From assembly GCA_024239035.1 (NCBI GenBank), contig JANBVK010000001.1:338115-402114 (forward strand): a DNA stretch of 64,000 nucleotides. The letters run 5' to 3'. Shown here one piece after another: positions 1 through 64,000 of the stretch. The stretch's first letter is position 1. The number at the start of each line of letters is the position of its first letter. The DNA is from Patescibacteria group bacterium. Its GTDB lineage: Bacteria > Patescibacteriota > Minisyncoccia > UBA6257 > GWB1-50-10. Made by a program: the position numbers and the translations under genes. Under the pieces are notes generated by a model that saw only the letters and a list, made by a program, of their open reading frames with translations, made no database searches and was not told the DNA's origin.

Positions 1-154
1 CTTGGGAAAAGTATCAGGCTCGTCCCCAAATATGATAATATGCGACACAATTAAAGGTCACGGTTGGAAGAGGGCAGAAAACAACAATCTCTATCACTAT
101 AAAGCTCCTTCAAAAGAAGAATACGAAGAAGCTTTATCTGAACTAAATGGCTGA
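1..154 (+). CDS. transketolase N-terminal subunit (3' partial, extends past the window start)
   Basis: Frame ending at TGA 152-154 translates to ...ICDTIKGHGWKRAENNNLYHYKAPSKEEYEEALSELNG. This matches the C-terminal end of split-transketolase N-terminal sections. Its stop overlaps the start of the next ORF (ATGGCTGA). Confidence 0.55.
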   Translation, partial: LGKVSGSSPNMIICDTIKGHGWKRAENNNLYHYKAPSKEEYEEALSELNG

Positions 155-653
155 AATAATTCAGAAACTGGATAATCGGAGGATATTCATTGATACTCTT
201 TGTGAATTGGCAGAGAAAGACAAGGGTATAGTCTTTATAATTCCGGACGTCGGCTTCAATTATGCAGAGAAATTCCAAAAATTATACCCAGGAAGATTTT
301 TCAACCTCGGCGTTACAGAACAAAGTTCAATGATAATTGCTTCGGCCTTGGCGCTTTCAGGTTTCAAGCCTTATATTTACTCTATGATTAATTTTGTTAC
401 CTTTAGAGTTCATGAAATGGTAAGAAATGCTATTTGTATGCACGGGGCAAATGTAAAAATTCTGGGCGTTAAAGGAAGTGAGAAATACGCTTTTTTGGGT
501 TTCAGTCACAACCTTCTACACGAAAACGAAGAGATAGATTTCTTGAACAAATTGCCCGGCATGAGCACCTACGTTCCGATAGATCCGCAAGAAACCAGAG
601 AAGTCATATTAAAAACTTACCAAGACCCCAACCCAGCCTATATAAGGTTATAA
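147..653 (+). CDS. transketolase C-terminal subunit (split transketolase)
   Basis: 168 aa, MAEIIQKLDNRRIFIDTLCELAEKDKGIVFIIPDVGFNY...GVTEQSSMIIASALALSGFKPY. Typical pyrimidine-binding/C-terminal transketolase section. Confidence 0.7.
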   Translation: MAEIIQKLDNRRIFIDTLCELAEKDKGIVFIIPDVGFNYAEKFQKLYPGRFFNLGVTEQSSMIIASALALSGFKPYIYSMINFVTFRVHEMVRNAICMHGANVKILGVKGSEKYAFLGFSHNLLHENEEIDFLNKLPGMSTYVPIDPQETREVILKTYQDPNPAYIRL

Positions 654-657
654 GAAT

Positions 658-1827
658 ATGGAATATAAAGTTAGATTCGCAAATCCGCAAAAGCAATATG
701 CCGACCACCGCGATGAATTTCTGAAAGTCTTTGATGAGACGCTCTCGCGAGGCGCAATCGTAAACCGTGAAGAGCTCTGGAAATTCGAAGAAGATTTTGC
801 CAAATTTGCCGGCACGAAATACGCTGTTGGCGTAAACTCAGGTACCTCAGCGCTTGATATCGCCTTTCAGGCGGCTGGAATCGGCCCCGGAGACGAAGTA
901 ATCACCGTTGCCCACACTTTTATTGCAAGTGTTTCCACGGTATATCTTACTGGCGCAAAACCGGTTTTGATTGACGTTGGCAAGGATTTCAATATGGACG
1001 TAAAACTCATTGAAAAAGCGCTAACTCCAAAAACCAAAGCAATTGAACCGGTTCACTTAAATGGCCGGCTTTGCGACATGGAAGCAATAATGGACGTAGC
1101 CAAACGCAAAGGACTTACGGTGATTGAGGATGCGGCACAAGCTTTGGGAGCGACAATGAAAATGGCCGACGGCCCGGTGAAGCGCGCTGGTACATTCGGT
1201 TTGGTCGGCTGTTTTTCCCTTTATTTCGCTAAAACCATGGGCGGCTTCGGTAACAACGGAATAGCAATAACCAACGACGAAGAAATAGCTCAAAAAATGA
1301 AACTTATGCGCTACAATGGGGAGGATCGGGAAAGCCGCAAATTCTACTATCACGCTCATAATTTCCTAATGGATAATGTTCACGCCGCACTTCTTAACAT
1401 TAAACTCAAACATCTGCCTGATTGGCTAAAACAGAGAAAGGAAATCGCTGAAAAATATCGTGAAGGATTTAGTACTCTATCACGGGTTTCACTTCCGCAT
1501 TTTGACGACCCCCGTTTCTCCGATGTTTACACCAATTATGTAATTCGTGCCGAACGCCGCGACGAACTTAAAAAACATCTTGAAGAACGAGGGATTGAAA
1601 CTCTAATTTCATGGGAAATCCCTATATATGAAGAGCCTGTTTTCGCGGAGCCGAAATTTAATAAAGGTTTTGGAACACCAAAACTCATAAGCGAGGGGGG
1701 TGAGTCAAACAAACTCCCCGAAACTGAAAAAATATGTGAAGAGGTGATCTCTCTACCAATGTATCCCGAGTTGACAGAGAGCCAAATTAATTATACTGTG
1801 AAAGCGGTTCGTGAATTCTATAACTAA
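658..1827 (+). CDS. DegT/DnrJ/EryC1/StrS-family PLP-dependent sugar aminotransferase
   Basis: 389 aa with the family's conserved segments (GVNSGTSALDIAF, SLYFAKTMGG). Confidence 0.85.
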   Translation: MEYKVRFANPQKQYADHRDEFLKVFDETLSRGAIVNREELWKFEEDFAKFAGTKYAVGVNSGTSALDIAFQAAGIGPGDEVITVAHTFIASVSTVYLTGAKPVLIDVGKDFNMDVKLIEKALTPKTKAIEPVHLNGRLCDMEAIMDVAKRKGLTVIEDAAQALGATMKMADGPVKRAGTFGLVGCFSLYFAKTMGGFGNNGIAITNDEEIAQKMKLMRYNGEDRESRKFYYHAHNFLMDNVHAALLNIKLKHLPDWLKQRKEIAEKYREGFSTLSRVSLPHFDDPRFSDVYTNYVIRAERRDELKKHLEERGIETLISWEIPIYEEPVFAEPKFNKGFGTPKLISEGGESNKLPETEKICEEVISLPMYPELTESQINYTVKAVREFYN

Positions 1828-3673
1828 CTTTTTAGGGCGGCAAAAAGTAATCCTTTTTGCGCTTACCGACGTATTTTTCGTCGCCCTCAGTTTAATATTG
1901 GCGTTTCTTTTAAGGTTTGACGGCGTACTGCCCCTTGAATATCAGGGGAGATTTTTATTGTACGTCGTGATCCTTGCCGCGCTAAACGTTTTCTTTCTTT
2001 TCAGACAACGTCTTTACTCGTTTGCGTGGGAGTTCGTGAGTCTCCGGGAACTTGCAAAACTCTTAAAAGCGATCACCTTTGCCAGTACGGTTTTTGCTCT
2101 TATCGTCTTTTTGGGACTCGGAAACACCGAGCTTTTTGCGGGATTCCCTCGCTCAGTAATATTTATTAACTACGCGCTGAATTTAATTTTTATCGGCAGC
2201 GTCAGAATTGCAAAACGAACGTGGCAAGAGGTGGTAAAGAAACAGCCTGTGTCTCAAGCGCCGCGAGCCCTCATTGTCGGGGCAGACGTTGAGGGAGAAA
2301 GACTCATCCGCAATTTAGTCAACACAACAAAAAGCTATCCTTTTATGCCTATAGGCATTGTTGACCACCGAAAAGAAAAAGTTGGTACGAAAATCCACGA
2401 TATAGAAGTAATGGGCACCATTGAAGATATCCCTAAATCTGTTCGCGATCATAATGTGGAATACGTCATCATTTCCCTTGCTTCTGCCGACGCCCATGTA
2501 ATTCGTGAAGCGGTAAAGCAGGCCCGGGAAGCCAACGTCAAGCATATAAGAATTATTCCCGACACTCATGAGTTACTTTCAGGCCGAGTAACCTTGACCG
2601 ACCTGAGAGAAATACAAATTGAGGATCTCCTCGGCCGGAACCCGGCTCACATCGAAACAGAGAAAATAAGCGAGTTTATTCGCGGTAAAGTTGTGATGAT
2701 AACCGGTGCGGCAGGATCAATCGGTAGAGAACTAGCCCGCCAAGCCGCCGCTTTCGAACCAACTAGTCTCGTCTTGGTTGATTTTAATGAAAGCGATCTC
2801 TATGATCTCCACGCTGAACTTTCGAGTACTCTCTCTCACGAACATCTGAAACCAGTTATTGCAAATATCAACAACCGAGGAAAAATATTTACTCTTGTAA
2901 AAGAATTCAAACCCCACATCATCTTCCACGCCGCTGCCTACAAGCACGTGCCGCTTATGGAAGAATTTCCAGATGAGGCAGTGGAGACTAACATTTTTGG
3001 GACTCTAAACGTCGCCGAAGCCGCACTTGAAGCAAACGTTCATAAGTTTGTTCTCGTCTCAACAGACAAAGCGATTCGCCCCGTCTCCGTGATGGGTAAA
3101 ACAAAACGAGTCGCTGAACTTATCGTCCAAGAACTAAACGAACAGGCCAAAACAAAATTTGTATCTGTCCGATTTGGTAACGTCATTGGTTCTCGCGGCA
3201 GCGTCGTGCCGCTCTTTAAAGAACAGATTAAACGCCGGGCGCCTATTACCATCACTCATCCCGATATGACGCGGTACTTTATGACTATTCAAGAAGCTGC
3301 CCTCCTTGTGATGGAGGCGGGTGCAGTTGGCGGGGGAGGAGAAATTTTTATGCTCGATATGGGAAAACCGGTTAAAATAGAGGATCTTGCCAAAGAAATG
3401 ATCCGTCTTGCCGGCCTAAGACCCGACGTTGACATCCCTCTTGTTTTTACCGGTATTCGCCCCGGTGAAAAGATTTTTGAAGAAATATTTAGCGCTGACG
3501 AAAAGCAGGTTGGCAAAACCCAATGGGATAAAATATTTATTACAAAAAACAACTACCCAAACAATTCCGCCCCGAACAAAGAAAGGTTAGCTGCTCTCAA
3601 AGAATCTCTTATAAACCCTTCTCAATCGATAGAGAGAGCCCTCGATAGGTTCTCAGAACCTAAAGAGAATTGA
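1811..3673 (+). CDS. polysaccharide biosynthesis protein CapD/PglF-like NDP-sugar 4,6-dehydratase (membrane N-terminus plus NAD-binding domain)
   Basis: 620 aa. N-terminal TM helices, Rossmann motif ITGAAGSIGRELARQ, SDR-extended core. Confidence 0.85.
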   Translation: MNSITNFLGRQKVILFALTDVFFVALSLILAFLLRFDGVLPLEYQGRFLLYVVILAALNVFFLFRQRLYSFAWEFVSLRELAKLLKAITFASTVFALIVFLGLGNTELFAGFPRSVIFINYALNLIFIGSVRIAKRTWQEVVKKQPVSQAPRALIVGADVEGERLIRNLVNTTKSYPFMPIGIVDHRKEKVGTKIHDIEVMGTIEDIPKSVRDHNVEYVIISLASADAHVIREAVKQAREANVKHIRIIPDTHELLSGRVTLTDLREIQIEDLLGRNPAHIETEKISEFIRGKVVMITGAAGSIGRELARQAAAFEPTSLVLVDFNESDLYDLHAELSSTLSHEHLKPVIANINNRGKIFTLVKEFKPHIIFHAAAYKHVPLMEEFPDEAVETNIFGTLNVAEAALEANVHKFVLVSTDKAIRPVSVMGKTKRVAELIVQELNEQAKTKFVSVRFGNVIGSRGSVVPLFKEQIKRRAPITITHPDMTRYFMTIQEAALLVMEAGAVGGGGEIFMLDMGKPVKIEDLAKEMIRLAGLRPDVDIPLVFTGIRPGEKIFEEIFSADEKQVGKTQWDKIFITKNNYPNNSAPNKERLAALKESLINPSQSIERALDRFSEPKEN

Positions 3674-6104
3674 GAATCTCCCAATTCTCTTTTTCCGCTA
3701 AATCAATAATAATGTCCATGTCGGTCTCGAGTGTAGGATCAAGTGCTTTTAGCTTTTGGGCATTGCGGATAATACTCTCTTTGTCTTGCAGGATGCGGTA
3801 AATCGTTAATGCGTCGTAGTAGTAATCTATCTGACTCGGGTGAAATGAAATAAGAACCTCCAAGACATCTGCAAATTTATCAGTCTTTCCCCAGGTCTTG
3901 TAGAGAATTAACATATTCTTCAAGTCACTCTCAAGAAAGAGGTAATATTGCGTGCTGGTTGGATCAGAACCCACGTACAGCTCGGGCGAACCGAGCCGGT
4001 TTCTACCCAACCGACGGGTGACATCAAGTTCTTTCTCGGCTTCCTCACGGTAGACAACTTGAAGCGGCGTCCCTTTGTTCTTATCTGAATCAGCAGCAAG
4101 AGCAAGCACTATACCAAGCTGGTAGTGCGATTTAGCTAAACGATCGTCCAGCGCGGCTGTACTCCTGGCGAGCTCAATTGACTCGTCGTACCGTTCTTCC
4201 CCCGCCAAAACAAAAGCTAATTGATAGAGAAGGCCCTGACGTTGCGGCGAGAGTTCAAGAGCCTCTTTTATAAACATCTCACTTTTTGGAAATACTGCGG
4301 AATCATCCTTCGCTCGCTCATTGTACGACTCAACAAGGCGGGTGAAATTACGCGGTTCGTAGGGTTCTTTTTTAACTACTTCTTCCAGGGCGCCGAGCGC
4401 CTTATCAACGAGCGGTTCAAACTTCTCTTCATTGATAACATTGTTATTGTATAGCACCTCTATAAACTGGGCTCGTATTTCCATCTGCGCAAATGTATAG
4501 GGAAAAAGGAACGAATCGGATGCGGCAAGTATCTTCTCACCTACCCTTAGATCAAGCGTTCCAAAAAATCTAGTCGTCTGCCGCCACGGCACAATGTTAT
4601 ACGCATAAAGTGTGTATGTTACTACTATAATGATGATGACGGCAGAGAACACTTTTAATAGATATGATTTTGGTGGTGGGATACTACTGGGTTGTTCTTC
4701 TCCACTGAAACGCTTATCCATAAATGCCACCATCATTCCGAGTGAAGCAAAAAACGGTATGTAGGAAGTAACCTGATCAAACACAAATAGGTTCTGAACA
4801 AAGTATGCAACAAGAACTGCCCCAAAAGAGACTAGAAAACCAAACGGGTACAATCCGGACCTTCCGTATTTTCTGCTTATAAGAAAATAAAAAAGAACCG
4901 CAAATATGCTAAGGTAGGCCGCAACACCAACTATACCCTGCATCACGGCGACATCAGCGAGGCGGTTGTGAGCCCTATCAAACCAATCCTCTGCATAAAA
5001 AGCGTAGGCAGGATCGTAGTGTTTGTTATAGGCGACGTTGTAATTTTCAAGTCCCCATCCTAAAATTGGCTTCTCTTTAAACGCATCCCAACTTACCCCA
5101 AGAGCAATAAGCCGTGTAGCGACCGATGGATTCTCCAAAGAAACCGTTGCCGCTCTCTCGACTCCGGGAATAGACTGCCACACAGGAGCGCTGCGCGTCA
5201 TCCAGAAAACAACCACTCCAGCCAAGAGCACAACAAGCAATCCAAAGCTTACCCAACGCAACTTGATACTCTTGAAAAATAGATACAATAATAGGAAAAG
5301 AACACCCGACAACAGACCAAGCAACGCCCCGCGGATAGCAGTGATAAAAATCGTGAGAACCGCAACCACAGTAAAAATTGCCGTTCCGTACCGCCAGAAA
5401 CTTTTTTTAGGAGAGAAAAAGAAAACAAAAGCTGCCGCCCCAAGAGAAATAATAATTGAACTTGCCAGAAAAGCAGCATTACCGGTAAACGACCCCGGCT
5501 GTGATGAAGAACCAATGAGATTTACAAACTGCCTCAGACGGTCACCGCTGAAAATCAAAGACAGCATCCCCCCTGCCAATCCTAGATACTGTATCCACGC
5601 CCATATCATCAGTAGAAACACTGTCACAAGCATAAATTTTGCAAACTTAAGCCACTCATGTCTATTAAACACAAGAAGTCCCATCACAAAAAACAATCCA
5701 AAGTGCAGAAGACCAAAAAAACCTTCTCCCCGCTCAAGCGTCCCGAAGAACGCCCGATAAGCATTGGGCGCCAAGATACTACTAAGAAGCGCAGAGATAA
5801 AAAATACCCCCACCGCGATAACGAGAGGATTACGAATAAGTGCTCGGAATCGTCTGTGTAATTCATTAACATCCTCACCCTCCCTCCGGTAGAGAATCAT
5901 AAGGTAATAGACGGCAAGTAAAACCGCGGCGAGTTCTATTAGAACTCTGTAAAAAACCGCCTTACCAAATACGAGTGGGAAAAGCGAACCAGGAGTAACA
6001 ATGAGAAGAGCTAAAACGCTAAGGAAGAGTAATCCTTTTACCAGCCTTAGTACAATCTTGGAATTCATGACACTCATTGTAATCATTCCTATAATTCTAT
6101 GCAA
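3660..6104 (-). CDS. O-antigen ligase/polymerase-like polytopic membrane protein fused to C-terminal TPR repeats
   Basis: 814 aa. More than 10 TM helices in the N-terminal 480 aa (Wzy_C-like), then a soluble TPR-like repeat region. Confidence 0.55.
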   Translation of the reverse strand: MHRIIGMITMSVMNSKIVLRLVKGLLFLSVLALLIVTPGSLFPLVFGKAVFYRVLIELAAVLLAVYYLMILYRREGEDVNELHRRFRALIRNPLVIAVGVFFISALLSSILAPNAYRAFFGTLERGEGFFGLLHFGLFFVMGLLVFNRHEWLKFAKFMLVTVFLLMIWAWIQYLGLAGGMLSLIFSGDRLRQFVNLIGSSSQPGSFTGNAAFLASSIIISLGAAAFVFFFSPKKSFWRYGTAIFTVVAVLTIFITAIRGALLGLLSGVLFLLLYLFFKSIKLRWVSFGLLVVLLAGVVVFWMTRSAPVWQSIPGVERAATVSLENPSVATRLIALGVSWDAFKEKPILGWGLENYNVAYNKHYDPAYAFYAEDWFDRAHNRLADVAVMQGIVGVAAYLSIFAVLFYFLISRKYGRSGLYPFGFLVSFGAVLVAYFVQNLFVFDQVTSYIPFFASLGMMVAFMDKRFSGEEQPSSIPPPKSYLLKVFSAVIIIIVVTYTLYAYNIVPWRQTTRFFGTLDLRVGEKILAASDSFLFPYTFAQMEIRAQFIEVLYNNNVINEEKFEPLVDKALGALEEVVKKEPYEPRNFTRLVESYNERAKDDSAVFPKSEMFIKEALELSPQRQGLLYQLAFVLAGEERYDESIELARSTAALDDRLAKSHYQLGIVLALAADSDKNKGTPLQVVYREEAEKELDVTRRLGRNRLGSPELYVGSDPTSTQYYLFLESDLKNMLILYKTWGKTDKFADVLEVLISFHPSQIDYYYDALTIYRILQDKESIIRNAQKLKALDPTLETDMDIIIDLAEKENWEILNSL

Positions 6105-6169
6105 ACAAAAAACCGCCGGATGGGCGGTTTTTTGTGCACTCAGCGCAATTTCTAGAATTACCAGAATTA

Positions 6170-9100
6170 CTAGTTAGACAGCGAGAACGTGTCAGACGGG
6201 AAGGTATCAACAAAGACACCGTTTGCCCAGTCTGTCGTCAGAAGCGTGTGTCCAACCGCTGAATTATCCGACCAGACAAATCCGCTGTCATCAGCGTCAA
6301 CCACTCCATCAACTGCCGTAGCACCTGAACCAGCAGCTACTAGGAAAGCAACGCCTTTTGCGATGCTCACTGAACTAGTATCCTGCCGCAAAACCAATTG
6401 CGTGGAAATATTATCACTGGTATCAGTGGTAATGCTTCCCATACTGATCCTGTACTGGCGAGATCCGCCACCGGCAATCTGCTCTTCGCTGGAGAGGTAC
6501 AACGATATGTTCATCGACGTTGCGCTATCCGCAGCTGATGTCGCCGTAGTACCAATCGTGAGATTAACGCTGTTAGTCAAGTCACGAAGGGTAACTGTTA
6601 ACGTACCACTACTAGCAGGCAGTGTCGCGCCGGCCGCGCTCACTTTAAAGCTCACCACTCCCCACGAGAGCTGCTCGTTGGAAGTTTTGTTTACAACAGT
6701 GAACTTAATGAGGTCGTTAGTTCCGCCAACAAGTGCCGAAGTGCCGGGTGTCTGAACGGTGATCTCTGGGTAGGTCTCGTAGTAGACTTTTTGTTTACCC
6801 AACGCACCTGGACTCAGCGTCGATACTGTTGAAGCGGCACCGGTTGCCTCAAAGCCAGTTTCCCTGACATGGACGTAGATGCTCCTTCCGGATGTTCCAC
6901 CTCCCGTTCCAACGGTAGGATTGAGATCAGCCTTTACGGTAAGCGTCTTGGTTGTATCTTTCGGAATCAACCAACCCAGGTCCTCAATGGTGACCTCGCC
7001 TGCCGAGCTACCTGAACCAATCGGGACATACCCTGAAGTTGAACCTATCAAGTTTGTACCGTCGTAGAGGTAGACCGCAGAAACCTCAGCCGTTGAGGTT
7101 GCCGCCGCAGCCGTGGATGAATCATTGTTAACCAAGAGTTTGAGGTCTTGGATTGTCAACGATTCGTTGGTTGCGGTGAACCGGAACTTGCTGAAGATCG
7201 TCTTGTTCCCGCCAGCTGCAACGATGGTTGCTTTGCTCTCGGAATCATCCGGAGCAGTCGCAACGGTCACAGAGCCGGCGTTCAAGATAGTGATTTTCAC
7301 ACCAGCTTCCACATTCAGAAAATCAGAGCCGCTGTAAGCGGGCTCATTACCCTCCGTGTCAACGGCGACAATGTCAACACCGGTTGTATCTGCAACATTT
7401 ACAATAGCAAGCGCGTACTCATTATTGAAGGTTGCTGAAGACGAAAGGTTAACCTTTACAACAAGTACTTTCTGGGCACCTTTCGGAATTATGAACTCAA
7501 GGTTGTCAAACGTAGCCGTCGCGGGCGCAGAAGAGCCCGTCAAGGCCTCAGTTGCCCCGATCTGTGTCGTACCGTCAAAAAGCTTCAAGCTTAACATGTC
7601 GGCTTTCTGCTGGGCAAGCGTACCGCTCGCAGCAGATGCCGAAATCTTAATGGTTGTCACTTTAATCTGGTCCGAAGTTGCCCGCAAACCGATGCCAATA
7701 AGAGGAACATCAGTTGACCCCTTCACAAAGCTGTCAGATACCGGCAAACCGGCCAAGCTCACATCCAAAGTCGGGGCTTTCACCGTCAACGTATTGCCGG
7801 GGATAACCGCATCTGGCACCACCTCCGTAGTGGTTAAGAACTGGTTGTTATCCAGGTTCTTAAGATCGCTTGTAAGCGTAAAGGCGTTCAAATCAACTTT
7901 AATGGTCTCGAGGTCCAACCAGTTCGTGTCAGTGTCACCTGTTATATTAAGGTGCCTGGTCTGACCCGCATTAATGGTAAAGACGTCAGAGAGAACAACG
8001 GTTCCAGTAGCATCATCTACCGGGCCCGCGATCACAAAGCCACTATCAACATCAACCACCTTGAAGTCATCAACACCTGCTTGGGTCGTTGAAGCGGTAA
8101 CCGTGAAACGGATGTTCCGCACCTCAAGATTAACATTGGAGTGCATTGTGAAGTCGTAGAGCACTACGTCTTTCAGGTTCTTTGCAACGTCTCCTGTGTT
8201 CGGACCGCCGAAGGCAATGGTAAGTGTCCCTCCTTGCAGGGTCAAAACGTGGTGATTAGACGCAGTGGAGTTAAAGTTGTTTGTCACACTGACCCCGTGA
8301 CCGAACTGCTGACCAATACCAAAGATGTCGGACTTCTCCTCAACGTAGATCTTAATGGTTTCATCCTTTTTGGCGTTGCCAACATCGGCAGTAATCTTAA
8401 GAGTTTCGTTGTCTCCCTTAAGGACCTTAAGGGGAGTCGAAAGCTCAAAGATTATCAAGTCATCGGTGTTTATCGAAGCAACGGTAGCAAGAGTATTTCC
8501 AGCTACGTCTTTCAAGACGAAGTTAGAGATATTTGACTTAGAAATAGTTCCTGCGTAGAAAAGCGCGATACGCTCCACCTCCACATCCTCGGTAGCTGCC
8601 GAGAGACGGAACTGTGAAACGTTCGCTCCTACCTGACCGATACTCGGATTAGACAAACTACCTGTTTTTGCCGCGGTAAGCGAACCAGCCGTTGAGCCCG
8701 AGACATTCATCTCGTTGCCCCGTGTTGGGATACCGGACACGCTCGCATCTGCGGTAACAGCAACCACCTCAAACGAGTGGCGGTTTGCAGCAGCAGCAGT
8801 TGATGACATATCAGCTACAACCGTGAGCGTCTTCACGCCGCTTACTGCCAAGTTAAGGTTAGTAAACGTTGATTCGTGAGAGGACGAATTCACTGAACGA
8901 CCCGAAGTGAGCCGTGTCACGCCATCGTAGAGATACACGTTGTCAAAGTCGGTGGTTGCACCGGCTCCCACGCGTCTCACTACAATAGTTTGAACTGTCC
9001 CGCTTCCTGCAAGGTTAAACTTCAGGAAGGGAACGTTTGCCGCTCCTTTCGGAAGTGACGTACCCAATTGTGTGTCAGATGCCAAGCTCACGGCTAAACC

Positions 9101-9577
9101 AGTAGCCGGAACAGGCACACCGGGCACACTAGGAACTCCGGGGGTTGCCCCGACAACAGCCGTGTACTTAGCCTGAGAAACACTATTCGCAGCCTGCCAT
9201 TTCGCGACAGCACCTCTGGTCAAAGGACCAAAGTAGCTTGTCTCGTTTCCTGGCGAACCAACTCCGCTTGCAGCGAGTGTGTTACCGGTTGCATTGAGGT
9301 ATTGCTGTAAACACTTTACGTCATCACCTGTTGCTCCCAATGTGAGGCTTCGGGAAAACGAACAGGATGCAGACATAGCACCACCTCCTTGCAAAACGGC
9401 TAAACTCGCTTGCAATTGAGAAATGGTAGCCAACAGAGCATTAATTTGAGCTGTAAGATCAGCTATTGATTGAGCTGAAGTTACAGGTATAGGGACGAGA
9501 AGAGAAGCTCCGGTGAGCCACACTGCCGTTGTGACAGAGAGACCGACCGCAGCAACTTTTTTCGTTAATTTACTCAT
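6170..9577 (-). CDS. giant secreted/surface protein with a peptidoglycan-binding-like domain and a long T/S/V/G-rich beta-repeat region
   Basis: 1135 aa. N-terminal signal/TM, coiled-coil QINALLATISQLQASL, PG_binding_1-like LTLGATGDDVKCLQQYLN...GPLTRGAVAKWQ. Downstream is a low-complexity Thr/Ser/Val/Gly-rich region typical of adhesin or S-layer proteins. Confidence 0.5.
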   Translation of the reverse strand: MSKLTKKVAAVGLSVTTAVWLTGASLLVPIPVTSAQSIADLTAQINALLATISQLQASLAVLQGGGAMSASCSFSRSLTLGATGDDVKCLQQYLNATGNTLAASGVGSPGNETSYFGPLTRGAVAKWQAANSVSQAKYTAVVGATPGVPSVPGVPVPATGLAVSLASDTQLGTSLPKGAANVPFLKFNLAGSGTVQTIVVRRVGAGATTDFDNVYLYDGVTRLTSGRSVNSSSHESTFTNLNLAVSGVKTLTVVADMSSTAAAANRHSFEVVAVTADASVSGIPTRGNEMNVSGSTAGSLTAAKTGSLSNPSIGQVGANVSQFRLSAATEDVEVERIALFYAGTISKSNISNFVLKDVAGNTLATVASINTDDLIIFELSTPLKVLKGDNETLKITADVGNAKKDETIKIYVEEKSDIFGIGQQFGHGVSVTNNFNSTASNHHVLTLQGGTLTIAFGGPNTGDVAKNLKDVVLYDFTMHSNVNLEVRNIRFTVTASTTQAGVDDFKVVDVDSGFVIAGPVDDATGTVVLSDVFTINAGQTRHLNITGDTDTNWLDLETIKVDLNAFTLTSDLKNLDNNQFLTTTEVVPDAVIPGNTLTVKAPTLDVSLAGLPVSDSFVKGSTDVPLIGIGLRATSDQIKVTTIKISASAASGTLAQQKADMLSLKLFDGTTQIGATEALTGSSAPATATFDNLEFIIPKGAQKVLVVKVNLSSSATFNNEYALAIVNVADTTGVDIVAVDTEGNEPAYSGSDFLNVEAGVKITILNAGSVTVATAPDDSESKATIVAAGGNKTIFSKFRFTATNESLTIQDLKLLVNNDSSTAAAATSTAEVSAVYLYDGTNLIGSTSGYVPIGSGSSAGEVTIEDLGWLIPKDTTKTLTVKADLNPTVGTGGGTSGRSIYVHVRETGFEATGAASTVSTLSPGALGKQKVYYETYPEITVQTPGTSALVGGTNDLIKFTVVNKTSNEQLSWGVVSFKVSAAGATLPASSGTLTVTLRDLTNSVNLTIGTTATSAADSATSMNISLYLSSEEQIAGGGSRQYRISMGSITTDTSDNISTQLVLRQDTSSVSIAKGVAFLVAAGSGATAVDGVVDADDSGFVWSDNSAVGHTLLTTDWANGVFVDTFPSDTFSLSN

Positions 9578-10207
9578 TTATTTTTCTATTTTTTTATCAG
9601 TTTCAACCTAAATTTATTAAATTTAGAGTCGTCGACCTTTTTTTCTGGAACATTACTCCTCATCCTCGACCACCGCTAACATATAGTGAGGATTTGCAAC
9701 GGAAAGACGGGAAGTAACGGTTAATATCTTTAAAATTTAACAAAAAAGCCCGCTTTTTAGAGCGAGACAAAAACTAGCTTTTAGGCGCTAATAACTAACA
9801 CCCAAAAGCCAATTCACGAAGCTTAGCCTCACTCTAAGCCTATTACCAAACTATTATACACTAGTCGCGTGCTTGTTAAGAAAAGAGCTGTGGATAACTC
9901 TGGTTTCTTTTGGCTTTACGTATATAACGAATGTATCTCCCTCACGTTACTTCCTTTCTTAGTTTTTGAAAGGATCTTGGAGGAACTTGCTTATACTCTC
10001 GCTCAAACCCTCATTATTTGAGTCAAAACATCCAGGTTTGAATCCCGGTGGCGGCACAAGTGAAAAAACATTCAAAAGTTGGTGATCGGTCGGGAAATCA
10101 AACAAGGAAAGGGTCGGGACATGGATGATATTTTAGAGAAACCTTATTTATGAATGATATAATAAAGATATAAAGGTCGAATTAAAAATTGGAAACGCTC
10201 AAATATT

Positions 10208-12253
10208 ATGAGAAAAAGTTTATCTATAACTTGGGTTATTCTAATCATGCTCCTTGCGTCTGCGTCTGTTGTGTACGCTGTTGTGAAAAATCTTAATGGT
10301 CAGACTGGAGACATTCAATCATTTGCCAATGATACTAATATCATCATTACATCCGCTAGTGATGTACATACGCTCGGTTGGAGTGGTGTGCTGCAATTAA
10401 CACGAGGAGGAACTGGAGTAGCAACCTTTACTGACGGAGGAATTTTGTTCGGTAATGGAACAGGAACTATTCAAGCATCAGCGGTGATGACAAATGGCCA
10501 ACTGCTTATAGGTGACGGAACTACTGAGCCTACACTCGCAACTCTTATCGGAACTGCTTCTGAGATAGATATTACCAATGCAGCTGGTTCTATCACCATT
10601 GGAATAATCGATCCCCTTATAGTGGGTAAGGGGGGAACTGGTGCAGCTCTCACTATTACTAAAGGAGATATGTTAGTCGGGGCTGCTGCCGGTGGAAATC
10701 TTACGAACGTTGCAATTGGAACTAATGGTTTTGTATGGACTGCGTCTTCAACTGCAACTAATGGGGCATCTTGGGAAGCATTATCTGGTGGCGGTGAAAG
10801 CGGAACTGAGATTGATATTTTATTTACTGCAGGTGAAGATTTAACTATTGGAGACCCAGTAGGTATAGGAACAGTAGCAAATGAAGTTTTAGTGGCTTTC
10901 AAAGATTTAGCATATAATGGATTTGGTTCAGAAACAGATTTTGAAACTGCTGCTACAGCAAATGGAGTAGCTGTTATTGATATTTCTATTAATAAGTTTG
11001 TAGTAGCTTATACAGATACTACTGCCGGTAACGTTGGGGTAAGAGTCGCTACCGTTGATGAAACTACTATTACTTTTGGGACTGAAGCAATTGCAACCAC
11101 TATTAATATTCCTCCACAAAATGAAGGATTAGATGTTTGTAAAATTGATACTGATAAGTTTGTTGTAATGTATGAACAGCAGACAACGGGAAATCAAAGA
11201 ATGAAAGTAGGTACTGTTGTTGGAACTACTATCACTTTAGGTTCGGAATTTGCTTTTGGTACACCGGTTGGGGCAGGGACTGCGCTTAGATGCGCTCAAC
11301 TGGATACTGATAAGTTTGCAACCATTGCAGCAGAAGATAGAGCAAGTGGAAGTTTGGTAATTGGGATTCACTTAGTAAGTGGAACAACAATTACGGTACA
11401 AGCAGGGGTAGATCAAACAGTAGTAACTCCTATGGTTACAGACGTTGCCAGACAATACGATATAGCCATTGCGCAAATTGGTGTTGATAAAGGAGTTATA
11501 GCTTATAAAAAGCAATCTGATACTCTCGGTTACGTTAGGATATTTACTGTTTTTGATGCTACAAGTACAACTCTTGGTACGGAAACTGTTTTTAATGCGG
11601 CAGCTACCAGTAACCTAGATGTTTTGAGTTTGACTGAAGATAACATCATTGTTTCTTTTAGGGACGAAGGGAATAGTAATCAAGGGACTTTTGTAGCCGC
11701 AACAATATCTGAAACTACTCCTACTTTTGGTAGTGAAGTTGTATTTGAAACAGGAGCAACAATTGTAACCTCTTTGACAAAAGTAAGTGATAGAATATTT
11801 GTTGTAGCTTATCAAGATACAGATGATTCAAGCAATGGTAAAGTTGTCTCAGGGGAGACTTCGTTAATAGGAGGAAACTCAGTCCAAAATGTTGGTTCAG
11901 CTTTAGCAATTACTACTTTTAATGCCGCAGATACCAATAGAATTGATGTAACTTCAATAACCCCCGGGGGAACAATAGCTGTCGTATTTCAAGATATTGG
12001 TGATACAAATGACGGGACAGCAATGGTCAATGATTCTTCAAGAGCCCCTAATTTTATAGGGATAGCCCAATCGACTGCAACTAGCAGTACTGCTTTAGAT
12101 ATAAGAATTGTTGGAGTGGATACGAATCAAAGCGGATTAGAGGTTGGTGCTAAATACTATGTTGACAATGGTGTTTTGTCTACCAATTCAGTAAATAGCA
12201 ATGATTCTTTTGTTGGATACGCAGTTAGTTCGACGGCGATCTTCATAAAATGA
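10208..12253 (+). CDS. secreted repeat protein (signal peptide; internal roughly 55-aa repeats containing DKFVVxY / GTTITxGxE)
   Basis: 681 aa. Signal peptide MRKSLSITWVILIMLLASASVVYA. Repeated blocks TTITFGTEA...LDVCKIDTDKFVVMY..., TTITLGSEF...LDTDKFATI..., TTPTFGSEV...VSDRIFVVAY. Confidence 0.5.
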   Translation: MRKSLSITWVILIMLLASASVVYAVVKNLNGQTGDIQSFANDTNIIITSASDVHTLGWSGVLQLTRGGTGVATFTDGGILFGNGTGTIQASAVMTNGQLLIGDGTTEPTLATLIGTASEIDITNAAGSITIGIIDPLIVGKGGTGAALTITKGDMLVGAAAGGNLTNVAIGTNGFVWTASSTATNGASWEALSGGGESGTEIDILFTAGEDLTIGDPVGIGTVANEVLVAFKDLAYNGFGSETDFETAATANGVAVIDISINKFVVAYTDTTAGNVGVRVATVDETTITFGTEAIATTINIPPQNEGLDVCKIDTDKFVVMYEQQTTGNQRMKVGTVVGTTITLGSEFAFGTPVGAGTALRCAQLDTDKFATIAAEDRASGSLVIGIHLVSGTTITVQAGVDQTVVTPMVTDVARQYDIAIAQIGVDKGVIAYKKQSDTLGYVRIFTVFDATSTTLGTETVFNAAATSNLDVLSLTEDNIIVSFRDEGNSNQGTFVAATISETTPTFGSEVVFETGATIVTSLTKVSDRIFVVAYQDTDDSSNGKVVSGETSLIGGNSVQNVGSALAITTFNAADTNRIDVTSITPGGTIAVVFQDIGDTNDGTAMVNDSSRAPNFIGIAQSTATSSTALDIRIVGVDTNQSGLEVGAKYYVDNGVLSTNSVNSNDSFVGYAVSSTAIFIK

Positions 12254-12274
12254 GGACTATCGCCTAGAGACTGA

Positions 12275-13483
12275 TTAAAATCTCTCTCTTATCCACCTTT
12301 GGAAATTTAAGCTCAATTTGTATTTTCTTTTCCATCGACTGATTGCTGTAATATCTCTATCTGTCTTATCTTCATGAGTATGTTCAGTAAGAGTACCTGT
12401 AGCGTGCTCATGTTCGTATTCAGCAAATTCTATTATCCCAGCATCACCTACGAACACATTTAATCCACTATCTACTGAGACTGTTTTGGGAGATACAAAT
12501 ATACCTTCACCGCCGAACTGATAAAGAAATTCTCCCTCGCTTGTGAAAATTTGGATTCTCTTATTCCGAGTATCAGCAACATATATATTATCATGTTTAT
12601 CAATGGCTATCTCGTGCGGATAATTGAATTCGCCCGGTTGGTCGCCTAGTGTCCCGTCGCCGCCGTTTCTGCCCCATTTAAGCAAGAAATTGCCATCTGG
12701 GTCAAACTTTTGGATACGGTTGTTGCCCCTGTCTACAACATAAATGTTGTCTTCGCTGTCAGATTCAATGTAGTAAGGTTGGTTGAACTGCGCATCCTTA
12801 TTTCCAATAGTCGTAGCGTATTGAACATCTATAATGCCATTCACTGACTCATATTTTTTGTTTAAAAAGTGAGTAAGTTCTCCATTTTTATCAAACTTTA
12901 TTACTAGGTTACTACCGTAATTTGAAATGTAAGAGTTGCCGGAACTGTCAAAGGTTATTCCTAGTGGCTCGATAAGCAGATTGATTGTCTTGCCACTGTT
13001 TGATTCTGCTAATATCTTGAAGTTGTCAATGAATTCGCCTTCTTGGGTAAATTTGGATACTCTATTGTTCTTTTCCTCAACTATCCAAATATTACCTTCT
13101 GGGCCAATGGTTAGGTCGGCTGGGTGGTCTAACTGTCCTGGCTCACTACCTAGTTCTCCAAACCGGGAAACAAAGACACCATCGAGGGTAAATTTTTGAA
13201 TGTTGTTATTAGTGCAATCTGATATAAGAATAAAACTACCATTCTCGTCTTCAATAATATCCGAGCCATAAGGCAGGTCGAATTCGCCTTCATCTGTTCC
13301 ATAACTACCCCACACCAAATCACGCTCGTAAGAGAACCCTAATTCTTTTTCTTGTTCTTTGTTTATCGAATTTACTCCCCAGACAATCAAAATAATTAAG
13401 ACAGCCCCTATTCCTATTTTCCAAAAGATTTTATTGGTCATTTTAAGCGGATCGCCTGCAATATTACTTTTTAGATAGACCAC
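12275..13483 (-). CDS. NHL-repeat beta-propeller protein, membrane-anchored, His-rich C-terminus
   Basis: 402 aa. Repeated motifs DNIYVVDRGNNRIQKF, DNIYVADTRNKRIQIF, GNIWIVEEKNNRVSKF (NHL). TM segment KIGIGAVLIILIVWG. Likely true start at the Met at 13441 (MTNKIFW). C-terminal EYEHEHATGTLTEHTHE. Confidence 0.6.
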   Translation of the reverse strand: MVYLKSNIAGDPLKMTNKIFWKIGIGAVLIILIVWGVNSINKEQEKELGFSYERDLVWGSYGTDEGEFDLPYGSDIIEDENGSFILISDCTNNNIQKFTLDGVFVSRFGELGSEPGQLDHPADLTIGPEGNIWIVEEKNNRVSKFTQEGEFIDNFKILAESNSGKTINLLIEPLGITFDSSGNSYISNYGSNLVIKFDKNGELTHFLNKKYESVNGIIDVQYATTIGNKDAQFNQPYYIESDSEDNIYVVDRGNNRIQKFDPDGNFLLKWGRNGGDGTLGDQPGEFNYPHEIAIDKHDNIYVADTRNKRIQIFTSEGEFLYQFGGEGIFVSPKTVSVDSGLNVFVGDAGIIEFAEYEHEHATGTLTEHTHEDKTDRDITAISRWKRKYKLSLNFQRWIRERF

Positions 13484-14226
13484 TGGGAGGCAGCAAAAAT
13501 GATAAGGGTTATAAAAACAAAAAAAGCGAGTTCACGAAAAATAAAAGATAAATTCAAAAAACCCCTGAAATGGACCGCCAAACTATCTCTCACCAATAAG
13601 AAAAAAAGCGTTAAAAACACTGCGGCATTTATAAAACCAAGCGGTAAAAAACTGGTGAGCCAGGCAATTTCCACCGCCAGAATGCCGACAATCCCGAGGG
13701 CGGCAAGCGTCCTTTTACCTTTATAGATGCCAAAGAATTTAAAAACTTCCTCAAAAATCAAAACCATCATAAAAAATAATACTATCCCTAGAAACCAAAA
13801 ATTATCCGGCCGACCCAGATGAAAGACCAATAAAAAAAGTAAAAGCAGTAGCGAGGTATTAAAAATCCCATAAACCAAAAATTTATCTTTAAAAAAGAAG
13901 CTCATCAAACCTAAAAGGATAAAAAAAAGAAAAGCGAAAAGCGCAAGCGCAATTATAATAAATAGAGGCGGTGAAAACGAAGACAAAAGCAGTTTGATGC
14001 CAATCAAGCTGAAGATTGGTAAAAACCAAAACGAAACTTTGAGTAATCGCCGCTCCGTAATCTGGGAAAAGTAAATACTGACGAACACCGTAAAGAAAAC
14101 AGCTAGAGCAACCAGACTAAAATCAAACCACAAAACAAAAAGTAAGGTGAGTGTTGCGAGAGCCGTTTTAAACGGCAATCTCCACGCGGTTCGATCGGTT
14201 AAGAGAAATGCTAATTTTTTGGCCAT
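13471..14226 (-). CDS. hypothetical polytopic membrane protein
   Basis: 251 aa, at least 7 hydrophobic helices. The annotated start overlaps the 3' end of clpB by 59 nt, so the start is uncertain. Confidence 0.4.
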
Positions 14227-16801
14227 CTTTAACTTTACCCCTCACCATTTTATCAGCAAGGCCATCAACAATAGTTTTCTGAATTAAACGCTTAATCGGC
14301 CTCGCCCCGTAATCCGGATCAAATCCTTCCTTAGCTAAATAATCTTTAACCTGAGATTTAACATTAAGAAAGATACCGCGTTTTTTTAATCGTTCTTGAA
14401 CTTCGATGAGCTGAATATCCACAATCTTCCGAACCTGAACGGGAGTCAACGCATTAAATATAACAATTTCATCAAGCCGGTTAAGAAATTCAGGTTTAAA
14501 CGTGTGTTTCAGAGCATCCATTGCTTTTTCCCGAAACCCGTCTTCTTCTTTAGAAAAAGTTTCTCCGCTAGCACCTGACTCAAAACCTAAGGATGACATT
14601 TGACGGAAATATTCACTGCCAACATTAGATGTCAAAATAATAATGGAATTTCTGAAGTTAACGGTTTTCCCTTTGCTGTCGGTAAGCCGGCCATTATCAA
14701 GCACTTGAAGTAAAATATTAAAGACTTCAGGATGAGCTTTCTCAATTTCATCGAATAAAATTAGTGAGTAAGGACGGTGACGAATCGTCTCAGTGAGTTG
14801 TCCCCCCTCTTCGTGGCCAATGTAGCCGGGCGGTGAACCAATAAGACGTGAGATGGCGTGGCGTTCCATGTACTCTGACATATCAATACGAATTAGAGCT
14901 TTTTCATCATTGAACATGAAAGTTGCCAGAACCTTAGCCAATTCTGTTTTCCCTACACCGGTCGGACCCAGAAACATAAAAGACCCTGCCGGCTTGTCTT
15001 CGTCAGCTAAACCAGTTCGTGAACGCCTGAGAGCCCGGGCAACGGCGTTTATTGCCTCTTTCTGACCAATCACTTGCCCTGATAGTTCGCTATCCAGCCG
15101 GACCAATTTCTTCATCTCCGACTCAAGCATTCTCGCAACTGGAATCCCGGTCCAGCGGGAAACCACAGCCGCTATATCTTCATCATCAACGTACTCTTTA
15201 ATAAATTTACCTTTCCGTTCAACTTTGAAGTAACGTTTTTCAAATGATTTAAGTTCGCGCAGGGCTTTAGGCAGTTCACCATAAGTAATTTGAGCCACCC
15301 GTTCCAGGTCCCCCTCTCTTTCAGCAACCTCGGCAAAACGACGGAGATCGTCAACCACCTTTCTTAAATTGTGCAAATTCTCAACAGCGATCTTTTCAGC
15401 GTGCCAACTAGCTGAAAGAGTATCATTCTCCTCCTTAAGTTTAGTAAGTGCTTTCCCTACTTCTTTTAGACGATCAATCGTCTTTTTAGATTTATCCTTA
15501 CTAAGAGCTGATTTCTCAACTTCTAAACGGGTGATTTCCCGGCGCAACTTATCAATCTGGCCAGGCGTACTGTCAGATTCAAGGCGCCTCGCGGCAGCAG
15601 CCTCGTCAATCAAATCCACTGCCTTATCGGGCAAAAAACGGTCAGTAATGTAACGAGCGCTTAAATTCACCGCGGCAATAAGAGCTTCATCGCTAATTTT
15701 CAAACCGTGGTGCATCTCATATTTTTCTTTGAGACCTCTCAAAATTGTAATACTATCCTCAAGGTTCGGCTCTTCTACTAAAACCGGCTGAAACCGGCGT
15801 TCAAGAGCGGCATCTTTCTCAATATGTTTCTGATACTCTTTCAGGGTAGTGGCCCCGACGGCGTGAAGTTCACCTCTGGCTAGGGCTGGTTTTAATAAAT
15901 TAGACGCATCGATCGCCCCTTCAGCCGCCCCGGCACCGACTATCATATGAATTTCATCAATAAAAAGGATAATTCTCCCGGCTGATTGCTGAACTTCTTT
16001 TAAGAATGCCTTCAGCCGATCCTCAAACTCTCCCCGGAATTTCGTACCGGCAATAAGCGATCCTAAGTCAAGCATAACAACCTCCCTATCCTTCAAAGAT
16101 TCAGGAACATCCCCCGTCACAATCCGCTGAGCCAACCCCTCAACAATAGCTGTCTTACCAACGCCCGGCTCGCCAATAAGCACCGGGTTGTTTTTCATCC
16201 GGCGGCTTAAAATTTGTGTCACCCGTCTTAACTCTTCATCCCGCCCGATTACCGGGTCAAGCTTTCCATCTTTCGCTCTCTGCGTTAAGTTGATCGCGTA
16301 TTTTTCTAAAACTTGAAATTTGCTCTCCGGCATCTCATCAGTCACCCGCACCGAACCCCGAAGGTGGGCTAAAACACGTAAGAGAGCGTCACGACGGATG
16401 CCGAAACGAGTTAGAGTTTCTCGAGCTGCCGAAGGAACGTCCAAAAGAGCTAAAATCAAGTGTTCACAAGACACAAATTCATCTCTTTGTCTTAAAGAAA
16501 TACCAGCGGCTCGATCCAAGACCTTCATTAACTCCTGAGAAAGATAAAGCTGACTGACGTTACTGCTGCCCGAAAAAATCTTTGGAAGTTTTGTAAGCTC
16601 ACTTTCTAATTCTTTCTCGAGCTCTGCCAGGTTCACATTAGCCCGAACGAGCATTGGCCGAACAAGAGTGGTATCATCGCCAAGGAGTGCGTGCAGCAGA
16701 TGTAGGGCTTTTAATTCGCCGTGATTGTACCGCGCGACAAGTTCTTGCGCACTCTGAAGCGCTTCTTGAGCTTTAATAGTAAAACGATGGAAGTTTGGCA
16801 T
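14168..16801 (-). CDS. clpB: ATP-dependent chaperone ClpB
   Basis: 877 aa. Two AAA+ modules ([15 protein letters not shown]; [16 protein letters not shown]) separated by a long coiled-coil middle domain. Clp N-domain at the N-terminus. Confidence 0.9.
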
Positions 16802-16822
16802 GCGTAAATAATCCTCTTTATA

Positions 16823-18076
16823 TCATAAATCCGGTCTTTCTTCAAGTGTCACGCTAAGCGTAACTATCTCTCCTCCGCGGCGTACTTTAATGAGTATTGT
16901 ATCACCAATATTATACTTTTGAATTAAAAGACCGAGTGGATTATCTTTATTAACGCGCACATTCTGAATCTCCAAAATAATATCTTCAGCCATAAGTCCG
17001 GCTCTAGAGGCGGGTGAATCAGGAATTACGCCCGGACCATCGTCCCCCCCTCGAATAAGCGCTCCGTAATCAAACGTCACATTTTGCTCCTCCGCAAACT
17101 CGGGAGTAATTGTAAAGTAGCGAACGCCAAGATAAGGCACTTTGATGCTTCCTGTTCGCTCCACTGAGTCTATATCACGTTTAGCTTGGTTAATCGGAAT
17201 CGCAAATCCTATATTTTGAGCGCCGACGGCAAGAGCAGTATTTACGCCGATAACCTCCCCTTTCAAGTTTAGAAGCGGACCACCAGAGTTGCCGGGATTA
17301 ATTGCAGCATCTGTCTGAACAACTCCCTGAAGCGTCTCAGCGCCTCTCTGCCCAGATGCGGTTATGGTGCGTGCGAGACCGGAGATCACGCCAACTGAGA
17401 CAGTGTTCCGAAGTTCACCTAGAGAATTCCCAATCGCAATAGCGGTCTGACCGAGTTTTATGGCATCTGAGTCACCAAGCACCGCGGGAATGAATCCATC
17501 GGCCGGTGGGTCAATTTTGATAATTGCTAAATCCTGCACAGGATCTCGCGCCAACACCTCCGCATCGTGTTTTTTACCATCATTAGTGAGCACTGTATAT
17601 TCAGCCCCAGCATCGGCAACCACGTGCTTGTTAGTTAAAATCATGCCGTCTACTGAGACAATAAATCCGGTGCCGCCGCCAACTTCCCTGCGCTCAGTAC
17701 CCCTCTCACATGGTTGAAAAAATTCAAAACCACGAGAACCGAAAAAATCCTGAAATCCCGGAGGAAGATCGCCAAAGGGGTCATACGAACACCGCTCAAT
17801 AATAGGTAAATCTTTTGTGACGACGATTGAAACTACGCTCGGTTCGGCTCTCTCAACCGCTCGTATCACCGCTTCTTCATAATCAAGAGCTGGTTTGTAA
17901 AGTTCAACCGGCTCCGGGGTTGATGGAGAAACCTGCTGTTCTACCCTCAGTTTTGTAAATAAATTTAGGAAATCGTCAATAATATTCGCATCCGCAAGCT
18001 GCGCCGAAATAAGCGATCCAAAAAACCCGCCAACTAAAGCTGAAGCTATTATGATAGTCAGTAGTCTTTTAGACAT
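16823..18076 (-). CDS. HtrA/DegP-family trypsin-like serine protease with PDZ domain
   Basis: 417 aa. GTGFIVSVDGMILTNKHVV and GNSGGPLLNLKGEVIGVNTA catalytic-region motifs. N-terminal TM. Confidence 0.85.
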   Translation of the reverse strand: MSKRLLTIIIASALVGGFFGSLISAQLADANIIDDFLNLFTKLRVEQQVSPSTPEPVELYKPALDYEEAVIRAVERAEPSVVSIVVTKDLPIIERCSYDPFGDLPPGFQDFFGSRGFEFFQPCERGTERREVGGGTGFIVSVDGMILTNKHVVADAGAEYTVLTNDGKKHDAEVLARDPVQDLAIIKIDPPADGFIPAVLGDSDAIKLGQTAIAIGNSLGELRNTVSVGVISGLARTITASGQRGAETLQGVVQTDAAINPGNSGGPLLNLKGEVIGVNTALAVGAQNIGFAIPINQAKRDIDSVERTGSIKVPYLGVRYFTITPEFAEEQNVTFDYGALIRGGDDGPGVIPDSPASRAGLMAEDIILEIQNVRVNKDNPLGLLIQKYNIGDTILIKVRRGGEIVTLSVTLEERPDL

Positions 18077-18095
18077 ACCAAACTTAATTTGTGAG

Positions 18096-18866
18096 TTACT
18101 CTATCTCGTAACTCATCGTTACATTCACAACCACCTCCTGGCTCCCTGGCTCAATATCAGGAGTGACAGCGCCACCCACTCCTAGCGCCGCTTCTCTAAA
18201 GAAAACCGGAGGAGGAGTGCGACCCGATTCGCTAATTGAGAGAAGTCGCCCCAACCTAAAACCTGCTGCTTTAGCAATTGATTTTGCTTTCTCGTTAGCT
18301 TTTGCGATCGCTTCCGCCCGCGCCTCACTTTGGAATTGATCTGGATCATCTATTGTGAAGTTTAGCTGGGAAACAGTGTTAGCGCCGCTTTGAACGACGC
18401 CGGCGAGGATATTGCCAATCACAGTAAAGTCTCTCACCTTCACAAGTATTGTCTGAGTAATTGTATATCCCACTATCTCGGGTGGCGGACAAGGTTCTGC
18501 CTCAACGGCCGCACGAGGGCAACTATAACGCTGGTAACGGGGTGTTAAATTATAACTTTGGGTTTTGATATCTTTATCATCAACGCCGCTAGATTTCACA
18601 AACGCGATTGCTTGATTTACCTTCCCGGTATTCTCGTCCTGTAAACCGGCAATATCTGTTTCACCTTCTGTTACAACACTAAAAGTAAATTCTGCTACGT
18701 CCGGTACTGTTATCACTTTACCCTCACCTGAGACAGAAAAACTCCTGAAAGATGAAGGTTCAATTGATTTGGAGTAAGAACGCGTGTAACTCCACGCCGA
18801 AGATGCCAGAACTAAAATCGAGATAATAACCGCGATGCCTAAATAATTCCTTAATTTGTCGCTCAT
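18096..18866 (-). CDS. SIMPL-domain (DUF541) protein
   Basis: 256 aa. N-terminal TM. ...TQTILVKVRDFTVIGNILAGVVQSGANTVSQLNFTIDDPDQFQSEARAEAIAKANEKAKSIAKAAGF, typical SIMPL. Confidence 0.7.
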   Translation of the reverse strand: MSDKLRNYLGIAVIISILVLASSAWSYTRSYSKSIEPSSFRSFSVSGEGKVITVPDVAEFTFSVVTEGETDIAGLQDENTGKVNQAIAFVKSSGVDDKDIKTQSYNLTPRYQRYSCPRAAVEAEPCPPPEIVGYTITQTILVKVRDFTVIGNILAGVVQSGANTVSQLNFTIDDPDQFQSEARAEAIAKANEKAKSIAKAAGFRLGRLLSISESGRTPPPVFFREAALGVGGAVTPDIEPGSQEVVVNVTMSYEIE

Positions 18867-18910
18867 GAAAGTGATTCTAACTACTTAAACGGTTCTGTCA
18901 ATTATTAGTT

Positions 18911-20161
18911 TCACAAACTCACGTTCCGAACATCTTCAAAAACTTTCTTAATTCTCTCCAAAGCTTCTTTAATTTCTTGTCTGTCTGTAAACCTACCCAA
19001 ACTGAAACGTATACTATTCTTAATACGTTTAGTTGGTAATCCTAACGCCTCAAGCACATGCGAAGGTTTAGTAGAACGCGCCCGGCAGGCAGAGCTGGAA
19101 GAGACAGCCACACCGGCCATATCGAGTTTAATCAATAAATCTTCAGCTAAGTGATCGGGAAAATAAACATTTAAAATATTGGGTAAGTATTTTGGTTGCC
19201 CTAGGTTATAACCTAGGTTATAACCTAGGGCAACTTCTTCGGGGTTTGTATCAGCTGAAGGATAGATTTTTTTTAATCCTTTCCAGAAGTAATCTCTAAG
19301 TTCCTTAATTCTCTCGTTTTCCAATTCACGTTTATCCCGAGTAGGATCGACTGGGATATGCTTAGAGATTAATTCTATTGCCCTCGCGAAACCGACAATC
19401 CCCGGGATATTTTCGGTTCCAGAACGCAGGCCAAATTCCTGGCCACCGCCAGTAATAAGAGGGTCTACCTGCCTGCTGGGTAGGGATTTTTGGGTTTCAG
19501 GCTCTAAGTTACGGACATAGAGTGCTCCGACCCCTTTCGGACCGTAGATTTTGTGAGCAGACAATGTCATCAAGTCAACACCAAGTTCATCTACATCACA
19601 ATCCAGATATTGAAATGCCTGAACCGCATCAGCATGAACTAAAATTTTTGAGTTAAACCCCTTGACGATTTTGGAAATTTCGGCAACGGGCTGAATCACA
19701 CCCACTTCATTATTCGCATACATTATAGAAACAAGAACCGTCCGCTCATCCAAGGAAGATTTTAGCCCTTCTAAATCAACAAACCCCTCACGACTGACCG
19801 GCAGGTAAACTACCTCTACATCCTCTTCCTCCAAATCCCGGGCAGTTTCTAAAACCGACTCATGTTCAATAGAAGATACTATTATCTTTAAAGGTAAAAA
19901 GTTGAAGTTTTTTACCACGCCGCGCAGCGCCAAGTTGTTTGCTTCTGTTGCGCTGCCGGTAAAAACGATTTCTTCAAATTTTGCCCCGATGGCTCCGGTG
20001 ATTGTTTCCCGCGATTTATCAACCGCCGCTATCGCCTCCTGGCCAAATGAATGAAGCGAACCCGGATTACCAAATTTATCGGTAAAATACGCGTTCATTG
20101 CTTCAAGCACTCTCTCATCAATCGGTGTGGTAGCCGCGTAGTCCAAATAAATTTTCTTCAT
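18911..20161 (-). CDS. cysteine desulfurase (NifS/IscS, class V aminotransferase)
   Basis: 416 aa. MKKIYLDYAATTP..., PLP-lysine region SAHKIYGPKGVGALYVR, active-site Cys region SSSSACRA. Confidence 0.85.
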   Translation of the reverse strand: MKKIYLDYAATTPIDERVLEAMNAYFTDKFGNPGSLHSFGQEAIAAVDKSRETITGAIGAKFEEIVFTGSATEANNLALRGVVKNFNFLPLKIIVSSIEHESVLETARDLEEEDVEVVYLPVSREGFVDLEGLKSSLDERTVLVSIMYANNEVGVIQPVAEISKIVKGFNSKILVHADAVQAFQYLDCDVDELGVDLMTLSAHKIYGPKGVGALYVRNLEPETQKSLPSRQVDPLITGGGQEFGLRSGTENIPGIVGFARAIELISKHIPVDPTRDKRELENERIKELRDYFWKGLKKIYPSADTNPEEVALGYNLGYNLGQPKYLPNILNVYFPDHLAEDLLIKLDMAGVAVSSSSACRARSTKPSHVLEALGLPTKRIKNSIRFSLGRFTDRQEIKEALERIKKVFEDVRNVSL

Positions 20162-20166
20162 GCAAC

Positions 20167-20730
20167 CTAATAAGAAGGGTTTTCTTCTTTAATTCCCAGC
20201 TCGTGATTCACATAACGAGCTAAGGCAAAAAGAATGCTCGAGAGACGATTTAGGAATTTAAGCACCGGCTCTCGCAATTGTTTCTCTTCTGAATATTTTT
20301 TGGCTTGTCTTTCAGTCCTTCTTGCAATTGCTCGCGCGACATCAAGACGAGCACTAAGCTCACTGCCGCCCACGATAATAAATTTTTCTATCTTTGGAAC
20401 AACACTATCGATTTCTTTGATAATAGTTTCTAAGTATCGAGTTTTATCCTCGTTAATTTTTGGGCTCTTTGGATAACCAAAACCTAATGCTGCAACTTCC
20501 GCCTGAACAACAAAAAGCGATTCTTGAATTTGCCCTACAACATTTGAAACGTTAACTAATCCTTTTTGAGAAAAATTATTTTCTGCCTCCACTCGACAAA
20601 AACCAACCCATGAATTTAATTCATCAAGACCACCAAGTAAATCAATCAACGTGTTGCTTTTAGAAATCTTCTTACCGCGGACCTCACTCTCACCACGGTC
20701 ACCTTCTCCAGTAAAAAACTTTGTACGCAT
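20167..20730 (-). CDS. ATP:cob(I)alamin adenosyltransferase, PduO/MMAB type
   Basis: 187 aa. FTGEGDRGESEV.GKKISKSNTLIDLLGGLDELNSWVGF matches the Cob_adeno_trans N-terminal signature. Confidence 0.6.
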   Translation of the reverse strand: MRTKFFTGEGDRGESEVRGKKISKSNTLIDLLGGLDELNSWVGFCRVEAENNFSQKGLVNVSNVVGQIQESLFVVQAEVAALGFGYPKSPKINEDKTRYLETIIKEIDSVVPKIEKFIIVGGSELSARLDVARAIARRTERQAKKYSEEKQLREPVLKFLNRLSSILFALARYVNHELGIKEENPSY

Positions 20731-20797
20731 AAATTCATTGTAACAAAACGGCTCAACGGTAAGTACCGTTGAGCCGTTCCTTTCTATCTGAAAAATC

Positions 20798-21040
20798 CTA
20801 CAATTGATTCAATTCAGCATCAATCGCTTCAAATTCTGCATCCAAGTCTATAAGATCAAGACTGTCTAAAACCTCAATAGCAGCGGAAGTTGTATCTTCT
20901 TCTAATAATTCCTCTACTAATACAGCCTCCTCAGTAACAACTGGAGCAGGAGTCAAAACTTGCCCCGTCTGCCACCGCCAAATAACAACTAGCGCCAGAA
21001 CAATTATTATAACAATGACTATGACTAAATTTTTTTTCAT
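20798..21040 (-). CDS. small single-pass membrane protein with acidic C-terminus
   Basis: 80 aa. MKKNLVIVIVIIIVLALVVIW, then a D/E-rich tail. Confidence 0.35.
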   Translation of the reverse strand: MKKNLVIVIVIIIVLALVVIWRWQTGQVLTPAPVVTEEAVLVEELLEEDTTSAAIEVLDSLDLIDLDAEFEAIDAELNQL

Positions 21041-21052
21041 GCTCCGAATTTA

Positions 21053-21940
21053 TTAATTATTATCCTCATCAGATTCTCCCGTATCAATTTCTAATTCATC
21101 AACCTGGCGGACTTGAGCTAAAGTCGTAGCCGCATTTCGTACCGCATCATGTGCTGACTTCACTGTTAACCGAACTGCGGCTAAATCATCGTGCAACGCT
21201 CGACGCACTCCGCCAACATCCACTCTCAATGATTCCTCGTCACTTACAGGAATGTCATACTCCTTGTCAGCTTGCTCGTCTATTGCCGCACGACTTGCAT
21301 CAATTGCGTTCTGTGCTTCTTCAATTGCAGTCCTCGCCGCAGAAACATCCCTGCCGTGCTCCTCAGCTTTGTCAGCCCGGCTTGAGATATTATCCAAAAC
21401 CTTATCCATCTTCTCTAACACTAGAGAGAAGTGATCAAGCAACCGGTCATTTAGTTTGGCGATTTGCTCGTGGATACGCTCAACTGCCTGCTTTTTACGT
21501 TCATCTCTAACTTTCGTGAGACGCTCTCTTAGCTCTGTTCTGCGTTCCTCAACTCGCTCTTTCATATCCGCACGCTTCGACTCCAACTTCGTCCTAAATT
21601 CCACACGTCTTTTATCAAGACGGTCCCGTGCATCAGTTCTTCTACTCTCAAATCTATCACGCGTTTCACCCCGGAGTGTTTTCACCTCAACTCTCACGCG
21701 CTTTCTAACCTCGCGAGCATCTTCTCGTAGGTCAGTTGTTCGCTCACGGATTTCTCCACGAAACTCTTCCGCTCGCTCCCGAATATCTCCTCTCTTCTCT
21801 TGAATGCCTTCCCGAACATCCTTAACAAAATCTTCTCGGGCATCACGAAGTTGATCTCTTACGGCATCAAGCCGCGTCTGTGCCACGGCCGGCAGAGCAA
21901 AGGCTAACGAGAGAACAATAGAAATAACGATTTTTAACAT
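21053..21940 (-). CDS. secreted, highly charged Arg/Glu/Asp periodic-repeat protein
   Basis: 295 aa. Signal peptide, then about twenty RExxRE / RDxxRE heptad-like repeats (DVREGIQEKRGDIRERAEEFRGEIRERTTDLREDAREVRKRVR...). Confidence 0.4.
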   Translation of the reverse strand: MLKIVISIVLSLAFALPAVAQTRLDAVRDQLRDAREDFVKDVREGIQEKRGDIRERAEEFRGEIRERTTDLREDAREVRKRVRVEVKTLRGETRDRFESRRTDARDRLDKRRVEFRTKLESKRADMKERVEERRTELRERLTKVRDERKKQAVERIHEQIAKLNDRLLDHFSLVLEKMDKVLDNISSRADKAEEHGRDVSAARTAIEEAQNAIDASRAAIDEQADKEYDIPVSDEESLRVDVGGVRRALHDDLAAVRLTVKSAHDAVRNAATTLAQVRQVDELEIDTGESDEDNN

Positions 21941-22088
21941 GCTTTAATATAAACTTGCTCAAATGCCCTTGTCAACATGGCTTATGGATAGCTGACTAGA
22001 AACAGTACAGAGTATAACGAGATGAGGTAAGTTTCTGTTTCAATAAGCATGATAAAAGAAAAACCGCCCGGATCTGGATCCAGACGGT

Positions 22089-22742
22089 TTATCGCTGATT
22101 GTTGTTCGGAAAAAACCGCTCAACAAGCCGCGGGGAGAAAAACGCTGCAAGTGCAACCATAGCGACGGCAAAGAACGCCCATCCTACCGAGACACCCAAC
22201 CAGAAAACAACAGAGAAAGTGGTGAGCTTTACTACATTCCCTAGAAGGACAGTAGCTACACCCATTCTCATAGGATGTTTCCTTAGGTGAAGAAAACCGA
22301 CCCACCAAATTGTGGGAATAATACCGACACTAAAAATTGTTGCCCTGTTTCTTTTCTTATTCATCCTTGCTTGAAGACGAGAATAACGAGCGGGATTGAA
22401 TAAGCGCTTCGCAATTGGCAGATCTAAGAGAGGTCCTTTTCCTCTAAAGACAATAAACCATATCATTGCGAGATGGATGGTCCCCGTCGTAAGGACTATT
22501 GGGAGATACCCCTTCAGCGGATGGAGGCCGTAAAAATAGTGCCAGAGAAGGTAAGAGCTTTCCCCTTGGACAAAAGTCCAAAAAAGAAATGCTCCGACTT
22601 GGGGCGAAAAAAAACTCAAGACCAAGCAGACCCCCATCACCGAACCGACATAGATGAAAAGCGCCATGATTCGCTGGTCAAGCGTCTCAAGCCACACTTC
22701 TTTGTTGAGACGTGAAGTCTCAGACTTCAGATTCGTTGCCAT
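22089..22742 (-). CDS. hypothetical membrane protein
   Basis: 217 aa, 5-6 TM helices. Confidence 0.4.
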   Translation of the reverse strand: MATNLKSETSRLNKEVWLETLDQRIMALFIYVGSVMGVCLVLSFFSPQVGAFLFWTFVQGESSYLLWHYFYGLHPLKGYLPIVLTTGTIHLAMIWFIVFRGKGPLLDLPIAKRLFNPARYSRLQARMNKKRNRATIFSVGIIPTIWWVGFLHLRKHPMRMGVATVLLGNVVKLTTFSVVFWLGVSVGWAFFAVAMVALAAFFSPRLVERFFPNNNQR

Positions 22743-22849
22743 TCGTTATAACCTCGCGAAACAAATGTTAAAGGGCAGTTTCTACTCTACTATCTCTCAG
22801 TCCTTATATCAGATTATTAAATTACTGACAACTATAGATTAATCAACTA

Positions 22850-23053
22850 TCAGTTAATTCTCCTACTTAGCTTATTGGGAACAACAAAAATAGAAATTAT
22901 ATAAACAACTACTCCGGGTACGAAACCTGTAAAAACAACTACCAACAGCCACGTGAGTCGCAAGATAACGGGGTCGACATCAAAATATTCCCCAACGCCG
23001 CCAACTACGCCGGCGAAAACCTTATTCTTTTTGCTTTTATAGAGTTTTTTCAT
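22850..23053 (-). CDS. PspC-domain membrane protein
   Basis: 67 aa. KVFAGVVGGVGEYFDVDPVILRLTWLLVVVFTGF..., typical PspC fold. Confidence 0.6.
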   Translation of the reverse strand: MKKLYKSKKNKVFAGVVGGVGEYFDVDPVILRLTWLLVVVFTGFVPGVVVYIISIFVVPNKLSRRIN

Positions 23054-23057
23054 AAAT

Positions 23058-23134
23058 TGGGGTGAGCGACGGGGATTGAACCCGCAACCTCTTCTGCCAC
23101 AGAGAAGCGCTCTACCGATTGAGCTACGCCCACC
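23058..23134 (-). tRNA. tRNA-His (GTG), with G-1 and encoded CCA
   Basis: RNA-sense sequence (the - strand) G-GTGGGCG-TA-GCTC-AATCGGTA-GAGC-G-CTTCT-CTGTGGC-AGAAG-GTTGC-GGGTTCAATCCCCG-TCGCTCAC-C-CCA. Anticodon loop CUGUGGC. Confidence 0.85.
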
Positions 23135-23160
23135 ATTTTCACTATTTTCTAATTATTTAA

Positions 23161-23553
23161 TTACTGACTACTAATCCTTCGACCCCGTTTCTTATCACTC
23201 CTTATTTTCTTTGCTCGTATCCGCACATCTTCCGCGCTCCTAGGCGGCTCGGTTGGGATCCGCGGCTTAGGAACTTTAAGCGCGTCCCTAATCATTTTAT
23301 TTATATGCCAAAGCGCCTTGTCCCTGTTTAACTTCTGAGTACGTTCTTCTTCATTTTCCGCCCAGAGCTCATCTAGATGGTTGATGTGCTTTGCCAACTT
23401 TCTCCTCAATCTTTTCTTTTGAATATCGGAAAGCGGTAAGTTTCCTATTTTAACCCAAATCTGCACTTTTGTCGAGCGCCTGTTAGCTCTCTGCCCGCCG
23501 GGACCGCTTGACCTGACTGCTTTAAACTTTACGTCCTTTTCTGTAACTAACAT
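23161..23553 (-). CDS. arfB: alternative ribosome-rescue factor ArfB (peptidyl-tRNA hydrolase, RF-1 domain)
   Basis: 130 aa. SSGPGGQ motif, basic C-terminal tail RIRAKKIRSDKKRGRRISSQ. Confidence 0.75.
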   Translation of the reverse strand: MLVTEKDVKFKAVRSSGPGGQRANRRSTKVQIWVKIGNLPLSDIQKKRLRRKLAKHINHLDELWAENEEERTQKLNRDKALWHINKMIRDALKVPKPRIPTEPPRSAEDVRIRAKKIRSDKKRGRRISSQ

Positions 23554-23580
23554 GATTACCGCTTATAGTATAATGGAACG

Positions 23581-24225
23581 ATGGCTAACCTGCTAGATGT
23601 TCTGGGTCAATGGGTTATAAATCATTATTCCTTCAGACACTTCATCGTTGCGATCGGTATTCTTATCCAGGGCGAGATAACGGTACTAATTGGGACATAT
23701 CTAATTCTAAATGGCTATCTCGGCTGGGGTAGTTTCCTGATCTCCATTGCAATTAGTATTTTTGTATATGAGGGTTTCTTTTATTTTTTAGGGAGATCTC
23801 TTAAAGGCACGCCGCTCGGCCTGCGACTGGAGAAAAAGATTCCCTACCACGATAAGATTCATTTTCATTTAAAAAACCACATAAATAAAATTCTTATCCT
23901 CTCCAAATTTATTTCTTATGTAAACGTTGGGGTAATCTTCTTAAGCGGCTGGATAAAATTTAACATTAAAAGTTTTATCAAAAATCGAATTATTGCTAAC
24001 ACGATTTGGTTCTCTGTTTTAGTGACTGGATCTCTCTTCGTAATTGAGGGGTTGAGCTTACTCAAGCTCCGCCAAATGGAGATAGCTATATTTATAATTA
24101 TTCTCTTTATCTTTAGCTGGAAACACCTGCTTAAAAAACTTATCGGTAAAGAGGTTTCTATTGAGAAGAAAGTAGAAAAAATAGGGGGAATGATAGAAAA
24201 GAATTTTCAGCCAAAAAAAGACTAA
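23581..24225 (+). CDS. membrane protein (DedA/SNARE-associated-like)
   Basis: 214 aa, multiple TM helices. Confidence 0.4.
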   Translation: MANLLDVLGQWVINHYSFRHFIVAIGILIQGEITVLIGTYLILNGYLGWGSFLISIAISIFVYEGFFYFLGRSLKGTPLGLRLEKKIPYHDKIHFHLKNHINKILILSKFISYVNVGVIFLSGWIKFNIKSFIKNRIIANTIWFSVLVTGSLFVIEGLSLLKLRQMEIAIFIIILFIFSWKHLLKKLIGKEVSIEKKVEKIGGMIEKNFQPKKD

Positions 24226-24237
24226 AATAATACTATC

Positions 24238-24576
24238 TCAATTCTTCTCATCTAATAAACTGTTAATTTTTGCCGCTAATATAAAGTCGTTTTCAGAGAG
24301 CCCTCTAATTGAATGGGTTGAAAGCTCAATGTGCACGCGGTTGTAAGATACATGAATATCCGGATGATGCCCCTCACTCTCAGCAACTTCAGCTACACGA
24401 TTTATAAAACTTATTGATTCTTTGAAGTCTTTAAATTTAAACTCACGTTCTATCCCCTTACTATCGGAGTTTAACTTCCAACCGGATACCTCTCTTAAAT
24501 ATTCTTCCGCTTGACTACTGGTAAACGGTTCCACGCCGCCTTCACACGCAACGCACTTTTTGCTGAGTAAGTCCAT
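24238..24576 (-). CDS. pterin-4a-carbinolamine dehydratase (PCD/DCoH)
   Basis: About 112 aa from the Met at 24576 (MDLLSKKCVACEGG...). PCD signature EGHHPDIHVSYNRVHIELSTHSIRGLSENDFILAAKI. The longer ORF start at 24618 would overlap element copy 4, so the internal start is preferred. Confidence 0.8.
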   Translation of the reverse strand: MDLLSKKCVACEGGVEPFTSSQAEEYLREVSGWKLNSDSKGIEREFKFKDFKESISFINRVAEVAESEGHHPDIHVSYNRVHIELSTHSIRGLSENDFILAAKINSLLDEKN

Positions 24577-24582
24577 ATTTTT

Positions 24583-24760
24583 TGTGCCGCGGGAGGGAAT
24601 CTCACTGCTCCCGAGCACATAACGCTTTATGTGCTCGGTGCGCTTTCACAACCCTGCTCCACCGCTGAAGCTAAGGCGGCACACGCGGTCGGTTTTGAAT
24701 AATTTCCAACACGGGGGAACCTCAAACTTTACCCCGACCCCCTTTCGTGTTCAATTCCTT
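24583..24760 (-). ncRNA. tRNA-3'-associated structured element, copy 4 (downstream of tRNA-Phe)
   Basis: Read on the minus strand: GGAATTGAACACGAAAGGGGGTCGGGGTAAAGTTTGAGGTTCCCCCGTGTTGGAAATTATTCAAAACCGA... The last part, ...CGGGAGCAGTGAGATTCCCTCCCGCGGCACA, copies the tRNA-Phe 3' end GGGGGTTCGATTCCCTCCCGCGGCACA. The core is shared with copies 1-3. Confidence 0.7.
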
Positions 24761-24770
24761 TTCTACAAAG

Positions 24771-24808
24771 ATGAATTTTTGGATACCTCAAGGTATCCAA
24801 AAATTCAT
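24771..24808. terminator. perfect hairpin (bidirectional terminator) between tRNA-Phe and element copy 4
   Basis: ATGAATTTTTGGATACC-TCA-AGGTATCCAAAAATTCAT. Confidence 0.6.
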
Positions 24809-24811
24809 ATG

Positions 24812-24883
24812 TGCCGCGGGAGGGAATCGAACCCCCGACGCATAGCTCTTCAAGCTATCGCTCTACCACTGAGCTACCGCGGC
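24812..24883 (-). tRNA. tRNA-Phe (GAA), CCA not encoded
   Basis: GCCGCGG-TA-GCTC-AGTGGTA-GAGC-G-ATAGC-TTGAAGA-GCTAT-GCGTC-GGGGG-TTCGATT-CCCTC-CCGCGGC-A. Confidence 0.85.
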
Positions 24884-24923
24884 GAGTAGATTCTAGTATA
24901 ATTAAAAAAAACCATTAGTCAAA

Positions 24924-25661
24924 ATGTTTATTCAAATTATAATTGCGAGTTTAACCGGCAGTGTATTCGCACTCGTAGGCGGGATTCTCTTGCTCACCAA
25001 AGAACAATTAGCGAGAAAGGTTTCTTTGCTTCTCGTGAGCTTCGCGGTGGGAAGTCTTTTGGGAGCGGCCTTTTTTGAACTACTACCAGAGGCTTTGAGC
25101 GAGATCGGAGATAAAAGCGCGTTCTCTTTTGTTATCCTGGGACTGCTTACTCTATTCCTTTTTGAGAAATTCTTAAAATGGTACCACTGCCACGACCGAG
25201 AAACGTGCGACATTCACACTTTCTCTGAGGCAGTGCTCTTTGGTGACGCATTACACAATTTTATCGACGGCATTATTATCGCGCTAAGTTTCAGTTTAGG
25301 CGTCCCCGCAGGTATTGCCGCAACTATCGCAGTTTTTTTTCACGAAGTCCCGCAAGAAATTGGCGACTTCGGTGTACTACTCCACGCCGGCTATAGTAAA
25401 AGCAAAATACTTTTATACAACACTCTTACTGCCCTTACCACGCCGGTGGGAGCCGTAGTAGGCTATATTGCGCTTCCTTTAATCTCCGGAGTACTGCCCC
25501 AACTTATTTCATTTGCCGCCGGCACCTTCATCTACATTGCTATTTCAGATTTAATGCCCGAACTCCGCCACAAAACCAAAGGCCCCGACTTTGCCCACTT
25601 ATTCGCAATCCTTCTTGGTCTTCTTGTTTTGTGGGGTATTGGTATACTTTTTCCGGAGTAG
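24924..25661 (+). CDS. ZIP-family metal (Zn/Fe) transporter
   Basis: 245 aa. HNFIDGIIIALSF and HEVPQEIGDF motifs. 8 TM helices. Confidence 0.8.
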   Translation: MFIQIIIASLTGSVFALVGGILLLTKEQLARKVSLLLVSFAVGSLLGAAFFELLPEALSEIGDKSAFSFVILGLLTLFLFEKFLKWYHCHDRETCDIHTFSEAVLFGDALHNFIDGIIIALSFSLGVPAGIAATIAVFFHEVPQEIGDFGVLLHAGYSKSKILLYNTLTALTTPVGAVVGYIALPLISGVLPQLISFAAGTFIYIAISDLMPELRHKTKGPDFAHLFAILLGLLVLWGIGILFPE

Positions 25662-25677
25662 AATAAATTTATGATTA

Positions 25678-25853
25678 TGTCTCCCCGCGAGAAAGCAAAC
25701 GTCACTCATATTCACTCACTCCCTCAAACCCCTCGGTTTGAGTAATTCCGCTTCACCCCGCCATACGGCGAGGCAGGCGGGAAAACTCCCCTTGGCCCGG
25801 GCAGGCCGCTTTCCTGACCCCTGCCTACCGGCAGGCAGGTCTTTCACAGTTCG
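25678..25853 (-). ncRNA. tRNA-3'-associated structured element, copy 3 (downstream of tRNA-Arg-TCT)
   Basis: Minus-strand read: GGGAGGAATCGAACTGTGAAAG-[GC-rich hairpin insert]-GGGGAGTTTTCCCGCC...GGCGGGGTGAAGCGGAATTACTCAAACCGAGGGGTTTGAGGGAGTGA...GCTTTCTCGCGGGGAGACA. The CTCAAACCGAGGGGTTTGAGGGAG hairpin and the terminal mimic of the tRNA-Arg 3' end (CGATTCCTCGCGGGGAGGCA) match the other copies. Confidence 0.6.
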
Positions 25854-25870
25854 ATTCCTCCCAGCATAAC

Positions 25871-25900
25871 AAAATCTGGACAGGCTACTGTCCAGATTTT
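25871..25900. terminator. hairpin between tRNA-Arg(TCT) and element copy 3
   Basis: AAAATCTGGACAG-GCTA-CTGTCCAGATTTT. Confidence 0.6.
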
Positions 25901-25907
25901 GTCTTGC

Positions 25908-25978
25908 CTCCCCGCGAGGAATCGAACCCCGATTTAGGGATTAGAAAACCCTCGTTCTATCCGTTGAACTACGGGGAG
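25908..25978 (-). tRNA. tRNA-Arg (TCT), CCA not encoded
   Basis: CTCCCCG-TA-GTTC-AACGGATA-GAAC-G-AGGGT-TTTCTAA-TCCCT-AAAT-CGGGG-TTCGATT-CCTCG-CGGGGAG-G. Anticodon UCU. Confidence 0.8.
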
Positions 25979-26030
25979 ATTAAAACGTACGTTGATTCTA
26001 AAGTAAAAATCGGATAATTTAAAGTGGTAA

Positions 26031-26101
26031 CGGGCCGTGGTGTAATGGTAGCACGCTTGCTTTGGGAGCATGTAGTTCGAGTTCGAATCTCGGCGGCCCG
26101 A
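26031..26101 (+). tRNA. tRNA-Pro (TGG), CCA not encoded
   Basis: CGGGCCG-TG-GTGT-AATGGTA-GCAC-G-CTTGC-TTTGGGA-GCATG-TAGT-TCGAG-TTCGAAT-CTCGG-CGGCCCG-A. A TTGATT-N17-TAATTT promoter-like pair lies upstream (25994-26022). The argF ATG at 26103 abuts the tRNA. Confidence 0.75.
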
Positions 26102-26102
26102 C

Positions 26103-27080
26103 ATGAAAAGAGATTTAAAATCAGACCAAGATTTTTCGGCCGAGGAGGTTCGGCAAATTTTTCAACTGGCAAAAAAAGTTAAAGAAAAACAGAAAAAGAA
26201 TGAACCGCATGAGTACCTGAAAAATAAATCATTGGCAATGATCTTCCAGAAGCCTTCCACCCGGACGAGAGTTTCCTTTGAGGTAGCAATGACTCATTTG
26301 GGTGGCCATGCTTTGTATCTAAACCCGAACGACCTCCAGCTCTCTCGTGGTGAAACCATTGCCGATACAACCCGAACTCTTTCCCGATATGTTCATGGAA
26401 TTATGGCCCGGGTTTTTAGTCATCAGGACATCCTTGATTTAGCCCGTTTTGCCTCGGTACCCGTGATTAATGGTCTTTCTGATAAGTTTCATCCATGCCA
26501 GAGTTTAACTGATATTTTCACAATTTGGGAAAAACTGAGTTACCCAGAGAAATTTCCTAACGGCTTTACCATTGTTTTTGTCGGTGACGGAAACAACAAT
26601 GTGACCAATTCCCTGCTTCTTCTCTGTGCCCGTTTGGGAATAAATTTCCGAGTCGGCTGTCCTAAAAAGTATCAAACCAAAACCGAGATTTTAGAATTAG
26701 CTAAGGCTGATTTTTCCAAAAGCGGTTCAACGGCGGAAATAACGAACGATGTTAATCAAGCGGTTAAAGGCGCTAATGTTTTATATACCGATGTCTGGAT
26801 TAGTATGGGACGGCAAGATGCTGAGAAAAGAAAAAAGATTTTAGTCCCCTACCAAGTTAATCAGAGGGTCTTGTCTTTAACCAAAAAGAAAACGATGGTA
26901 ATGCATTGTCTGCCGGCTCACCGCGGCGAAGAAATCACCGACGAAGTTATTGATGGACCTAATTCAATTGTTTTCGACCAAGCAGAGAATCGTTTGCATG
27001 TTCAAAAAGCTATCCTCATTTTCTTACTTCAACCTAAGTCTGTGGTTAACGGAGGTTTGGCTACTCCGGCTCCAAAATGA
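26103..27080 (+). CDS. argF: ornithine carbamoyltransferase
   Basis: 325 aa. STRTR carbamoyl-phosphate motif (FQKPSTRTRVSFE), HCLPAHRGEE motif. Confidence 0.85.
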   Translation: MKRDLKSDQDFSAEEVRQIFQLAKKVKEKQKKNEPHEYLKNKSLAMIFQKPSTRTRVSFEVAMTHLGGHALYLNPNDLQLSRGETIADTTRTLSRYVHGIMARVFSHQDILDLARFASVPVINGLSDKFHPCQSLTDIFTIWEKLSYPEKFPNGFTIVFVGDGNNNVTNSLLLLCARLGINFRVGCPKKYQTKTEILELAKADFSKSGSTAEITNDVNQAVKGANVLYTDVWISMGRQDAEKRKKILVPYQVNQRVLSLTKKKTMVMHCLPAHRGEEITDEVIDGPNSIVFDQAENRLHVQKAILIFLLQPKSVVNGGLATPAPK

Positions 27081-27562
27081 AAATAATAATTCAAAAATTC
27101 TGGGCGTGGTACGAACGCAACCTCACGCTCAATATTGCTATTGTCGCCCTGCTCTTCACATGGCAGCTCGTTCACCTCTACTGGCTTACGACTGATGTAG
27201 TTACTGTGCGTCTCTTTGGTGTAAGTTTCTTCAACCCAACGGGGGTTATAGAATTTCTCATCATCATTGCAGACTATGTGGAGATCCCCGCCATCATAGG
27301 TGCTTCCTTACTATATATAAGTCTCCTAAGGAAAGGGTTCAGTATAAAGAGCATAGCCATGCTGGTTTTTGTAAACAGTCAGTGGCTCCATATTTTTTGG
27401 ATAACTGATGAATTCATAATCGGACAGTTCGCCGGTGGGTCTCCAATTCTGCCGTTATGGCTTGCGTGGGTAGCAATTGGCGTTGACTATCTTGAACTGC
27501 CTGTCATCTACGATACTCTAAAGAGATTCTTCACCTCAATTTCACCTAAAAGAATTCGATAA
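27077..27562 (+). CDS. hypothetical membrane protein
   Basis: 161 aa, 4-5 TM helices. Start overlaps the argF stop (ATGA). Confidence 0.4.
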   Translation: MKIIIQKFWAWYERNLTLNIAIVALLFTWQLVHLYWLTTDVVTVRLFGVSFFNPTGVIEFLIIIADYVEIPAIIGASLLYISLLRKGFSIKSIAMLVFVNSQWLHIFWITDEFIIGQFAGGSPILPLWLAWVAIGVDYLELPVIYDTLKRFFTSISPKRIR

Positions 27563-27584
27563 AAGTAAGTATCTTTGCTCGGTC

Positions 27585-28196
27585 TTACAGGGACTTATCA
27601 AACTTCTCTATTTTAACCAAAAACTCTTCGTTCAAATCGTTAATTTTCTCCGCACGTTCGTTCACTTCATCGAGGTAATTCTGAACTGCTCTCCGGTCAG
27701 CAAACGAGTTGGTTTGAATAGCCCCTAATAAACTCCCCAAAAAATTATTCAAGTTTTGGGTATAAATAATAAATTCACTGACAAGCGTGATCTCTACCGC
27801 TACTGCTTCATAGGCCAAACGCTGACTCTTCGCTGAGGAAATCGCACTTAAAGATTCCGCGAGTTCCTGTAAATACCCGGATAATTCAAAGGCTTGATTG
27901 TGCGCTTCTGCATTGTTCTGACGCGCTTCTTGAATTAAGGTATGAGCCTGGCTCGCATTACCACTTAAATCTGAAAGATTAACCGCCTTAATTTTCTCAT
28001 TGGTGGCGCCCGTGAGTGCCACAATTTTCTTACTCACCACTGCAGCGTTCTGTCTGGCCGCTAGAAATTCGTTGGGTACCTGAATCGGCTGGTTAAAATC
28101 GAGAAAAAAATAAAGAGCTATAATCAGAACCGCAATTACAATGAGTACAAACCACAGAATTCTACGTTTTACTGCTTTTTTTAGCTTCAATTTCAT
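27585..28196 (-). CDS. hypothetical N-terminally anchored coiled-coil protein
   Basis: 203 aa. TM ILWFVLIVIAVLIIALYFF, then a helical region. Confidence 0.4.
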   Translation of the reverse strand: MKLKLKKAVKRRILWFVLIVIAVLIIALYFFLDFNQPIQVPNEFLAARQNAAVVSKKIVALTGATNEKIKAVNLSDLSGNASQAHTLIQEARQNNAEAHNQAFELSGYLQELAESLSAISSAKSQRLAYEAVAVEITLVSEFIIYTQNLNNFLGSLLGAIQTNSFADRRAVQNYLDEVNERAEKINDLNEEFLVKIEKFDKSL

Positions 28197-28283
28197 ATTA
28201 GCTGATTATATCTCCAACCAAACCCTCAATCAAATAATCGTGTGGTTGCAAAAAAAACATGCTATATGCAAACATTAACGTAG

Positions 28284-28354
28284 GCGGGATTAGTTTAGTG
28301 GTAGAATGCTAGCCTTCCAAGCTGGAGACACGGGTTCGATTCCCGTATTCCGCA
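28284..28354 (+). tRNA. tRNA-Gly (TCC), CCA not encoded
   Basis: GCGGGAT-TA-GTTT-AGTGGTA-GAAT-G-CTAGC-CTTCCAA-GCTGG-AGAC-ACGGG-TTCGATT-CCCGT-ATTCCGC-A. Confidence 0.85.
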
Positions 28355-28358
28355 CAAG

Positions 28359-28395
28359 AAGATAAACCCGTGGATCTATTCCGCGGGTTTATCTT
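28359..28395 (+). terminator. 12-bp perfect-stem hairpin directly after tRNA-Gly
   Basis: AAGATAAACCCG-(13-nt loop)-CGGGTTTATCTT. Confidence 0.55.
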
Positions 28396-28397
28396 TT

Positions 28398-28543
28398 GCG
28401 GGAATCGAACAGGAAAGGGGGTCGGGGAAAAGTTAGGTTTCCCCGTGTCGGAATGAGCGAAGCAGACTCAAAACCGAGGGTTTTGAGGGAGCGATCCTGA
28501 GTTTGTCGAAGGAAAGTGACATTCGCTTCCCGTATCCCGCACA
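28398..28543 (+). ncRNA. tRNA-3'-associated structured element, copy 1 (downstream of tRNA-Gly)
   Basis: GCGGGAATCGAACAGGAAAGGGGGTCGGGGAAAAGTTAGGTTTCCCCGTGTCGGAATGAGCGAAGCAGACTCAAAACCGAGGGTTTTGAGGGAGCGATCC...GACATTCGCTTCCCGTATCCCGCACA. The start is the reverse complement of the tRNA-Gly T-arm and acceptor. The end is a 21/23 direct copy of the tRNA-Gly 3' end TTCGATTCCCGTATTCCGCACA. Confidence 0.7.
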
Positions 28544-28550
28544 ACGAATA

Positions 28551-28595
28551 AATCTAACGGCTCAACGACACCTGTCGTTGAGCCGTTAGATTTTT
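28551..28595. terminator. AACGGCTCAACG-family palindromic hairpin plus T-run
   Basis: AATCTAACGGCTCAACGACA-CC-TGTCGTTGAGCCGTTAGATTTTT. Confidence 0.6.
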
Positions 28596-28644
28596 ACAGA
28601 CTTCCCTATTTGCATAGAAAAGACGAATCTGGTAGATTTCTCCT

Positions 28645-28676
28645 GTAACGTTACAATTAATTTATATATTGTTACA
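28645..28676. promoter_or_regulatory. perfect 12-bp palindrome TGTAACGTTACA plus a third GTTACA half-site upstream of the ECF sigma operon
   Basis: TGTAACGTTACA at 28645-28656 and GTTACA at 28671-28676, about 65-95 nt upstream of the sigma-factor ATG. Candidate operator. Confidence 0.3.
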
Positions 28677-28738
28677 TGTGGTTTTCAGTTTATTTTCCCG
28701 AGTTAAGAAACATATTACTAACTATATCGTTCTAGTTT

Positions 28739-29299
28739 ATGAAAGAAGAACAAGAGCTCGTTAAAAAGGCCCAAAAGGGAGAACCTGAGGCTTTTGGTGT
28801 GTTATACGATAAGCACCTTACACCAATTTACCGATTCATCTTCCTAAAAGTTGGAAACAAAGCTGACGCTGAAGATCTCTGCCACCAAGTATTCCTTAGT
28901 GCCTGGAAAAATATTGGGCGCTACCGTTTCCAAGGATTCCCATTCTCAAGCTGGCTCTACAAAATTGCTTCCAACACCGTTATTGACCATTGGAGAACCA
29001 AAAAAAATAATACTAGCATTGAGCTAGTAGCAGAAAGCCTCCTCTCTGAATCACCCAAACTCGATCACCTTCTGGACCAAAAACTCGAAGTACAGCTCAT
29101 TAAAACCTCTTTAATTAAATTAGAATCGGAACAGCAGAACGTTATCATTATGAGATTTGTAGACGAGCTCACTAACAAAGAGATTGCACAAATTCTCGGC
29201 AAAAGCGAAGGGGCAATACGTGTGATCCAACACCGAGCTATCAAACGACTCAGAAAACATATAAGCGACCATAATCATCACGAAACCGAAAACGCATGA
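28739..29299 (+). CDS. ECF-type sigma-70-family RNA polymerase sigma factor
   Basis: 186 aa. Region 2 (IYRFIFLKVGNKADAEDLCHQVFLSAWKNIGRY...SWLYKIASNTVIDHWR) and region 4 HTH (EIAQILGKSEGAIRVIQHRAIKRLR). Confidence 0.85.
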   Translation: MKEEQELVKKAQKGEPEAFGVLYDKHLTPIYRFIFLKVGNKADAEDLCHQVFLSAWKNIGRYRFQGFPFSSWLYKIASNTVIDHWRTKKNNTSIELVAESLLSESPKLDHLLDQKLEVQLIKTSLIKLESEQQNVIIMRFVDELTNKEIAQILGKSEGAIRVIQHRAIKRLRKHISDHNHHETENA

Positions 29300-29760
29300 A
29301 TACAAACAAAGAAATTATTACCCAGTTAAAAAGGCTCCGTTATATAGAGCCTGATTCTGCGTTTGCCAGAGGTTCCCGAAGTATAGTTCTCTCAGTAAAC
29401 CATGGACGAACTCGTTCCCAAATTTGGTTGTGGACTAGCGCCACGGCAGTAACTTTCTTGTTCCTTGCTGCAGTCATATCTTATAACGCACTATTCTCAT
29501 CTAAGCCTGTTCTTTCCTCTTCTTTTAATCCTGAAAGTCTCGAACAAGAGTTCAGCAACCTCACTATTAACATCCAACTTGAAGAGATTAAATACCAACA
29601 AAGCGTGAATCAAGCCATTGCATCGGCTCTAAACGAAATACAAAACACTTATCCAAGACACCTCAATAATTCACTCCTAGAATCGGAGGAGGCGGGTATT
29701 AATCTTGATGAGTCAATCAACCCATACATTGATGAGCTTCTAGAGAAAGCTATATTTTAG
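29296..29760 (+). CDS. putative anti-sigma factor (single TM), translationally coupled to the sigma factor
   Basis: 154 aa. Start overlaps the sigma stop (ATGA). One TM helix (WLWTSATAVTFLFLAAVISY). Confidence 0.4.
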   Translation: MNTNKEIITQLKRLRYIEPDSAFARGSRSIVLSVNHGRTRSQIWLWTSATAVTFLFLAAVISYNALFSSKPVLSSSFNPESLEQEFSNLTINIQLEEIKYQQSVNQAIASALNEIQNTYPRHLNNSLLESEEAGINLDESINPYIDELLEKAIF

Positions 29761-29779
29761 AATGTTTCAGACCTAAGCC

Positions 29780-30700
29780 ATGAAAAAATTCTTAGTTGCT
29801 TTCATAGTACTGGGTATTAGCTATTCACTTCTGGCTGCTTCTGCAAACGCCCAGTCAGCCGCAGTACAGGAAGCTTTTGAAAATGTTGAAGACCAAGTAG
29901 AGGACTTGGTTATTGCTAAAGACGAAAATATACCCGACGATTTGGCGTTCAGAATTGAAACTTTTAAAGAGGTGGTTGATTTTTCTATTCTTGAGGCGAA
30001 AGACTTAAAAATTAAATTATTAAGCTTGGACCAAATTGAAGAAGACGCCTCTTCTTGGAAAGAAGAAAGAATCAAAGATCTAAACCGAGCCCTAGTCCAC
30101 TACGACGAACAAAAACAATTAATAGACGATAGCGAAGTAATCGACCTGGAAACCATTAAGAATATTGCGAGTGATTTTAAGGACTGGCGGGAACAAACGT
30201 ATCTCCCCGCCGCCGAGCAAGTTAATGAGTTCCTCCTGGTTGAACAAGAACAAAACGCGGTTAATATTGCCGAAAGGCGTTGGCAAAGAATTGATAAAGA
30301 CATAACAAAACTACAAGAAGCTAACCTTAAAGGCGTCTCAGGTCTGCGAGAACTTTTAGATAAGGCTGGAGAACTAATAGAGGAAAGTGATGAGATAAAC
30401 CAAGCTGCTGAAAATCTTTTCTTTGATCGCTATATCTACACGAACTCTTCTACAAGTTCATCCACCGCCACAACTACTGAAATTACTGACGAGACCGAAG
30501 ACCAAACTATCATTCATACCGAGGAAGTATCTGATGAACCCGACTCTACGGGTACTGAGGCTGACGCAACGGACGTAGAGTCTGTGCCACCACCCCCTTT
30601 GTCAATAAAGGATTTGGTTAGGACATCCTTAACAAAAATTAAGGAGGCCTATCGGATCTTTATTGAAATGAGTAATTCGGTGAGGGAGTTGCTCAGTTAG
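29780..30700 (+). CDS. secreted coiled-coil protein with S/T-rich acidic linker
   Basis: 306 aa. Signal peptide MKKFLVAFIVLGISYSLLAASANA. TNSSTSSSTATTTEITDETEDQT low-complexity stretch. Confidence 0.4.
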   Translation: MKKFLVAFIVLGISYSLLAASANAQSAAVQEAFENVEDQVEDLVIAKDENIPDDLAFRIETFKEVVDFSILEAKDLKIKLLSLDQIEEDASSWKEERIKDLNRALVHYDEQKQLIDDSEVIDLETIKNIASDFKDWREQTYLPAAEQVNEFLLVEQEQNAVNIAERRWQRIDKDITKLQEANLKGVSGLRELLDKAGELIEESDEINQAAENLFFDRYIYTNSSTSSSTATTTEITDETEDQTIIHTEEVSDEPDSTGTEADATDVESVPPPPLSIKDLVRTSLTKIKEAYRIFIEMSNSVRELLS

Positions 30701-30734
30701 TAATCCACGGCTTTTTTGCGCGTGGAAATAACAA

Positions 30735-30770
30735 ACCCCTCCGACTAGAATTTAGTCGGAGGGGTTTGTG
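30735..30770. terminator. bidirectional perfect hairpin between convergent genes
   Basis: AAACCCCTCCGACTAGAATTTAGTCGGAGGGGTTT. Confidence 0.65.
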
Positions 30771-30793
30771 TTTCTCCAAAACCTGGAGATGCC

Positions 30794-31069
30794 TTACCTA
30801 ACTGCTTCTTTAAAAACCTTACCTGCCTTAAATTTAGGAGCAGTCGAAGCAGCAATTTGAATTTTTTCACCGGTTTTAGGGTTAACACCCATCCGAGCGG
30901 CCCGTTTCACGACTCTAAATATACCGAATCCAGTAATTGCGACTTCTTCGCCTCGACTGAGTGTCTTTTGAATGGTGTCGAAAACAGCCTCAACCGCATC
31001 CTGGGCCTGCTTTTTAGAACCGAGGTCCGCGGCCTGCTGAACAGCTTCTACAAGACCATCTTTTCTCAT
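30794..31069 (-). CDS. hup: DNA-binding protein HU
   Basis: 91 aa. ...ITGFGIFRVVKRAARMGVNPKTGEKIQIAASTAPKFKAGKVFKEAV. Confidence 0.85.
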   Translation of the reverse strand: MRKDGLVEAVQQAADLGSKKQAQDAVEAVFDTIQKTLSRGEEVAITGFGIFRVVKRAARMGVNPKTGEKIQIAASTAPKFKAGKVFKEAVR

Positions 31070-31235
31070 AATTATTTATTAGTTATTTTAGGTATTTAGC
31101 CACTTGGCATCCAGTGACCATCTCATACTCAATCGACCTTTAAAAATCGCTTTTATTATAGCACATTCGCCATTGCCCACGTATTTTACCACTTTTATAT
31201 CCTTTTAAGCTAGTTTAATCCAGTTTAATCACTTG

Positions 31236-32765
31236 CTACTTCGCATATTCAACGGCTTTCACTTCCCTAATAACAGTAACCTTAATTTCACCGGGATATT
31301 GCACATCGGATTGGATTTTATTGGCAATTTGTTTTGCAAGCTGCAACGCACCAAAGTCATCTATCTTCTCGGGGACAACAAATACCCGTACTTCCCGCCC
31401 CGCTGAAACCGCATAGGCGTCTTTTATCCCTTTAAAGGTCTTTACCGTGTTCTCTATATCTTCGAGGCGCCTCAAATACTTCTCTAAAGTATCACGACGA
31501 GCCCCAGGTCTAGCAGCGGAAATTACATCAGCTGCCGCTACAATATAAGACTCAGGGGTAGAGAAAGGATACTCCTCATGATGAGATTCCATAGCTTTTA
31601 TAACAGCCTCATCAATACCATATTTCTTCAACAGTTTTCTTCCGAGCTCAACGTGCGTTCCTTCAACCTCGTGGTCAATTGCCTTGCCTATATCATGAAG
31701 AAGAGCTCCTTTCTTGACAACGTCTACATTAACTCCCAATTCACTGGCGATCATCCCTGAAATGTGAGTCATCTCAACTGAGTGGGTTAATACATTCTGC
31801 CCATAGCTAGTACGGTAGTTCAACCTTCCTAAAAGACGAATTATCTCTTTTGGTAAATCTAAGACCCCCACCTCATAGACGGCTTCCTCACCAATGCGCT
31901 CTATCTGATTATCTAGCTCCTGTCTTGCTTCCTCGACTTTCTCTTCAATCTTAGCCGGTTGAATCCGACCATCTTGAATCAGCTTCTCTAGGGCCAGCTT
32001 CGCCACTTCCCGACGAAGTGGGTCAAAGGAAGATAAAAGCAAGCTCTCCGGCGTCTCATCAATAACAATCTCAACTCCAGTCAGACGCTCAAATGTTCTT
32101 ATATTCCTGCCTTCCCGACCAATAATCTTTCCCTTAATTTCTTCATTAGGAAGATGAACTACGCTTGTAGTAATATCGGCAATGCTACTACGAGCGTAGC
32201 GCTGTATCGCTGAAGTGATCACTTCTAAGCCTTTCGCTTCCACTTCTTTTCTTTTCTCTTTCTCTAACCGGCTAATCACATCAACTAATTCTTGCCGATT
32301 AGTTTGCTCTAATTCCTCAATCAACTTGGCTTTTGCCTCATCTCGAGTCAACCCTGATACTTTCTCCAGTTCCTCCCCAATTTTCTTCTGAAGCTCTCTA
32401 GCTTGTTCCTCAATTTTTTGAACTCTCTCTAATTCTTTTTTACACTCCGTCTCTCTAGATCCAACTTCACTTTTTTGCTTTTCAAGAACGTCCTCTTTTT
32501 TAAGAAATCTCTCTTCTAGATGGCGTAATTCCTGCTTCCGTTCGCGTTCTTCCTTCTGAGCCTCGGCAATAATGGAGGCAGCTTTATCTTTTGCCGCCAA
32601 GACTACCTCTTTAGCTTTTGAATCAGCAGAAGTTAGCTCTTCTTGAGCTTTGCGTTCTAAAGAGGATGCTTGTTGAAGAGCAAGCGACCGCCTTAGAAAA
32701 TATCCGAGCACTATTCCTAGAATTAATAAGCCTCCTGCCAACCAAAAATTGATTCCTAAAATCAT
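31236..32765 (-). CDS. rny: ribonuclease Y
   Basis: 509 aa. N-terminal TM, coiled coil, KH domain, HD domain (LLHDIGKAIDHEVEGTHVELG). Confidence 0.9.
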   Translation of the reverse strand: MILGINFWLAGGLLILGIVLGYFLRRSLALQQASSLERKAQEELTSADSKAKEVVLAAKDKAASIIAEAQKEERERKQELRHLEERFLKKEDVLEKQKSEVGSRETECKKELERVQKIEEQARELQKKIGEELEKVSGLTRDEAKAKLIEELEQTNRQELVDVISRLEKEKRKEVEAKGLEVITSAIQRYARSSIADITTSVVHLPNEEIKGKIIGREGRNIRTFERLTGVEIVIDETPESLLLSSFDPLRREVAKLALEKLIQDGRIQPAKIEEKVEEARQELDNQIERIGEEAVYEVGVLDLPKEIIRLLGRLNYRTSYGQNVLTHSVEMTHISGMIASELGVNVDVVKKGALLHDIGKAIDHEVEGTHVELGRKLLKKYGIDEAVIKAMESHHEEYPFSTPESYIVAAADVISAARPGARRDTLEKYLRRLEDIENTVKTFKGIKDAYAVSAGREVRVFVVPEKIDDFGALQLAKQIANKIQSDVQYPGEIKVTVIREVKAVEYAK

Positions 32766-33018
32766 AAAAGTATATTAGTTTATTTTTTGCCCCCTCTAGA
32801 AAATCAAAATGAACCTTTCCCTTATTAGAAAGGTTTTCAAAAATACGAGTTGTAGTTCTCACGATATCAATTAGTTTCATTAATTTTCCAAAGCGGGGTT
32901 TACGACGTTTTATTTATAAGTTTGTATTAATTATCGTAACGTGCCTTCTTTAAAATGTCAAGCCCGGATACTTCAGATAGTAGTGATGAAACGCTTCTTT
33001 TGATGCTAGAATTAATCC

Positions 33019-34575
33019 ATGAGAAAAACTTTCGTCCTCGCCATCCTCGATGGTTGGGGGATTGGAAAACTCAACGAGTCAAATCCAATCCATATTGCGG
33101 GTCTCAAGACTATTAGGTATATAGAAAATTCTTTCCCAAGCGGCGCTCTCCAAGCCTCGGGAATCGCCGTAGGTCTCCCTTGGGGAGAAGAAGGGAATAG
33201 TGAAGTAGGCCATCTTACTATTGGCACCGGCAGGACTCTCTACCAACATTTTCCGAGAATCTCAATGGCAATTGAGGATGGTTCTTTTTTCAAAAACCCC
33301 GCGCTAAGGAGTGCGTTTCTACATGCACGAAAAAATAACTCTGCCGTTCACCTTATAGGGCTTTTGACTAAAGGTAATGTCCATGCCTCTCTCAAGCACT
33401 TAGTGGCGCTAATTGAGATGGCTAAAAAAGAAAACTGCCCAAACCTTTACCTTCATCTCTTTGCTGACGGGCTCGACAGTCCTCCTCACTCTCTTCTCTA
33501 TCTTGTTAAAAACTTGGAAGGAATTTTACAAAAAAATAAAGTTGGCGTTATTACAAGCTTAATGGGCCGATATTATGCCATGAACCGCGACAACCATTGG
33601 GAGCGGACCGAAAAGGCCTACAGGACCCTCACGGGCATTGACACAAACGTCAAATCCTACAAGGAAGCAACAGAAGAAATCTACCAGAAGGACCTAGACG
33701 ACGAATTTATCGAACCAATTATCATAGATAAACCACATCCTATCCAAGACAACGATGCGGTTATTTTTTTTAATTTCCGCGAAGACAGTATGAGGCAGAT
33801 AACCGAATCCTTTGCGAACCCTGCTTTTAATAAATTCCCGATCAAAAAATTGAGCAATCTTTCTGTTACAACAATGACCGAATATCAAAAAGGACTGAAA
33901 ACAGCCGTCGCTTTCCCCAGCGAGAAAATTAAAAACTCTTTGGGGGAAGTACTCGCAGACAACCAAAAAACCCAACTCAGAATCGCTGAAACCAAAAAAT
34001 ACGCCCACGTTACCTACTTCTTCAATGGTTTAAGAGATGCTCCCTTCCCAAATGAATACCGCGTGCTCATCCCCTCCAAAAGCACTATCCGTCAGGAAGA
34101 ACACCCTGAAATGATGGCCGGTGCCGTCACTGAACGGTTACTCATTGCCTTAAACGAGGGAGGGTTTGATTTTATTCTTATAAATTATGCTAACCCGGAC
34201 ATCATTGCCCACACCGGCAACTACCAAGCAGTTCTGGAAGCAGTCAAGGTAATCGATAAAGAACTAGAAAAACTCATAAAAAGCGTCCTAGCTGGTAACC
34301 ACGTCCTTTTAATTACATCTGACCACGGCAACGCCGAATCGGTTCTAAACCTTAAAACTGGGGAGCCAGAAACTACCCATGATCCAAATCCGGTGCCCAT
34401 TTATCTAGTCGCCAAAGATTTAGAGAAGAGTCCCCCAGCAAACTCGGGACAAACTCCGCCTCGTTTAAAAACTATCGGTATACTCTCCGATGTCGCCCCA
34501 ACCATTCTTGATTTAATGAACATACCAAAACCCTCCAGTATGACCGGGCAAAGCTTATTAGACCAACTAGTTTAA
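33019..34575 (+). CDS. gpmI: 2,3-bisphosphoglycerate-independent phosphoglycerate mutase
   Basis: 518 aa. iPGM N- and C-terminal metalloenzyme domains (ILDGWGI..., ITSDHGNAE). Confidence 0.9.
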   Translation: MRKTFVLAILDGWGIGKLNESNPIHIAGLKTIRYIENSFPSGALQASGIAVGLPWGEEGNSEVGHLTIGTGRTLYQHFPRISMAIEDGSFFKNPALRSAFLHARKNNSAVHLIGLLTKGNVHASLKHLVALIEMAKKENCPNLYLHLFADGLDSPPHSLLYLVKNLEGILQKNKVGVITSLMGRYYAMNRDNHWERTEKAYRTLTGIDTNVKSYKEATEEIYQKDLDDEFIEPIIIDKPHPIQDNDAVIFFNFREDSMRQITESFANPAFNKFPIKKLSNLSVTTMTEYQKGLKTAVAFPSEKIKNSLGEVLADNQKTQLRIAETKKYAHVTYFFNGLRDAPFPNEYRVLIPSKSTIRQEEHPEMMAGAVTERLLIALNEGGFDFILINYANPDIIAHTGNYQAVLEAVKVIDKELEKLIKSVLAGNHVLLITSDHGNAESVLNLKTGEPETTHDPNPVPIYLVAKDLEKSPPANSGQTPPRLKTIGILSDVAPTILDLMNIPKPSSMTGQSLLDQLV

Positions 34576-34622
34576 GTCTTGCCTGCCGGCGGGCAGGTGT
34601 CCCTAGATTGCAGATAGAGGTA

Positions 34623-34650
34623 TTGACAGGCTTAAAATTAGGATTATAGT
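34623..34650 (+). promoter_or_regulatory. near-consensus sigma-70 promoter (TTGACA-N16-TATAGT)
   Basis: TTGACAggcttaaaattaggatTATAGT, directly after the gpmI terminator hairpin CCTGCCGGCGGGCAGG. Confidence 0.5.
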
Positions 34651-34656
34651 GGATTT

Positions 34657-35129
34657 ATCATCGCACATTGACATTTTCCGTGGCGAGGTCTGAGGTTGGT
34701 GGCCTTTCTTAGACGGGTGGTTAACGAAACAGCTCGCGAACCCTACGGGCAAAGGCCTATAATGTGGTTGTGTAGACCACTAGGCTGGCTCTAGAGCTAG
34801 TCCCACAGTACTGCGTTCTTCGGAAGGGGAGGACGTGCCCGACTGCTGGGTCTAATGGTAGGGAAGGGTTACAAGCGTGGTGACGGCGCAACGTCGTCCC
34901 GAAAAAGCGCGTCTCTCCTCCGTCGGAGGCAAGCTACCCACCCCAAGCAAACGGTGTAACTCCCTCCAAACTCACGCCTCGCCACTTTTCCAAATAGTCG
35001 GGGTGCAAAGATCGACGAATCCGAAGTACCGCCTCTCGAGACATTAAGAAGCGGTGTGATAGGATTTTGTCAGACCTCCTGCACCTCGACTCCAGCACAA
35101 CTCCCGCGGCAACCAGCCCGGGAGTTTTT
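34657..35129 (+). ncRNA. candidate roughly 470-nt structured noncoding RNA of unknown class, bounded by a promoter and a terminator
   Basis: No ORF of 60 aa or longer on either strand across about 600 nt. Relatively GC-rich. Consensus promoter at 34623-34650. Rho-independent terminator CTCCCG-(12 nt)-CGGGAG-TTTTT at 35101-35129. Contains a UUCG-loop hairpin (GCGTTCTTCGGAAGG). Confidence 0.35.
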
Positions 35130-35192
35130 CATTTCTGGTACAATAAAAATAAAGTAAAGTAAGGGTTTTTCTTCTATGAACTAGACTCTTTT

Positions 35193-35558
35193 ATGAAACT
35201 CATCGGAAATATAATCTTCCATATTTTCTCAAATGCCATCGCAATCCTCGCTGCAGCTTATTTCATAAGTGGGTTTTCTTTTAGTGGGGATTTCATAGCC
35301 CTTGCTATTGCTGCAGCAATTCTCACAGGCATTAATTTAATCCTCCGCCCTATCCTACGTCTTCTCCTTGGACCGCTTATCGTCTTAACTTTTGGCCTCT
35401 TCACCATCATCATAAATGCAGTAACCCTTTACCTCCTTGACATCTTGAGCGACCCTCTTATAATAGAGGGGTATATTCCACTCCTTATTGCTACTATTAT
35501 CTTTAGCATCGTAAACGCTATTATAAACTTCTCAGCAAGAACTACTTACCGAAGGTAA
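35193..35558 (+). CDS. DUF360/holin-IV-like small membrane protein
   Basis: 121 aa, 4 TM helices. Confidence 0.4.
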   Translation: MKLIGNIIFHIFSNAIAILAAAYFISGFSFSGDFIALAIAAAILTGINLILRPILRLLLGPLIVLTFGLFTIIINAVTLYLLDILSDPLIIEGYIPLLIATIIFSIVNAIINFSARTTYRR

Positions 35559-35562
35559 TAAT

Positions 35563-35778
35563 ATGTTGGTCATCGGTCAGGTTGCTATATCTATAATCCT
35601 TATAGTTCTAGTGCTTATTCAGGAGCGAGGAGAGGGCCTCGGGGCTCTATTTGGCGGTGGTGGGGGAGGAACTCCTTACCACACTCGAAGAGGCTTGGAA
35701 AAAGTAATTTTTTGGTCAACTATCATCTCTGCGGTTATCTTTGCAGTACTTGCTATTATAAATCTCTTTATAATTTAA
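35563..35778 (+). CDS. secG: preprotein translocase subunit SecG
   Basis: 71 aa. LIQERGEGLGALFGGGGGGTPYHTRRGLEKVIF pattern of SecG. Confidence 0.65.
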   Translation: MLVIGQVAISIILIVLVLIQERGEGLGALFGGGGGGTPYHTRRGLEKVIFWSTIISAVIFAVLAIINLFII

Positions 35779-35833
35779 GCTTGGATTAGCAAACCCGAGC
35801 GCGGGGTCATAGATACTGTTTTTCTAGAAAACA

Positions 35834-37468
35834 TTGCCCTCTCCCAGTACAGGAAAGATGGTTATAATTAAAAAGATTTTTTATTCCTTAACGCACCAAG
35901 AACGCTTAATCCTAATAGGCGCGGCGGCGATATTGATTTTATCATCAATAACAAGGGTCTCGGTTGCAATCCAAGAATCAAGTGAGTGGATAGCTGTGTC
36001 CGGCGGCACTTACCGAGAAGGAGTCTTAGGACAGCCAATTACAATTAATCCTATTATTTCAGATAACCAAACCGATCAGGATATAAGCCGCTTGATTTAC
36101 AGCAACCTCTCCGACCTCATCGAAAATTATGAGGTTAAAAATGAGGGACGCACCTATATTCTAAAACTTAAAGAAGGACTCTTATGGGATAACGGTCAAC
36201 CCCTTACAAGCGATGATATTGTCTTCACAATAGAAACGGTTCAGAATCCCGACTCGCGATCACCCCTTACAAAGGATTGGCGAGGTGTTGTGGCTGAACG
36301 CATAAGCGAACTCAGAATAAGCTTATCTATTCCAACACCCTACGTCTTCTTCACAAAAAATATCGAAAGACTCCCTATTATTCCCGCCCATATCTTTGGG
36401 AAAATTCCTCCGGCCAACCTCAGGCTTTCTTCATATAACCTTGAACCCGTCGGTAGCGGACCATACCGCTTTGAAGGATTTACCAAACGCAAAGACGGTT
36501 TTATAAGTCAATATCGTCTCACTGCCAATGACAACTATCACGGCGAGGGACCCTTCATAGAAGATTTCTATTTCATCTTCTATGAAGACGCTCAGAGCCT
36601 TACGAACGATTTTCTACTCCGTAAAGTTGACGGTTTTGGAAGTTTACTGCCGGCTGTTGCCGAAGGACTGCCGCCAAACAATATAGTTATCAATCAAATC
36701 CCAATGCCTAGTTACTACGCTATCTTTTTTAATCCCTTAGTTAATCCTGCATTTAAAGATGATGAGTTCCGCCACGCTTTAACCGCCGCAATTAATAAAA
36801 GGCGTATAATCCAAGAGGTTTTAAACAATCAAGCAGAATCCATAAACGGTCCGCTGGGTAATTTTGTATCAATTAGAGAACCAAGCGTAGTTTACAGTCC
36901 CGAGGAAGCAAGAGAAAAATTAAGCACTCTAAATAACGAGAAAATAGAGATCACGATTATCGTTCCTAAAGTTGAATTCTTAGAGAAAACCGCCAAATTA
37001 ATAAGAGAGGACTGGCTTTCTGTTGGTGTGGATGAAGTAAATATAATAAGCCTGCTCTCGGACGAACTGTTGAATAATGTTATTAAAACCAATAACTACG
37101 AAGTAATTCTCTTTGGTAACGTCCTTGAAAATCCTTTGGATCTTTTTCCCTTCTGGCATTCTTCACAACGTTTTTACCCAGGTTTAAATCTTGCTCTCCA
37201 CAAAAGCTCTAAAGTAGACAGCTTAATTGAGATAATCCGCCAGACCGAGAGCGAGAGCGAACAGAGATCTCTGGCGGAAATAGCAGAGGAACTCATTATA
37301 GAAGAGAGATCGGCCATCTTTCTTTTCTCTGTTCCCTACACTTATATTCACACAAAAAATCTCCGAGGCTTTGAATTTAAGGACAACGAAAAACTCATAA
37401 TCGCACCATCGGATAGATTTAAAAACGTTAACGAATGGCACATCGCAAAGGCACGAGTACTGAGATAA
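35834..37468 (+). CDS. ABC-transporter substrate-binding protein, family 5 (OppA/DppA-like), membrane-anchored
   Basis: 544 aa. N-terminal TM. RTYILKLKEGLLWDNGQPLTSDDIVFTIE matches the SBP_bac_5 N-terminal motif. Confidence 0.6.
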   Translation: MPSPSTGKMVIIKKIFYSLTHQERLILIGAAAILILSSITRVSVAIQESSEWIAVSGGTYREGVLGQPITINPIISDNQTDQDISRLIYSNLSDLIENYEVKNEGRTYILKLKEGLLWDNGQPLTSDDIVFTIETVQNPDSRSPLTKDWRGVVAERISELRISLSIPTPYVFFTKNIERLPIIPAHIFGKIPPANLRLSSYNLEPVGSGPYRFEGFTKRKDGFISQYRLTANDNYHGEGPFIEDFYFIFYEDAQSLTNDFLLRKVDGFGSLLPAVAEGLPPNNIVINQIPMPSYYAIFFNPLVNPAFKDDEFRHALTAAINKRRIIQEVLNNQAESINGPLGNFVSIREPSVVYSPEEAREKLSTLNNEKIEITIIVPKVEFLEKTAKLIREDWLSVGVDEVNIISLLSDELLNNVIKTNNYEVILFGNVLENPLDLFPFWHSSQRFYPGLNLALHKSSKVDSLIEIIRQTESESEQRSLAEIAEELIIEERSAIFLFSVPYTYIHTKNLRGFEFKDNEKLIIAPSDRFKNVNEWHIAKARVLR

Positions 37469-37476
37469 AATACTGC

Positions 37477-37560
37477 GCCGAGGTGGTGAAATTGGCAGAC
37501 ACGCAGCGTTCAGGACGCTGTGCTCGCAAGGGCTTGTGGGTTCAAATCCCACCCTCGGCA
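37477..37560 (+). tRNA. tRNA-Leu (CAG), long variable arm, CCA not encoded
   Basis: GCCGAGG-TG-GTGAAATTGGCAGAC-A-CGCAG-CGTTCAGGA... anticodon loop UUCAGGA (anticodon CAG). T-arm GTGGG-TTCAAAT-CCCAC. Acceptor 3' CCTCGGC-A. Confidence 0.85.
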
Positions 37561-37652
37561 CATAGAGAAGTATGTTCACTGAAGAAATCTCAAAATATTA
37601 CAAATTTGAAAAAATAAAATTACCAATTACTAGTTACTAATTTACTAAAATT

Positions 37653-39437
37653 ATGGCTCCAAAACCCCCGAAAATACCAAAGAGGACAAGTATTCGTAGA
37701 ATTACCCAAACCGGACGGAAACTCCGTCCTAAAACCGGTGAGTCGCGGACTGAAAAAAAACCCGTGAGAGATGAGGTAGTTCGCTGGGTCGCGCTCGGCG
37801 GCTTGGAAGAAATTGGCCGCAATATGATGTTCTTTGAGTACAAAGACGAAATCATCATCATTGACGCGGGGCTGCAATTCCCTGAAGAAGAAACTCCGGG
37901 CATTGATTACATCATTCCTAATGTCTCATATCTCGAACCCAAAAAACAAAATATCAAAGCTTTAGTTATAACTCACGGACATTACGATCATATCGGCGCA
38001 ATCCCTTACATTCTTGAGAAAATTGGAAATCCTCCAATCTATACAACCCCCATGAGCAGAGAAATTATTCTAAAAAGACAGGGGGAATTTCCAAACTCAC
38101 CAAAACCGTCCTTTGAAATCGTAAAGGCCGGCGAAAATTACAAGCTCTCGGAGCACTTCTCAGTAACGTTCTTTGATGTCGTTCACAACATCCCTGAAGG
38201 CGTGGGTATGATAGTTCACACGCCCATCGGCAACATAGTTCATCCCGGTGAGTTCAAATTTGACTATGATATGGAAGGAAAGCCTCGCGGCCTTGATACC
38301 TGGAAATGGGTAAGTAAACAAGACATCCACACTCTTATGCTTGATTCAACCGGCGCAGAAAATCCCGGTTGGTCTACCTCAGAACGAGTAGTTGAAAAGG
38401 AGCTGGAAAAAATCTTCAAAGCTGCAGAAGGAAGAGTTATTGTAGGAACGTTTTCTTCTCTTCTTGATCGCCTCGCTGAAATTATAAAAATTGCGGAACG
38501 CCTGAAGAAAAAAGTTGCCATCAGTGGTTATTCTATGAAGACGAATATCCAAATCGCCCAGAATCTCAAATACATAAAAATTCAAAAAGGGACTATGATT
38601 CCGCTCGAGGAAATTCATAAACACCCTGATAACAAGATAATGATTCTCGCAACCGGCGCTCAAGGAGAACCCAACGCAGCCCTAATGCGCATTGCAAACG
38701 GCGAGCATCGCCATATAAAGATAAAGAAAAGCGACACGCTTGTGCTGTCATCGTCTGTCGTACCCGGTAACGAACGGGGCGTCCAAACCTTAAAAGATAA
38801 TATCTCCCGCCAAGGGGCAACCATTTATCACTACACAATGCTTGATATTCACTCATCCGGCCATGCTCCCCAAGAAGAATTAAAAACCGTAATGCGACTC
38901 GTAAAACCGAAGTTTTTTCTGCCAATTCACGGTTACTATTTTATGCGCTGGAGAAATGCTAAATCCGCGCAAGAAGTGTTAGGGTTAACCCCTGAGAAAA
39001 CTATTATCGCGGATAACGGCCACGTTGTTGAGTTCCGAAAAAACTCCGCACCGCGCGTAACCGATGAAAGGCTCCCCGCTTTTTATGTAATGGTAGATGG
39101 CCTGGGTGTGGGAGATGTAGGAGAAATAGTTCTCCGTGATCGCTTAACTCTTTCTCAAGAAGGTATGGTGGTTATAATTACAACTCTTAGCCGCCAAACG
39201 GGGAAGGTTCTTAAAAACCCCGATATTATCTCGCGTGGTTTTATTTACTTGAAAGAAAGTCAAGAATTATTAAACGAAATTCGCCGTAAAATCCGGGGTA
39301 TCATTAGCCGCATCCCCCGCCATCAGACACTAGACGCCGACTATATAAAATCGCTGATTCGCGACCAAATCGGCCAGTTCTTGTACAATAAAACAAAGAG
39401 ACGACCGATGATCCTGCCTGTAATTATAGAGGTATAA
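37653..39437 (+). CDS. rnj: ribonuclease J (MBL-fold beta-CASP RNase)
   Basis: 594 aa. HGHYDHIGA metal-binding motif. A basic N-terminal extension of about 45 aa. Confidence 0.85.
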   Translation: MAPKPPKIPKRTSIRRITQTGRKLRPKTGESRTEKKPVRDEVVRWVALGGLEEIGRNMMFFEYKDEIIIIDAGLQFPEEETPGIDYIIPNVSYLEPKKQNIKALVITHGHYDHIGAIPYILEKIGNPPIYTTPMSREIILKRQGEFPNSPKPSFEIVKAGENYKLSEHFSVTFFDVVHNIPEGVGMIVHTPIGNIVHPGEFKFDYDMEGKPRGLDTWKWVSKQDIHTLMLDSTGAENPGWSTSERVVEKELEKIFKAAEGRVIVGTFSSLLDRLAEIIKIAERLKKKVAISGYSMKTNIQIAQNLKYIKIQKGTMIPLEEIHKHPDNKIMILATGAQGEPNAALMRIANGEHRHIKIKKSDTLVLSSSVVPGNERGVQTLKDNISRQGATIYHYTMLDIHSSGHAPQEELKTVMRLVKPKFFLPIHGYYFMRWRNAKSAQEVLGLTPEKTIIADNGHVVEFRKNSAPRVTDERLPAFYVMVDGLGVGDVGEIVLRDRLTLSQEGMVVIITTLSRQTGKVLKNPDIISRGFIYLKESQELLNEIRRKIRGIISRIPRHQTLDADYIKSLIRDQIGQFLYNKTKRRPMILPVIIEV

Positions 39438-39441
39438 ATTT

Positions 39442-40431
39442 ATGGCAAAACCAGTTCTTGTATCAGGTATTCAACCTACAGGAAAGCTCCACTTAGGTAA
39501 CTATTTGGGTGCGCTTAAAAATTTTGTTGAACTCCAAAATTCCGGTAAATACCTGTGTTACTTTTCTATTGTTGACTACCACTCACTATCCGAGGTTTTC
39601 AGCCCAAAAGAGAAATCAAAGCAAATATTAGAATTAATTGCCGACTTTCTGGCAGCGGGTTTGGACCCCCAAAAATCTACTATCTTTGTCCAATCAGCAG
39701 TCCCGGCCCACACCGAGCTAGCTTGGGTTCTGAGTACGGTTACTCCCTTTGGTGAACTGCGTCGGATGACACAGTTTAAAGAGAAATCAGAGGACACCCC
39801 TCAAAACATAAATGTGGGTCTTTTTAACTACCCGGTACTCATGAGCGCCGATATAATTATCTATAATGCTAAATTTGTCCCAGTCGGCGATGACCAACTC
39901 CAACACCTAGAATTCACTAGAATGATTACAAGAAAGTTTAACAAGAAATTTGGTAAAACCTTCACAGAACCGAAACCTCTTCTTACTAACGTCCCCCGTC
40001 TCATGAGCCTAGATAATCCAAGTAAAAAAATGTCCAAATCTAGGCCGGGAGGATGTCTATTTATTGACGACACACCTACCACAATAAGAGAAAAAATCAA
40101 AAGAGCCGTCACTGACTCCGGCTCCGAAGTTAAATACAGTCCCAAAAACAAACCAGCAATAAGTAACCTGCTTCTCATTTATTCTGCAATGAGCGGCAAA
40201 TCGGTAAAAACCCTTGAGAAATCCTACAAAGGAAAGGGCTATGCTGAATTCAAAAAAGATTTAGCCGAAGTTGTCGTAAAAGCCCTCACGCCGTTCCAAA
40301 AGAAAAAGAAAGCATTAAAAACTCAAAGCTTAAAACTCAAAGCTACGCTAACTGCCGGCAATAAAAAGGCTAATACTGTCGCCTCAAAAAAACTCCTTGA
40401 AGTCAAAAAGAAAATCGGTTTGATCCTATAA
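39442..40431 (+). CDS. trpS: tryptophanyl-tRNA synthetase
   Basis: 329 aa. GIQPTGKLHLGNYLGA (HIGH region) and KMSKS. Confidence 0.9.
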   Translation: MAKPVLVSGIQPTGKLHLGNYLGALKNFVELQNSGKYLCYFSIVDYHSLSEVFSPKEKSKQILELIADFLAAGLDPQKSTIFVQSAVPAHTELAWVLSTVTPFGELRRMTQFKEKSEDTPQNINVGLFNYPVLMSADIIIYNAKFVPVGDDQLQHLEFTRMITRKFNKKFGKTFTEPKPLLTNVPRLMSLDNPSKKMSKSRPGGCLFIDDTPTTIREKIKRAVTDSGSEVKYSPKNKPAISNLLLIYSAMSGKSVKTLEKSYKGKGYAEFKKDLAEVVVKALTPFQKKKKALKTQSLKLKATLTAGNKKANTVASKKLLEVKKKIGLIL

Positions 40432-40437
40432 CCTTTA

Positions 40438-40474
40438 TAAACGGCTCAACGGCGTCGAGTCGTTGAGCCGTTCG
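40438..40474. terminator. AACGGCTCAACG-family bidirectional hairpin between convergent trpS and ileS
   Basis: TAAACGGCTCAACGGCGTCGAGTCGTTGAGCCGTTCGG. Confidence 0.6.
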
Positions 40475-40551
40475 GTTTAGATGTAGACAAAATCTGGTTT
40501 GTGAGGTCGTGTCTTCACTCCGTCCACATATGTGGATAAACTGAGGACACG

Positions 40552-43500
40552 TTATTTCAGTTTTCGGAGCGCGAGCCAAATTGGCCACGTATTAAGTTTT
40601 GTTTCCAGTTCAATATCAAATTTACTCGATCGCTTAAACTCTATTGTCTTCGCATTAACTTCCTTTTTCACTAATTTCTCATTTGTCTCAACAACGTGGT
40701 GTAACTCCTGCGGCAGCTCAACCATCAAAACAACCTTGTCTTTTGGCTCAAACCCCGCATCCTGCCGCAGACCCTGAACTAAACGAACAAATTCCCGAAG
40801 CCAGCCTTCTTCTTTCAGCTCGTGAGTAAGAGTAGTATCCAGTTTAACTTCTTCTTCTAAATTTTTATCGAAGATGACGTTTTTAATATTAACTTCGTCT
40901 TTAATAATTTCGTAAATACCAAAACTTTTAGAAAACTCTATTGAAGTACTTACTTTCGAAAGAGGTTGACGAACCTTAATGCCTTCTTCGGCTCTTTTAG
41001 CTAAAATAATACTTGAAAGGCGACGGGCGTCTTCCATCTCTTTTAATAATTTTTTATTAATCATCTTTTTATTTGCCTTTGGCCAATCCTCCAAGTGAAC
41101 CGACAATTTACGATTCGCGGCCAGTGATTTATAGAGCGCTTCTGCAAAAAACGGCACAAAAGGCGCAAGAAGCTTACTGACCTCCAAAAGTACGTATCCG
41201 AGTGTCTCTGATGCTGCTCGATAATCTTGTTGGCTCTCCGGTCTTTGAAATCTTCTTCTGGACCGCCGAATATACCACCTAGAGAGATCGTTTACCAAGA
41301 CCTCTATCGCCCGGGCAGCACTTCCCACTTCATACCGTTCTAAGTCCCCGGTCACTTCCAGAATAGTCTCATTAAGCCGGGATAAAACCCAAACATCGAG
41401 TACGTTGGTTGTTTTTGGCGCGCCATCGGGCGACCTCTTATCTGTATATGTATTAAAGAAAACAAAAGAATTATAAGTTAGTGAAATAAATTGCCGCAAC
41501 ACCTTAGCTAAATCCCTCTCATCAAAACGTTTAGGTTCGCTTGGGGAATTTACTGTGTAAAAATACCAACGAATAGCATCGGCACCGTACTTTGAAATCT
41601 CTATCCACGGATCGACAACATTCCCTTTTGATTTTGACATTTTCTGGCCACGCTTATCCAAAACTAATCCATGAGAAATCACGTTCTTGTACGATGTGCC
41701 ACGCCCCAAAAGAACCGAGACCGCTAAGAGCGTGTAAAACCATCCACGAGTTTGATCTAATCCTTCAACAATGTAATCAGCCGGGAAATCAATCCGCCCG
41801 CTGGCAGACTTTTCAAAAGGATAATGCGCTTGCGCAAACGGCATCGCTCCCGAATCAAACCAGGCATCTATCACTTCTTTAACCCGTTCCATATTTCCCT
41901 TACATTGAGTACTAGGACAAGAAAAACGGACCTCATCTATGTAGGGTCTATGAAGATCTAATTCACCAATCTCGTTGCGAGGGATATTCCTGAAATGCAC
42001 CGGATAAGCTTTACTCTTTTCAGGATAAAAGCCTTCCGGTAAACCTTTTTTTGCGCTCATTTCACTTTCTCTGACCAAACCAGTCATCAAAGAGTACATC
42101 ATCCATAAAGGATCGCCGTGACTTACAATAACAATGGTCTTATTTTTATATTTCTTCTCTGTAAACTTTATAAAATCAAAAATTCTCGCACTCAAATCGT
42201 TCAATGACTCGCCATTGGGAGCTGGCCGCGTAAAGCGCTCGTGGGGATAATTAAAATAACGATGATATTCCTCTATACTTTTATCGTTAAAATCACCGAC
42301 ATCTAACTCTCTCAAACGGACATCATAGACAACCTTAAGGTCGGTTTTGTGAGCAATTATCCCAGCTGTTTCTTTGGTACGAAGTAAATCCGAAGAGAAA
42401 ATCAAATCAATCTTTTTCTTTTTCAACTCCCGGCCAAGCCTACGCGCTTGATCTTCACCGATAGTAGTAAGAGGATATTTCTTCTTCTCCGGCCAACAAC
42501 TATTGATGCCTTCTAAATTATTTTTAGCTTCTGCGTGCCGCACAAAAATGTACTGATTTGTGCTCTCCCCCCAAAGTTTTTCAAGTCTTTCAATACTTCC
42601 TACCACCTCCGTCTTACCGCATTTCTTACACTCCCAGATAGGTAAAGGCGTGCCCCAGTAACGCTCTCGGGAAAAAGCCCAATCCTTCGCCTCTCTCAAC
42701 CATTCGCCAAATCGGCCTTCTTTAATGTGTTTAGGTATCCAGTTAATCTTTTTATTGGCGGCCAGAAGCTTGGGCCGTAGCTTACTCATTGCGATAAACC
42801 ACGAATCGCGGGCGTAGTAAATAAGAGCCGTGTCACAACGCCAGCAAAATGGGTAGTCGTGAGTGTATTGCTCGGTTTTTAGCTTATAGCTTTTAGCTTC
42901 TAGGTGGTGTAAAATTTTCTCTTCGGTTTTTTTATCCTTGACGTATAGACCGGATAAACCTGGAACTTCTTTAGTAAATTTTCCGTTCTCGTCAACTGTG
43001 TGATACTGGGGTAATCCCACTTTTTTCCCGAGATTATAATCATCCTCTCCGTACATCACTGCCGTATGCACCACACCGGTTCCTTCAGCCGTCGTCACAA
43101 ATTCAGCTGGATAGACTTTATAAGAATTTTTATGTTTTAGCGGCTTTACGTTAAAAAGCGGTTCGTATTCCCAACCAACAAGATCTTTCCCGTTGAAGGT
43201 TTCTTCTTCATTCCCTTTATAGGAATCTTCATCAAGAATAGAGAGCCGATCCTCCGCAAGAATAAGAATTTCCCCGTTTTTCATGCGCACTCTCTTGTAG
43301 AGAATATCTTTACCGACTGCAAGCGCCACGTTGCCAGGTAGAGTCCAGGGAGTTGTTGTCCAAGCGAGAATGTATACTTTTCCTGACTTTATTTGCGGAT
43401 CAGATCCCCTACGAACGCGGAACTTCACATATACCGAGCTGTCAGTAGTCTCTTTATAGCCCTGAGCGAGCTCATGAGAAGAAAGAGCCGTTCCGCAGCG

Positions 43501-44046
43501 GGGACACCACGGTAACACTTTGTGCCCCTTATAAAGCAGTTTTTTCTTTGAAATCTGTGAGATTATCCACCAGAGCGTCTCAATATATTTTGACTCGTAA
43601 GTAATATAGGGATTCTCCATGTCCAGCCAGAAACCGATGCGTTCGGTGAGCTTCTCCCATTCGTCTTTGTATTTCCATACCGATTCTTTGCACTTTCGGT
43701 TAAACTTGGCAATGCCGAATTTTTCAATTTCCTGCTTTGATTTAAGACCCAATTCCTTCTCAACTTCTATTTCAACCGGCAAACCATGCGTGTCCCATCC
43801 GCCGCGCCGAGGCACAAAAAAACCGGACATCGTTTTGTAACGAAGGATAATATCCTTAAACGAGCGGGCTAAAACGTGGTGAATCCCCGGCCGGCCATTC
43901 GCTGTGGGAGGCCCTTCGTAAAATACGAATTTCTTACTCTTCACTCTCTGCGCAACTGCTTTATCAAAAATTCTGTTAGTTTTCCAGAATTCCAAAACTT
44001 TCTCTTCTATTTCGGGTAGTGAAAACTTTTTGAGCTGTTGAAGCAT
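40552..44046 (-). CDS. ileS: isoleucyl-tRNA synthetase with an embedded histidine-phosphatase (PGAM-family) domain
   Basis: 1164 aa. HIGH-like PGIHHVLA, KMSKS. Zinc knuckle WECKKCGK...(about 230-aa insert)...CPSTQC. The insert carries the RHG-type motifs IFVRHAEAKNN and IVIVSHGDPL. Confidence 0.9.
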   Translation of the reverse strand: MLQQLKKFSLPEIEEKVLEFWKTNRIFDKAVAQRVKSKKFVFYEGPPTANGRPGIHHVLARSFKDIILRYKTMSGFFVPRRGGWDTHGLPVEIEVEKELGLKSKQEIEKFGIAKFNRKCKESVWKYKDEWEKLTERIGFWLDMENPYITYESKYIETLWWIISQISKKKLLYKGHKVLPWCPRCGTALSSHELAQGYKETTDSSVYVKFRVRRGSDPQIKSGKVYILAWTTTPWTLPGNVALAVGKDILYKRVRMKNGEILILAEDRLSILDEDSYKGNEEETFNGKDLVGWEYEPLFNVKPLKHKNSYKVYPAEFVTTAEGTGVVHTAVMYGEDDYNLGKKVGLPQYHTVDENGKFTKEVPGLSGLYVKDKKTEEKILHHLEAKSYKLKTEQYTHDYPFCWRCDTALIYYARDSWFIAMSKLRPKLLAANKKINWIPKHIKEGRFGEWLREAKDWAFSRERYWGTPLPIWECKKCGKTEVVGSIERLEKLWGESTNQYIFVRHAEAKNNLEGINSCWPEKKKYPLTTIGEDQARRLGRELKKKKIDLIFSSDLLRTKETAGIIAHKTDLKVVYDVRLRELDVGDFNDKSIEEYHRYFNYPHERFTRPAPNGESLNDLSARIFDFIKFTEKKYKNKTIVIVSHGDPLWMMYSLMTGLVRESEMSAKKGLPEGFYPEKSKAYPVHFRNIPRNEIGELDLHRPYIDEVRFSCPSTQCKGNMERVKEVIDAWFDSGAMPFAQAHYPFEKSASGRIDFPADYIVEGLDQTRGWFYTLLAVSVLLGRGTSYKNVISHGLVLDKRGQKMSKSKGNVVDPWIEISKYGADAIRWYFYTVNSPSEPKRFDERDLAKVLRQFISLTYNSFVFFNTYTDKRSPDGAPKTTNVLDVWVLSRLNETILEVTGDLERYEVGSAARAIEVLVNDLSRWYIRRSRRRFQRPESQQDYRAASETLGYVLLEVSKLLAPFVPFFAEALYKSLAANRKLSVHLEDWPKANKKMINKKLLKEMEDARRLSSIILAKRAEEGIKVRQPLSKVSTSIEFSKSFGIYEIIKDEVNIKNVIFDKNLEEEVKLDTTLTHELKEEGWLREFVRLVQGLRQDAGFEPKDKVVLMVELPQELHHVVETNEKLVKKEVNAKTIEFKRSSKFDIELETKLNTWPIWLALRKLK

Positions 44047-44107
44047 AATCTTAATTCTATAAATTATCTTGCTAAAATTAAACCTGACCCTTGGTCTCTC
44101 TATTTCT

Positions 44108-45811
44108 TTACATCTGTTTAGGAGCAGAAATTCCTAAGAGAGAAAGGCCGCTTGTAAAAGTTATAGAAAGAGCGCGCGCAAGAGCAACTCGAAACGCTTT
44201 CTTTCCCGTACTTTCTTCCTGCATAACCGGATGTGAATGATAAAACTCATTAGCTTTCTGCGAAAGATTGTGCAAATAGAAAGCTAAAGTATTCGGTGTC
44301 CGTTTCTCAAGCGCTGATTCTATAACTTCCGGAAACCTCAAGAGAGCGACAAGCAATAATCTTTCGGTATCATCTAACGTCTCGCCCTCAGACATTTTGT
44401 TCGGTGTCTTTCCAATCTTTCGTAGAATGCTTAAAAAACGTGCATTAGTGTACTGGATATACGGACCAGTATCACCCTCAAAGGATAATGCTTCCTCACG
44501 GTTAAAGATTATATTTGATTTCCGATGATGAGATAAATCAAAGTATTTCAAGGCTCCAATACCCACTTCTTTTGCAACTTCATCTGCGTTCTCTAAATCA
44601 GGATTCTTCTCCTGAATCACTTCTCTAGCCCGAGCAACCACGTCATCTAGCACGCTCTGAAGAGAAATAACCGAGCCTTTACGAGTACTCATTGCCCCTT
44701 CAGACAAAGACATGAAACCGAACTCAATATGCTCACTCTCGTTGACGCCTTTAAGACCTAAAAGTTCGGAAACTTTAAACAACTGTTTGAAATGATGCAA
44801 TTGCCGCACGTCCACCACGTAGAGATTTTTCCAAAAATCCAGCTCTCTTTGCCAATATTTGAGAGTAGCAAGGTCACGAAGCAGATACGTCGAGGCTCCA
44901 TCAGATTTAGTAAGCACGGCTTCATCTAAGCCGTAATCTAAAAGATCTACCACAACCGCTCCATCGTCCGTCTTTTTAGCTACTTTTTTTCGTAAGGACA
45001 GTTCTACAATTTCGGGCATCAAATCCTCATACGCGCTTTCGCTTCTATGCTTTTCGAAAGGCAGAAGATTTAGTTGGCTTATAATCTCCCGGAATTTTTC
45101 CATTGACACATCCACCATCCACTGCCAGATTTCTCTGTTTTCTTTATCACCTCGTTCTAATTTTGCAAATTCTTCTTTCGCCTTCTTGCGGCGTTCAGGA
45201 TCGTCTTCAATAAGGCGGGTTTCATCAATATAAAGCTGATTTAATTTTTCAACCGGGTTCTGCTTTACTTCGTCTTTTTCCTGCTCGCTCAATGACTTAT
45301 AACCGTAGATTAAAATACCAAATTGTGTTCCCCAGTCACCAATATGGGTATCTGATACAACCGTATACCCCTCGGTAATAAACATTCGCTTCAGAGCGTC
45401 ACCTATCACCGCTGAACGCAGGTGACCCACATGAGGAATTTTTGCAACGTTCGGTTGAAAATATTCCACCCGTACCGTTTTTCCACGCCCTATATCGCTT
45501 TTTCCCCACTGACTAGTTTTCTTAAGTAGATGATTTAGGTTAGAAAGAAGTGCTTTGTCGTGAATCCAAAAATTAATAAAGCCTGGGGGCACCACTTCAA
45601 TTTTCTTGAAAAATTCCTCAGGCGCTTTTTGCCTCAGATGAGAAATAATATCCTCGGCAACGCTCACGGGGGTTTTCCCCAAGTGCTCCGCCAGCTGAAA
45701 AGCGACGTTTGTCGAATAATGGCCGAATGTTTCCTTTTCGGGAACAGTTACGTTAATCTCAGTATTTCTAGGGACAACTTTCTTAAGATAAGTAATAATT
45801 TTATCTCGCAT
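44108..45811 (-). CDS. argS: arginyl-tRNA synthetase
   Basis: 567 aa. HVGHLRSAVIGD (HIGH) and the C-terminal DALS anticodon-binding domain. Confidence 0.9.
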   Translation of the reverse strand: MRDKIITYLKKVVPRNTEINVTVPEKETFGHYSTNVAFQLAEHLGKTPVSVAEDIISHLRQKAPEEFFKKIEVVPPGFINFWIHDKALLSNLNHLLKKTSQWGKSDIGRGKTVRVEYFQPNVAKIPHVGHLRSAVIGDALKRMFITEGYTVVSDTHIGDWGTQFGILIYGYKSLSEQEKDEVKQNPVEKLNQLYIDETRLIEDDPERRKKAKEEFAKLERGDKENREIWQWMVDVSMEKFREIISQLNLLPFEKHRSESAYEDLMPEIVELSLRKKVAKKTDDGAVVVDLLDYGLDEAVLTKSDGASTYLLRDLATLKYWQRELDFWKNLYVVDVRQLHHFKQLFKVSELLGLKGVNESEHIEFGFMSLSEGAMSTRKGSVISLQSVLDDVVARAREVIQEKNPDLENADEVAKEVGIGALKYFDLSHHRKSNIIFNREEALSFEGDTGPYIQYTNARFLSILRKIGKTPNKMSEGETLDDTERLLLVALLRFPEVIESALEKRTPNTLAFYLHNLSQKANEFYHSHPVMQEESTGKKAFRVALARALSITFTSGLSLLGISAPKQM

Positions 45812-45868
45812 ATTATAATTGTAACCTAAGAAGGTGTTTTCGGGTAAATAAGGGATTAGAATTAATAT

Positions 45869-46306
45869 ATGAGTACATTAGCCATAAATAAACGAGCAAC
45901 GTTTGATTATGAGACTCTAGAAAAGTTCACTGCGGGCATTGAGCTTACCGGGCATGAAACAAAGTCTATGAAGCTCGGCCACCCAAACATTGTGGGCGCA
46001 CATGCAATTATACGAGATAACGAGGTTTTTTCGGTTAATATAGATATTCCTTCTTTCCAACCCTTAAATGCTCCGAGTAACTACGATCCCCTGCGCACTA
46101 GAAAATTACTCCTGAGGCGCAGTGAGATAAAGTATCTCGCCGGTAAATTGCTGAGCGGCTTGACGCTCGTACCCTTGAAACTCTATACTGACCACGGATT
46201 AGTAAAGGTAGAAATTGCGCTGGCACGCGGCCGCAAAAAACACGACAAACGCGAGCTCATTAAAAAACGAGAAAGCGATAGAGAGATAAGAAAGTTCAAA
46301 AAGTGA
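45869..46306 (+). CDS. smpB: SsrA-binding protein SmpB
   Basis: 145 aa. ...YETLEKFTAGIELTGHETKS...KLLLRRSEIKYLAGK... The tmRNA gene follows immediately. Confidence 0.9.
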   Translation: MSTLAINKRATFDYETLEKFTAGIELTGHETKSMKLGHPNIVGAHAIIRDNEVFSVNIDIPSFQPLNAPSNYDPLRTRKLLLRRSEIKYLAGKLLSGLTLVPLKLYTDHGLVKVEIALARGRKKHDKRELIKKRESDREIRKFKK

Positions 46307-46308
46307 TA

Positions 46309-46619
46309 GGGGATGTTAGGCTTTGACAGAATACATTCTGGTAAATTGCAGGTCGAGCTGATTGACTCGTAAATCCGATCAAACTAATTTAACTGCTAAT
46401 AAAAACGCAGCTCCAGCTCTAGCATACGCTTAAGCTGGTATCGGTCCTTGATATCTAATATAGGTTAACCGGTATAATACATTAGATTCGCTTCTGGCAA
46501 AACGGTCCGATAGTCAGAAGTTAAATTATAGGATCACTTCTGTTTTCGTAAGAAAACTAAGCTTGTAGATTATCTACTCAGAAATATTTTGGACACCGGT
46601 TCAACTCCGGTCATCTCCA
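46309..46619 (+). ncRNA. ssrA: tmRNA (SsrA), CCA not encoded; tag peptide ANKNAAPALAYA
   Basis: 5' GGGGATGTTAGGCTTTGACAG...; tag ORF GCT AAT AAA AAC GCA GCT CCA GCT CTA GCA TAC GCT TAA at 46394-46432. tRNA-like 3' end CCGGTTCAACTCCGG-TCATCTCC-A pairs with the 5' GGGGATG. Confidence 0.8.
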
Positions 46620-46629
46620 CAAACAAAAA

Positions 46630-46657
46630 ATACTCCGCCTTGTGCGGGGTATTTTTT
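46630..46657 (+). terminator. rho-independent terminator after tmRNA
   Basis: ATACTCCGC-CTTGT-GCGGGGTAT-TTTTTTG. Confidence 0.6.
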
Positions 46658-46662
46658 GTTTT

Positions 46663-46823
46663 CTGGAATGGTCACGGAGTTGAACAAGCGGAGGGGGTCG
46701 GGGAACCACGATTGGTTCCCCGTGTTGGAATGAGTCCGCCATCTGGCGGACGGATTCAAAACCGAGGGTTTTGAAAGAGCTCCGACGTAAAGTTGGAGCG
46801 ATGTGAAACTCCTCATCTCCACA
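46663..46823 (+). ncRNA. tRNA-3'-associated structured element, copy 2 (downstream of tmRNA)
   Basis: CTGGAATGGTCACGGAGTTGAACAAGCGGAGGGGGTCGGGGAACCACGATTGGTTCCCCGTGTTGGAATGAGTCCGCC...TTCAAAACCGAGGGTTTTGAAAGAGC...GTGAAACTCCTCATCTCCACA. The start approximates the reverse complement of the tmRNA 3' end. The end copies GTTCAACTCCGGTCATCTCCACA. Confidence 0.7.
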
Positions 46824-46885
46824 ACTTGACGAATCGTTGTAGATGTGCTAGTCTATGATTAGCTCAAATCCAACATGGAGGAAAG

Positions 46886-47212
46886 ATGAAGAAACGAATC
46901 ATCTCCCCGCTACTGGCTACGTTTGCGGTCATCGCCCTTGTCGGATGCGACCCGGCTGCGCAACCACCTGATGAGAACACTCCCACGGACACTTCCTTGG
47001 AAAGCGTGATGGACTACGGCAACGGCGTCTACTACTTCCCACAGGACGGTTCGAGATTCGGCAACGCACTATCCGAATTCATCGCCGATCATCCTGATTT
47101 GGAACTCGTCGCCTTCGCCGATAACGGGAAGGGAGCCTTTGGACTCAGCATCGGGCACTTCATCGTGTTTCGAAATCGGGTCGATACCCCGCCAGACTCG
47201 ACCTCCAACTGA
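46886..47212 (+). CDS. small lipoprotein (signal peptide plus lipobox Cys), compositionally atypical
   Basis: 108 aa. MKKRIISPLLATFAVIALVGCDPAAQPPDE... Visibly higher GC and different codon usage than neighbouring genes. Followed by hairpin GAGACGGTCTC-ACCAGA-GATCGTCTC (47231-47258). Confidence 0.4.
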   Translation: MKKRIISPLLATFAVIALVGCDPAAQPPDENTPTDTSLESVMDYGNGVYYFPQDGSRFGNALSEFIADHPDLELVAFADNGKGAFGLSIGHFIVFRNRVDTPPDSTSN

Positions 47213-47469
47213 ACAAACAAGAACAAAGTTCGAGACGGTCTCACCAGAGATCGTCTCTTTCTTTTATCCAACCTACTCAACTACCACTATGTGATATATA
47301 TCATCTCTCTGAAGTTTCGATAACTTCTAGTCTCTTTCCCAATGTTTTCATACCGCTCAATAACTCATACGTTTCAAATATATAGCTTTCTAACTGGTTC
47401 TCCTTCAACTGCGCTCAGGACAGGCAAGTTTTTTGCGCTATCTCCACCAGAAAGAATTTCACACACCAT

Positions 47470-47498
47470 TGACAAATCCTATTTAATAGTTTACAATC
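47470..47498 (+). promoter_or_regulatory. consensus-like sigma-70 promoter TTGACA-N17-TACAAT
   Basis: TTGACAaatcctatttaatagttTACAAT upstream of the 47515 ORF. Confidence 0.45.
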
Positions 47499-47514
47499 AA
47501 GCACAGATCGACTC

Positions 47515-47820
47515 TTGAAAAGGAGCGAAAAAATGAGTGGACCAGCAAATCCGGAAACGAAAGAGGTTCACGGCCACACTTTTGAGTTTGTCAGCGAAGG
47601 CAAACCAGAAGTAGGCCTCCATCCTCACTGGAGAAGCATCGGCGCCAACTCCGTGTTCATTTTCCCTCCACATGGACAGAGAGAATCCTGGACTATCTGG
47701 TCCCCGTATCCCAATCTATGTGTTCATTCAACAGGAGAAGATGCTGAAGAAAAATCTTTCTCTATGGTTGGAACAATCATAGAGACTCTAACTGCCCGGC
47801 AACACGCCGTATCGGTCTAA
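47515..47820 (+). CDS. hypothetical small protein
   Basis: 101 aa, no recognisable domain. Lies in the insertion flanking the tmRNA gene. Confidence 0.3.
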   Translation: MKRSEKMSGPANPETKEVHGHTFEFVSEGKPEVGLHPHWRSIGANSVFIFPPHGQRESWTIWSPYPNLCVHSTGEDAEEKSFSMVGTIIETLTARQHAVSV

Positions 47821-47938
47821 TGGAGATCTAAATTCTACCAACGGGCCCCGTTCTCTATAGAACGGGGCTCTTGATGTTTTAATACGTCTAAGCTCAACTG
47901 GCCACTTGCGCTTCTCAGAACACTTGTAGTATCCTACT

Positions 47939-48445
47939 ATTACCATTCGTTACAGAATCAACAACCAAATAACCGCAAAAGAGGTCAGGGTCATCGATGA
48001 TACTGGTCAGAGCCTAGGTGTTTTAAAACAGGAAGATGCTCTGCGTCTGGCCCAAGAGAAAAACCTTGACTTAATTGAGGTCGCTCCAAGAGCCAACCCA
48101 CCCGTTGCAAGAATAATAAGCTTTGATAAGTTCCGCTACCAAAAGGAAAAAGAAGAAAAAAAACAGCGTCAAGCCCAGAAAGTCAAAGAACTAAAACGAG
48201 TTAGGATAACTCCTAGAGCAGCTCTAAATGACCTTCAAATCAAGGCCAGGAGAGCAGACAAGTTTTTAGAGGGTGGTCATAAGGTAGAAATTAATCTGTT
48301 CCTTAGGGGTCGAGAAAAGAGAAATAAGACCTGGAGCCTGCAAAAACTGGATGAATTCTTACATATGATTAAGACCCCCTATAAAATAACTATGGAGGCA
48401 AAACGCGGTGGGAGAGGTTTTATCACGCAGATTGCAAAAAAATAA
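47939..48445 (+). CDS. infC: translation initiation factor IF-3 with non-ATG (ATT) start
   Basis: Missed by the ATG-based ORF track. The frame translates to ITIRYRINNQITAKEVRVIDDTGQSLGVLKQEDALRLAQEKNLDLIEVAPRANPPVARIISFDKFRYQ...FLRGREKRNK...ITQIAKK. The frame opens after TAG at 47927-47929. ATT at 47939 or 47945 is the likely start. Confidence 0.75.
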   Translation: MTIRYRINNQITAKEVRVIDDTGQSLGVLKQEDALRLAQEKNLDLIEVAPRANPPVARIISFDKFRYQKEKEEKKQRQAQKVKELKRVRITPRAALNDLQIKARRADKFLEGGHKVEINLFLRGREKRNKTWSLQKLDEFLHMIKTPYKITMEAKRGGRGFITQIAKK

Positions 48446-48618
48446 TGGCGAAAAACAGCATCTCAGACAGAATTAAAATTACCAAAAAAGGGAAGGTGAT
48501 ACGTCGGGCAATGGCACTCGGCCACTCGCGCAGCAACAAGCGCAGCGTTCAGATACAAAGAAAAAAAAGGAAACGAAGTCTAGGCATCCCGAGAAAGATA
48601 ATAAAAAAGTACTTATAA
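48445..48618 (+). CDS. rpmI: 50S ribosomal protein L35
   Basis: About 57 aa. MAKNSISDRIKITKKGKVIRRAMALGHSRSNKRSVQIQRKKRKRSLGIPRKIIKKYL. Start overlaps the infC stop (TAATG). Confidence 0.7.
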   Translation: MAKNSISDRIKITKKGKVIRRAMALGHSRSNKRSVQIQRKKRKRSLGIPRKIIKKYL

Positions 48619-48966
48619 ATGACACGAGTCAAACGAGGAACAACAGCCCACAAGAAAAGAGAAAAACTACTCAGCCACACTAAAGGATTCCGCTGGGGTA
48701 GGAAATCAAAAGAACGCGCTGCGAAGGAAGCGCTCCTTCATGCTTGGAGCCGCGCATTCAAAGGACGTAAAGAGAAAAAACGCGTCTTCCGCAGGTTATG
48801 GAATGTACGGATAGATGCTGCAGTTAGAGCGGAAGGATTGAAATACAGCATATTTATAAATGCGCTCAAAAAGAAAAACATCAAGCTTGATCGCAAAATT
48901 CTGGCTGATCTCGCCAGAAACGAACCTCAAACTTTTAAAAAGATTGTTGAATTCATCAAAACTTAA
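48619..48966 (+). CDS. rplT: 50S ribosomal protein L20
   Basis: 115 aa. [30 protein letters not shown]... Confidence 0.9.
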
Positions 48967-49258
48967 AACCGAACTTGTTCAAATTAACTCCTCCGCGCCG
49001 TATCTCAATACCCTCTTCCTCCAACATCTTTATTTTTGCTTTTACTCCTTTAGCATAACCGCCTACTAATCCATCTGACCGCACTACCCGATGACAAGGA
49101 ACTCTCTTACTACTGTAAGGATTTCTATTCAACGCGTTCCCAACCGCCCGAGCCGCTCTCGGTCTACCAATAGCACGTGCAACTTCCCGGTATGTAGCAA
49201 CCCTACCTCGGGGTATATTTCTAATGATGAGGTGTACTTTTTCGCTGAATAGCCGCAT
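48956..49258 (-). CDS. methylated-DNA-protein-cysteine methyltransferase, DNA-binding/active-site domain only
   Basis: 100 aa. [12 protein letters not shown]...[16 protein letters not shown] (PCHRV active site). No N-terminal domain. Confidence 0.75.
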
Positions 49259-49694
49259 ATACTTTCCTTAAATTATTTTTCAGGTTCTGATACATAAGCA
49301 TTCTCAAGGCGTCTCGGTAGAGAAACCACCCGAACCCATTATGCTCGCGTGGAGAAATTTTTACTTGTGAAGTTCTTGTTTCGGCAAGGTAATAAATAAC
49401 CGTTTTGAAAACTTTCTTTTTATTTCTAGTGTATGTAAATCGGTCATAGGCCTTAAACCACTTATTAAAGCTGAGATCACGACTACCCAAGCCCGTTTCT
49501 TCCCGTACTTCTCTTAATGCAGTCTTGAATGCCGTCTCTTTACGTCCGGGTGACGCACCGTTTTCAAAATCAGAGTCTGATTCTATTTTCCCTTTTGGGA
49601 AATTCCAGTACTTACCGCCGTGATAAAGCAGCAAAAACTTCGGTCCCTCTTTTGTCTTCCTATAAATAATAATACCCGCTGAAACTTCCTTCAT
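49221..49694 (-). CDS. NUDIX hydrolase
   Basis: 157 aa. NUDIX box GKIESDSDFENGASPGRKETAFKTALREVREETG. Confidence 0.7.
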   Translation of the reverse strand: MKEVSAGIIIYRKTKEGPKFLLLYHGGKYWNFPKGKIESDSDFENGASPGRKETAFKTALREVREETGLGSRDLSFNKWFKAYDRFTYTRNKKKVFKTVIYYLAETRTSQVKISPREHNGFGWFLYRDALRMLMYQNLKNNLRKVYAAIQRKSTPHH

Positions 49695-51430
49695 TTTTTT
49701 AATATAGATAACATTTCATTAACCGGTCTTGTATTAATAACGTCCTTCTTTGATGCCCAACCGCGTCTCGCCTGAGCAATGCCATATTCCAAATATCCGA
49801 AGTGTTGCGGGGCATGGGCATCAGAATCAATCGCTACCTTTACCCCTACCTCCATACACCTCCGGACGTACTCAGCTTTCAAATCCAGCCGATCAGGATA
49901 CGCATCAATTTCCAAAACAGTTCCGGTGCGCTTAGCGGTTTTTATAATCTCTTCCATGTCTACTTCGTATGCATCGCGCCTTTGAATAATACGCCCCGTA
50001 GGATGAAACAGGATATCTACGTAAGGGTTACTGATAGCGCGTTTGATACGCTCAGTTTGCTCCCCGTAAGAGAGATTAAAATGAGAGTGGACTGCAACTC
50101 CTACCACATCAAGTTTGGCTAGAATCTTATCCGGTAAATCCAAACTCCCATCTTTCAAGATATCACATTCCGTACTTTTCAAAACCTTGAATTTGCCCCG
50201 CAATTTTCTATTCACCGCATCAATCTCTTTCCACTGTCTCTTGATTCGTTTCTCATCTAAACCATTGGTCATCGCGAGTCGCTTCGTGTGATCTGTAACG
50301 GCAATATACTTCAACCCCTTATCCATTGCAACCCTTGCCATCGCCTCAATAGAAGCATTGCCGTCAGTCCAATTCGTCTGCACTTGCAAGTCCCCCTTTA
50401 GGTCTTTGTAACCAACAAGTTTCGGCAGCCCGCCGGGTTTACCCTGAGCCTGTCGAAGGGCAGCCTCAATCTCGCCAAGGTTCTCACGCATTTCAGGTTC
50501 TATATAGTCCAACCCAAGTGCTTTGTAGATCCCTTCTTCTGTTTCACCGGCAATTTGTTTTTTTCCTCTAAACAATCCATACTCATTTAGTTTATATCCT
50601 TTTTTAATAGCGATTTCTCGAAGCGCAACGTTATGGTCCTTAGATCCGGTAAAATAATTTAATGCCGCACCATACGACCTCTTTTGGACCACTCTTAAAT
50701 CAACATCCAAGCCGTTTTTTAATTTCACTGCTCCCTTAGTATTACCCTTAGCATAAACACGCACCACCCCCGACATTGAAACAAAATAATCAATAACGGA
50801 TTTTGGATTTTTAGCAATCGCTAAAATATCAATATCACCAATAGTTTCCTTGCGGCGGCGAACCGACCCCGCCACCACAACCTTCTCCGTCGCTCTTAAA
50901 TCTCTAAGACGGCTCTCGATCTCTTTAATAAGTGGTTCGGTAAAACCCAAAACAAACCGGCCACCCGAACGCTTTAAAAACCCTATCCCTTTTAAAATAT
51001 TTTCTTCGCTTTTTCTACCAAATCCTTCCAGATCTCTAATTTTTCCTTTCTGAGCCGCTTTCTCTAAATCTTTTAAACTCTTAATCTTAAGTTTCTTGTA
51101 AAGCTTCAAAACCTGTTTCGGACCCAAGCCCTCTACTTTGGTTAAAGCGTGAACATCAACTGGAGTTTTCTTTTTAAGGGTTTCATAGTACTTTAAACGG
51201 CCTGTCTTGATAAGCTCCTCAATTTTCTCGGCAATAGAAATACCCACTCCGGGAATGTCTTCTAGTTCTTTCAACCCACCCCTTTTATAGATATCGCTAA
51301 CTCCCTCCTCAAGCCCCTCTATAACGTCTGCTACCTTTTCATAAGCACGCGGTTTAAATGCCACTTCCTCCATTTCCAGGTACTCACTAATGCTTCTTAG
51401 GATTTTTGCAACCTCCTCGTTACTTATCAT
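49691..51430 (-). CDS. family X DNA polymerase with C-terminal PHP domain
   Basis: 579 aa. HhH motifs, Pol-beta-like nucleotidyltransferase (GSVRRRKETIGDIDIL), PHP histidinol-phosphatase region. Confidence 0.85.
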   Translation of the reverse strand: MISNEEVAKILRSISEYLEMEEVAFKPRAYEKVADVIEGLEEGVSDIYKRGGLKELEDIPGVGISIAEKIEELIKTGRLKYYETLKKKTPVDVHALTKVEGLGPKQVLKLYKKLKIKSLKDLEKAAQKGKIRDLEGFGRKSEENILKGIGFLKRSGGRFVLGFTEPLIKEIESRLRDLRATEKVVVAGSVRRRKETIGDIDILAIAKNPKSVIDYFVSMSGVVRVYAKGNTKGAVKLKNGLDVDLRVVQKRSYGAALNYFTGSKDHNVALREIAIKKGYKLNEYGLFRGKKQIAGETEEGIYKALGLDYIEPEMRENLGEIEAALRQAQGKPGGLPKLVGYKDLKGDLQVQTNWTDGNASIEAMARVAMDKGLKYIAVTDHTKRLAMTNGLDEKRIKRQWKEIDAVNRKLRGKFKVLKSTECDILKDGSLDLPDKILAKLDVVGVAVHSHFNLSYGEQTERIKRAISNPYVDILFHPTGRIIQRRDAYEVDMEEIIKTAKRTGTVLEIDAYPDRLDLKAEYVRRCMEVGVKVAIDSDAHAPQHFGYLEYGIAQARRGWASKKDVINTRPVNEMLSILKK

Positions 51431-51447
51431 ATTTTCTACTATCCTTT

Positions 51448-53940
51448 TTACTCAACTATCCGAAACTCAAAATTACCATCCTCGAATGTAAGTTTAATTA
51501 TATTGCCTCGAGCAATCTCTTTTCGTAAAATTTTTTCGGCTAGAACACTCCTTATTTTTTCGGAGATAACCTGCCTCAACGGCCTTGCGCCAAAGACCGG
51601 GCTGTAACCTAATTCGGAAATCTTTCTCACGGCCGACTCATCAATAGTCAGTTCAATGCCATGAGTTTCCTGCAGAAGACTGGTAATTTCTTTAATTAAT
51701 ATGCCTGTGATAGTAAAAATCTCCTCCATATTGAGGTTACGAAACACAATCACGTCGGAAAAACGGTTAAGAAGCTCCGGTTTGAAATAATCAGTTAATT
51801 TTCTTTTCAGGTTTTCCCCAATCTCCTCAATACTTTTCTCTTTCTCAATCTCCGACTTAATGAAATTAGAGTGAGCATTGGAAGTAGCAATAATAACCGT
51901 ATTCTCAAATCCCACTGTCCGACCAAGACTGTCGGTTAAACGGCCGTCATCAAAAACCTGAAGAAAAAGATTCAAAATATCAGGATGAGCTTTCTCAAAT
52001 TCATCAAGTAAAACCAGACTGTAAGGTTTCTCTAAAATCGCGTCAGTTAGCGTCCCCGTCCTCTTACCGTCGGGTGTGCCGATAAAACGGAAGACACTCT
52101 GCTTATCTTGATATTCAGACATATCAAAACGCTCCATTAAATCTTTAGAGCCGAATTGGACTCTAGTTAGAATTTTAGCTAACTCTGTCTTACCAACGCC
52201 TGTCGGGCCTACAAAAAGAAAGGTGGCAATGGGACCACCGCGGCGGGAGAGCCCGCTCCTATATTCCCGGAGCGCTCGCGAGACCGCCTGCACTGCCGCC
52301 TCCTGATTAACAAGTCGCTCATGGATAATCTTCTCTAGATTTAGCAGTTTTTCCGTCTCCTCAGGCCCGGCTTTCTGAATTGGAATCTTACTCTGCTCTT
52401 CAGCCACCTTAACTACTATCTCTTCCTCTAAGGTTTTTAGGCTTTTCTGATTAGCTCTAGCGAGGGCCTGTTTTAACAGATCAACCGCACTACCGGGCAA
52501 AAGTTTGTCTCTAAAGTAACGATGAGCCAGAGAAACCGCCCTCCTTACCGCTCTAAAGGTTATGAAAACTTTAAATTCTCTCTCCAAAATGAGGCTGTTA
52601 TGAACAAGAAAACGCAGGGCCTCCGACTCGCTTATTTCGTGAACGTCCACAACCTCAAATTGATTTAGAAAATCCGATCTCGGTTCAATAAAGCGTTTAA
52701 ACTCTCGGGGATAAGTCTCGCCGATCATAGGAATCCCACCACTCTTTATAACCGGCAATAGAATATCCATGGCATTTAAAGAACGGCTTTGAGCCGTCCT
52801 AAACAAATCATGAATATTAGGAATGAAAAGAACAATATTCCCGGCCATAATAATCTCTTCAGTAATCTTCTGAAGCCGACCGGCCAAAACTTCAGGTGGA
52901 GCATCGGCCATTAAATCCGAAATCTCTAAAGAAACCAGACGTTTGTCAAAGAGAACTGATGGAACGTCATCTTTTACCATCTTAAAAGCCAGATGAGCAA
53001 TCATAGTTGACTTACCAGCACCGGGCTCACCAACAAGAAGAACATTTGGCTTCCCCGGCCTTGAGATAACGTTCAACATTGCTCTAAATTCCCTTTTATG
53101 CCCTATAAGGAACCCGATTTTCTCGGCTCTGGCTAAACTCGTCAGATCAACGCTAAACGAATCAAGAGTGGGCGTCGGCCGAGCAGTCCAGGCTCGGTTC
53201 ATAACCCGCCTTCTCAAAAATCTGGGCCGATGAGCAAACTCACCCAAAACAGAGGGTAGTCGATGAACCCGGGCAAAAAGTTTACGATAACGACCAAAGA
53301 CAACAACTTCCTCTAAATCAGTAACTGTTATATCAAAAAGCTCAAAAAGCTTAATAAGACTTGTGTCTTTCACCGAACACAGAGCCACAAAGATGTTACG
53401 AGGTTCAATAAATTTCTCACTAGTTCTTACCGCGTTCTGATGAGCAGATATAATCAACGTTTCAATCAAATCCAAAAGTTCTGCCCGCCTAAATTTCTTA
53501 ACCGGCTTTTCTAAATATTCCTCTATTTTTTGGATAAACTCCTCAGGTGAAACACTTAGCCTCCTAAAGGCCGCTTTAACGTCTCTCCGATAAATTAACT
53601 CTTTCAAGAGAACTAAATAAAAATTCTGGTTTATTAAAAGCGCCTTACGAAAAGCATAGTTTAGAACACGATAAGCAGCCGGTGTAATTGTTGAGGCTAG
53701 GTTGACTTTCTCGCCTTTAAGATTAGGTAAAGATCTCTCTGCCTCGCCAAAATGAATCAGCCGGTCAATTAAGAATAGAGTAAATAGCACTGCCAGCCAC
53801 CTCAAAGAAGAAACGTCGGAGAAAAGCAAAAGCAGGGTTACTGCGACAAGGACGATGTAGAAAGAGTAGGTAACCAACCTTACCAAGAATTCTCCTGGTT
53901 TCGTCAGGTAGAAACGTGGTTCTTTAAAATACAAAACCAT
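51448..53940 (-). CDS. membrane-anchored Clp/Hsp100-family double-AAA+ ATPase
   Basis: 830 aa. Two N-terminal TM helices (YSFYIVLVAVTLLLLF; WLAVLFTLFLI). D1 Walker A LLVGEPGAGKST. D2 [16 protein letters not shown]. Confidence 0.7.
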   Translation of the reverse strand: MVLYFKEPRFYLTKPGEFLVRLVTYSFYIVLVAVTLLLLFSDVSSLRWLAVLFTLFLIDRLIHFGEAERSLPNLKGEKVNLASTITPAAYRVLNYAFRKALLINQNFYLVLLKELIYRRDVKAAFRRLSVSPEEFIQKIEEYLEKPVKKFRRAELLDLIETLIISAHQNAVRTSEKFIEPRNIFVALCSVKDTSLIKLFELFDITVTDLEEVVVFGRYRKLFARVHRLPSVLGEFAHRPRFLRRRVMNRAWTARPTPTLDSFSVDLTSLARAEKIGFLIGHKREFRAMLNVISRPGKPNVLLVGEPGAGKSTMIAHLAFKMVKDDVPSVLFDKRLVSLEISDLMADAPPEVLAGRLQKITEEIIMAGNIVLFIPNIHDLFRTAQSRSLNAMDILLPVIKSGGIPMIGETYPREFKRFIEPRSDFLNQFEVVDVHEISESEALRFLVHNSLILEREFKVFITFRAVRRAVSLAHRYFRDKLLPGSAVDLLKQALARANQKSLKTLEEEIVVKVAEEQSKIPIQKAGPEETEKLLNLEKIIHERLVNQEAAVQAVSRALREYRSGLSRRGGPIATFLFVGPTGVGKTELAKILTRVQFGSKDLMERFDMSEYQDKQSVFRFIGTPDGKRTGTLTDAILEKPYSLVLLDEFEKAHPDILNLFLQVFDDGRLTDSLGRTVGFENTVIIATSNAHSNFIKSEIEKEKSIEEIGENLKRKLTDYFKPELLNRFSDVIVFRNLNMEEIFTITGILIKEITSLLQETHGIELTIDESAVRKISELGYSPVFGARPLRQVISEKIRSVLAEKILRKEIARGNIIKLTFEDGNFEFRIVE

Positions 53941-54352
53941 TTCTAAAAATTAGAAAAATAAGGTAGGCGGGGATAAGGAGCCAAAGAAGATACAGACCAA
54001 TCGCAATTAAGAAGAGGATCCCGTAAACCACGCTTGCTATCGTTAATCTCCCCAAACGAAAGAGAAAACCTAAAATATAACCAATTGGAGAATAGTCTTT
54101 ATATAGCGGTTGAAAAAGATATTTTAAAGTTATCTTCCATGCTAAGTAATAATCAATTCTACTCAAAATATCCAAAACAAAATTTGAATATATCTTAACG
54201 CTCTTCACATACCAATGACGCAAGAACTCTATGGCCCTGTAAACAAACCTCTGCGCCAAGTAACCCAAGGCGAAATTCACCCCGTTAGAAATCCACCCTG
54301 CCTTTGGCACGGCGGCAGCCGCCTGGGGCGGCTTATTTCTAACGGGGTTCAT
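53924..54352 (-). CDS. hypothetical membrane protein
   Basis: 142 aa, 3-4 TM helices. Confidence 0.35.
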   Translation of the reverse strand: MNPVRNKPPQAAAAVPKAGWISNGVNFALGYLAQRFVYRAIEFLRHWYVKSVKIYSNFVLDILSRIDYYLAWKITLKYLFQPLYKDYSPIGYILGFLFRLGRLTIASVVYGILFLIAIGLYLLWLLIPAYLIFLIFRNGFVF

Positions 54353-54791
54353 ATCTTCATTATAGCGGAGAATATGATCACTGTTCTGAAAAGTGTAAGC
54401 CCCCGGAGATTCTCTTCCGGGGGCTCAATACCGAATCAGTCGGTTCCTGGATGATGCTAGGGAGGCTTTCCGCTACGAGGTATCATAGTGCCCCTTCTTC
54501 GCGTTACGGGTTAAAATGAACTGCGACGACCCTGACGCTTACGCTCGGTGGTCAGTGGTCGGCGCCCTCCGGGGTGGCCTTCGTTGGCTTCGTGGTGGCC
54601 GTCTCCGTCGCCGCTGCTGTCGCTTCTTTCCTTCTCCTCCGGCAATGCTCCCTGTACCGCATGTTACACCTCTCTTGTGCAGGGTTGTGAGGTTGCACCT
54701 GGGCTTACATGGTCATCATCTAAAAACCACAAAGGGCTGTTATTAAAGTAAACTTATTCCCGGAATGAATCAACAAACGGGGTGTGGAAAA

Positions 54792-55469
54792 CTAGAACAG
54801 TGTGTCCTGTTGTGAAACAACATTTTCATCATCATCACTAATTACCTCTTCAGCCAGTGACTCGTGCTTCTCGATAATTAATGGGAGTCTTCGAAAACTC
54901 TCGGTGAGCGCATTAAGTGTTCCTGTCCCTCTTAATGCTGCGGCTGGGTGAAAAAGCGGCACAACAAACCATTTACCAACCTTGAATATCTTCCCCTGAT
55001 CACGGGTGATTTTTGCCTTCGGTAGAAAATAGTTCATGGCAAATCTACCCAGAGGAGCGACTATTTTCGGATTAATAATCTCGATTTGCCTTGCAAGATA
55101 GGGTTTGTACGCCTCAATTTCTTCAGGGGAGGGATCACGATTCCCCGGCGGACGGCGCTTTATTATATTAGTAATGTAGACTTCTTCGCGTTTCCATCCG
55201 ATGCCTACAATAAGCTTATCAAGGAGTTGTCCGGCCCGCCCCACAAATGGGCGTCTCAGCTGGTCCTCGTGGTAGCCGGGACCCTCCCCGATAAACATAA
55301 CTGCCGCATCAATACTCCCTTCTCCAAAAACTAAATTTGATTCCCGGAGCGGGAGCGAGGCATCGCTTCGCATTTCTTCTTCTAGTTTCTTAAGTTCCTC
55401 CTCTTTGCTCATAAGCTCTATTATAGTCCACTTAATAAAGTAAAATCCGAGCCGCAGACACAGACTCAA
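54792..55469 (-). CDS. uracil-DNA glycosylase, family 4
   Basis: FIGEGPGYHEDQLRRPFVGRAGQLLDK motif. Probable start at MSKEEELKK (around 55409). Confidence 0.75.
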   Translation of the reverse strand: MSLCLRLGFYFIKWTIIELMSKEEELKKLEEEMRSDASLPLRESNLVFGEGSIDAAVMFIGEGPGYHEDQLRRPFVGRAGQLLDKLIVGIGWKREEVYITNIIKRRPPGNRDPSPEEIEAYKPYLARQIEIINPKIVAPLGRFAMNYFLPKAKITRDQGKIFKVGKWFVVPLFHPAAALRGTGTLNALTESFRRLPLIIEKHESLAEEVISDDDENVVSQQDTLF

Positions 55470-56395
55470 AAATATTGTATTTCTTCTTCTAGCTCAATCC
55501 CGAACTTTTTTTTAACCCTGCTCTTTAAAATTTGAGCAAGTTTTTTAACATCGGCCGCCGTACCCCTTCTCTTGTTAATAAATAGATTCCCGTGAAAATC
55601 AGCAATCTCAATGCCGCCCACACACATTCCCTTTGCTCCTACTTCCTCTAATAAGTAACCTGTGGGAATTTTACCTTCAATAATTTTAGACTTATCAATG
55701 CGCAGAAGAGTTTTCTTCGAGACGTCTCTCACGAGTACGTTCTTAAAGAAGCTGCCGGGGCATCGTAGATCAGGTTTGTATTTCTTAAGCCTTAATTTAA
55801 TAATGTCTCGTGAAACTTTTCTAAGTTTTTGCGGATTCCCTTTTCCGAATTTAAGCACAGTCTTCAGCAAAAGATATGGTTTCCCTTTAAAAACGCTCTC
55901 GCGATATTTAAATCGGCAGTCTTTGTTCATGAGCCACCGCCGTTTACCTTTACCTTGAGTTCCACCAGAGGGATCCCAAATCTCCACCTTCTCTACAACC
56001 TGAGAGATTGAGCGTCCATAAGCCCCGGCGTTACCGACAACCGCGCCGCCAACAGTCCCGGGAATCCCGGAGAGTGTCTCAAGGCCTTTTAGCCCCGACT
56101 CAATTGATCTCTTGATAACACTCGCCAAGGGCACGCTTGCATCAACGAACATCCTCAAGCCCTTAACCTCTAACTTCCCGCCACGAAGATGTATAAGCAA
56201 TCCATTAAGTTTTGCGTCAGGAAAAACAATGTTGCTTCCGCCCGCTAAAACTCTATACGGTATACTTCGCTGCCCTGCCCACTTAATTACCTCAATCAAA
56301 TCGTCCGATTTTTTTACTGAACAAAAATACTCAACCCTACCACCGATCCCGAAGGTACTAAGAGGTGCTAATGAAATATTTTTTCTAATCCTCAT
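55466..56395 (-). CDS. murB: UDP-N-acetylenolpyruvoylglucosamine reductase
   Basis: 309 aa. FAD-binding LSTFGIGGRVEYF... and C-terminal MurB domain. Confidence 0.85.
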   Translation of the reverse strand: MRIRKNISLAPLSTFGIGGRVEYFCSVKKSDDLIEVIKWAGQRSIPYRVLAGGSNIVFPDAKLNGLLIHLRGGKLEVKGLRMFVDASVPLASVIKRSIESGLKGLETLSGIPGTVGGAVVGNAGAYGRSISQVVEKVEIWDPSGGTQGKGKRRWLMNKDCRFKYRESVFKGKPYLLLKTVLKFGKGNPQKLRKVSRDIIKLRLKKYKPDLRCPGSFFKNVLVRDVSKKTLLRIDKSKIIEGKIPTGYLLEEVGAKGMCVGGIEIADFHGNLFINKRRGTAADVKKLAQILKSRVKKKFGIELEEEIQYF

Positions 56396-56397
56396 TG

Positions 56398-56469
56398 CGC
56401 CCTCGAGAGGAATCGAACCCCTACCTTAAGCTCCGGAAGCTCACATTCTATCCGTTAAACTACGAGGGC
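56398..56469 (-). tRNA. tRNA-Arg (CCG), CCA not encoded
   Basis: GCCCTCG-TA-GTTT-AACGGATA-GAAT-G-TGAGC-TTCCGGA-GCTTA-AGGTA-GGGGT-TCGATTC-CTCTC-GAGGGC-G. murB starts 3 nt downstream. Confidence 0.8.
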
Positions 56470-56526
56470 TAAGAACCTACCTCCATAATAATTCCTTAGG
56501 TTCTTAATCCAAAATACCCTATAAAC

Positions 56527-57636
56527 TTAAAGAACGAAAGTAACCATGGCGTAGACAAGAGCCACTGAAAAAACTAGATATAAAGGCCAACTTACCCATC
56601 GCCAAGAAGCTTTCGGGAATGCTTTCCGCCACATCGAAATAACGAAGATTCCCTCAAGTCCCATAAAAACACCCCCAGTAAAATTGACTGCAGTTAAAAA
56701 ATTCTGAAATCCAACAAAGTAAAGCATGAGAGGTATAAGAAGGACAACTAAGGCACTCAGCCAACCCGGAGTTCTCAAGTCATCTTTTAACATCTCCCGA
56801 ACGTTCGCCCCGATCATAAAATAAGAAGTCCAAAGCGTTAAAAGACCCATAACACCCAGAAGCGTTAAAAGCTCAGACGATAAAAAACTCAAACTATTCA
56901 AGGCCTCCGGCGAAACATCACTGCTCAACCGCAGAATACCCACCACAAATAAGATATATACAATAACCGGAATAAACGTTCCTAAAAAAATGGCCTTACC
57001 TAAAGGAAAGCTCCTACCGTTACGCTTTGCTTCGCGGTATTCATCTACAACCTTCGGTACCGCTGACCTTGCTGCAAAGGCGAATAGTAGCGGACCAAAG
57101 GGTAAAAAAAACGAGGTTATATCTAACCCCTTAAAGAGCGGTACATCGAGCGGAGAAGTACCACCAACACCAAAAATAACAGCGACGATGGCTATAATAC
57201 CCAGCGCACCAAGAAATTCTGCCAAGCCCTGCCACGACAGCTTTACAAATATAAAAATGGAACCCACCGCCCAAAAGATAAATAAGGGAATAAGACCTGG
57301 GGCATCGGCGATTAGTTCAAAAAAAGTAGGAACTAGAATTAAATAGATAGTTAAAGTCAATAAAAGCCCGCCCAAAACGAGGAACGAGGCAAACCCAGAG
57401 AGGTATTTAGGCAAAAAGTTCTTAGCGAGATAAAAAAACCGATGTTCTTCCTTGCTCGTCTGTACAAGTTTTGCATACATTAAAAAAATAGCGAAATACA
57501 CAAATGCGAAGAAAACCAAATAAAAAAAGCCGCTCAGTAATCCCAGCTGGACAAAAACATACGGTAAGGAAAAAATACCCGCGCCAATAATTGTCCCCGC
57601 TAAAAAACCAGTTGCTAATAAAAAATTCCTGTTCAT
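56527..57636 (-). CDS. amino-acid permease-like transporter (HAAAP/APC-like), 11 TM
   Basis: 369 aa. N-terminus LATGFLAGTIIGAGIFSLPYVF resembles aromatic/hydroxy amino-acid permeases. Confidence 0.5.
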   Translation of the reverse strand: MNRNFLLATGFLAGTIIGAGIFSLPYVFVQLGLLSGFFYLVFFAFVYFAIFLMYAKLVQTSKEEHRFFYLAKNFLPKYLSGFASFLVLGGLLLTLTIYLILVPTFFELIADAPGLIPLFIFWAVGSIFIFVKLSWQGLAEFLGALGIIAIVAVIFGVGGTSPLDVPLFKGLDITSFFLPFGPLLFAFAARSAVPKVVDEYREAKRNGRSFPLGKAIFLGTFIPVIVYILFVVGILRLSSDVSPEALNSLSFLSSELLTLLGVMGLLTLWTSYFMIGANVREMLKDDLRTPGWLSALVVLLIPLMLYFVGFQNFLTAVNFTGGVFMGLEGIFVISMWRKAFPKASWRWVSWPLYLVFSVALVYAMVTFVL

Positions 57637-57688
57637 ACGACAGTTCCTAAAAATAACAATTAAATTGCTAAAAATCTGTTAGACTGTT

Positions 57689-57967
57689 CTATTCAACAGC
57701 GTATACCTTATCTCCATCTCTAACCTTGTCATTCACTTTTATACCAACCTCCTGATTCTTCTTTGCTAATTCAACGTCTTTGTGGTCATACTGTATTGAT
57801 TGAATCGTCTCCTCAAAATCAGTTGTCGCGCCCTTAAAATGAATCCGCTCGCCAGGCTTGATAGTCTTATTAAACTTCACGATAGCAACTCCCAAACCTC
57901 CATAGTAGTGAGTCACCACGCCGATTGGTTTAGGTTCTTTAGATTTAGAACTAGAGAATAATCCCAT
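57689..57967 (-). CDS. hypothetical small beta-rich protein
   Basis: 92 aa. IGVVTHYYGGLGVAIVKFNKTIKPGERIHFKG... Confidence 0.3.
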   Translation of the reverse strand: MGLFSSSKSKEPKPIGVVTHYYGGLGVAIVKFNKTIKPGERIHFKGATTDFEETIQSIQYDHKDVELAKKNQEVGIKVNDKVRDGDKVYAVE

Positions 57968-57982
57968 ACTTTTAAAAACTTA

Positions 57983-58600
57983 CTAAAGTATTCGACCTTT
58001 AACGCCGTTTTTAGCCTCCTCCGCTTCAATTAAATCTAATAATTTATCCAGTAAATCCGCCGGATTTTTAGAAAAAACCACTTTACCAGATCCCCGATGA
58101 GCTCTGTTTATAATCTCCGGAATCATATCGGTTGTGCCGCCCAAACCCATAAGCACTCCCTGCGGCTTCGCATCCTCAAACGCATTGGTGAATTCATTCA
58201 AAGTTCCAATTCTCCCGCATAATGTAATAACAGCGTCGGCAGCTCTTGTTAGGAGTAAATTTCTCCCCGCGTATTCAAAACCAGTGTAGATAATCAAATC
58301 GTGATAATCAACTGGCAGATGGTAGGTTTTAATATGGGCGGCTTTAGAGGCAGCGGGTGAGAGTCCAATCACTATTCCCCCTTCTGCTTTAGCTCCTTTC
58401 GCAGACCAATAAGGCATCCCGGTGGTAGCGCCGGTTACCAAGACCAAACCGCGTTTGGCAATTTCTCGACCAACTTCTTCGGCCACCTTGTGAGCATCGG
58501 GAGCACAATGACCCGTCTCAGCTGCTCCGGAAACACAAATTTTATACTTTAACTTATGGCTATGATTATGGTTTTTGGGGGGAACAATTTTTCTCCGCAT
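57983..58600 (-). CDS. LOG/TIGR00725-family Rossmann-fold protein
   Basis: 205 aa. ICVSGAAETGH...LVLVTGATTGMPYWSAKGAKAEGGIVIGLSPA. Confidence 0.5.
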   Translation of the reverse strand: MRRKIVPPKNHNHSHKLKYKICVSGAAETGHCAPDAHKVAEEVGREIAKRGLVLVTGATTGMPYWSAKGAKAEGGIVIGLSPAASKAAHIKTYHLPVDYHDLIIYTGFEYAGRNLLLTRAADAVITLCGRIGTLNEFTNAFEDAKPQGVLMGLGGTTDMIPEIINRAHRGSGKVVFSKNPADLLDKLLDLIEAEEAKNGVKGRIL

Positions 58601-58607
58601 GTAATTA

Positions 58608-59954
58608 TTATAACACTAGCTTTTCTCCTAAAGAAGGGATTGTAGCCGCTACCGCTAGTTCATCTTTTATTTTTTGGGCCAGAGGGGCTGATTGATCATC
58701 CTCTCCTTGGACCACAAACACCTGTTTCAGATGTAAGCGCATCTCTCTTAACCATCTTATAAGCTGTGGCTGGTCAGCGTGCGCAGAATAACTCCCAATT
58801 TCTTTCTTATAGCAACGTACGGAAACTTCATCACCAAATATTTCCACGCTTTTAGCTCCCTCTAAAATTCTCCGGCCCAGTGATTCTTTGGCTTGGTAAC
58901 CAATAAAAAGAATTGTGCTCTTGGGGTCAGAAAGGTAGCGACGTTCATGGTGTAAAATTCTGCCGCCCTGAGACATGCCCGCACCGGCGATAATTATCTT
59001 TGGAGATTTAATCTTGCTAATGGATCTTGACTCTTCGCTACTTAAAGTTTTCTTAAGGCCCGGAAAATTAAAAAGCTGGTTCCCCGACTCTAAAAATTCT
59101 TTTGTTTCTTTGTTTAGTTCCTGTTTAAACTGCTTGTACACTTCAGTAAGTCTAATAGCTAAAGGGCTATCAACAAAAATTGGAATCTTAGGAATTCGCC
59201 CTCCTTCTACTAACTTATTAAGATGGAATAGTAAGTCCTGTGTTCGCTCCATCGCAAAAGCCGGGATCATAAGTGTCCCTCCCCTCTTAACTGTATCTTC
59301 TACAATATTTTCCAACATCCCTAAAGCTTGCTTTCTTGGTTCATGAACTCTGTTACCGTAAGTGGACTCTACCAAGCAGTAATTCGCATCATGAACATAC
59401 TCAATCGGTTTAATAAGTGGGGCCGGCGAGTTGCCTAGGTCCCCTGAAAAAATAATTTTCTTACCTTCGGCGGAAATTTCAATAAAACTGGATCCTAAAA
59501 TATGACCGGCATTATAAAATTTCACCTTAAAAGCGCCAAGAGAAATCTCTTCGTGATAGGGAACATCCTGCCATAATTCCATCAGCCGCCGAACGTCTTG
59601 TTTATCATAAATAGGTTTTTTATGTTCCCGTTCGGCTTCCCGCCGCAGAATACTTTCAGAGTCTCCTAAAAGCAACTCCGAAAAAGCTCGGGTTGGTGCC
59701 GTCGAGTAAACAGTTCCTTTAAAACCGTCTCTTATTAGTTTCGGCAGACGACCGATATGATCGAGGTGAGAGTGAGTGATAAAAACTCCTTTAATCTCCT
59801 TGGGATCATACGGAAAGGACTCAAAATTCTGCCGCTCACAATAGCGACCGCCCTGCTGCAGACCACAATCTACCAATATTTTCTCGCCTTCGGATTCTAA
59901 AAGATAATTAGCACCCGTTACCATCCGCGCGCCGCCGTAGAAGGTTAAACGCAT
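58608..59954 (-). CDS. MBL-fold beta-CASP RNA-metabolising hydrolase
   Basis: 448 aa. FITHSHLDHIGRLP metal-binding motif. beta-CASP C-terminal region. Confidence 0.75.
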   Translation of the reverse strand: MRLTFYGGARMVTGANYLLESEGEKILVDCGLQQGGRYCERQNFESFPYDPKEIKGVFITHSHLDHIGRLPKLIRDGFKGTVYSTAPTRAFSELLLGDSESILRREAEREHKKPIYDKQDVRRLMELWQDVPYHEEISLGAFKVKFYNAGHILGSSFIEISAEGKKIIFSGDLGNSPAPLIKPIEYVHDANYCLVESTYGNRVHEPRKQALGMLENIVEDTVKRGGTLMIPAFAMERTQDLLFHLNKLVEGGRIPKIPIFVDSPLAIRLTEVYKQFKQELNKETKEFLESGNQLFNFPGLKKTLSSEESRSISKIKSPKIIIAGAGMSQGGRILHHERRYLSDPKSTILFIGYQAKESLGRRILEGAKSVEIFGDEVSVRCYKKEIGSYSAHADQPQLIRWLREMRLHLKQVFVVQGEDDQSAPLAQKIKDELAVAATIPSLGEKLVL

Positions 59955-60030
59955 AATTTAGCCATTATAACACTTACAGTCAAACCAATCTATTGTAGCC
60001 TCTTAGCAATATGCGGGAAAACTTTATATC

Positions 60031-61362
60031 TCATTGCGTTTTACTGAGAATTTCCTCGACTGTTCCCCGATCATCCCATGGAATCTTCTTTCTCTTCGCT
60101 AAATGAATCCACTCTTCACTTCCTTTACCGGTTATAACTACCACATCTCCTTTTCGGGCTAAAAATATTGCTTTCTCGATCGCTTCCCTCCGGTCCAGAA
60201 CAACATACACTTTGGGTATTGGAAACTCGCCTGCCGGATGCGGCTGTTGAGAATTGGGAATCCCAGATTTTATCTCTCTTAAAATCTGGTTCGGATCTTC
60301 ATCATACGGATCTTCATTAGTGAGAATGATCTCATTGCAGTAGTGAGCGGCGATCTCCCCTATCTTGGGTCGTTTCCACTTATCCCTTCCTCCCCCACAA
60401 GAACCTAAAACACAAATAAGCCTTGAACTCTTAGTAAATTCCGGTTGTTCTTTAAGGTTTCTATATACAGCGCGGAGTGAGACGGGGGTATGAGCATAGT
60501 CAACCACGGCTGCAAACGGCTCTTTTTGAACAAAATCCATCCGACCCCGCAATCCTTTAAATTTAATGAGTGCGTCTCTTACCGTCTCATCTTTTACCCC
60601 GAATAATTTTGTAAGTGCACGAGCCGCAGCAGCATTCTCTATATTAAAATCAGCGCGCAGCCAGTTTGGGTTGCTGTCCTTTTTTATTGAATCCATTAAG
60701 CGACTCACACCGTCACGATTAAAAAGAATAATTTCGGCGCGCAATACCTTCTCTGTGACCTTTTTAAAGTACGAGGCGTGAGTATCGTCGCTATTAATTA
60801 CAAAATACTTCTTTTGTTTCTTCGATCGCCTGAGGTATCTAAAAAAATCTAATTTTGCTTCCCGATAATTTTCAAATGAGCCGTGCGCTTCAACGTGCTC
60901 TGGGGTGAGATTCAGAAAAACTGCTGCGTCCCATTGAATGAACCGATGGCGATGCTTAGTCACGCCTTCTGAGGTCACCTCAAAGAGAGCATATTCACAC
61001 CCAGCATCTACTGCCTCGCGCAAAAACCGCTGGATAGCAAAACGTCCAGGCATCGTGTTCTCAGAGGAATTTTTCCCATCACGCTCACCGACCTTCCGCC
61101 GTACGGAAGAGAGAAGCGCCGTACGTTTACCCGATGCTGTAAGCATCGCGTCTATAAGCTCAAGCGTCGTTGTCTTGCCCTTCGTGCCGGTTACTCCTAC
61201 AACCCTTATCCGCCTCGACGGGAAACCATAAAAAAGATTTCCTAAAAACGCCAAAAGGAAATGATAAGGCGACTGCCCCAAACGATAAATGGATTTTGGA
61301 ATAATGTATCGCTCAAAAAACCGCAGTGCCCTCTCAAGCATTTCTTTATTTAGACCTTCCAA
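60031..61362 (-). CDS. Mur ligase family protein (MurE/MurF-like)
   Basis: 443 aa. ATP-binding P-loop VVGVTGTKGKTTT. Mur ligase middle and C-terminal domains. Confidence 0.7.
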   Translation of the reverse strand: MEGLNKEMLERALRFFERYIIPKSIYRLGQSPYHFLLAFLGNLFYGFPSRRIRVVGVTGTKGKTTTLELIDAMLTASGKRTALLSSVRRKVGERDGKNSSENTMPGRFAIQRFLREAVDAGCEYALFEVTSEGVTKHRHRFIQWDAAVFLNLTPEHVEAHGSFENYREAKLDFFRYLRRSKKQKKYFVINSDDTHASYFKKVTEKVLRAEIILFNRDGVSRLMDSIKKDSNPNWLRADFNIENAAAARALTKLFGVKDETVRDALIKFKGLRGRMDFVQKEPFAAVVDYAHTPVSLRAVYRNLKEQPEFTKSSRLICVLGSCGGGRDKWKRPKIGEIAAHYCNEIILTNEDPYDEDPNQILREIKSGIPNSQQPHPAGEFPIPKVYVVLDRREAIEKAIFLARKGDVVVITGKGSEEWIHLAKRKKIPWDDRGTVEEILSKTQ

Positions 61363-61936
61363 GCAATCTTAACGCTTGTTTTAACCTTTCCTCGAGTGTC
61401 TTCGCCTCGCCCCCAGCCTCTGATAAAACTCTCTTAACCTGACTGCGCGAATACCCCAAACTCGTGAGTGCCTCCTCTACTTCTATGTCAACGTCCATTT
61501 TCTCTGTTAGAGTTTTGGCCTCCGGCAGCTTAATTTTACTATGAAGTTCTAAAATGATGCGCTCGGCGGTCTTGCGTCCAATTCCCGAAGTCCGCGATAA
61601 AAGCTCAGTGCGCTTTTCAATAATCGCTGCCATGAGATTGGGAACTGTATCAACATCCAGTATCCCGAGAGCGGTCTTAGGACCGATACCCACAACCGCA
61701 TTTAACATCTCAAAAAGCTTCAGGGCTTGTTCCTCTAAAAAGCCGTATAATTCCATCTGATCGTCCCGAATGTATAGAAAACAAAAAAGCTCGACTAGAG
61801 AATCTTGCGGGAGTTTACTTAGAGTCTCGTTATTAGTAAAAACCTTAAAACCTAATCCGCCGGTTAGGCTACCCACCTCAACTACTAGAAACCCATCGCC
61901 ACGACTAATTAGTTTACCTTTAAGGGTATAGAGCAT
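61346..61936 (-). CDS. ruvA: Holliday-junction branch-migration protein RuvA
   Basis: 196 aa. MLYTLKGKLISRGDGFLVVEVGSLTGGLGFKVF..., HhH pair, C-terminal domain III. Confidence 0.8.
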   Translation of the reverse strand: MLYTLKGKLISRGDGFLVVEVGSLTGGLGFKVFTNNETLSKLPQDSLVELFCFLYIRDDQMELYGFLEEQALKLFEMLNAVVGIGPKTALGILDVDTVPNLMAAIIEKRTELLSRTSGIGRKTAERIILELHSKIKLPEAKTLTEKMDVDIEVEEALTSLGYSRSQVKRVLSEAGGEAKTLEERLKQALRLLGRSK

Positions 61937-62095
61937 CGTCTTTAACTTTATTATAGGGGGCTTTACCTCCGACGCAACGTCGGAGCTACAAAATTTTTAT
62001 TTGCTCGAATTTTACAGAGCAAAAATTTAAATGAGTACCCTTGTTTTATAACAAGCCTTGACTTCATTCAATTCTCAGGTTTTAATAGATTCAAT

Positions 62096-62359
62096 ATGCC
62101 ACAAACAAAATCAGCTAAAAAGGCTCTGCGGCAAAATTACGTGAGGCGTAAGAGAAATGTCGGACGGAAAAAGGAGGTCAAAGGAGCCATTAAAAAATTC
62201 AAAAAACTGGTGGCTGAGGGTAAGCTCGAAGAGGCCCGCGGACAACTTCCCCAAGTCTATAAAACTCTTGATAAAATAGCCAAAATCAAACTCATTAAAC
62301 GGGGTAAGGCCGACCGGTTAAAATCAAGACTTTCTAAAAAACTAGTAACCAGTAAATAG
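62096..62359 (+). CDS. rpsT: 30S ribosomal protein S20
   Basis: 87 aa. MPQTKSAKKALRQNYVRRKRN... Confidence 0.85.
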   Translation: MPQTKSAKKALRQNYVRRKRNVGRKKEVKGAIKKFKKLVAEGKLEEARGQLPQVYKTLDKIAKIKLIKRGKADRLKSRLSKKLVTSK

Positions 62360-62399
62360 TGATCTAAGGAACTTTGTCCGCACACCGGCTTACCAGTTA

Positions 62400-63209
62400 C
62401 TAATCACCAATTACAAAATCCGTTAACGCTTCCTCGTACTCTAGTCCGCCGCTTTTAATTGAAATGTCATAATCAGCAAGTCTCTGAGCTATCCTGCCCC
62501 CTGCCTGATAAGCTAAAGAATTAAAAATATAGGCCGGTGCTCCTTTTTGTAAAAGCAGTTTTTCTAAAACCCCTAATTTCCGACCAGAGTTTCCGGCTCC
62601 TAGAATCTGCCTAGCTATAAGAAAAACTTCTTCCCGCATCCTCCAATGGACAACCGACCTAAGATTGTCTAAAGATACTGGTTTAGGGAAGCCTACGAGG
62701 GAAAGTTTTTCCAACTCGTTATGAGCCAGCCAGCTCCTGTTATTTCCAGATGCGATATAAGAACAAAAAAATTGCCAAGCTTGAGGACTAAAAGATAAAT
62801 TACAACTTTCAGCTTCCTTTTCTAGAAACACTTCAAGTGATTTACCTTTTAACTCTTCAAAAGCCTGTGACCTAACCGGCGCTTTTAGCAAAAACTTGAA
62901 CGCCGCCCTTGGTGCTTTGCTGTTAGAAAGAAGGATAAACGTTTTTGGAGTTTTTAGTTGGTCCTTCAAAATCCCAATCCATTCTTTGCTATCGACTGCT
63001 CCACTTTCTTTAATAACAGCGATTTTTGAGTCGATAAACATTGACGGTTGATTCAGAAAATCTTTTACCCTCAGCCAGCCATCCGGCTCACTTTCTAAAT
63101 CACAGTAGAGCATATCAAGTTCGGTGTATTTTTCCTGATATGCCTTGATTAGCTCTTTTAGTTTTTTGTTGCGGTGATAAGAATCAGGACCGTAGAGAAA
63201 AATTATCAT
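62400..63209 (-). CDS. holA: DNA polymerase III delta subunit-like
   Basis: 269 aa. MIIFLYGPDSYHRNKKLKELIKAY... The order rpsT, holA is also conserved in many bacteria. Confidence 0.55.
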   Translation of the reverse strand: MIIFLYGPDSYHRNKKLKELIKAYQEKYTELDMLYCDLESEPDGWLRVKDFLNQPSMFIDSKIAVIKESGAVDSKEWIGILKDQLKTPKTFILLSNSKAPRAAFKFLLKAPVRSQAFEELKGKSLEVFLEKEAESCNLSFSPQAWQFFCSYIASGNNRSWLAHNELEKLSLVGFPKPVSLDNLRSVVHWRMREEVFLIARQILGAGNSGRKLGVLEKLLLQKGAPAYIFNSLAYQAGGRIAQRLADYDISIKSGGLEYEEALTDFVIGD

Positions 63210-63216
63210 ATCTCTA

Positions 63217-64000
63217 TTATAACCTCTGACATTTAGGGCAAAAATGAGCAGAGCGGCCGCCGACCTTCAACCTTTTTATTTTCGTCTTACATCGCGGGCA
63301 GGGTTCATTCTCTCTCTGGTACGCGTAGCGCACCAAGTCATACCTACCCCGCCGGCCGGCTGCATCACGGTAATCACTAACTGAAGCCCCTCTAAGTATT
63401 AGGGCCTTTCTCAAAATCTTTTTTATCGCTCTGTAAACGGTTTTAAGCTCAGCCTCGCCCAATTTCTCTACTCTTCGTAAAGGGTGAATTTTTGCGAGCC
63501 AAAGGACTTCATCAGCATAAATATTACCAAGGCCGCTTATAAAATCCTGATCCATTAAAACTTGTTTAATTCTCCCTTTTTTGTTTTCGAAAAGATTTCT
63601 AAACACTTTATAGGTAAATTTTAGGTTGGAGGGGTCCGGCCCCAAATTTTTAAGATCGGGTAAGTTTAAAATTATCTCCCGCGGGCCGCAGAGAATTTTT
63701 GCAAATCTTCTCAAGTCAGAGAGAGCAAGCATCTCGCCGTTATCCAAAAATAAAATTAATCTTATAAACCTGTTCATTGGATCCATTAGCGTTCCTTTTA
63801 GAGAGTTGGGGATCCATTTCTGTCCCCGCCACGCCTCCGGCAGGCTTTCCGCGTTGTTCCGCGTTGTTCCGCGTTGTGAGCGAAGCGAACTAATCCACTT
63901 TCCCACCATTAAGTGACCGCTAATCTTCTGGTGGATAAGGAGAAGATGATCGTCCGATAAGTGAATAAGGACGTTTTTTCCTCTCCGGCTGACTTTGGTA
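63217..64000 (-). CDS. fpg: formamidopyrimidine-DNA glycosylase (Fpg/MutM), 5' end beyond the window; contains an in-frame repeat-encoded insertion
   Basis: The frame stays open to the window end (...RRGKNVLIHLSDDHLLLIHQKISGHLMV...). H2TH region, C-terminal zinc finger CPRCKTKIKRLKVGGRSAHFCPKCQ. An insertion of about 40 aa, encoded partly by the 10-bp x3 repeat at 63849-63878, lies between the N-terminal and H2TH domains. Confidence 0.7.
   Translation of the reverse strand, partial: TKVSRRGKNVLIHLSDDHLLLIHQKISGHLMVGKWISSLRSQRGTTRNNAESLPEAWRGQKWIPNSLKGTLMDPMNRFIRLILFLDNGEMLALSDLRRFAKILCGPREIILNLPDLKNLGPDPSNLKFTYKVFRNLFENKKGRIKQVLMDQDFISGLGNIYADEVLWLAKIHPLRRVEKLGEAELKTVYRAIKKILRKALILRGASVSDYRDAAGRRGRYDLVRYAYQRENEPCPRCKTKIKRLKVGGRSAHFCPKCQRL

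Follow-up and report, generated by a model that had tools for sequence, protein, structure and literature searches.

The four structured elements that follow tRNA and tmRNA genes in the window, the 64-kb stretch of Patescibacteria DNA analyzed here, belong to a family with 142 distinct copies among the genomes and metagenomes of Patescibacteria (CPR). We give roughly even credence to the interpretation that this phylum-wide family is a new kind of mobile element, an ORF-less cassette of RNA structure that spreads by two distinct processes. Our scans recovered 74 genome loci and 94 metagenome loci, and all records among these genome loci that are named to phylum belong to the Patescibacteria; no copy was found in viral, phage, and plasmid collections. 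The elements are ~150 to 300 nt long, cargo-free, and share one layout: the end of a gene that is left intact (X), a trailer hairpin in most cases, a reverse complement of the start of X (IR), a conserved core, and a second direct copy of the gene end (X'). No Rfam family matches the element, and none of the described element classes that we compared fits the family, in agreement with the earlier sequence-only reading of the window, which had seen in these copies an undescribed, cargo-free element. The closest Rfam candidate, the Clostridiales-2 RNA (RF02937), scores only 20.4 bits at copy 1 against a gathering threshold of 58.6 and has no match in 20 other element-bearing loci.

Searches of the window with a covariance model of the core (filters off) return exactly 4 copies at 79, 78, 55, and 22 bits, and the next match on the element strand reaches only ~12 bits. 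They follow the genes of tRNA-Gly, tmRNA, tRNA-Arg(TCT), and tRNA-Phe, always on the strand of the host gene (Table 1), and are the same 4 copies that had been recognized from the sequence alone, each of which indeed combines a hairpin and an inverted T-loop copy with the two-hairpin core and a direct, host-specific repeat of the tRNA 3' end. The core motifs are present in the window beyond chance, with 2 exact occurrences of the hairpin B motif on the element strand versus 0.11 expected and 3 of GGGGGTCGGGG versus 0.5 expected. Hairpin B is found in all 4 copies as had been claimed, with the addition that its loop carries an insertion of ~35 nt in the tRNA-Phe copy; directly after the X' of that copy comes the ATG of a pterin-4a-carbinolamine dehydratase gene. 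Besides copy 3, a copy at locus L180 has a divergent hairpin A, and this one too escapes the covariance model.

Table 1. Coordinates of the four element copies in the window.
Feature	Position	Strand	Remarks
Copy 1 X	28334-28356	+	3' part of tRNA-Gly(TCC), from G53 to discriminator and CA; 5' arm of the long hairpin
Copy 1 apical terminator-like hairpin	28357-28397	+	orthologous hairpin in relative L075, absent from L077
Copy 1 IR (GCGGGAATCGAAC)	28398-28410	+	complement of T-loop and 3' T-stem
Copy 1 core	28411-28521	+	79 bits; order J1 AGGAAAGG, hairpin A, linker hairpin, hairpin B, GGGAG, hairpin C
Copy 1 hairpin A	28417-28453	+	within core
Copy 1 hairpin B	28468-28486	+	within core, followed by GGGAG and variable hairpin C with GTGAC end
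Copy 1 X'	28522-28545	+	near-copy of tRNA-Gly 3' end
Copy 1 second hairpin	28550-28593	+	20 pairs; 3' of X'; presumed native terminator
Copy 2 X	46599-46623	+	tmRNA 3' end, T-arm to CCACAA
Copy 2 apical terminator-like hairpin	46624-46662	+	
Copy 2 decayed acceptor-strand complement, then IR	46663-46685	+	
Copy 2 IR (ACGGAGTTGAAC)	46674-46685	+	fits the tmRNA-specific T-loop
Copy 2 core	46686-46802	+	78 bits; hairpin A from 46693, hairpin B 46756-46774
Copy 2 X' (GTGAAACTCC--TCATCTCCACAA)	46803-46825	+	copy of tmRNA 3' end with 2-nt deletion
Copy 3 X	25904-25927	-	3' part of tRNA-Arg(TCT)
Copy 3 apical hairpin and spacer	25863-25903	-	missing at empty sites of L075, L076, L077
Copy 3 IR (GGGAGGAATCGAAC)	25849-25862	-	
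Copy 3 core, divergent subfamily	25701-25848	-	22 bits, E 0.0014; GC-rich hairpins in place of hairpin A
Copy 3 hairpin B	25724-25741	-	within divergent core
Copy 3 X' (GTTTGCTTTCTCGCGGGGAGACA)	25678-25700	-	stop codon of convergent ZIP gene 17 nt further on
Copy 4 X	24810-24832	-	3' part of tRNA-Phe
Copy 4 apical hairpin and spacer	24761-24809	-	
Copy 4 IR (AAGGAATTGAAC)	24749-24760	-	
Copy 4 core	24606-24748	-	55 bits; hairpins A, B, C; ~35-nt insertion in hairpin B loop
Copy 4 X' (GTGAGATTCCCTCCCGCGGCACA)	24583-24605	-	element-type GTGAG instead of T-loop GTTCG

The arms of the element follow the gene that it adjoins. Only the first ~5 nt of X' are the element's own (GTGAG in place of GTTCG in the tRNA type), and the X' of tRNA copies begins at G53 in the T-loop. 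The X' of the three tRNA copies in the window matches the host tRNA end at 20, 19, and 17 of 22 positions, compared to 10 to 15 of 22 for any non-host tRNA end, so that the terminal similarity noted before withstands comparison with the other tRNA ends as a host-specific one; the tmRNA copy, with its 2-nt deletion, has 14/22 ungapped matches to the tmRNA end. Across the family, the direct repeat ranges from 12 to ~85 nt and is at least ~14 nt long in 69 of the 114 testable copies (out of 142 distinct ones) versus 0 of 114 controls. The inverted segment had been described as complementary to both the T-arm and the acceptor strand; its T-arm part stands (T-loop and 3' T-stem strand, tRNA positions 53 to ~64) and its acceptor part does not. 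This segment and the strong hairpin next to it are both real yet belong to one structure, a long hairpin for which they provide the 3' arm and the end of the tRNA the 5' arm. Of 35 tRNA-linked copies, 32 form this hairpin between G53 and IR. The stem has a fixed imperfection, which is a tandem G·A in ~20/39 tRNA-type copies; rpsI-type copies have a U·U and polX-type copies a bulged U. IR fits the real tRNA with at most one mismatch in 32 of 39 tRNA-type copies and X' in only 7 of 39, and the acceptor strand of X' is identical to that of X in 24 of 29 alignable copies. Together, the acceptor-strand identity and the better fit of IR to the real tRNA could reflect functional pairing with host RNA rather than history.

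What is conserved between copies is a folded core of ~100 nt with hairpins A and B, a variable hairpin C, and invariant junctions. It is closed by a helix, P1, of which both strands are taken from the target gene; P1 is built from unrelated sequences at different targets and shows one compensated change (at L016). In the family alignment, 99.9% of the cells of the two-hairpin core are paired, compared to only 32% to 65% when the alignment is slid as a control, and double changes are seen in 91 core cells versus 25±4 in shuffles. The core hairpins thus covary strongly, as expected of the structured element, not a peptide, that had been proposed for the window, and G·U pairs are confined to the gene-sense strand. 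No sigma-70-like promoter was found upstream of the copies. It is extremely improbable that these copies are decayed tandem tRNA duplications or products of chance similarity: X' does look like a tRNA 3' fragment, and ARAGORN-negative tRNA-like ends exist (L024), but the core has neither similarity to tRNA nor an anticodon-arm remnant, the same core is found at rpsI, polX, and other protein genes, the motif counts lie far beyond chance, and the covariation excludes neutral decay.

The expectation that copies would always be found 3' of tRNA or tmRNA genes did not hold. Such a gene lies upstream of only 55 of the 142 copies (~40%). Others are found at protein genes such as rpsI and polX, whose last codons they duplicate, or repeat the first codons of a gene on the opposite strand. 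Some copies sit at the 5' end of an opposite-strand gene, and some lie antisense to a tRNA; the orientation relative to the neighboring gene end is always fixed. That the ends are adapted to each host gene, as had been suggested from four hosts, extends to these protein genes with their host-specific repeats, and one core subfamily is found both at tRNA genes and at polX. Apart from the targets themselves, no gene family recurs as a neighbor in the 168 loci. Pfam scans of the 48 ORFs of at least 110 aa in the window detect housekeeping functions only and no recombinase gene, so the earlier remark that integrase, reverse transcriptase, transposase, and Cas genes are missing nearby applies to the whole window. 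The simple footprint of an integrase that the direct repeats had called to mind does not fit this family with its variable repeat length, its element-owned start of X', and its lack of an integrase.

Comparison with related genomes reveals insertion polymorphism. In the relatives L075, L076, and L077, whose ZIP genes are 87% to 89% identical to that of the window genome, the ZIP stop codon follows 14 to 21 nt after tRNA-Arg with neither hairpin nor element, which parallels the ZIP stop after the X' of copy 3. L077 is likewise empty at tRNA-Gly and L076 at tRNA-Phe. Empty orthologous sites, suggested before as a sign of mobility, are thus present at three of the host genes, and their occurrence in close relatives identifies the elements as insertions.

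Occupied and empty alleles of protein genes further show which of the two gene ends is the original one. The element-free polX of L178 encodes a protein 86% identical to PolX of L019, and L178 aligns collinearly with L019 on the X' side, through the coding tail and into the downstream DNA. Identity between the two is 0.85 to 0.98 over the 3' half of the gene but only 0.65 and 0.58 in the final ~120 nt, which consist of the repeated 36-nt block and the attached tail and form a foreign tract within the gene. Counted from the alignment, X and X' at polX are identical at 35/36 positions in the block and at 14/30 in the tails. At rpsI, the comparison of occupied L180 with empty L179 places the native terminator and flank after X'. 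Target duplications of 36 to 77 nt are seen in the family. The attached gene end diverges mostly at synonymous sites. At polX and rpsI, the downstream repeat thus is the displaced native end and the gene-attached end a diverged surrogate. The working tRNA-Gly gene of the window has T68, compared to C68 in X' and in the tRNA-Gly of relatives. Two protein genes and this single tRNA position are the basis for telling native from surrogate ends.

A second kind of movement is seen in two copies of the same MAG, at tRNA-Pro (L047) and tRNA-Ile (L067), which have 95% identical cores and each its own target-specific IR, hairpin, and X'. Here the core alone was retargeted and the arms were rebuilt from the new target. 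We therefore envisage two processes. New copies would arise when the core moves by itself and X, IR, and X' are made from the new target as a direct-inverted-core-direct triplication, probably through replicative template switching with the trailer hairpin as pivot and microhomology in the T-loop; this origin through three switches is inferred from the end product alone. Established copies would pass between genomes as whole cassettes by homologous recombination, for which the gene body provides homology on the left and X' a portable arm on the right, and would therefore leave a foreign surrogate as the attached end and the native end displaced downstream. Natural transformation may be the route. 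What counts against this scheme is that homologous recombination with a right arm of 20 to 40 nt would be inefficient. The core would most plausibly act as an RNA that arises when transcription of the host gene reads through, and in which IR selects X or X' as its partner.

The proposed template-switch events resemble what is known as "insertion with long target duplication" and the DUP-TRP/INV-DUP type of rearrangement. Insertions with long, variable target duplications and without mobile-element genes have been documented (PMC2853133), and the duplications of tens of bp in variable length and the lack of a transposase or integrase are shared with our family. However, the insertions there consist of kilobase-sized gene units and lack both a conserved structured element and an inverted target copy, while the constant insert here is a folded core of ~100 nt. 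Several hosts of such insertions are naturally transformable. Empty and occupied alleles, duplications of >30 bp, and the lack of mobility genes do place the family in this class, which is an operational one and not a mechanism. If true, our interpretation describes a new lifestyle for a parasitic or symbiotic nucleic acid in very small genomes: a gene-less element made of a folded core and a copy of the host gene end that spares the host, with arms rewritten for each target. It might explain such tRNA-end fragments in Patescibacteria and why they should not be taken for integrase scars, and the element could be used to trace gene flow through recombination in a phylum that is as yet genetically intractable.

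The core is conserved across distant lineages more strongly than a passive hitchhiker would account for, and some activity of the core is therefore still absent from the model. One quite unlikely possibility is that the core is active in its own spread as RNA or single-stranded DNA, as a reprogrammable homing element without any protein gene. At a conserved gene end, IR and X' would then each pair with one of the strands and recruit a host nuclease, recombinase, or polymerase, the cassette would be copied into element-free alleles, and re-templated arms would open new targets. If our main interpretation holds, the core provides a compact and strongly conserved RNA fold that can be tested for cleavage, ligation, and the binding of proteins or ligands.

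Very unlikely is a related scenario in which a nuclease or recombinase encoded elsewhere uses the core as its guide-RNA-like scaffold, with X' as a 3' guide matching the sense strand of the target and IR as a second guide for the other strand, so that element-free alleles of the gene end are cut or recombined and the element homes, comparable to TnpB omega RNAs that use the flank beyond the transposon end. The scaffold is indeed followed by ~20 nt that are identical to the adjacent target and different at every copy, the two segments can pair with both strands of one target, the acceptor-strand part of X' agrees with X in the 24 of 29 copies mentioned above despite lying outside P1, and the flanking gene sequence at polX shows co-conversion of the homing type. 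Yet no candidate effector is linked to the elements or encoded in the window, the target X persists at the occupied site so that a guide system would cut itself, repeats of 50 to 85 nt with coding-type divergence are not guides, and no omega RNA or IS605-related Rfam model matches. TnpB/IscB omega RNAs and IS110 bridge RNAs, the latter of which read both strands, are encoded together with their own protein inside an IS. They share with our elements a structured scaffold that continues into a segment matching the adjacent DNA, but our elements have no such ORF, much longer matching segments, and two segments that are complementary to each other. There is also no tnpA or tnpB in the window that would indicate an IS200/IS605 derivative (PATE), and no locus has the adjacent ORF of the DEDD/Tnp recombinase that an IS110 element requires. 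Should the arms act as guides nevertheless, the element would be a natural scaffold with a changeable target.

The pairing options of IR also make the 3'-trailer RNA that the earlier reading had considered, with alternative pairing to the T-arm, structurally possible. The elements could be cis-acting 3'-trailer RNA modules for which mobility is secondary, with IR pairing either with X (a 3' hairpin of 30 to 45 bp) or with X' (core closed) and the core sensing a ligand or protein and thereby controlling how transcripts of highly expressed genes terminate, are processed at the 3' end, or persist. We consider this unlikely, even though the core looks like an aptamer with its multi-helix junction, invariant unpaired bases, and strong covariation, and the two pairings are mutually exclusive, near-perfect with X and imperfect with X'. 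The fixed orientation relative to the adjoining gene end, the abundance of the RNAs of tRNA, tmRNA, and rpsI hosts, and the position of IR directly after the tRNA with no intervening hairpin in L025, L040, and L005 would fit as well. However, the repeat is far longer than pairing requires, up to ~85 nt with stop codons and terminators, the pairing of IR with X would unfold the tRNA, the same genes are element-free in close relatives, some copies lie at 5' ends of opposite-strand genes or antisense to tRNAs, and there is no tie to any gene function. Known riboswitches or T-box-type regulators are discounted, as the element has no Rfam family and sits at gene ends, not in a 5' leader.

A further alternative that we regard as rather unlikely is a non-autonomous integrative element mobilized in trans by a site- or structure-specific recombinase; mobilization in trans of a mini integrative element had also been suggested from the sequence alone and is still in contention. 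Its free form, single-stranded or circular, would present the core at the base of a long hairpin with a duplex copy of the gene end, a folded attachment site similar to attP(+) of CTXphi or attC of integrons, and strand exchange with the chromosomal gene end at the stem mismatch would yield the order gene, X (surrogate), hairpin, IR, core, X' (native). Circular permutation of the copies does give a core with one long capped hairpin, the fixed imperfection of the stem lies beside the presumed crossover, native and surrogate ends are on the predicted sides, and the tRNA repeat begins at G53 in the T-loop, a region where some integrases cross over. But there is no linked integrase, Xer-type, or HUH gene in the 168 loci or the window, the dozens of unrelated targets are beyond any sequence-specific recombinase, an attachment-site model leaves the rebuilt arms of L047 and L067 without explanation, and viral, phage, and plasmid collections hold no copy. 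CTXphi attP(+), used by XerCD, and integron attC are folded single-stranded sites that each serve one target and have a single conserved sequence or geometry for recombinase binding. Our elements resemble them in inverted segments ~100 nt apart, a stem that imitates a duplex target, and an imperfect hairpin with a fixed mismatch or bulge, and differ in that the stem sequence follows the target and no recombinase is linked.

P4-like islands, as well as phage 21 and e14 in icd, integrate into gene 3' ends and carry a surrogate gene end. Like such prophages and islands at tRNA or protein gene ends, the elements have a direct repeat of the 3' end (from G53 in the T-loop in tRNA copies), a foreign attached end, and the native end displaced downstream. 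Unlike them, they are 150 to 300 nt long with the structured core as only cargo, have no integrase gene (tyrosine or serine recombinase) in or near the insert, use dozens of targets including gene 5' ends, always include an inverted target copy, and rebuild their arms per target; integrase-type elements keep one attachment site per lineage, while here 95% identical cores are found at tRNA-Pro and tRNA-Ile.

MITEs, REPINs, and the Correia, ERIC, and RUP elements have constant terminal inverted repeats and short fixed duplications and need a cognate transposase or RAYT. The family shares their small size, lack of ORFs, multiple copies, hairpins, and position beside gene ends, but its inverted arms are target-derived and different at every site (T-loop, rpsI, and polX arms), and the duplication has no fixed length. 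Homing introns of groups I and II are similar as selfish structured RNAs in conserved CPR genes that come with foreign sequence in the adjoining part of the gene, but the elements leave the mature product uninterrupted with complete tRNAs upstream, are built on only ~100 nt, encode no homing endonuclease, and have no Rfam match to these introns at E values up to 10. The group I introns of patescibacterial tRNAs are located in the anticodon loop and not after the gene (PMC13011429).

The four elements of the window, located after tRNA-Gly and tmRNA on the forward strand and after tRNA-Arg(TCT) and tRNA-Phe on the reverse strand, are members of a family of mobile, ORF-less, structured cassettes that sit at gene ends and leave the gene intact. 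All four are found where the sequence-only reading had placed them, each downstream of and on the same strand as its host gene, among eight tRNA and tmRNA genes (ARAGORN and Rfam). A covariance model of the element core, run over the 64 kb with filters off, gives four hits of 79, 78, 55, and 22 bits, and the next-best score on an element's own strand is about 12 bits. Each copy is bounded by the 3' end of the host gene (X), an inverted copy of the start of X (IR), and a second direct copy (X'). When the last 20 nt of each tRNA plus 2 trailer nt were used as query, matches in the host's own downstream region cover 20 (Gly), 19 (Phe), 17 (Arg), and 14 (tmRNA, ungapped) of 22 positions. This range of 14 to 20, compared to 10 to 15 for all non-host combinations of tRNA end and downstream region, makes the terminal repeat host-specific and removes the concern that the similarity would fall to chance across all tRNA ends. 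The earlier remark that genes for integrases, reverse transcriptases, transposases, and Cas proteins are lacking nearby extends to the entire window (Pfam scans of 48 ORFs). Rfam recognizes only tRNA and tmRNA, both over the entire window at the gathering threshold and in permissive scans of each copy; a 20-bit match of the tRNA-Gly copy to Clostridiales-2 was judged to be chance and is absent from 20 other loci. The hairpins after the tRNAs were not scored as canonical terminators by a simple terminator scan.

The initial observation of four copies is therefore real, and the family is much broader than first described. One exact hairpin A pattern retrieved 74 loci from species-representative genomes, where all phylum-named genome records are Patescibacteria (Parcubacteria, Paceibacteria lineages, Berkelbacteria, Doudnabacteria, and others), and 94 loci from metagenome contigs, several of them named groundwater or sediment. 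The same pattern gave 0 hits in IMG/VR, and blastn of the tRNA-Gly copy against 50,697 phage and 72,556 plasmid records gave no match, so that a phage or plasmid origin was rejected. No Rfam family exists for the element. After removal of duplicates, 142 copies remained, of which 55 directly follow a tRNA or tmRNA gene on the same strand (median distance 66 nt; 16 tRNA types plus tmRNA), 6 are in convergent orientation to a tRNA, 71 lack a neighboring tRNA, and 10 lie at contig edges. Of 114 testable copies, 69 have a direct repeat of at least about 14 nt, compared to 0 of 114 controls. Among the non-tRNA copies with a repeat, X spans a stop codon in 20, the ORF being on the same strand, and in 7 it spans the start of an ORF on the opposite strand, with rpsI (11 loci) and polX (6 loci) as recurrent targets. 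From this distribution and the repeats at stops and starts of protein genes it follows that the element is a gene-end element and not, as the sequence-only reading had it, one tied to tRNA and tmRNA genes. All-against-all clustering of ORFs within 2.5 to 3 kb of the element (74, then 168 loci) linked no protein family to it, with only the targets (S9, L13, PolX) and ordinary neighbors recurring. At L024, a locus outside the window, an element 3' fragment (hairpin C and X') with more acceptor-like end copies comes just after a small GIY-YIG nuclease ORF (PF01541, E 3e-15) on a contig without tRNA; as a single case, this ORF was rejected as a linked protein. Copies in which hairpin A is replaced by GC-rich hairpins (see table) are missed or barely detected by the covariance model, and the family is thus larger than counted.

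The elements share a layout in which the host gene ending in X is followed by an apical hairpin, IR, J1 (NGRAAGG), hairpin A, GUGUYGGAA, an optional further hairpin, hairpin B (loop CCGAGGG), RGAG, a variable hairpin C, and ...GAC before X'; J1 and hairpins A, B, and C form the core. In the tRNA copies, X runs from G53 to the discriminator plus CA and is repeated as X', and IR is the complement of tRNA positions 53 to about 64. The adjacent hairpin and the inverted segment had earlier been described as separate parts; both are real, but they form one structure. In 32 of 35 tRNA-linked copies, among them the Gly, tmRNA, and Phe copies of the window, which have the main core type, everything between G53 and the end of IR folds into one long hairpin, with the tRNA 3' end and trailer as its 5' arm. 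In the window copies this hairpin contains an internal loop facing the acceptor strand, and in L056 and L038 the palindrome is nearly perfect. IR is also able to pair with the start of X' and thereby close the core (helix P1). It has at most one mismatch to the real tRNA in 32 of 39 copies, compared to 7 of 39 for X', and in about 20 of 39 copies X' starts with GTGAG or GTGAA instead of GTTCG, resulting in tandem G·A in P1. The corresponding position is a U·U in rpsI-type copies and a bulged U in the polX type, and in L016 both P1 strands have changed together. We dropped helix-count statistics for P1 that did not separate real from swapped arms and are uninformative because many arms share the T-loop and mismatches were allowed; support for P1 comes instead from these individual cases and from how IR compares with X and with X'. 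In the six convergent copies (L001, L061, L062, L023, L037, and L048), the element is antisense to the tRNA, the P1 3' strand has the antisense sequence of the real T-arm, and a sense T-arm copy lies on the far side with no third copy; at L023, a single X' lies between two elements in facing orientation.

Covariation in the two main hairpins, which had been proposed as a check on the first description, is evident, and the structure is under selection. Hairpins A and B contain 19 pairs; across 48 sequences, 99.9% of their cells are paired, and 91 cells with double changes compare to 25±4 in shuffles (0 of 500 reach the observed value); sliding the partner by 1 to 3 columns leaves only 32% to 65% paired. 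Seven A/B pairs are invariant partly because the search pattern fixes them, and the covariation sits in the unfixed parts. Because two invariant G·U pairs and scattered wobbles are confined to the gene-sense strand, this strand is the functional one, either as RNA or as single-stranded DNA. Strong conservation of the core means that it has some activity, and this activity is the main gap in our model of the mechanism.

The window is part of a 729-kb Patescibacteria MAG contig (P0001) with three close relatives (L075, L076, and L077) whose ZIP proteins are 87% to 89% identical and that keep the tRNA-Phe / ZIP / tRNA-Arg / tRNA-Pro / tRNA-Gly neighborhood in whole or in part. The covariance model detects no element in these three. 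Empty sites, as the sequence-only reading had suggested looking for, are present at tRNA-Arg in all three, where the ZIP stop codon follows tRNA-Arg(TCT) after 14 to 21 nt with no hairpin, as well as at tRNA-Gly in L077 and at tRNA-Phe in L076. In the window, it is X' and not the tRNA end that sits 17 nt from the ZIP stop codon, and the copies are insertions. L075 carries, after tRNA-Gly, the orthologous hairpin and then an AT-rich relic ending AGTGAGATTTCCTCATCCTCCTCAACA and, after tRNA-Phe, a lone IR (AGAATCGAACGGGAA) without core, both of which look like products of element decay or deletion. The syntenic Jorgensenbacteria locus L056 has an element after Gly and Pro and none after Arg. The polX gene of the window directly abuts a NUDIX gene and represents an empty site for polX-type copies. 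In L076, an ORF with a weak LAGLIDADG_3 hit (PF14528; precomputed annotation) lies immediately upstream of tRNA-Phe, which is inverted relative to the window with the synteny break at the element site.

Occupied gene ends show a displaced native end and a foreign tract, and the arms are rebuilt at new targets. In the polX repeat of locus L019, X and X' agree at 35 of 36 positions of a 36-nt block; the coding tails behind it agree at 14 of 30 positions (counted from the alignment), yet both encode ...EKM..LK-stop. Duplication and subsequent drift cannot give such a sharp boundary from 97% to 47% identity, which is a recombination junction. The closest PolX (L178; 86% identical) carries no element and is collinear with the X' side of L019 in tail, stop codon, and downstream DNA. 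Identity between both loci is 0.85 to 0.98 in the 3' half of the gene and 0.65 and 0.58 over the last ~120 nt, and this drop comprises the repeated block and the attached tail; the attached end (block plus tail) is foreign, with X' carrying the native tail. These collinearity and identity-profile tests replaced the idea of atypical PolX C-termini as element markers, which was rejected because the element is missing from four genes that have AW[SD]L-type ends. Of two related rpsI loci, L179 (S9 92% identical) is empty, with rpsI followed by a terminator and a convergent gene, and L180 (86%) has the element between X and X' and a native-type terminator and flank after X', which still reads W-K-K-R-stop via synonymous changes. 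At tRNA-Gly of the window, the working copy has T68, giving a G·U pair, and X' and both relatives have C68. The polX, rpsI, and tRNA-Gly results fit a ready-made cassette moved by double crossover, with the left crossover in the gene body and the right one where the conserved block of X' ends, so that X' would act as a portable right homology arm.

The core can also move on its own. L047 (after tRNA-Pro) and L067 (after tRNA-Ile) from the same MAG have cores that are 95% identical from J1 to ...GACGAC GTGA; IR, apical hairpin, and X' are mutually unrelated and each match their own tRNA, and the L067 repeat also takes in the local terminator. Core subfamilies do not track target type. A new insertion thus makes direct, inverted, and second direct copies of the target, with the core between the latter two. 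A tandem array at L005 (tRNA-Pro, element, X', and a second degenerate element) and repeats that include IR at L033 and L040 fit repeated use of X-like sequences. Three copies of one MAG (L013, L015, and L039) have the same flanking sequence far past the core (ACCACCAAGCTATTAAACGACAAAGG ... GGGGGTGTCGGGAACCCCCAC) and no detectable target repeat, and these flanks may belong to a larger repeat unit containing the core.

We could not place the element in any described class, and literature searches turned up no account of one like it. Closest in its working is the integrative element with a surrogate gene end, but our element differs by having no recombinase, many targets, and an inverted target copy. 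Unlike MITEs and REPINs it has no constant terminal repeats; unlike introns it matches no intron model and leaves the gene uninterrupted; and unlike IS605- or IS110-derived RNAs it comes with no protein and no model match. A T-loop intron that would splice X' onto the tRNA was rejected because X' has GA at the positions of T55 and C56, and 2 T-stem nt are missing from the tmRNA copy; the Patescibacteria tRNA introns reported in PMC13011429 are anticodon-loop introns. Retron and primer-binding-site readings have neither Rfam support nor a reverse transcriptase, and for the latter IR stops short of the tRNA 3' terminus. Hammerhead, hairpin, and HDV-like ribozyme readings also found no Rfam support. 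The element agrees only with the operational definition of an insertion with long target duplication and with the hairpin-with-mismatch feature of folded att sites.

For the overall picture of template-switch origin, spread by homologous recombination, and a core acting as RNA we see roughly even chances, and lower ones for each step. New copies would arise by replicative template switching, in which the growing strand reverses at the trailer hairpin, copies X as IR, jumps to a donor core through microhomology, and then returns to X. The microhomology at tRNAs would be the universal T-loop, imitated by the constant GTGAG end. The product would be of the same kind as an "insertion with long target duplication" (PMC2853133) and as inverted triplications. 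Spread between genomes would occur by homologous recombination, probably after DNA uptake. The core would act as RNA made by read-through from the host gene, with IR choosing between X and X'; a simple promoter scan found no sigma-70-like site ahead of any copy. An FMN riboswitch (104 bits) follows within ~70 nt of the element copy at L090.

Coordinates of elements, relics, and neighboring features
Locus	Position	Strand	Feature
L005	1714-1948		tandem array
L013, L015, L039			copies with shared flanks
L024	1381-1730		GIY-YIG ORF and element 3' fragment
L075	3400-3530		relic after tRNA-Gly
L075	596-620		lone IR
L076	321-1001		ORF with LAGLIDADG_3 hit
L090	15-237		element copy and riboswitch
L180	1800-1985		GC-rich hairpins in place of hairpin A
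Window	25701-25848		GC-rich hairpins in place of hairpin A
Window	49694-51430	-	polX
Window	49224-49694	-	NUDIX gene
Window	23058-56469		all tRNA and tmRNA genes
Window	40555-44046	-	tRNA-synthetase ORF
Window	35193-35555	+	holin superfamily IV ORF

Seven tRNA and tmRNA genes of the window have no encoded CCA, and each of the seven has C-A directly after the discriminator (e.g., GCA followed by CAAG or GGCA followed by CATA), which may be a 3'-processing signal of this genome; the exception is tRNA-His, which ends in CCCCA before ATT and could have an encoded CCA. A class I tRNA-synthetase ORF (PF00133 plus anticodon-binding domain) looks like IleRS, and its catalytic-domain match is interrupted by a histidine-phosphatase domain (PF00300, residues 500-657), an unusual fusion. 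The holin ORF (PF04020) stands alone among housekeeping genes.

Follow-up and report, generated by a model that had tools for sequence, protein, structure and literature searches.

Aminoacyl-tRNA synthetases (aaRS) are among the best-studied enzymes, and their accessory domains, involved in editing, tRNA binding or signalling, have repeatedly revealed new biology. Two groups of described proteins are close to the one reported here. The first consists of type-2 isoleucyl-tRNA synthetases (IleRS2), such as those of P. megaterium (8C8U/V/W) and D. radiodurans, with the class I signature variant G/AXHH, which is known from IleRS2 only and causes mupirocin hyper-resistance in these enzymes (PMC10485003). 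For described IleRS2, including those in published IleRS surveys, no phosphatase is mentioned (PMC10485003). The second group comprises histidine phosphatases, i.e., the metal-independent phosphoserine phosphatase PspA (4IJ5/4IJ6), PhoE/YhfR (1EBB, 1H2E) and the α-ribazole phosphatase CobC (6E4B, 6NRU). These are free-standing metabolic enzymes without a link to aaRS. The locus described here joins both groups in one gene, as an IleRS2 in which a domain with the fold and the R-H...R...E...H apparatus of the PspA, PhoE and CobC enzymes is nested.

The window, i.e., the whole stretch of 64,000 nucleotides of Patescibacteria DNA that was analysed, contains a complete type-2 IleRS gene at 40552..44046 on the reverse strand, to which the parts of the gene given below and the neighbouring ArgRS gene also belong; no other IleRS homologues were seen in this window. 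The gene is a single ORF of 1164 aa plus stop, with no internal stops, and its product is an essential translation enzyme in an ultra-small bacterium of the Candidate Phyla Radiation (CPR). Pfam identifies tRNA-synt_1, His_Phos_1, Anticodon_1 and DUF5915 in the protein, the tRNA-synt_1 match being split by that of His_Phos_1. Its best solved matches are 1ILE from T. thermophilus (E=3.6e-244) and 8C8U/V/W (E=6.6e-241 for 8C8W), and the AF2 model of the whole protein (mean pLDDT 87.5, pTM 0.78) matches IleRS2 and eukaryote-like IleRS structures with TMt values of 0.77–0.88. Residues 1–489 (42580..44046) align with residues 4–477 of T. thermophilus IleRS and cover the first half of the Rossmann fold, the CP core, the CP1 editing domain, CP2 and the first half of CP3. 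Across 46 fused database proteins, the editing motifs W229–G238, H327 and D336 do not vary. The initial annotation took the protein outside the insert to be a normal IleRS with HIGH, KMSKS and an editing domain. The editing domain is indeed present, as is KMSKS (aa 802–806, 41629..41643, found by motif search; K802–K805 invariant in set A2), but the class I signature at aa 54–57 (43876..43887) reads GIHH instead of HIGH, so that this IleRS is not fully "normal". GIHH is aligned with HVGH of 1ILE, and G54, H56 and H57 are invariant in the fused proteins of set A2. The anticodon-binding domain (aa 884–1031) and the type-2 C-terminal domain (DUF5915, aa 1067–1143) were located by Pfam at 40618..41397; the C-terminal region matches IleRS2 8C8V structurally, with type-2 C-terminal domains in place of the IleRS1 zinc-binding domain. 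Altogether, the class I domain, KMSKS, CP1 editing, Anticodon_1 and type-2 C-terminus make up an IleRS2 architecture, and the enzyme resembles the described IleRS2 with G/AXHH in its DUF5915, its GIHH signature and its best structural matches (8C8U/V and 1ILE). From homology, the 1164-aa protein is inferred to perform isoleucine-specific aminoacylation of tRNA(Ile).

The module is inserted at the tip of the CP3 zinc hairpin, called site A here. The first Cys pair of the CP3 zinc knuckle, C473 and C476 (42619..42630), is equivalent to C461/C464 in T. thermophilus and is kept in both fused and unfused relatives. The second pair, C710/C715, whose cysteines are conserved in relatives, belongs to the second half of CP3 (aa 696–722, LDLHRPYID...CPSTQC, 41881..41961), which aligns with T. 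thermophilus residues 488–504. In the alignment with 1ILE, approximately 206 residues (aa 490–695, 41962..42579) stand in place of about 10 residues between these halves; this net insertion is without counterpart in 1ILE or any other solved IleRS, and corresponds in extent to one whole free-standing homologue. The two Cys pairs are separated by 231 aa, in agreement with the roughly 230 aa initially noticed between the zinc-knuckle half-sites, compared to 28–37 aa in unfused relatives. The comparison with 1ILE and these relatives confirms the insertion boundaries: the segment first proposed, 41949–42564, corresponds to aa 495–700, against aa 490–695 for the net insertion. The motifs on which the proposal was based were all located, i.e., WECKKCGK at 471–478, IFVRHAEAKNN at 500–510, IVIVSHGDPL at 638–647, CPSTQC at 710–715 and KMSKS at 802–806. 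A candidate "new linker" motif (LP-N/D...E-D-HRPYID) was rejected, as it is native CP3 sequence present in the uninterrupted CP3 hairpin of P0292, where the second-half sequence directly follows the first half.

A Pfam search yields His_Phos_1 (PF00300) at aa 500–657 (42076..42549) with E=4.8e-35 and 121.4 bits (gathering cutoff 21.7 bits), which excludes a chance match and establishes the histidine-phosphatase domain that had been claimed for this IleRS. The insert contains a complete catalytic set. R503 and H504 form the RHG-type motif (42535..42540), H504 being the predicted phospho-accepting nucleophile; R556 in the SSDLLR motif (42379..42381) is the second phosphate-pocket arginine, E580 in the RLRE motif (42307..42309) the predicted general acid, and H643 in the VSHG motif (42118..42120) the second catalytic histidine. 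No variation is seen in the RH motif or at H643 across the genome-derived members (61 fused, 12 free) or in any copy at the two other insertion sites, B and C. R556 is invariant as well, and position 580 is always acidic (E in 50 and D in 11 of the fused members, E in 7 and D in 5 of the free ones). The catalytic residues are likewise invariant in the 46 fused database proteins. The phosphatase domain diverges more rapidly than IleRS does (mean distances of 0.59 and 0.47, respectively). In the AF2 model, pLDDT is 89–96 across aa 495–660 and above 90 at 151 of 231 residues. Foldseek matches the insert with probability 1.0 to 4IJ5/4IJ6, 1H2E and 6E4B, with an rmsd of 2.4–2.5 Å for the phosphoserine phosphatase 4IJ5/4IJ6 and 3.8–3.9 Å for PhoE, the next closest. 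TMt values of 0.66–0.70 to 4IJ5/4IJ6 and 1H2E indicate a phosphoglycerate-mutase-like α/β fold. Profile, catalytic motifs and fold thus all place the insert in branch 1 of the histidine phosphatase superfamily (PF00300). As predicted by the model, the insert is confirmed as an independently folded domain within IleRS, and its catalytic residues make it an apparently active phosphatase.

The possibility that a frameshift or an assembly artefact had joined two genes can be excluded. The protein is 100% identical to P0100, which is encoded on a public 729,382-bp contig, the same fusion occurs as a single ORF in 68 independent genomes, one of them complete, and base composition is even across the whole IleRS gene.

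It is less straightforward to place the domain within its superfamily. PspA, PhoE and CobC are its relatives in sequence at approximately 27–32% identity, and the nearest solved relatives by sequence and fold (PspA, PhoE, CobC, TIGAR, GpgP and the riboflavin-pathway HFP) are all metabolite phosphatases. The top NCBIfam matches are dPGM_arch, PspA and CobC, with NF005567 also among them (E 1e-18 to 1e-24). However, the insert scores below the equivalog cutoffs of the dPGM models (NF038349, TIGR01258 and others; 104 vs. 225 bits for dPGM_arch, 36 vs. 81.7 for pgm_1), and the same holds for the PspA (93.5 vs. 350 bits), CobC (90 vs. 162.9 bits) and SixA (26.3 vs. 74.5 bits) models. By these scores, the insert is outside every named histidine-phosphatase subfamily and, as no subfamily cutoff is reached, it is not assignable to a named substrate. 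A housekeeping phosphoglycerate mutase was considered and rejected, since all mutase models score below cutoff and a separate iPGM is encoded in this genome (33019–34575). The initial description as "PGAM-like" applies to the fold, but is therefore not to be read as mutase. The motif after H643 is HGD here and HE or HQ in many relatives; in dPGM, HGN is found at the equivalent place. No second phosphatase copy was found elsewhere in the 64-kb window, the PADLOC defence and toxin-antitoxin models gave no match at E≤0.01 for the insert and two free-standing members, and no T-box or other Rfam element was detected at ileS at gathering thresholds.

The fusion is widespread. In 68 of 80 species-representative Patescibacteria loci, including a complete genome, phosphatase and IleRS are fused as a single ORF, while in 10 the phosphatase is free-standing directly upstream of IleRS. 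Likewise, each of the 270 database proteins that the IleRS or its junction segment retrieved contains the phosphatase domain. Because of the insertion, fused IleRS are annotated merely as "class I tRNA ligase family protein". The closest relatives of the insert are free-standing phosphatases of about 190 aa. In metagenomes, 63 such genes with at least 400 nt of downstream sequence were considered; IleRS lies downstream in 61 of these loci, and in 57 the phosphatase gene abuts or overlaps the IleRS start codon. The upstream neighbour of IleRS in our window is ArgRS (44108..45811, by gene order), and in relatives the free-standing gene sits between ArgRS and IleRS, within a conserved block of L20-L35-IF3, SmpB, ArgRS, IleRS, RecO and a ProRS/ThrRS-type gene. 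The adjacency to IleRS is kept even where other genes split the phosphatase from ArgRS. It ends sharply beyond the clade: neither the free-standing proteins related to the site-B phosphatase (P0441) nor the distant matches P0096 and P0097 are encoded next to IleRS. Neighbour-joining trees give four state changes for IleRS and seven for the phosphatase domain, with unresolved outgroups in the latter; as both are too star-like for event counts or fusion/fission polarity, the argument from recurrence uses the mapping of insertion sites only.

Altogether, three insertion sites exist in IleRS. Site C is the loop at aa 744–755 after WFDSG (41782..41817; pLDDT <50 at 745–749), and site B is the loop at aa 868–881 (41404..41445), between the long helix after the SC-fold and the anticodon-binding domain. 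Both are empty here and carry phosphatase insertions in other lineages, i.e., P0357/P0450, P0358, P0342 and P0314 at site C, and P0292 (its only copy), P0269, P0346, P0358 and P0342 at site B. Some proteins thus have two phosphatase domains, and lineages and contexts differ. The catalytic residues are intact in every site B and C copy, and these copies may stem from generic PhoE-like enzymes that were recruited separately. In one cluster representative only, P0367, site A is occupied by the histidine phosphatase and site C by a P-loop kinase-like domain with a Walker-A motif, the latter with weak, non-discriminating matches to APS, shikimate and Pnkp1 kinases (E 0.02–0.05).

Free-standing and fused forms differ strongly in charge. 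The free-standing forms have a net charge of +10.4 to +10.6 per 100 aa, which places them in the top ~5% of basicity among the proteins of their own loci (p=7e-28). The fused domains have +1.6 per 100 aa, the same as the IleRS body, and additional acidic residues near the catalytic motifs (aa 508, 559 and 644), which does not favour a polyanionic substrate. A compensating acidic docking patch on unfused IleRS was not found. The size of the shift suggests that the free form is adapted to find what the fusion supplies.

The initial suggestion of an added, regulatory or moonlighting activity, although unspecific as to function, is in line with these data: operon-coupled free homologues, recurrence at three sites and invariant catalytic residues strongly support a functional link between phosphatase and IleRS. 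Three-site recurrence and double copies moreover point to selection for phosphate removal at IleRS, beyond textbook aminoacylation. An active phosphatase that is functionally tied to IleRS is therefore what we consider very probable. The fuller reading is that the insert, as a branch-1 phosphomonoesterase (PhoE/PspA/CobC-like), is obligately partnered with type-2 IleRS in CPR/Patescibacteria, with a tRNA end as the leading guess for its substrate; we give this reading an even chance. In the predicted mechanism, H504 would attack a terminal phosphate gripped by R503, R556 and H643, E580 would give a proton to the leaving group, and the phospho-histidine intermediate would then be hydrolysed. 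The place of action of the phosphatase would have to be IleRS, most likely in complex with tRNA(Ile); the free form may reach this complex through its exceptional positive charge and the fused form through the covalent link. The substrate might then be a terminal phosphate on, or released beside, the tRNA(Ile) acceptor end, with a charging-blocking 3′-/2′-phosphate or pyrophosphate, or an adenine-nucleotide monoester, as candidates. A tRNA-borne substrate, as opposed to a free small molecule, is a tentative choice, for which we see somewhat less than an even chance. The phosphatase would be a third hydrolytic site of IleRS, beside the synthetic and editing sites. In its most specific form, in which this third site of CPR IleRS frees the tRNA acceptor end, or an adenylate-type ligand, of a terminal phosphate or pyrophosphate, complemented in one lineage by the P-loop domain, the proposal is speculative and rather unlikely. 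Several observations weigh against the fuller reading. The nearest sequence and structural relatives all act on small metabolites, and there is no evident reason why tRNA(Ile)/IleRS alone would need such an activity. Three insertion sites fit poorly with one precise geometry, unless the sites are near in 3D, and streamlined genomes can keep gene order without a mechanistic link. We know of no member of the histidine-phosphatase superfamily that acts on RNA ends.

The similarity to metabolite phosphatases can also be taken at face value. The domain might be a small-molecule phosphatase (for AMP, pAp, a phospho-amino acid or a sugar phosphate), carried on IleRS for co-expression, product removal or regulation and not for tRNA processing. 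The closest solved relatives and the top NCBIfam matches (dPGM_arch, PspA, CobC) speak for this, as do the three insertion sites, which suggest that exact geometry is uncritical, and the near-neutral fused domains with their acidic residues by the pocket. It nevertheless leaves unexplained both the exclusive pairing with IleRS and the ribosomal-protein-like basicity of the free form with its loss on fusion, and with no subfamily cutoff reached no substrate can be assigned; we judge it unlikely. The gene might also simply have travelled along, as an unrelated housekeeping phosphatase upstream of the ancestral CPR ileS, kept by operon inertia and occasionally captured in a permissive loop with no mechanistic interplay. 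The conserved block includes functionally unrelated members such as RecO, and CP3 is a topologically variable, peripheral subdomain (PMC7191050) and hence likely to tolerate insertions. Operon inertia does not, however, account for an IleRS adjacency that outlasts the rearrangements and insertions separating the phosphatase from ArgRS, for in-frame insertion at three loops in several lineages and contexts, for two copies despite genome streamlining, or for the large charge shift, and this makes the account quite improbable.

Alternatively, the target could be a protein, i.e., IleRS itself or a partner, for instance if inhibitory phosphorylation by a kinase toxin were undone. HipA-type kinases are known to target aaRS, the tether would make action in cis more likely, and the superfamily includes protein phosphatases (SixA, Sts-1, PGAM5), with weak sixA model matches for the insert. 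But the SixA score is 26 bits against the cutoff of 74.5, none of the best 50 structural matches is protein-directed, no defence or toxin-antitoxin model matches, and a constitutive phosphatase in cis would make such regulation futile, so that we regard a protein substrate as very unlikely. Still less probable is a module without turnover, either a structural appendage or one that binds tRNA or phosphate, e.g., by docking the tRNA 5′-phosphate. RNA-binding appendages are frequent on aaRS and the free form is highly basic; the fused copies are not, and hundreds of sequences at 33–51% identity share an unchanging catalytic set of two His (the nucleophile and the second one), two Arg and the acid, which is a signature of catalysis and not of mere binding.

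Whichever substrate applies, a phosphatase is fused or translationally coupled to IleRS over a large part of the CPR. With a tRNA-borne substrate, this would represent tRNA repair or quality control of a new class; with a small molecule, it would be a new metabolic coupling to translation in minimal genomes. If the third-site reading is true, it would amount to an aaRS-embedded end-healing or de-blocking of tRNA, unprecedented in both the histidine-phosphatase superfamily and the aaRS. The free/fused pair and its charge switch provide a clean natural case in which a covalent tether replaces electrostatic recruitment.

In a full-text search of the literature, no description of a phosphatase-nested IleRS was found. 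Like the CP1 editing domain of IleRS, ValRS and LeuRS, the phosphatase is a hydrolytic domain nested in the connective-peptide region that brings a further active site. CP1 is, however, universal and ancient, has another fold and hydrolyses the aminoacyl ester on mischarged tRNA, whereas the CP3 phosphatase is lineage-restricted, has a histidine-phosphatase fold and also occurs as a separate gene. With the best chains of PspA, PhoE and CobC, the insert shares the fold at Foldseek probability 1.0 and an rmsd of 2.4–3.9 Å, while staying below the PspA and CobC equivalog cutoffs. Its IleRS-linked free clade is hyper-basic, compared to mostly acidic unlinked relatives (five of the six tested). The pairing of kinase-like and phosphatase domains in P0367 recalls PFK-2/FBPase-2, FBPase-2 being a branch-1 histidine phosphatase, as well as the polynucleotide kinase-phosphatase end-healing enzymes, with the kinase assignment being weak. 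Precedents for a CobC/PhoE-like domain fused to an enzyme of nucleic acids or nucleotides are the RNase H/acid phosphatase of the Rv2228c type (NF005567) and mycobacterial MutT1 (Nudix plus histidine phosphatase). These are end-to-end fusions without an aaRS (with scores here of 67–87 bits, far below the cutoff of 326), while in the IleRS described here the phosphatase is nested.

The IleRS gene with the nested phosphatase occupies positions 40552-44046 of the window on the reverse strand, as one ORF of 1164 codons with a uniform base composition. The initial annotation had proposed a PGAM-like domain at 41949-42564, which corresponds to aa 495-700, and the motifs it quoted are all present at the places indicated, i.e., WECKKCGK (aa 471-478), IFVRHAEAKNN (aa 500-510), IVIVSHGDPL (aa 638-647), CPSTQC (aa 710-715) and KMSKS (aa 802-806). 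The domain was recovered by Pfam, with His_Phos_1 matching aa 500-657 (E=4.8e-35; 121 bits, cutoff 21.7), next to tRNA-synt_1 (E=5.8e-119), which is split in two, Anticodon_1 and DUF5915. When aligned to the Thermus thermophilus IleRS 1ILE (E=3.6e-244), residues 4-489 correspond to 4-477 and residues 696-1023 to 488-821. The proposed insertion between the two Cys pairs is therefore delimited to aa 490-695, where about 206 residues stand in for a hairpin tip of about 10 residues. The C. albicans IleRS paper (PMC7191050) assigns this region to the connective-peptide subdomain CP3, which is peripheral, varies in topology among IleRS enzymes and contains a zinc motif in the Thermus enzyme.

Sequence and predicted structure both indicate that the insert is an entire small histidine phosphatase. 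In an AlphaFold2 model of the full-length IleRS (pLDDT 87.5, pTM 0.78), it forms a compact alpha/beta domain of its own, with pLDDT 89-96 and disorder confined to loop 665-671. Modelled alone, the insert matches PspA phosphoserine phosphatase (4IJ5/4IJ6), PhoE (1H2E/1EBB), TIGAR, the riboflavin-pathway HFP, CobC and GpgP with probability 1.0, and sequence searches concur. In 46 fused database proteins, R503, H504, R556 and H643 never vary and position 580 is always acidic (E or D); the same pattern holds for the members taken from genomes (61 fused, 12 free-standing) and for every copy at an alternative site. None of the named-subfamily models reached its cutoff (dPGM_arch 104 vs 225 bits, PspA 93.5 vs 350, CobC 90 vs 163, SixA 26 vs 74.5), and by these profiles the insert is a superfamily member without assignable specificity. 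A role as glycolytic mutase was rejected, since the window encodes a conventional cofactor-independent phosphoglycerate mutase (33019-34575, forward strand; iPGM_N E=1e-67 plus Metalloenzyme) and a search of the 64-kb window found no further copy of the phosphatase.

The nested architecture is not an artefact. A frameshift or misassembly is ruled out by the uninterrupted ORF, an identical public protein and many independent fused loci. The public protein (P0100) lies on an NCBI contig of 729,382 bp and is 100% identical to the window IleRS. All of the best 120 full-length matches, from NCBI, JGI, ENA and Logan assemblies, combine PF00300 with IleRS domains. Their organisms, where named, are Patescibacteria, Jorgensen-, Lipton- and Brennerbacteria, Paceibacterota and Minisyncoccia, many MAG names being submitter labels. 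When GTDB species were scanned at one genome each, 139 relatives were obtained, 80 of which were kept; at 68 of these 80 loci, including one in a complete 689-kb Nealsonbacteria genome, IleRS-N, phosphatase and IleRS-C are encoded by one unbroken ORF of 1106-1262 aa. With the segment across the junction (aa 431-750) as query, an exhaustive phmmer search retrieved 329 cluster representatives (50% identity) at E<=1e-30, and nearly all of the best 150 align as an unbroken single stretch.

The closest relatives of the insert are free-standing proteins of about 186-200 aa (40-51% identity), and the fused and free-standing forms stand in a Rosetta-stone relationship. For six free-standing proteins, including divergent subtypes, contig look-up placed the gene directly 5′ of an IleRS of 949-978 aa without insert at every locus; in four of the six (seven loci), phosphatase stop and IleRS start share a 4-nt overlap. 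This adjacency is kept even where other genes intervene between phosphatase and ArgRS. The window likewise has the order SmpB, ArgRS, IleRS, with only a 61-nt spacer at the expected place of the free-standing gene. In a metagenome sample of 80 loci, drawn by alignment to the free-standing form only, 14 were fused (13 classified as such plus L156, a locus whose ORF is cut by the contig start). Of the free-standing genes, 63 have 400 nt or more of sequence beyond them; 61 of these are followed by IleRS on the same strand, and 57 of the 63 (90%) abut or overlap its inferred start. The genomic partnership of the phosphatase with IleRS is shown to be obligate, and it ends sharply: linkage is present for P0095 (E=1e-21 to the insert) and absent for the more distant relatives P0096, P0097 and P0441 (E about 1e-12 to 1e-14).

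All fusions at the CP3 hairpin tip (site A) share one position, between 'IGSxxEL' and 'D-HRPYID', and take in the free-standing sequence in full, N-terminal N-x-Y...RHG and C-terminal TGE-RK included, by which the spacing of the Cys pairs increases from 28-37 to 220-236 aa. Neighbour-joining trees did not resolve how many fusion events occurred or in which direction. When all phosphatase domains in 270 database proteins were mapped to window numbering, 260 proteins had the domain solely at site A. Ten others, all cluster representatives and several backed by multiple assemblies, make use of two additional loops: site C (aa ~744-755), which follows WFDSG and is modelled with low confidence, and site B (aa ~868-881), which joins the long helix behind the stem-contact fold to the anticodon-binding domain. 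P0292, from a 268-kb NCBI contig with AlaRS, UvrB and UvrC as neighbours, has an uninterrupted CP3 and its sole phosphatase at site B, and P0357/P0450 (annotated Peregrinibacteria) use site C only. Sites C and B are both occupied in P0358 (six members, contigs up to 1.06 Mb) and P0342, sites A and B in P0269 and P0346, and sites A and C in four other proteins (P0314, P0360, P0347, P0368); these eight carry two phosphatase domains each, all with intact catalytic residues. The copies at sites B and C may be separate recruitments, because they score as generic relatives on the clade HMM. P0367 (1395 aa; ENA, 11.6-kb contig; single cluster member) combines a phosphatase at CP3 with a P-loop kinase-like domain of about 170 aa (aa ~738-905; Walker A LSGACGAGKTT) at site C, in the loop after WFDSG, with weak matches to APS, shikimate and Pnkp1 kinases. 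For the IleRS with its sole phosphatase at site B (locus L094; GCA_021733565.1, JAKFZD010000009.1), the gene neighbourhood is not Paceibacteria-like and the IleRS flanks are closest to IleRS fragments annotated Chloroflexota, Dehalococcoidia or Anaerolineae; the association may reach outside Patescibacteria.

The two forms differ in charge. Free-standing members (n=93) are hyper-basic, with a median pI of 9.9 and a net charge of +10.6 per 100 aa, or about +20 for the whole protein. In an own-locus comparison (n=80, +10.4), only 5.5% of the 416 other proteins carry so high a charge (Mann-Whitney p=7e-28). Of six relatives not linked to IleRS, five are acidic. Fused domains at site A are near neutral (median +1.6, n=260, vs +1.7 for their IleRS bodies), and copies at sites B and C range from -5 to +2. 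The gap of about 12 charges between free and fused forms is distributed over the whole domain, and a search for a compensating acidic patch on the unfused IleRS found none. The untethered enzyme would have to be drawn electrostatically to a polyanion, tRNA or its complex with IleRS being the most plausible, and covalent nesting would make this attraction dispensable. The charge switch supports a need for the enzyme to be at IleRS-tRNA, and is no proof of an RNA substrate.

As to function, sequence and model show a putative phosphate pocket and nucleophile that are intact, in a fold predicted to be independent, and a non-catalytic appendage is very improbable. H504 would form a phospho-enzyme with a terminal phosphate held by R503, R556 and H643, E580 would act as the acid, and water would then free the phosphate; the presumed site of action is the IleRS-tRNA(Ile) complex. 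Our leading guess, a tentative one, is a terminal phosphate as target, located at the acceptor end of the tRNA or next to it. In the main rival reading the substrate is a free small-molecule ester, the kind of substrate used by all characterised relatives; the multiple insertion sites also speak for it, and we rate it as possible though rather unlikely. That the domain is a protein phosphatase is improbable. A hitch-hiker functionally unrelated to IleRS is also doubtful, if somewhat less so; the recurrent in-frame nesting, the retention of two copies in streamlined genomes and the invariant catalytic residues argue that phosphatase activity at IleRS is under selection.

The window has several other features. 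The smpB gene (45869-46306) and the tmRNA gene (46309-46620; Rfam 123.7 bits, tag peptide ANKNAAPALAYA) lie on the forward strand, the latter beginning 3 nt past the smpB stop, so that both trans-translation partners directly adjoin. The following ~1.8 kb up to L35/L20 (46620-48445; L35/L20 at 48445-48966) contains no ORF of at least 120 aa from ATG, GTG or TTG. Since IF3 precedes L35 in relatives, this stretch may hold an IF3 gene that begins at an unusual codon. Two genes for ClpB/ClpC-like double-AAA+ chaperones (14168-16801 and 51448-53940, both reverse; 877 and 830 aa) are both contained in the 64-kb window of this very small genome. Two large proteins, uncharacterised and of a kind typical for CPR genomes, are encoded at 6170-9577 (reverse, 1135 aa, with a peptidoglycan-binding domain as sole Pfam match) and 10208-12253 (forward, 681 aa, without any Pfam match).

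The host enzyme is, by its predicted type-2 C-terminal domains and best structural matches (8C8U/V and 1ILE), a type-2 IleRS. The HIGH signature of the otherwise normal enzyme described in the initial annotation was not borne out; the class I signature reads GIHH (aa 54-57; 43876-43887, reverse strand), a non-canonical G/AXHH variant that gives IleRS2 mupirocin hyper-resistance (PMC10485003). G/AXHH occurs in 46 of 61 fused and 9 of 13 unfused related IleRS, with HXGH in the remainder, and is therefore frequent in the group and not tied to the phosphatase. In a basal clade with unfused IleRS and an adjacent free-standing phosphatase (loci L072, L077, L081, L085 and L086), EMHKS or GMHKS replaces KMSKS and G(V/I)HH replaces HIGH, so that an essential and apparently sole IleRS deviates from the canonical form in both class I motifs.

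In public annotation such proteins are labelled 'class I tRNA ligase family protein' or 'isoleucine--tRNA ligase', and the full-text literature searched, which took in broad surveys of IleRS, a survey of domain insertions and a paper on IleRS structure, gave no account of a phosphatase within this enzyme or next to it. The architecture belongs to the domain-nested aaRS, of which a phosphatase in IleRS is a form so far undescribed in that literature. The Rv2228c-type RNase H/acid phosphatase and MutT1 also fuse a histidine phosphatase to a nucleic-acid or nucleotide enzyme, but these fusions are end-to-end and without an aaRS. In architectural principle the insert follows the CP1 editing domain, which is also a hydrolytic domain nested in the connective peptide.
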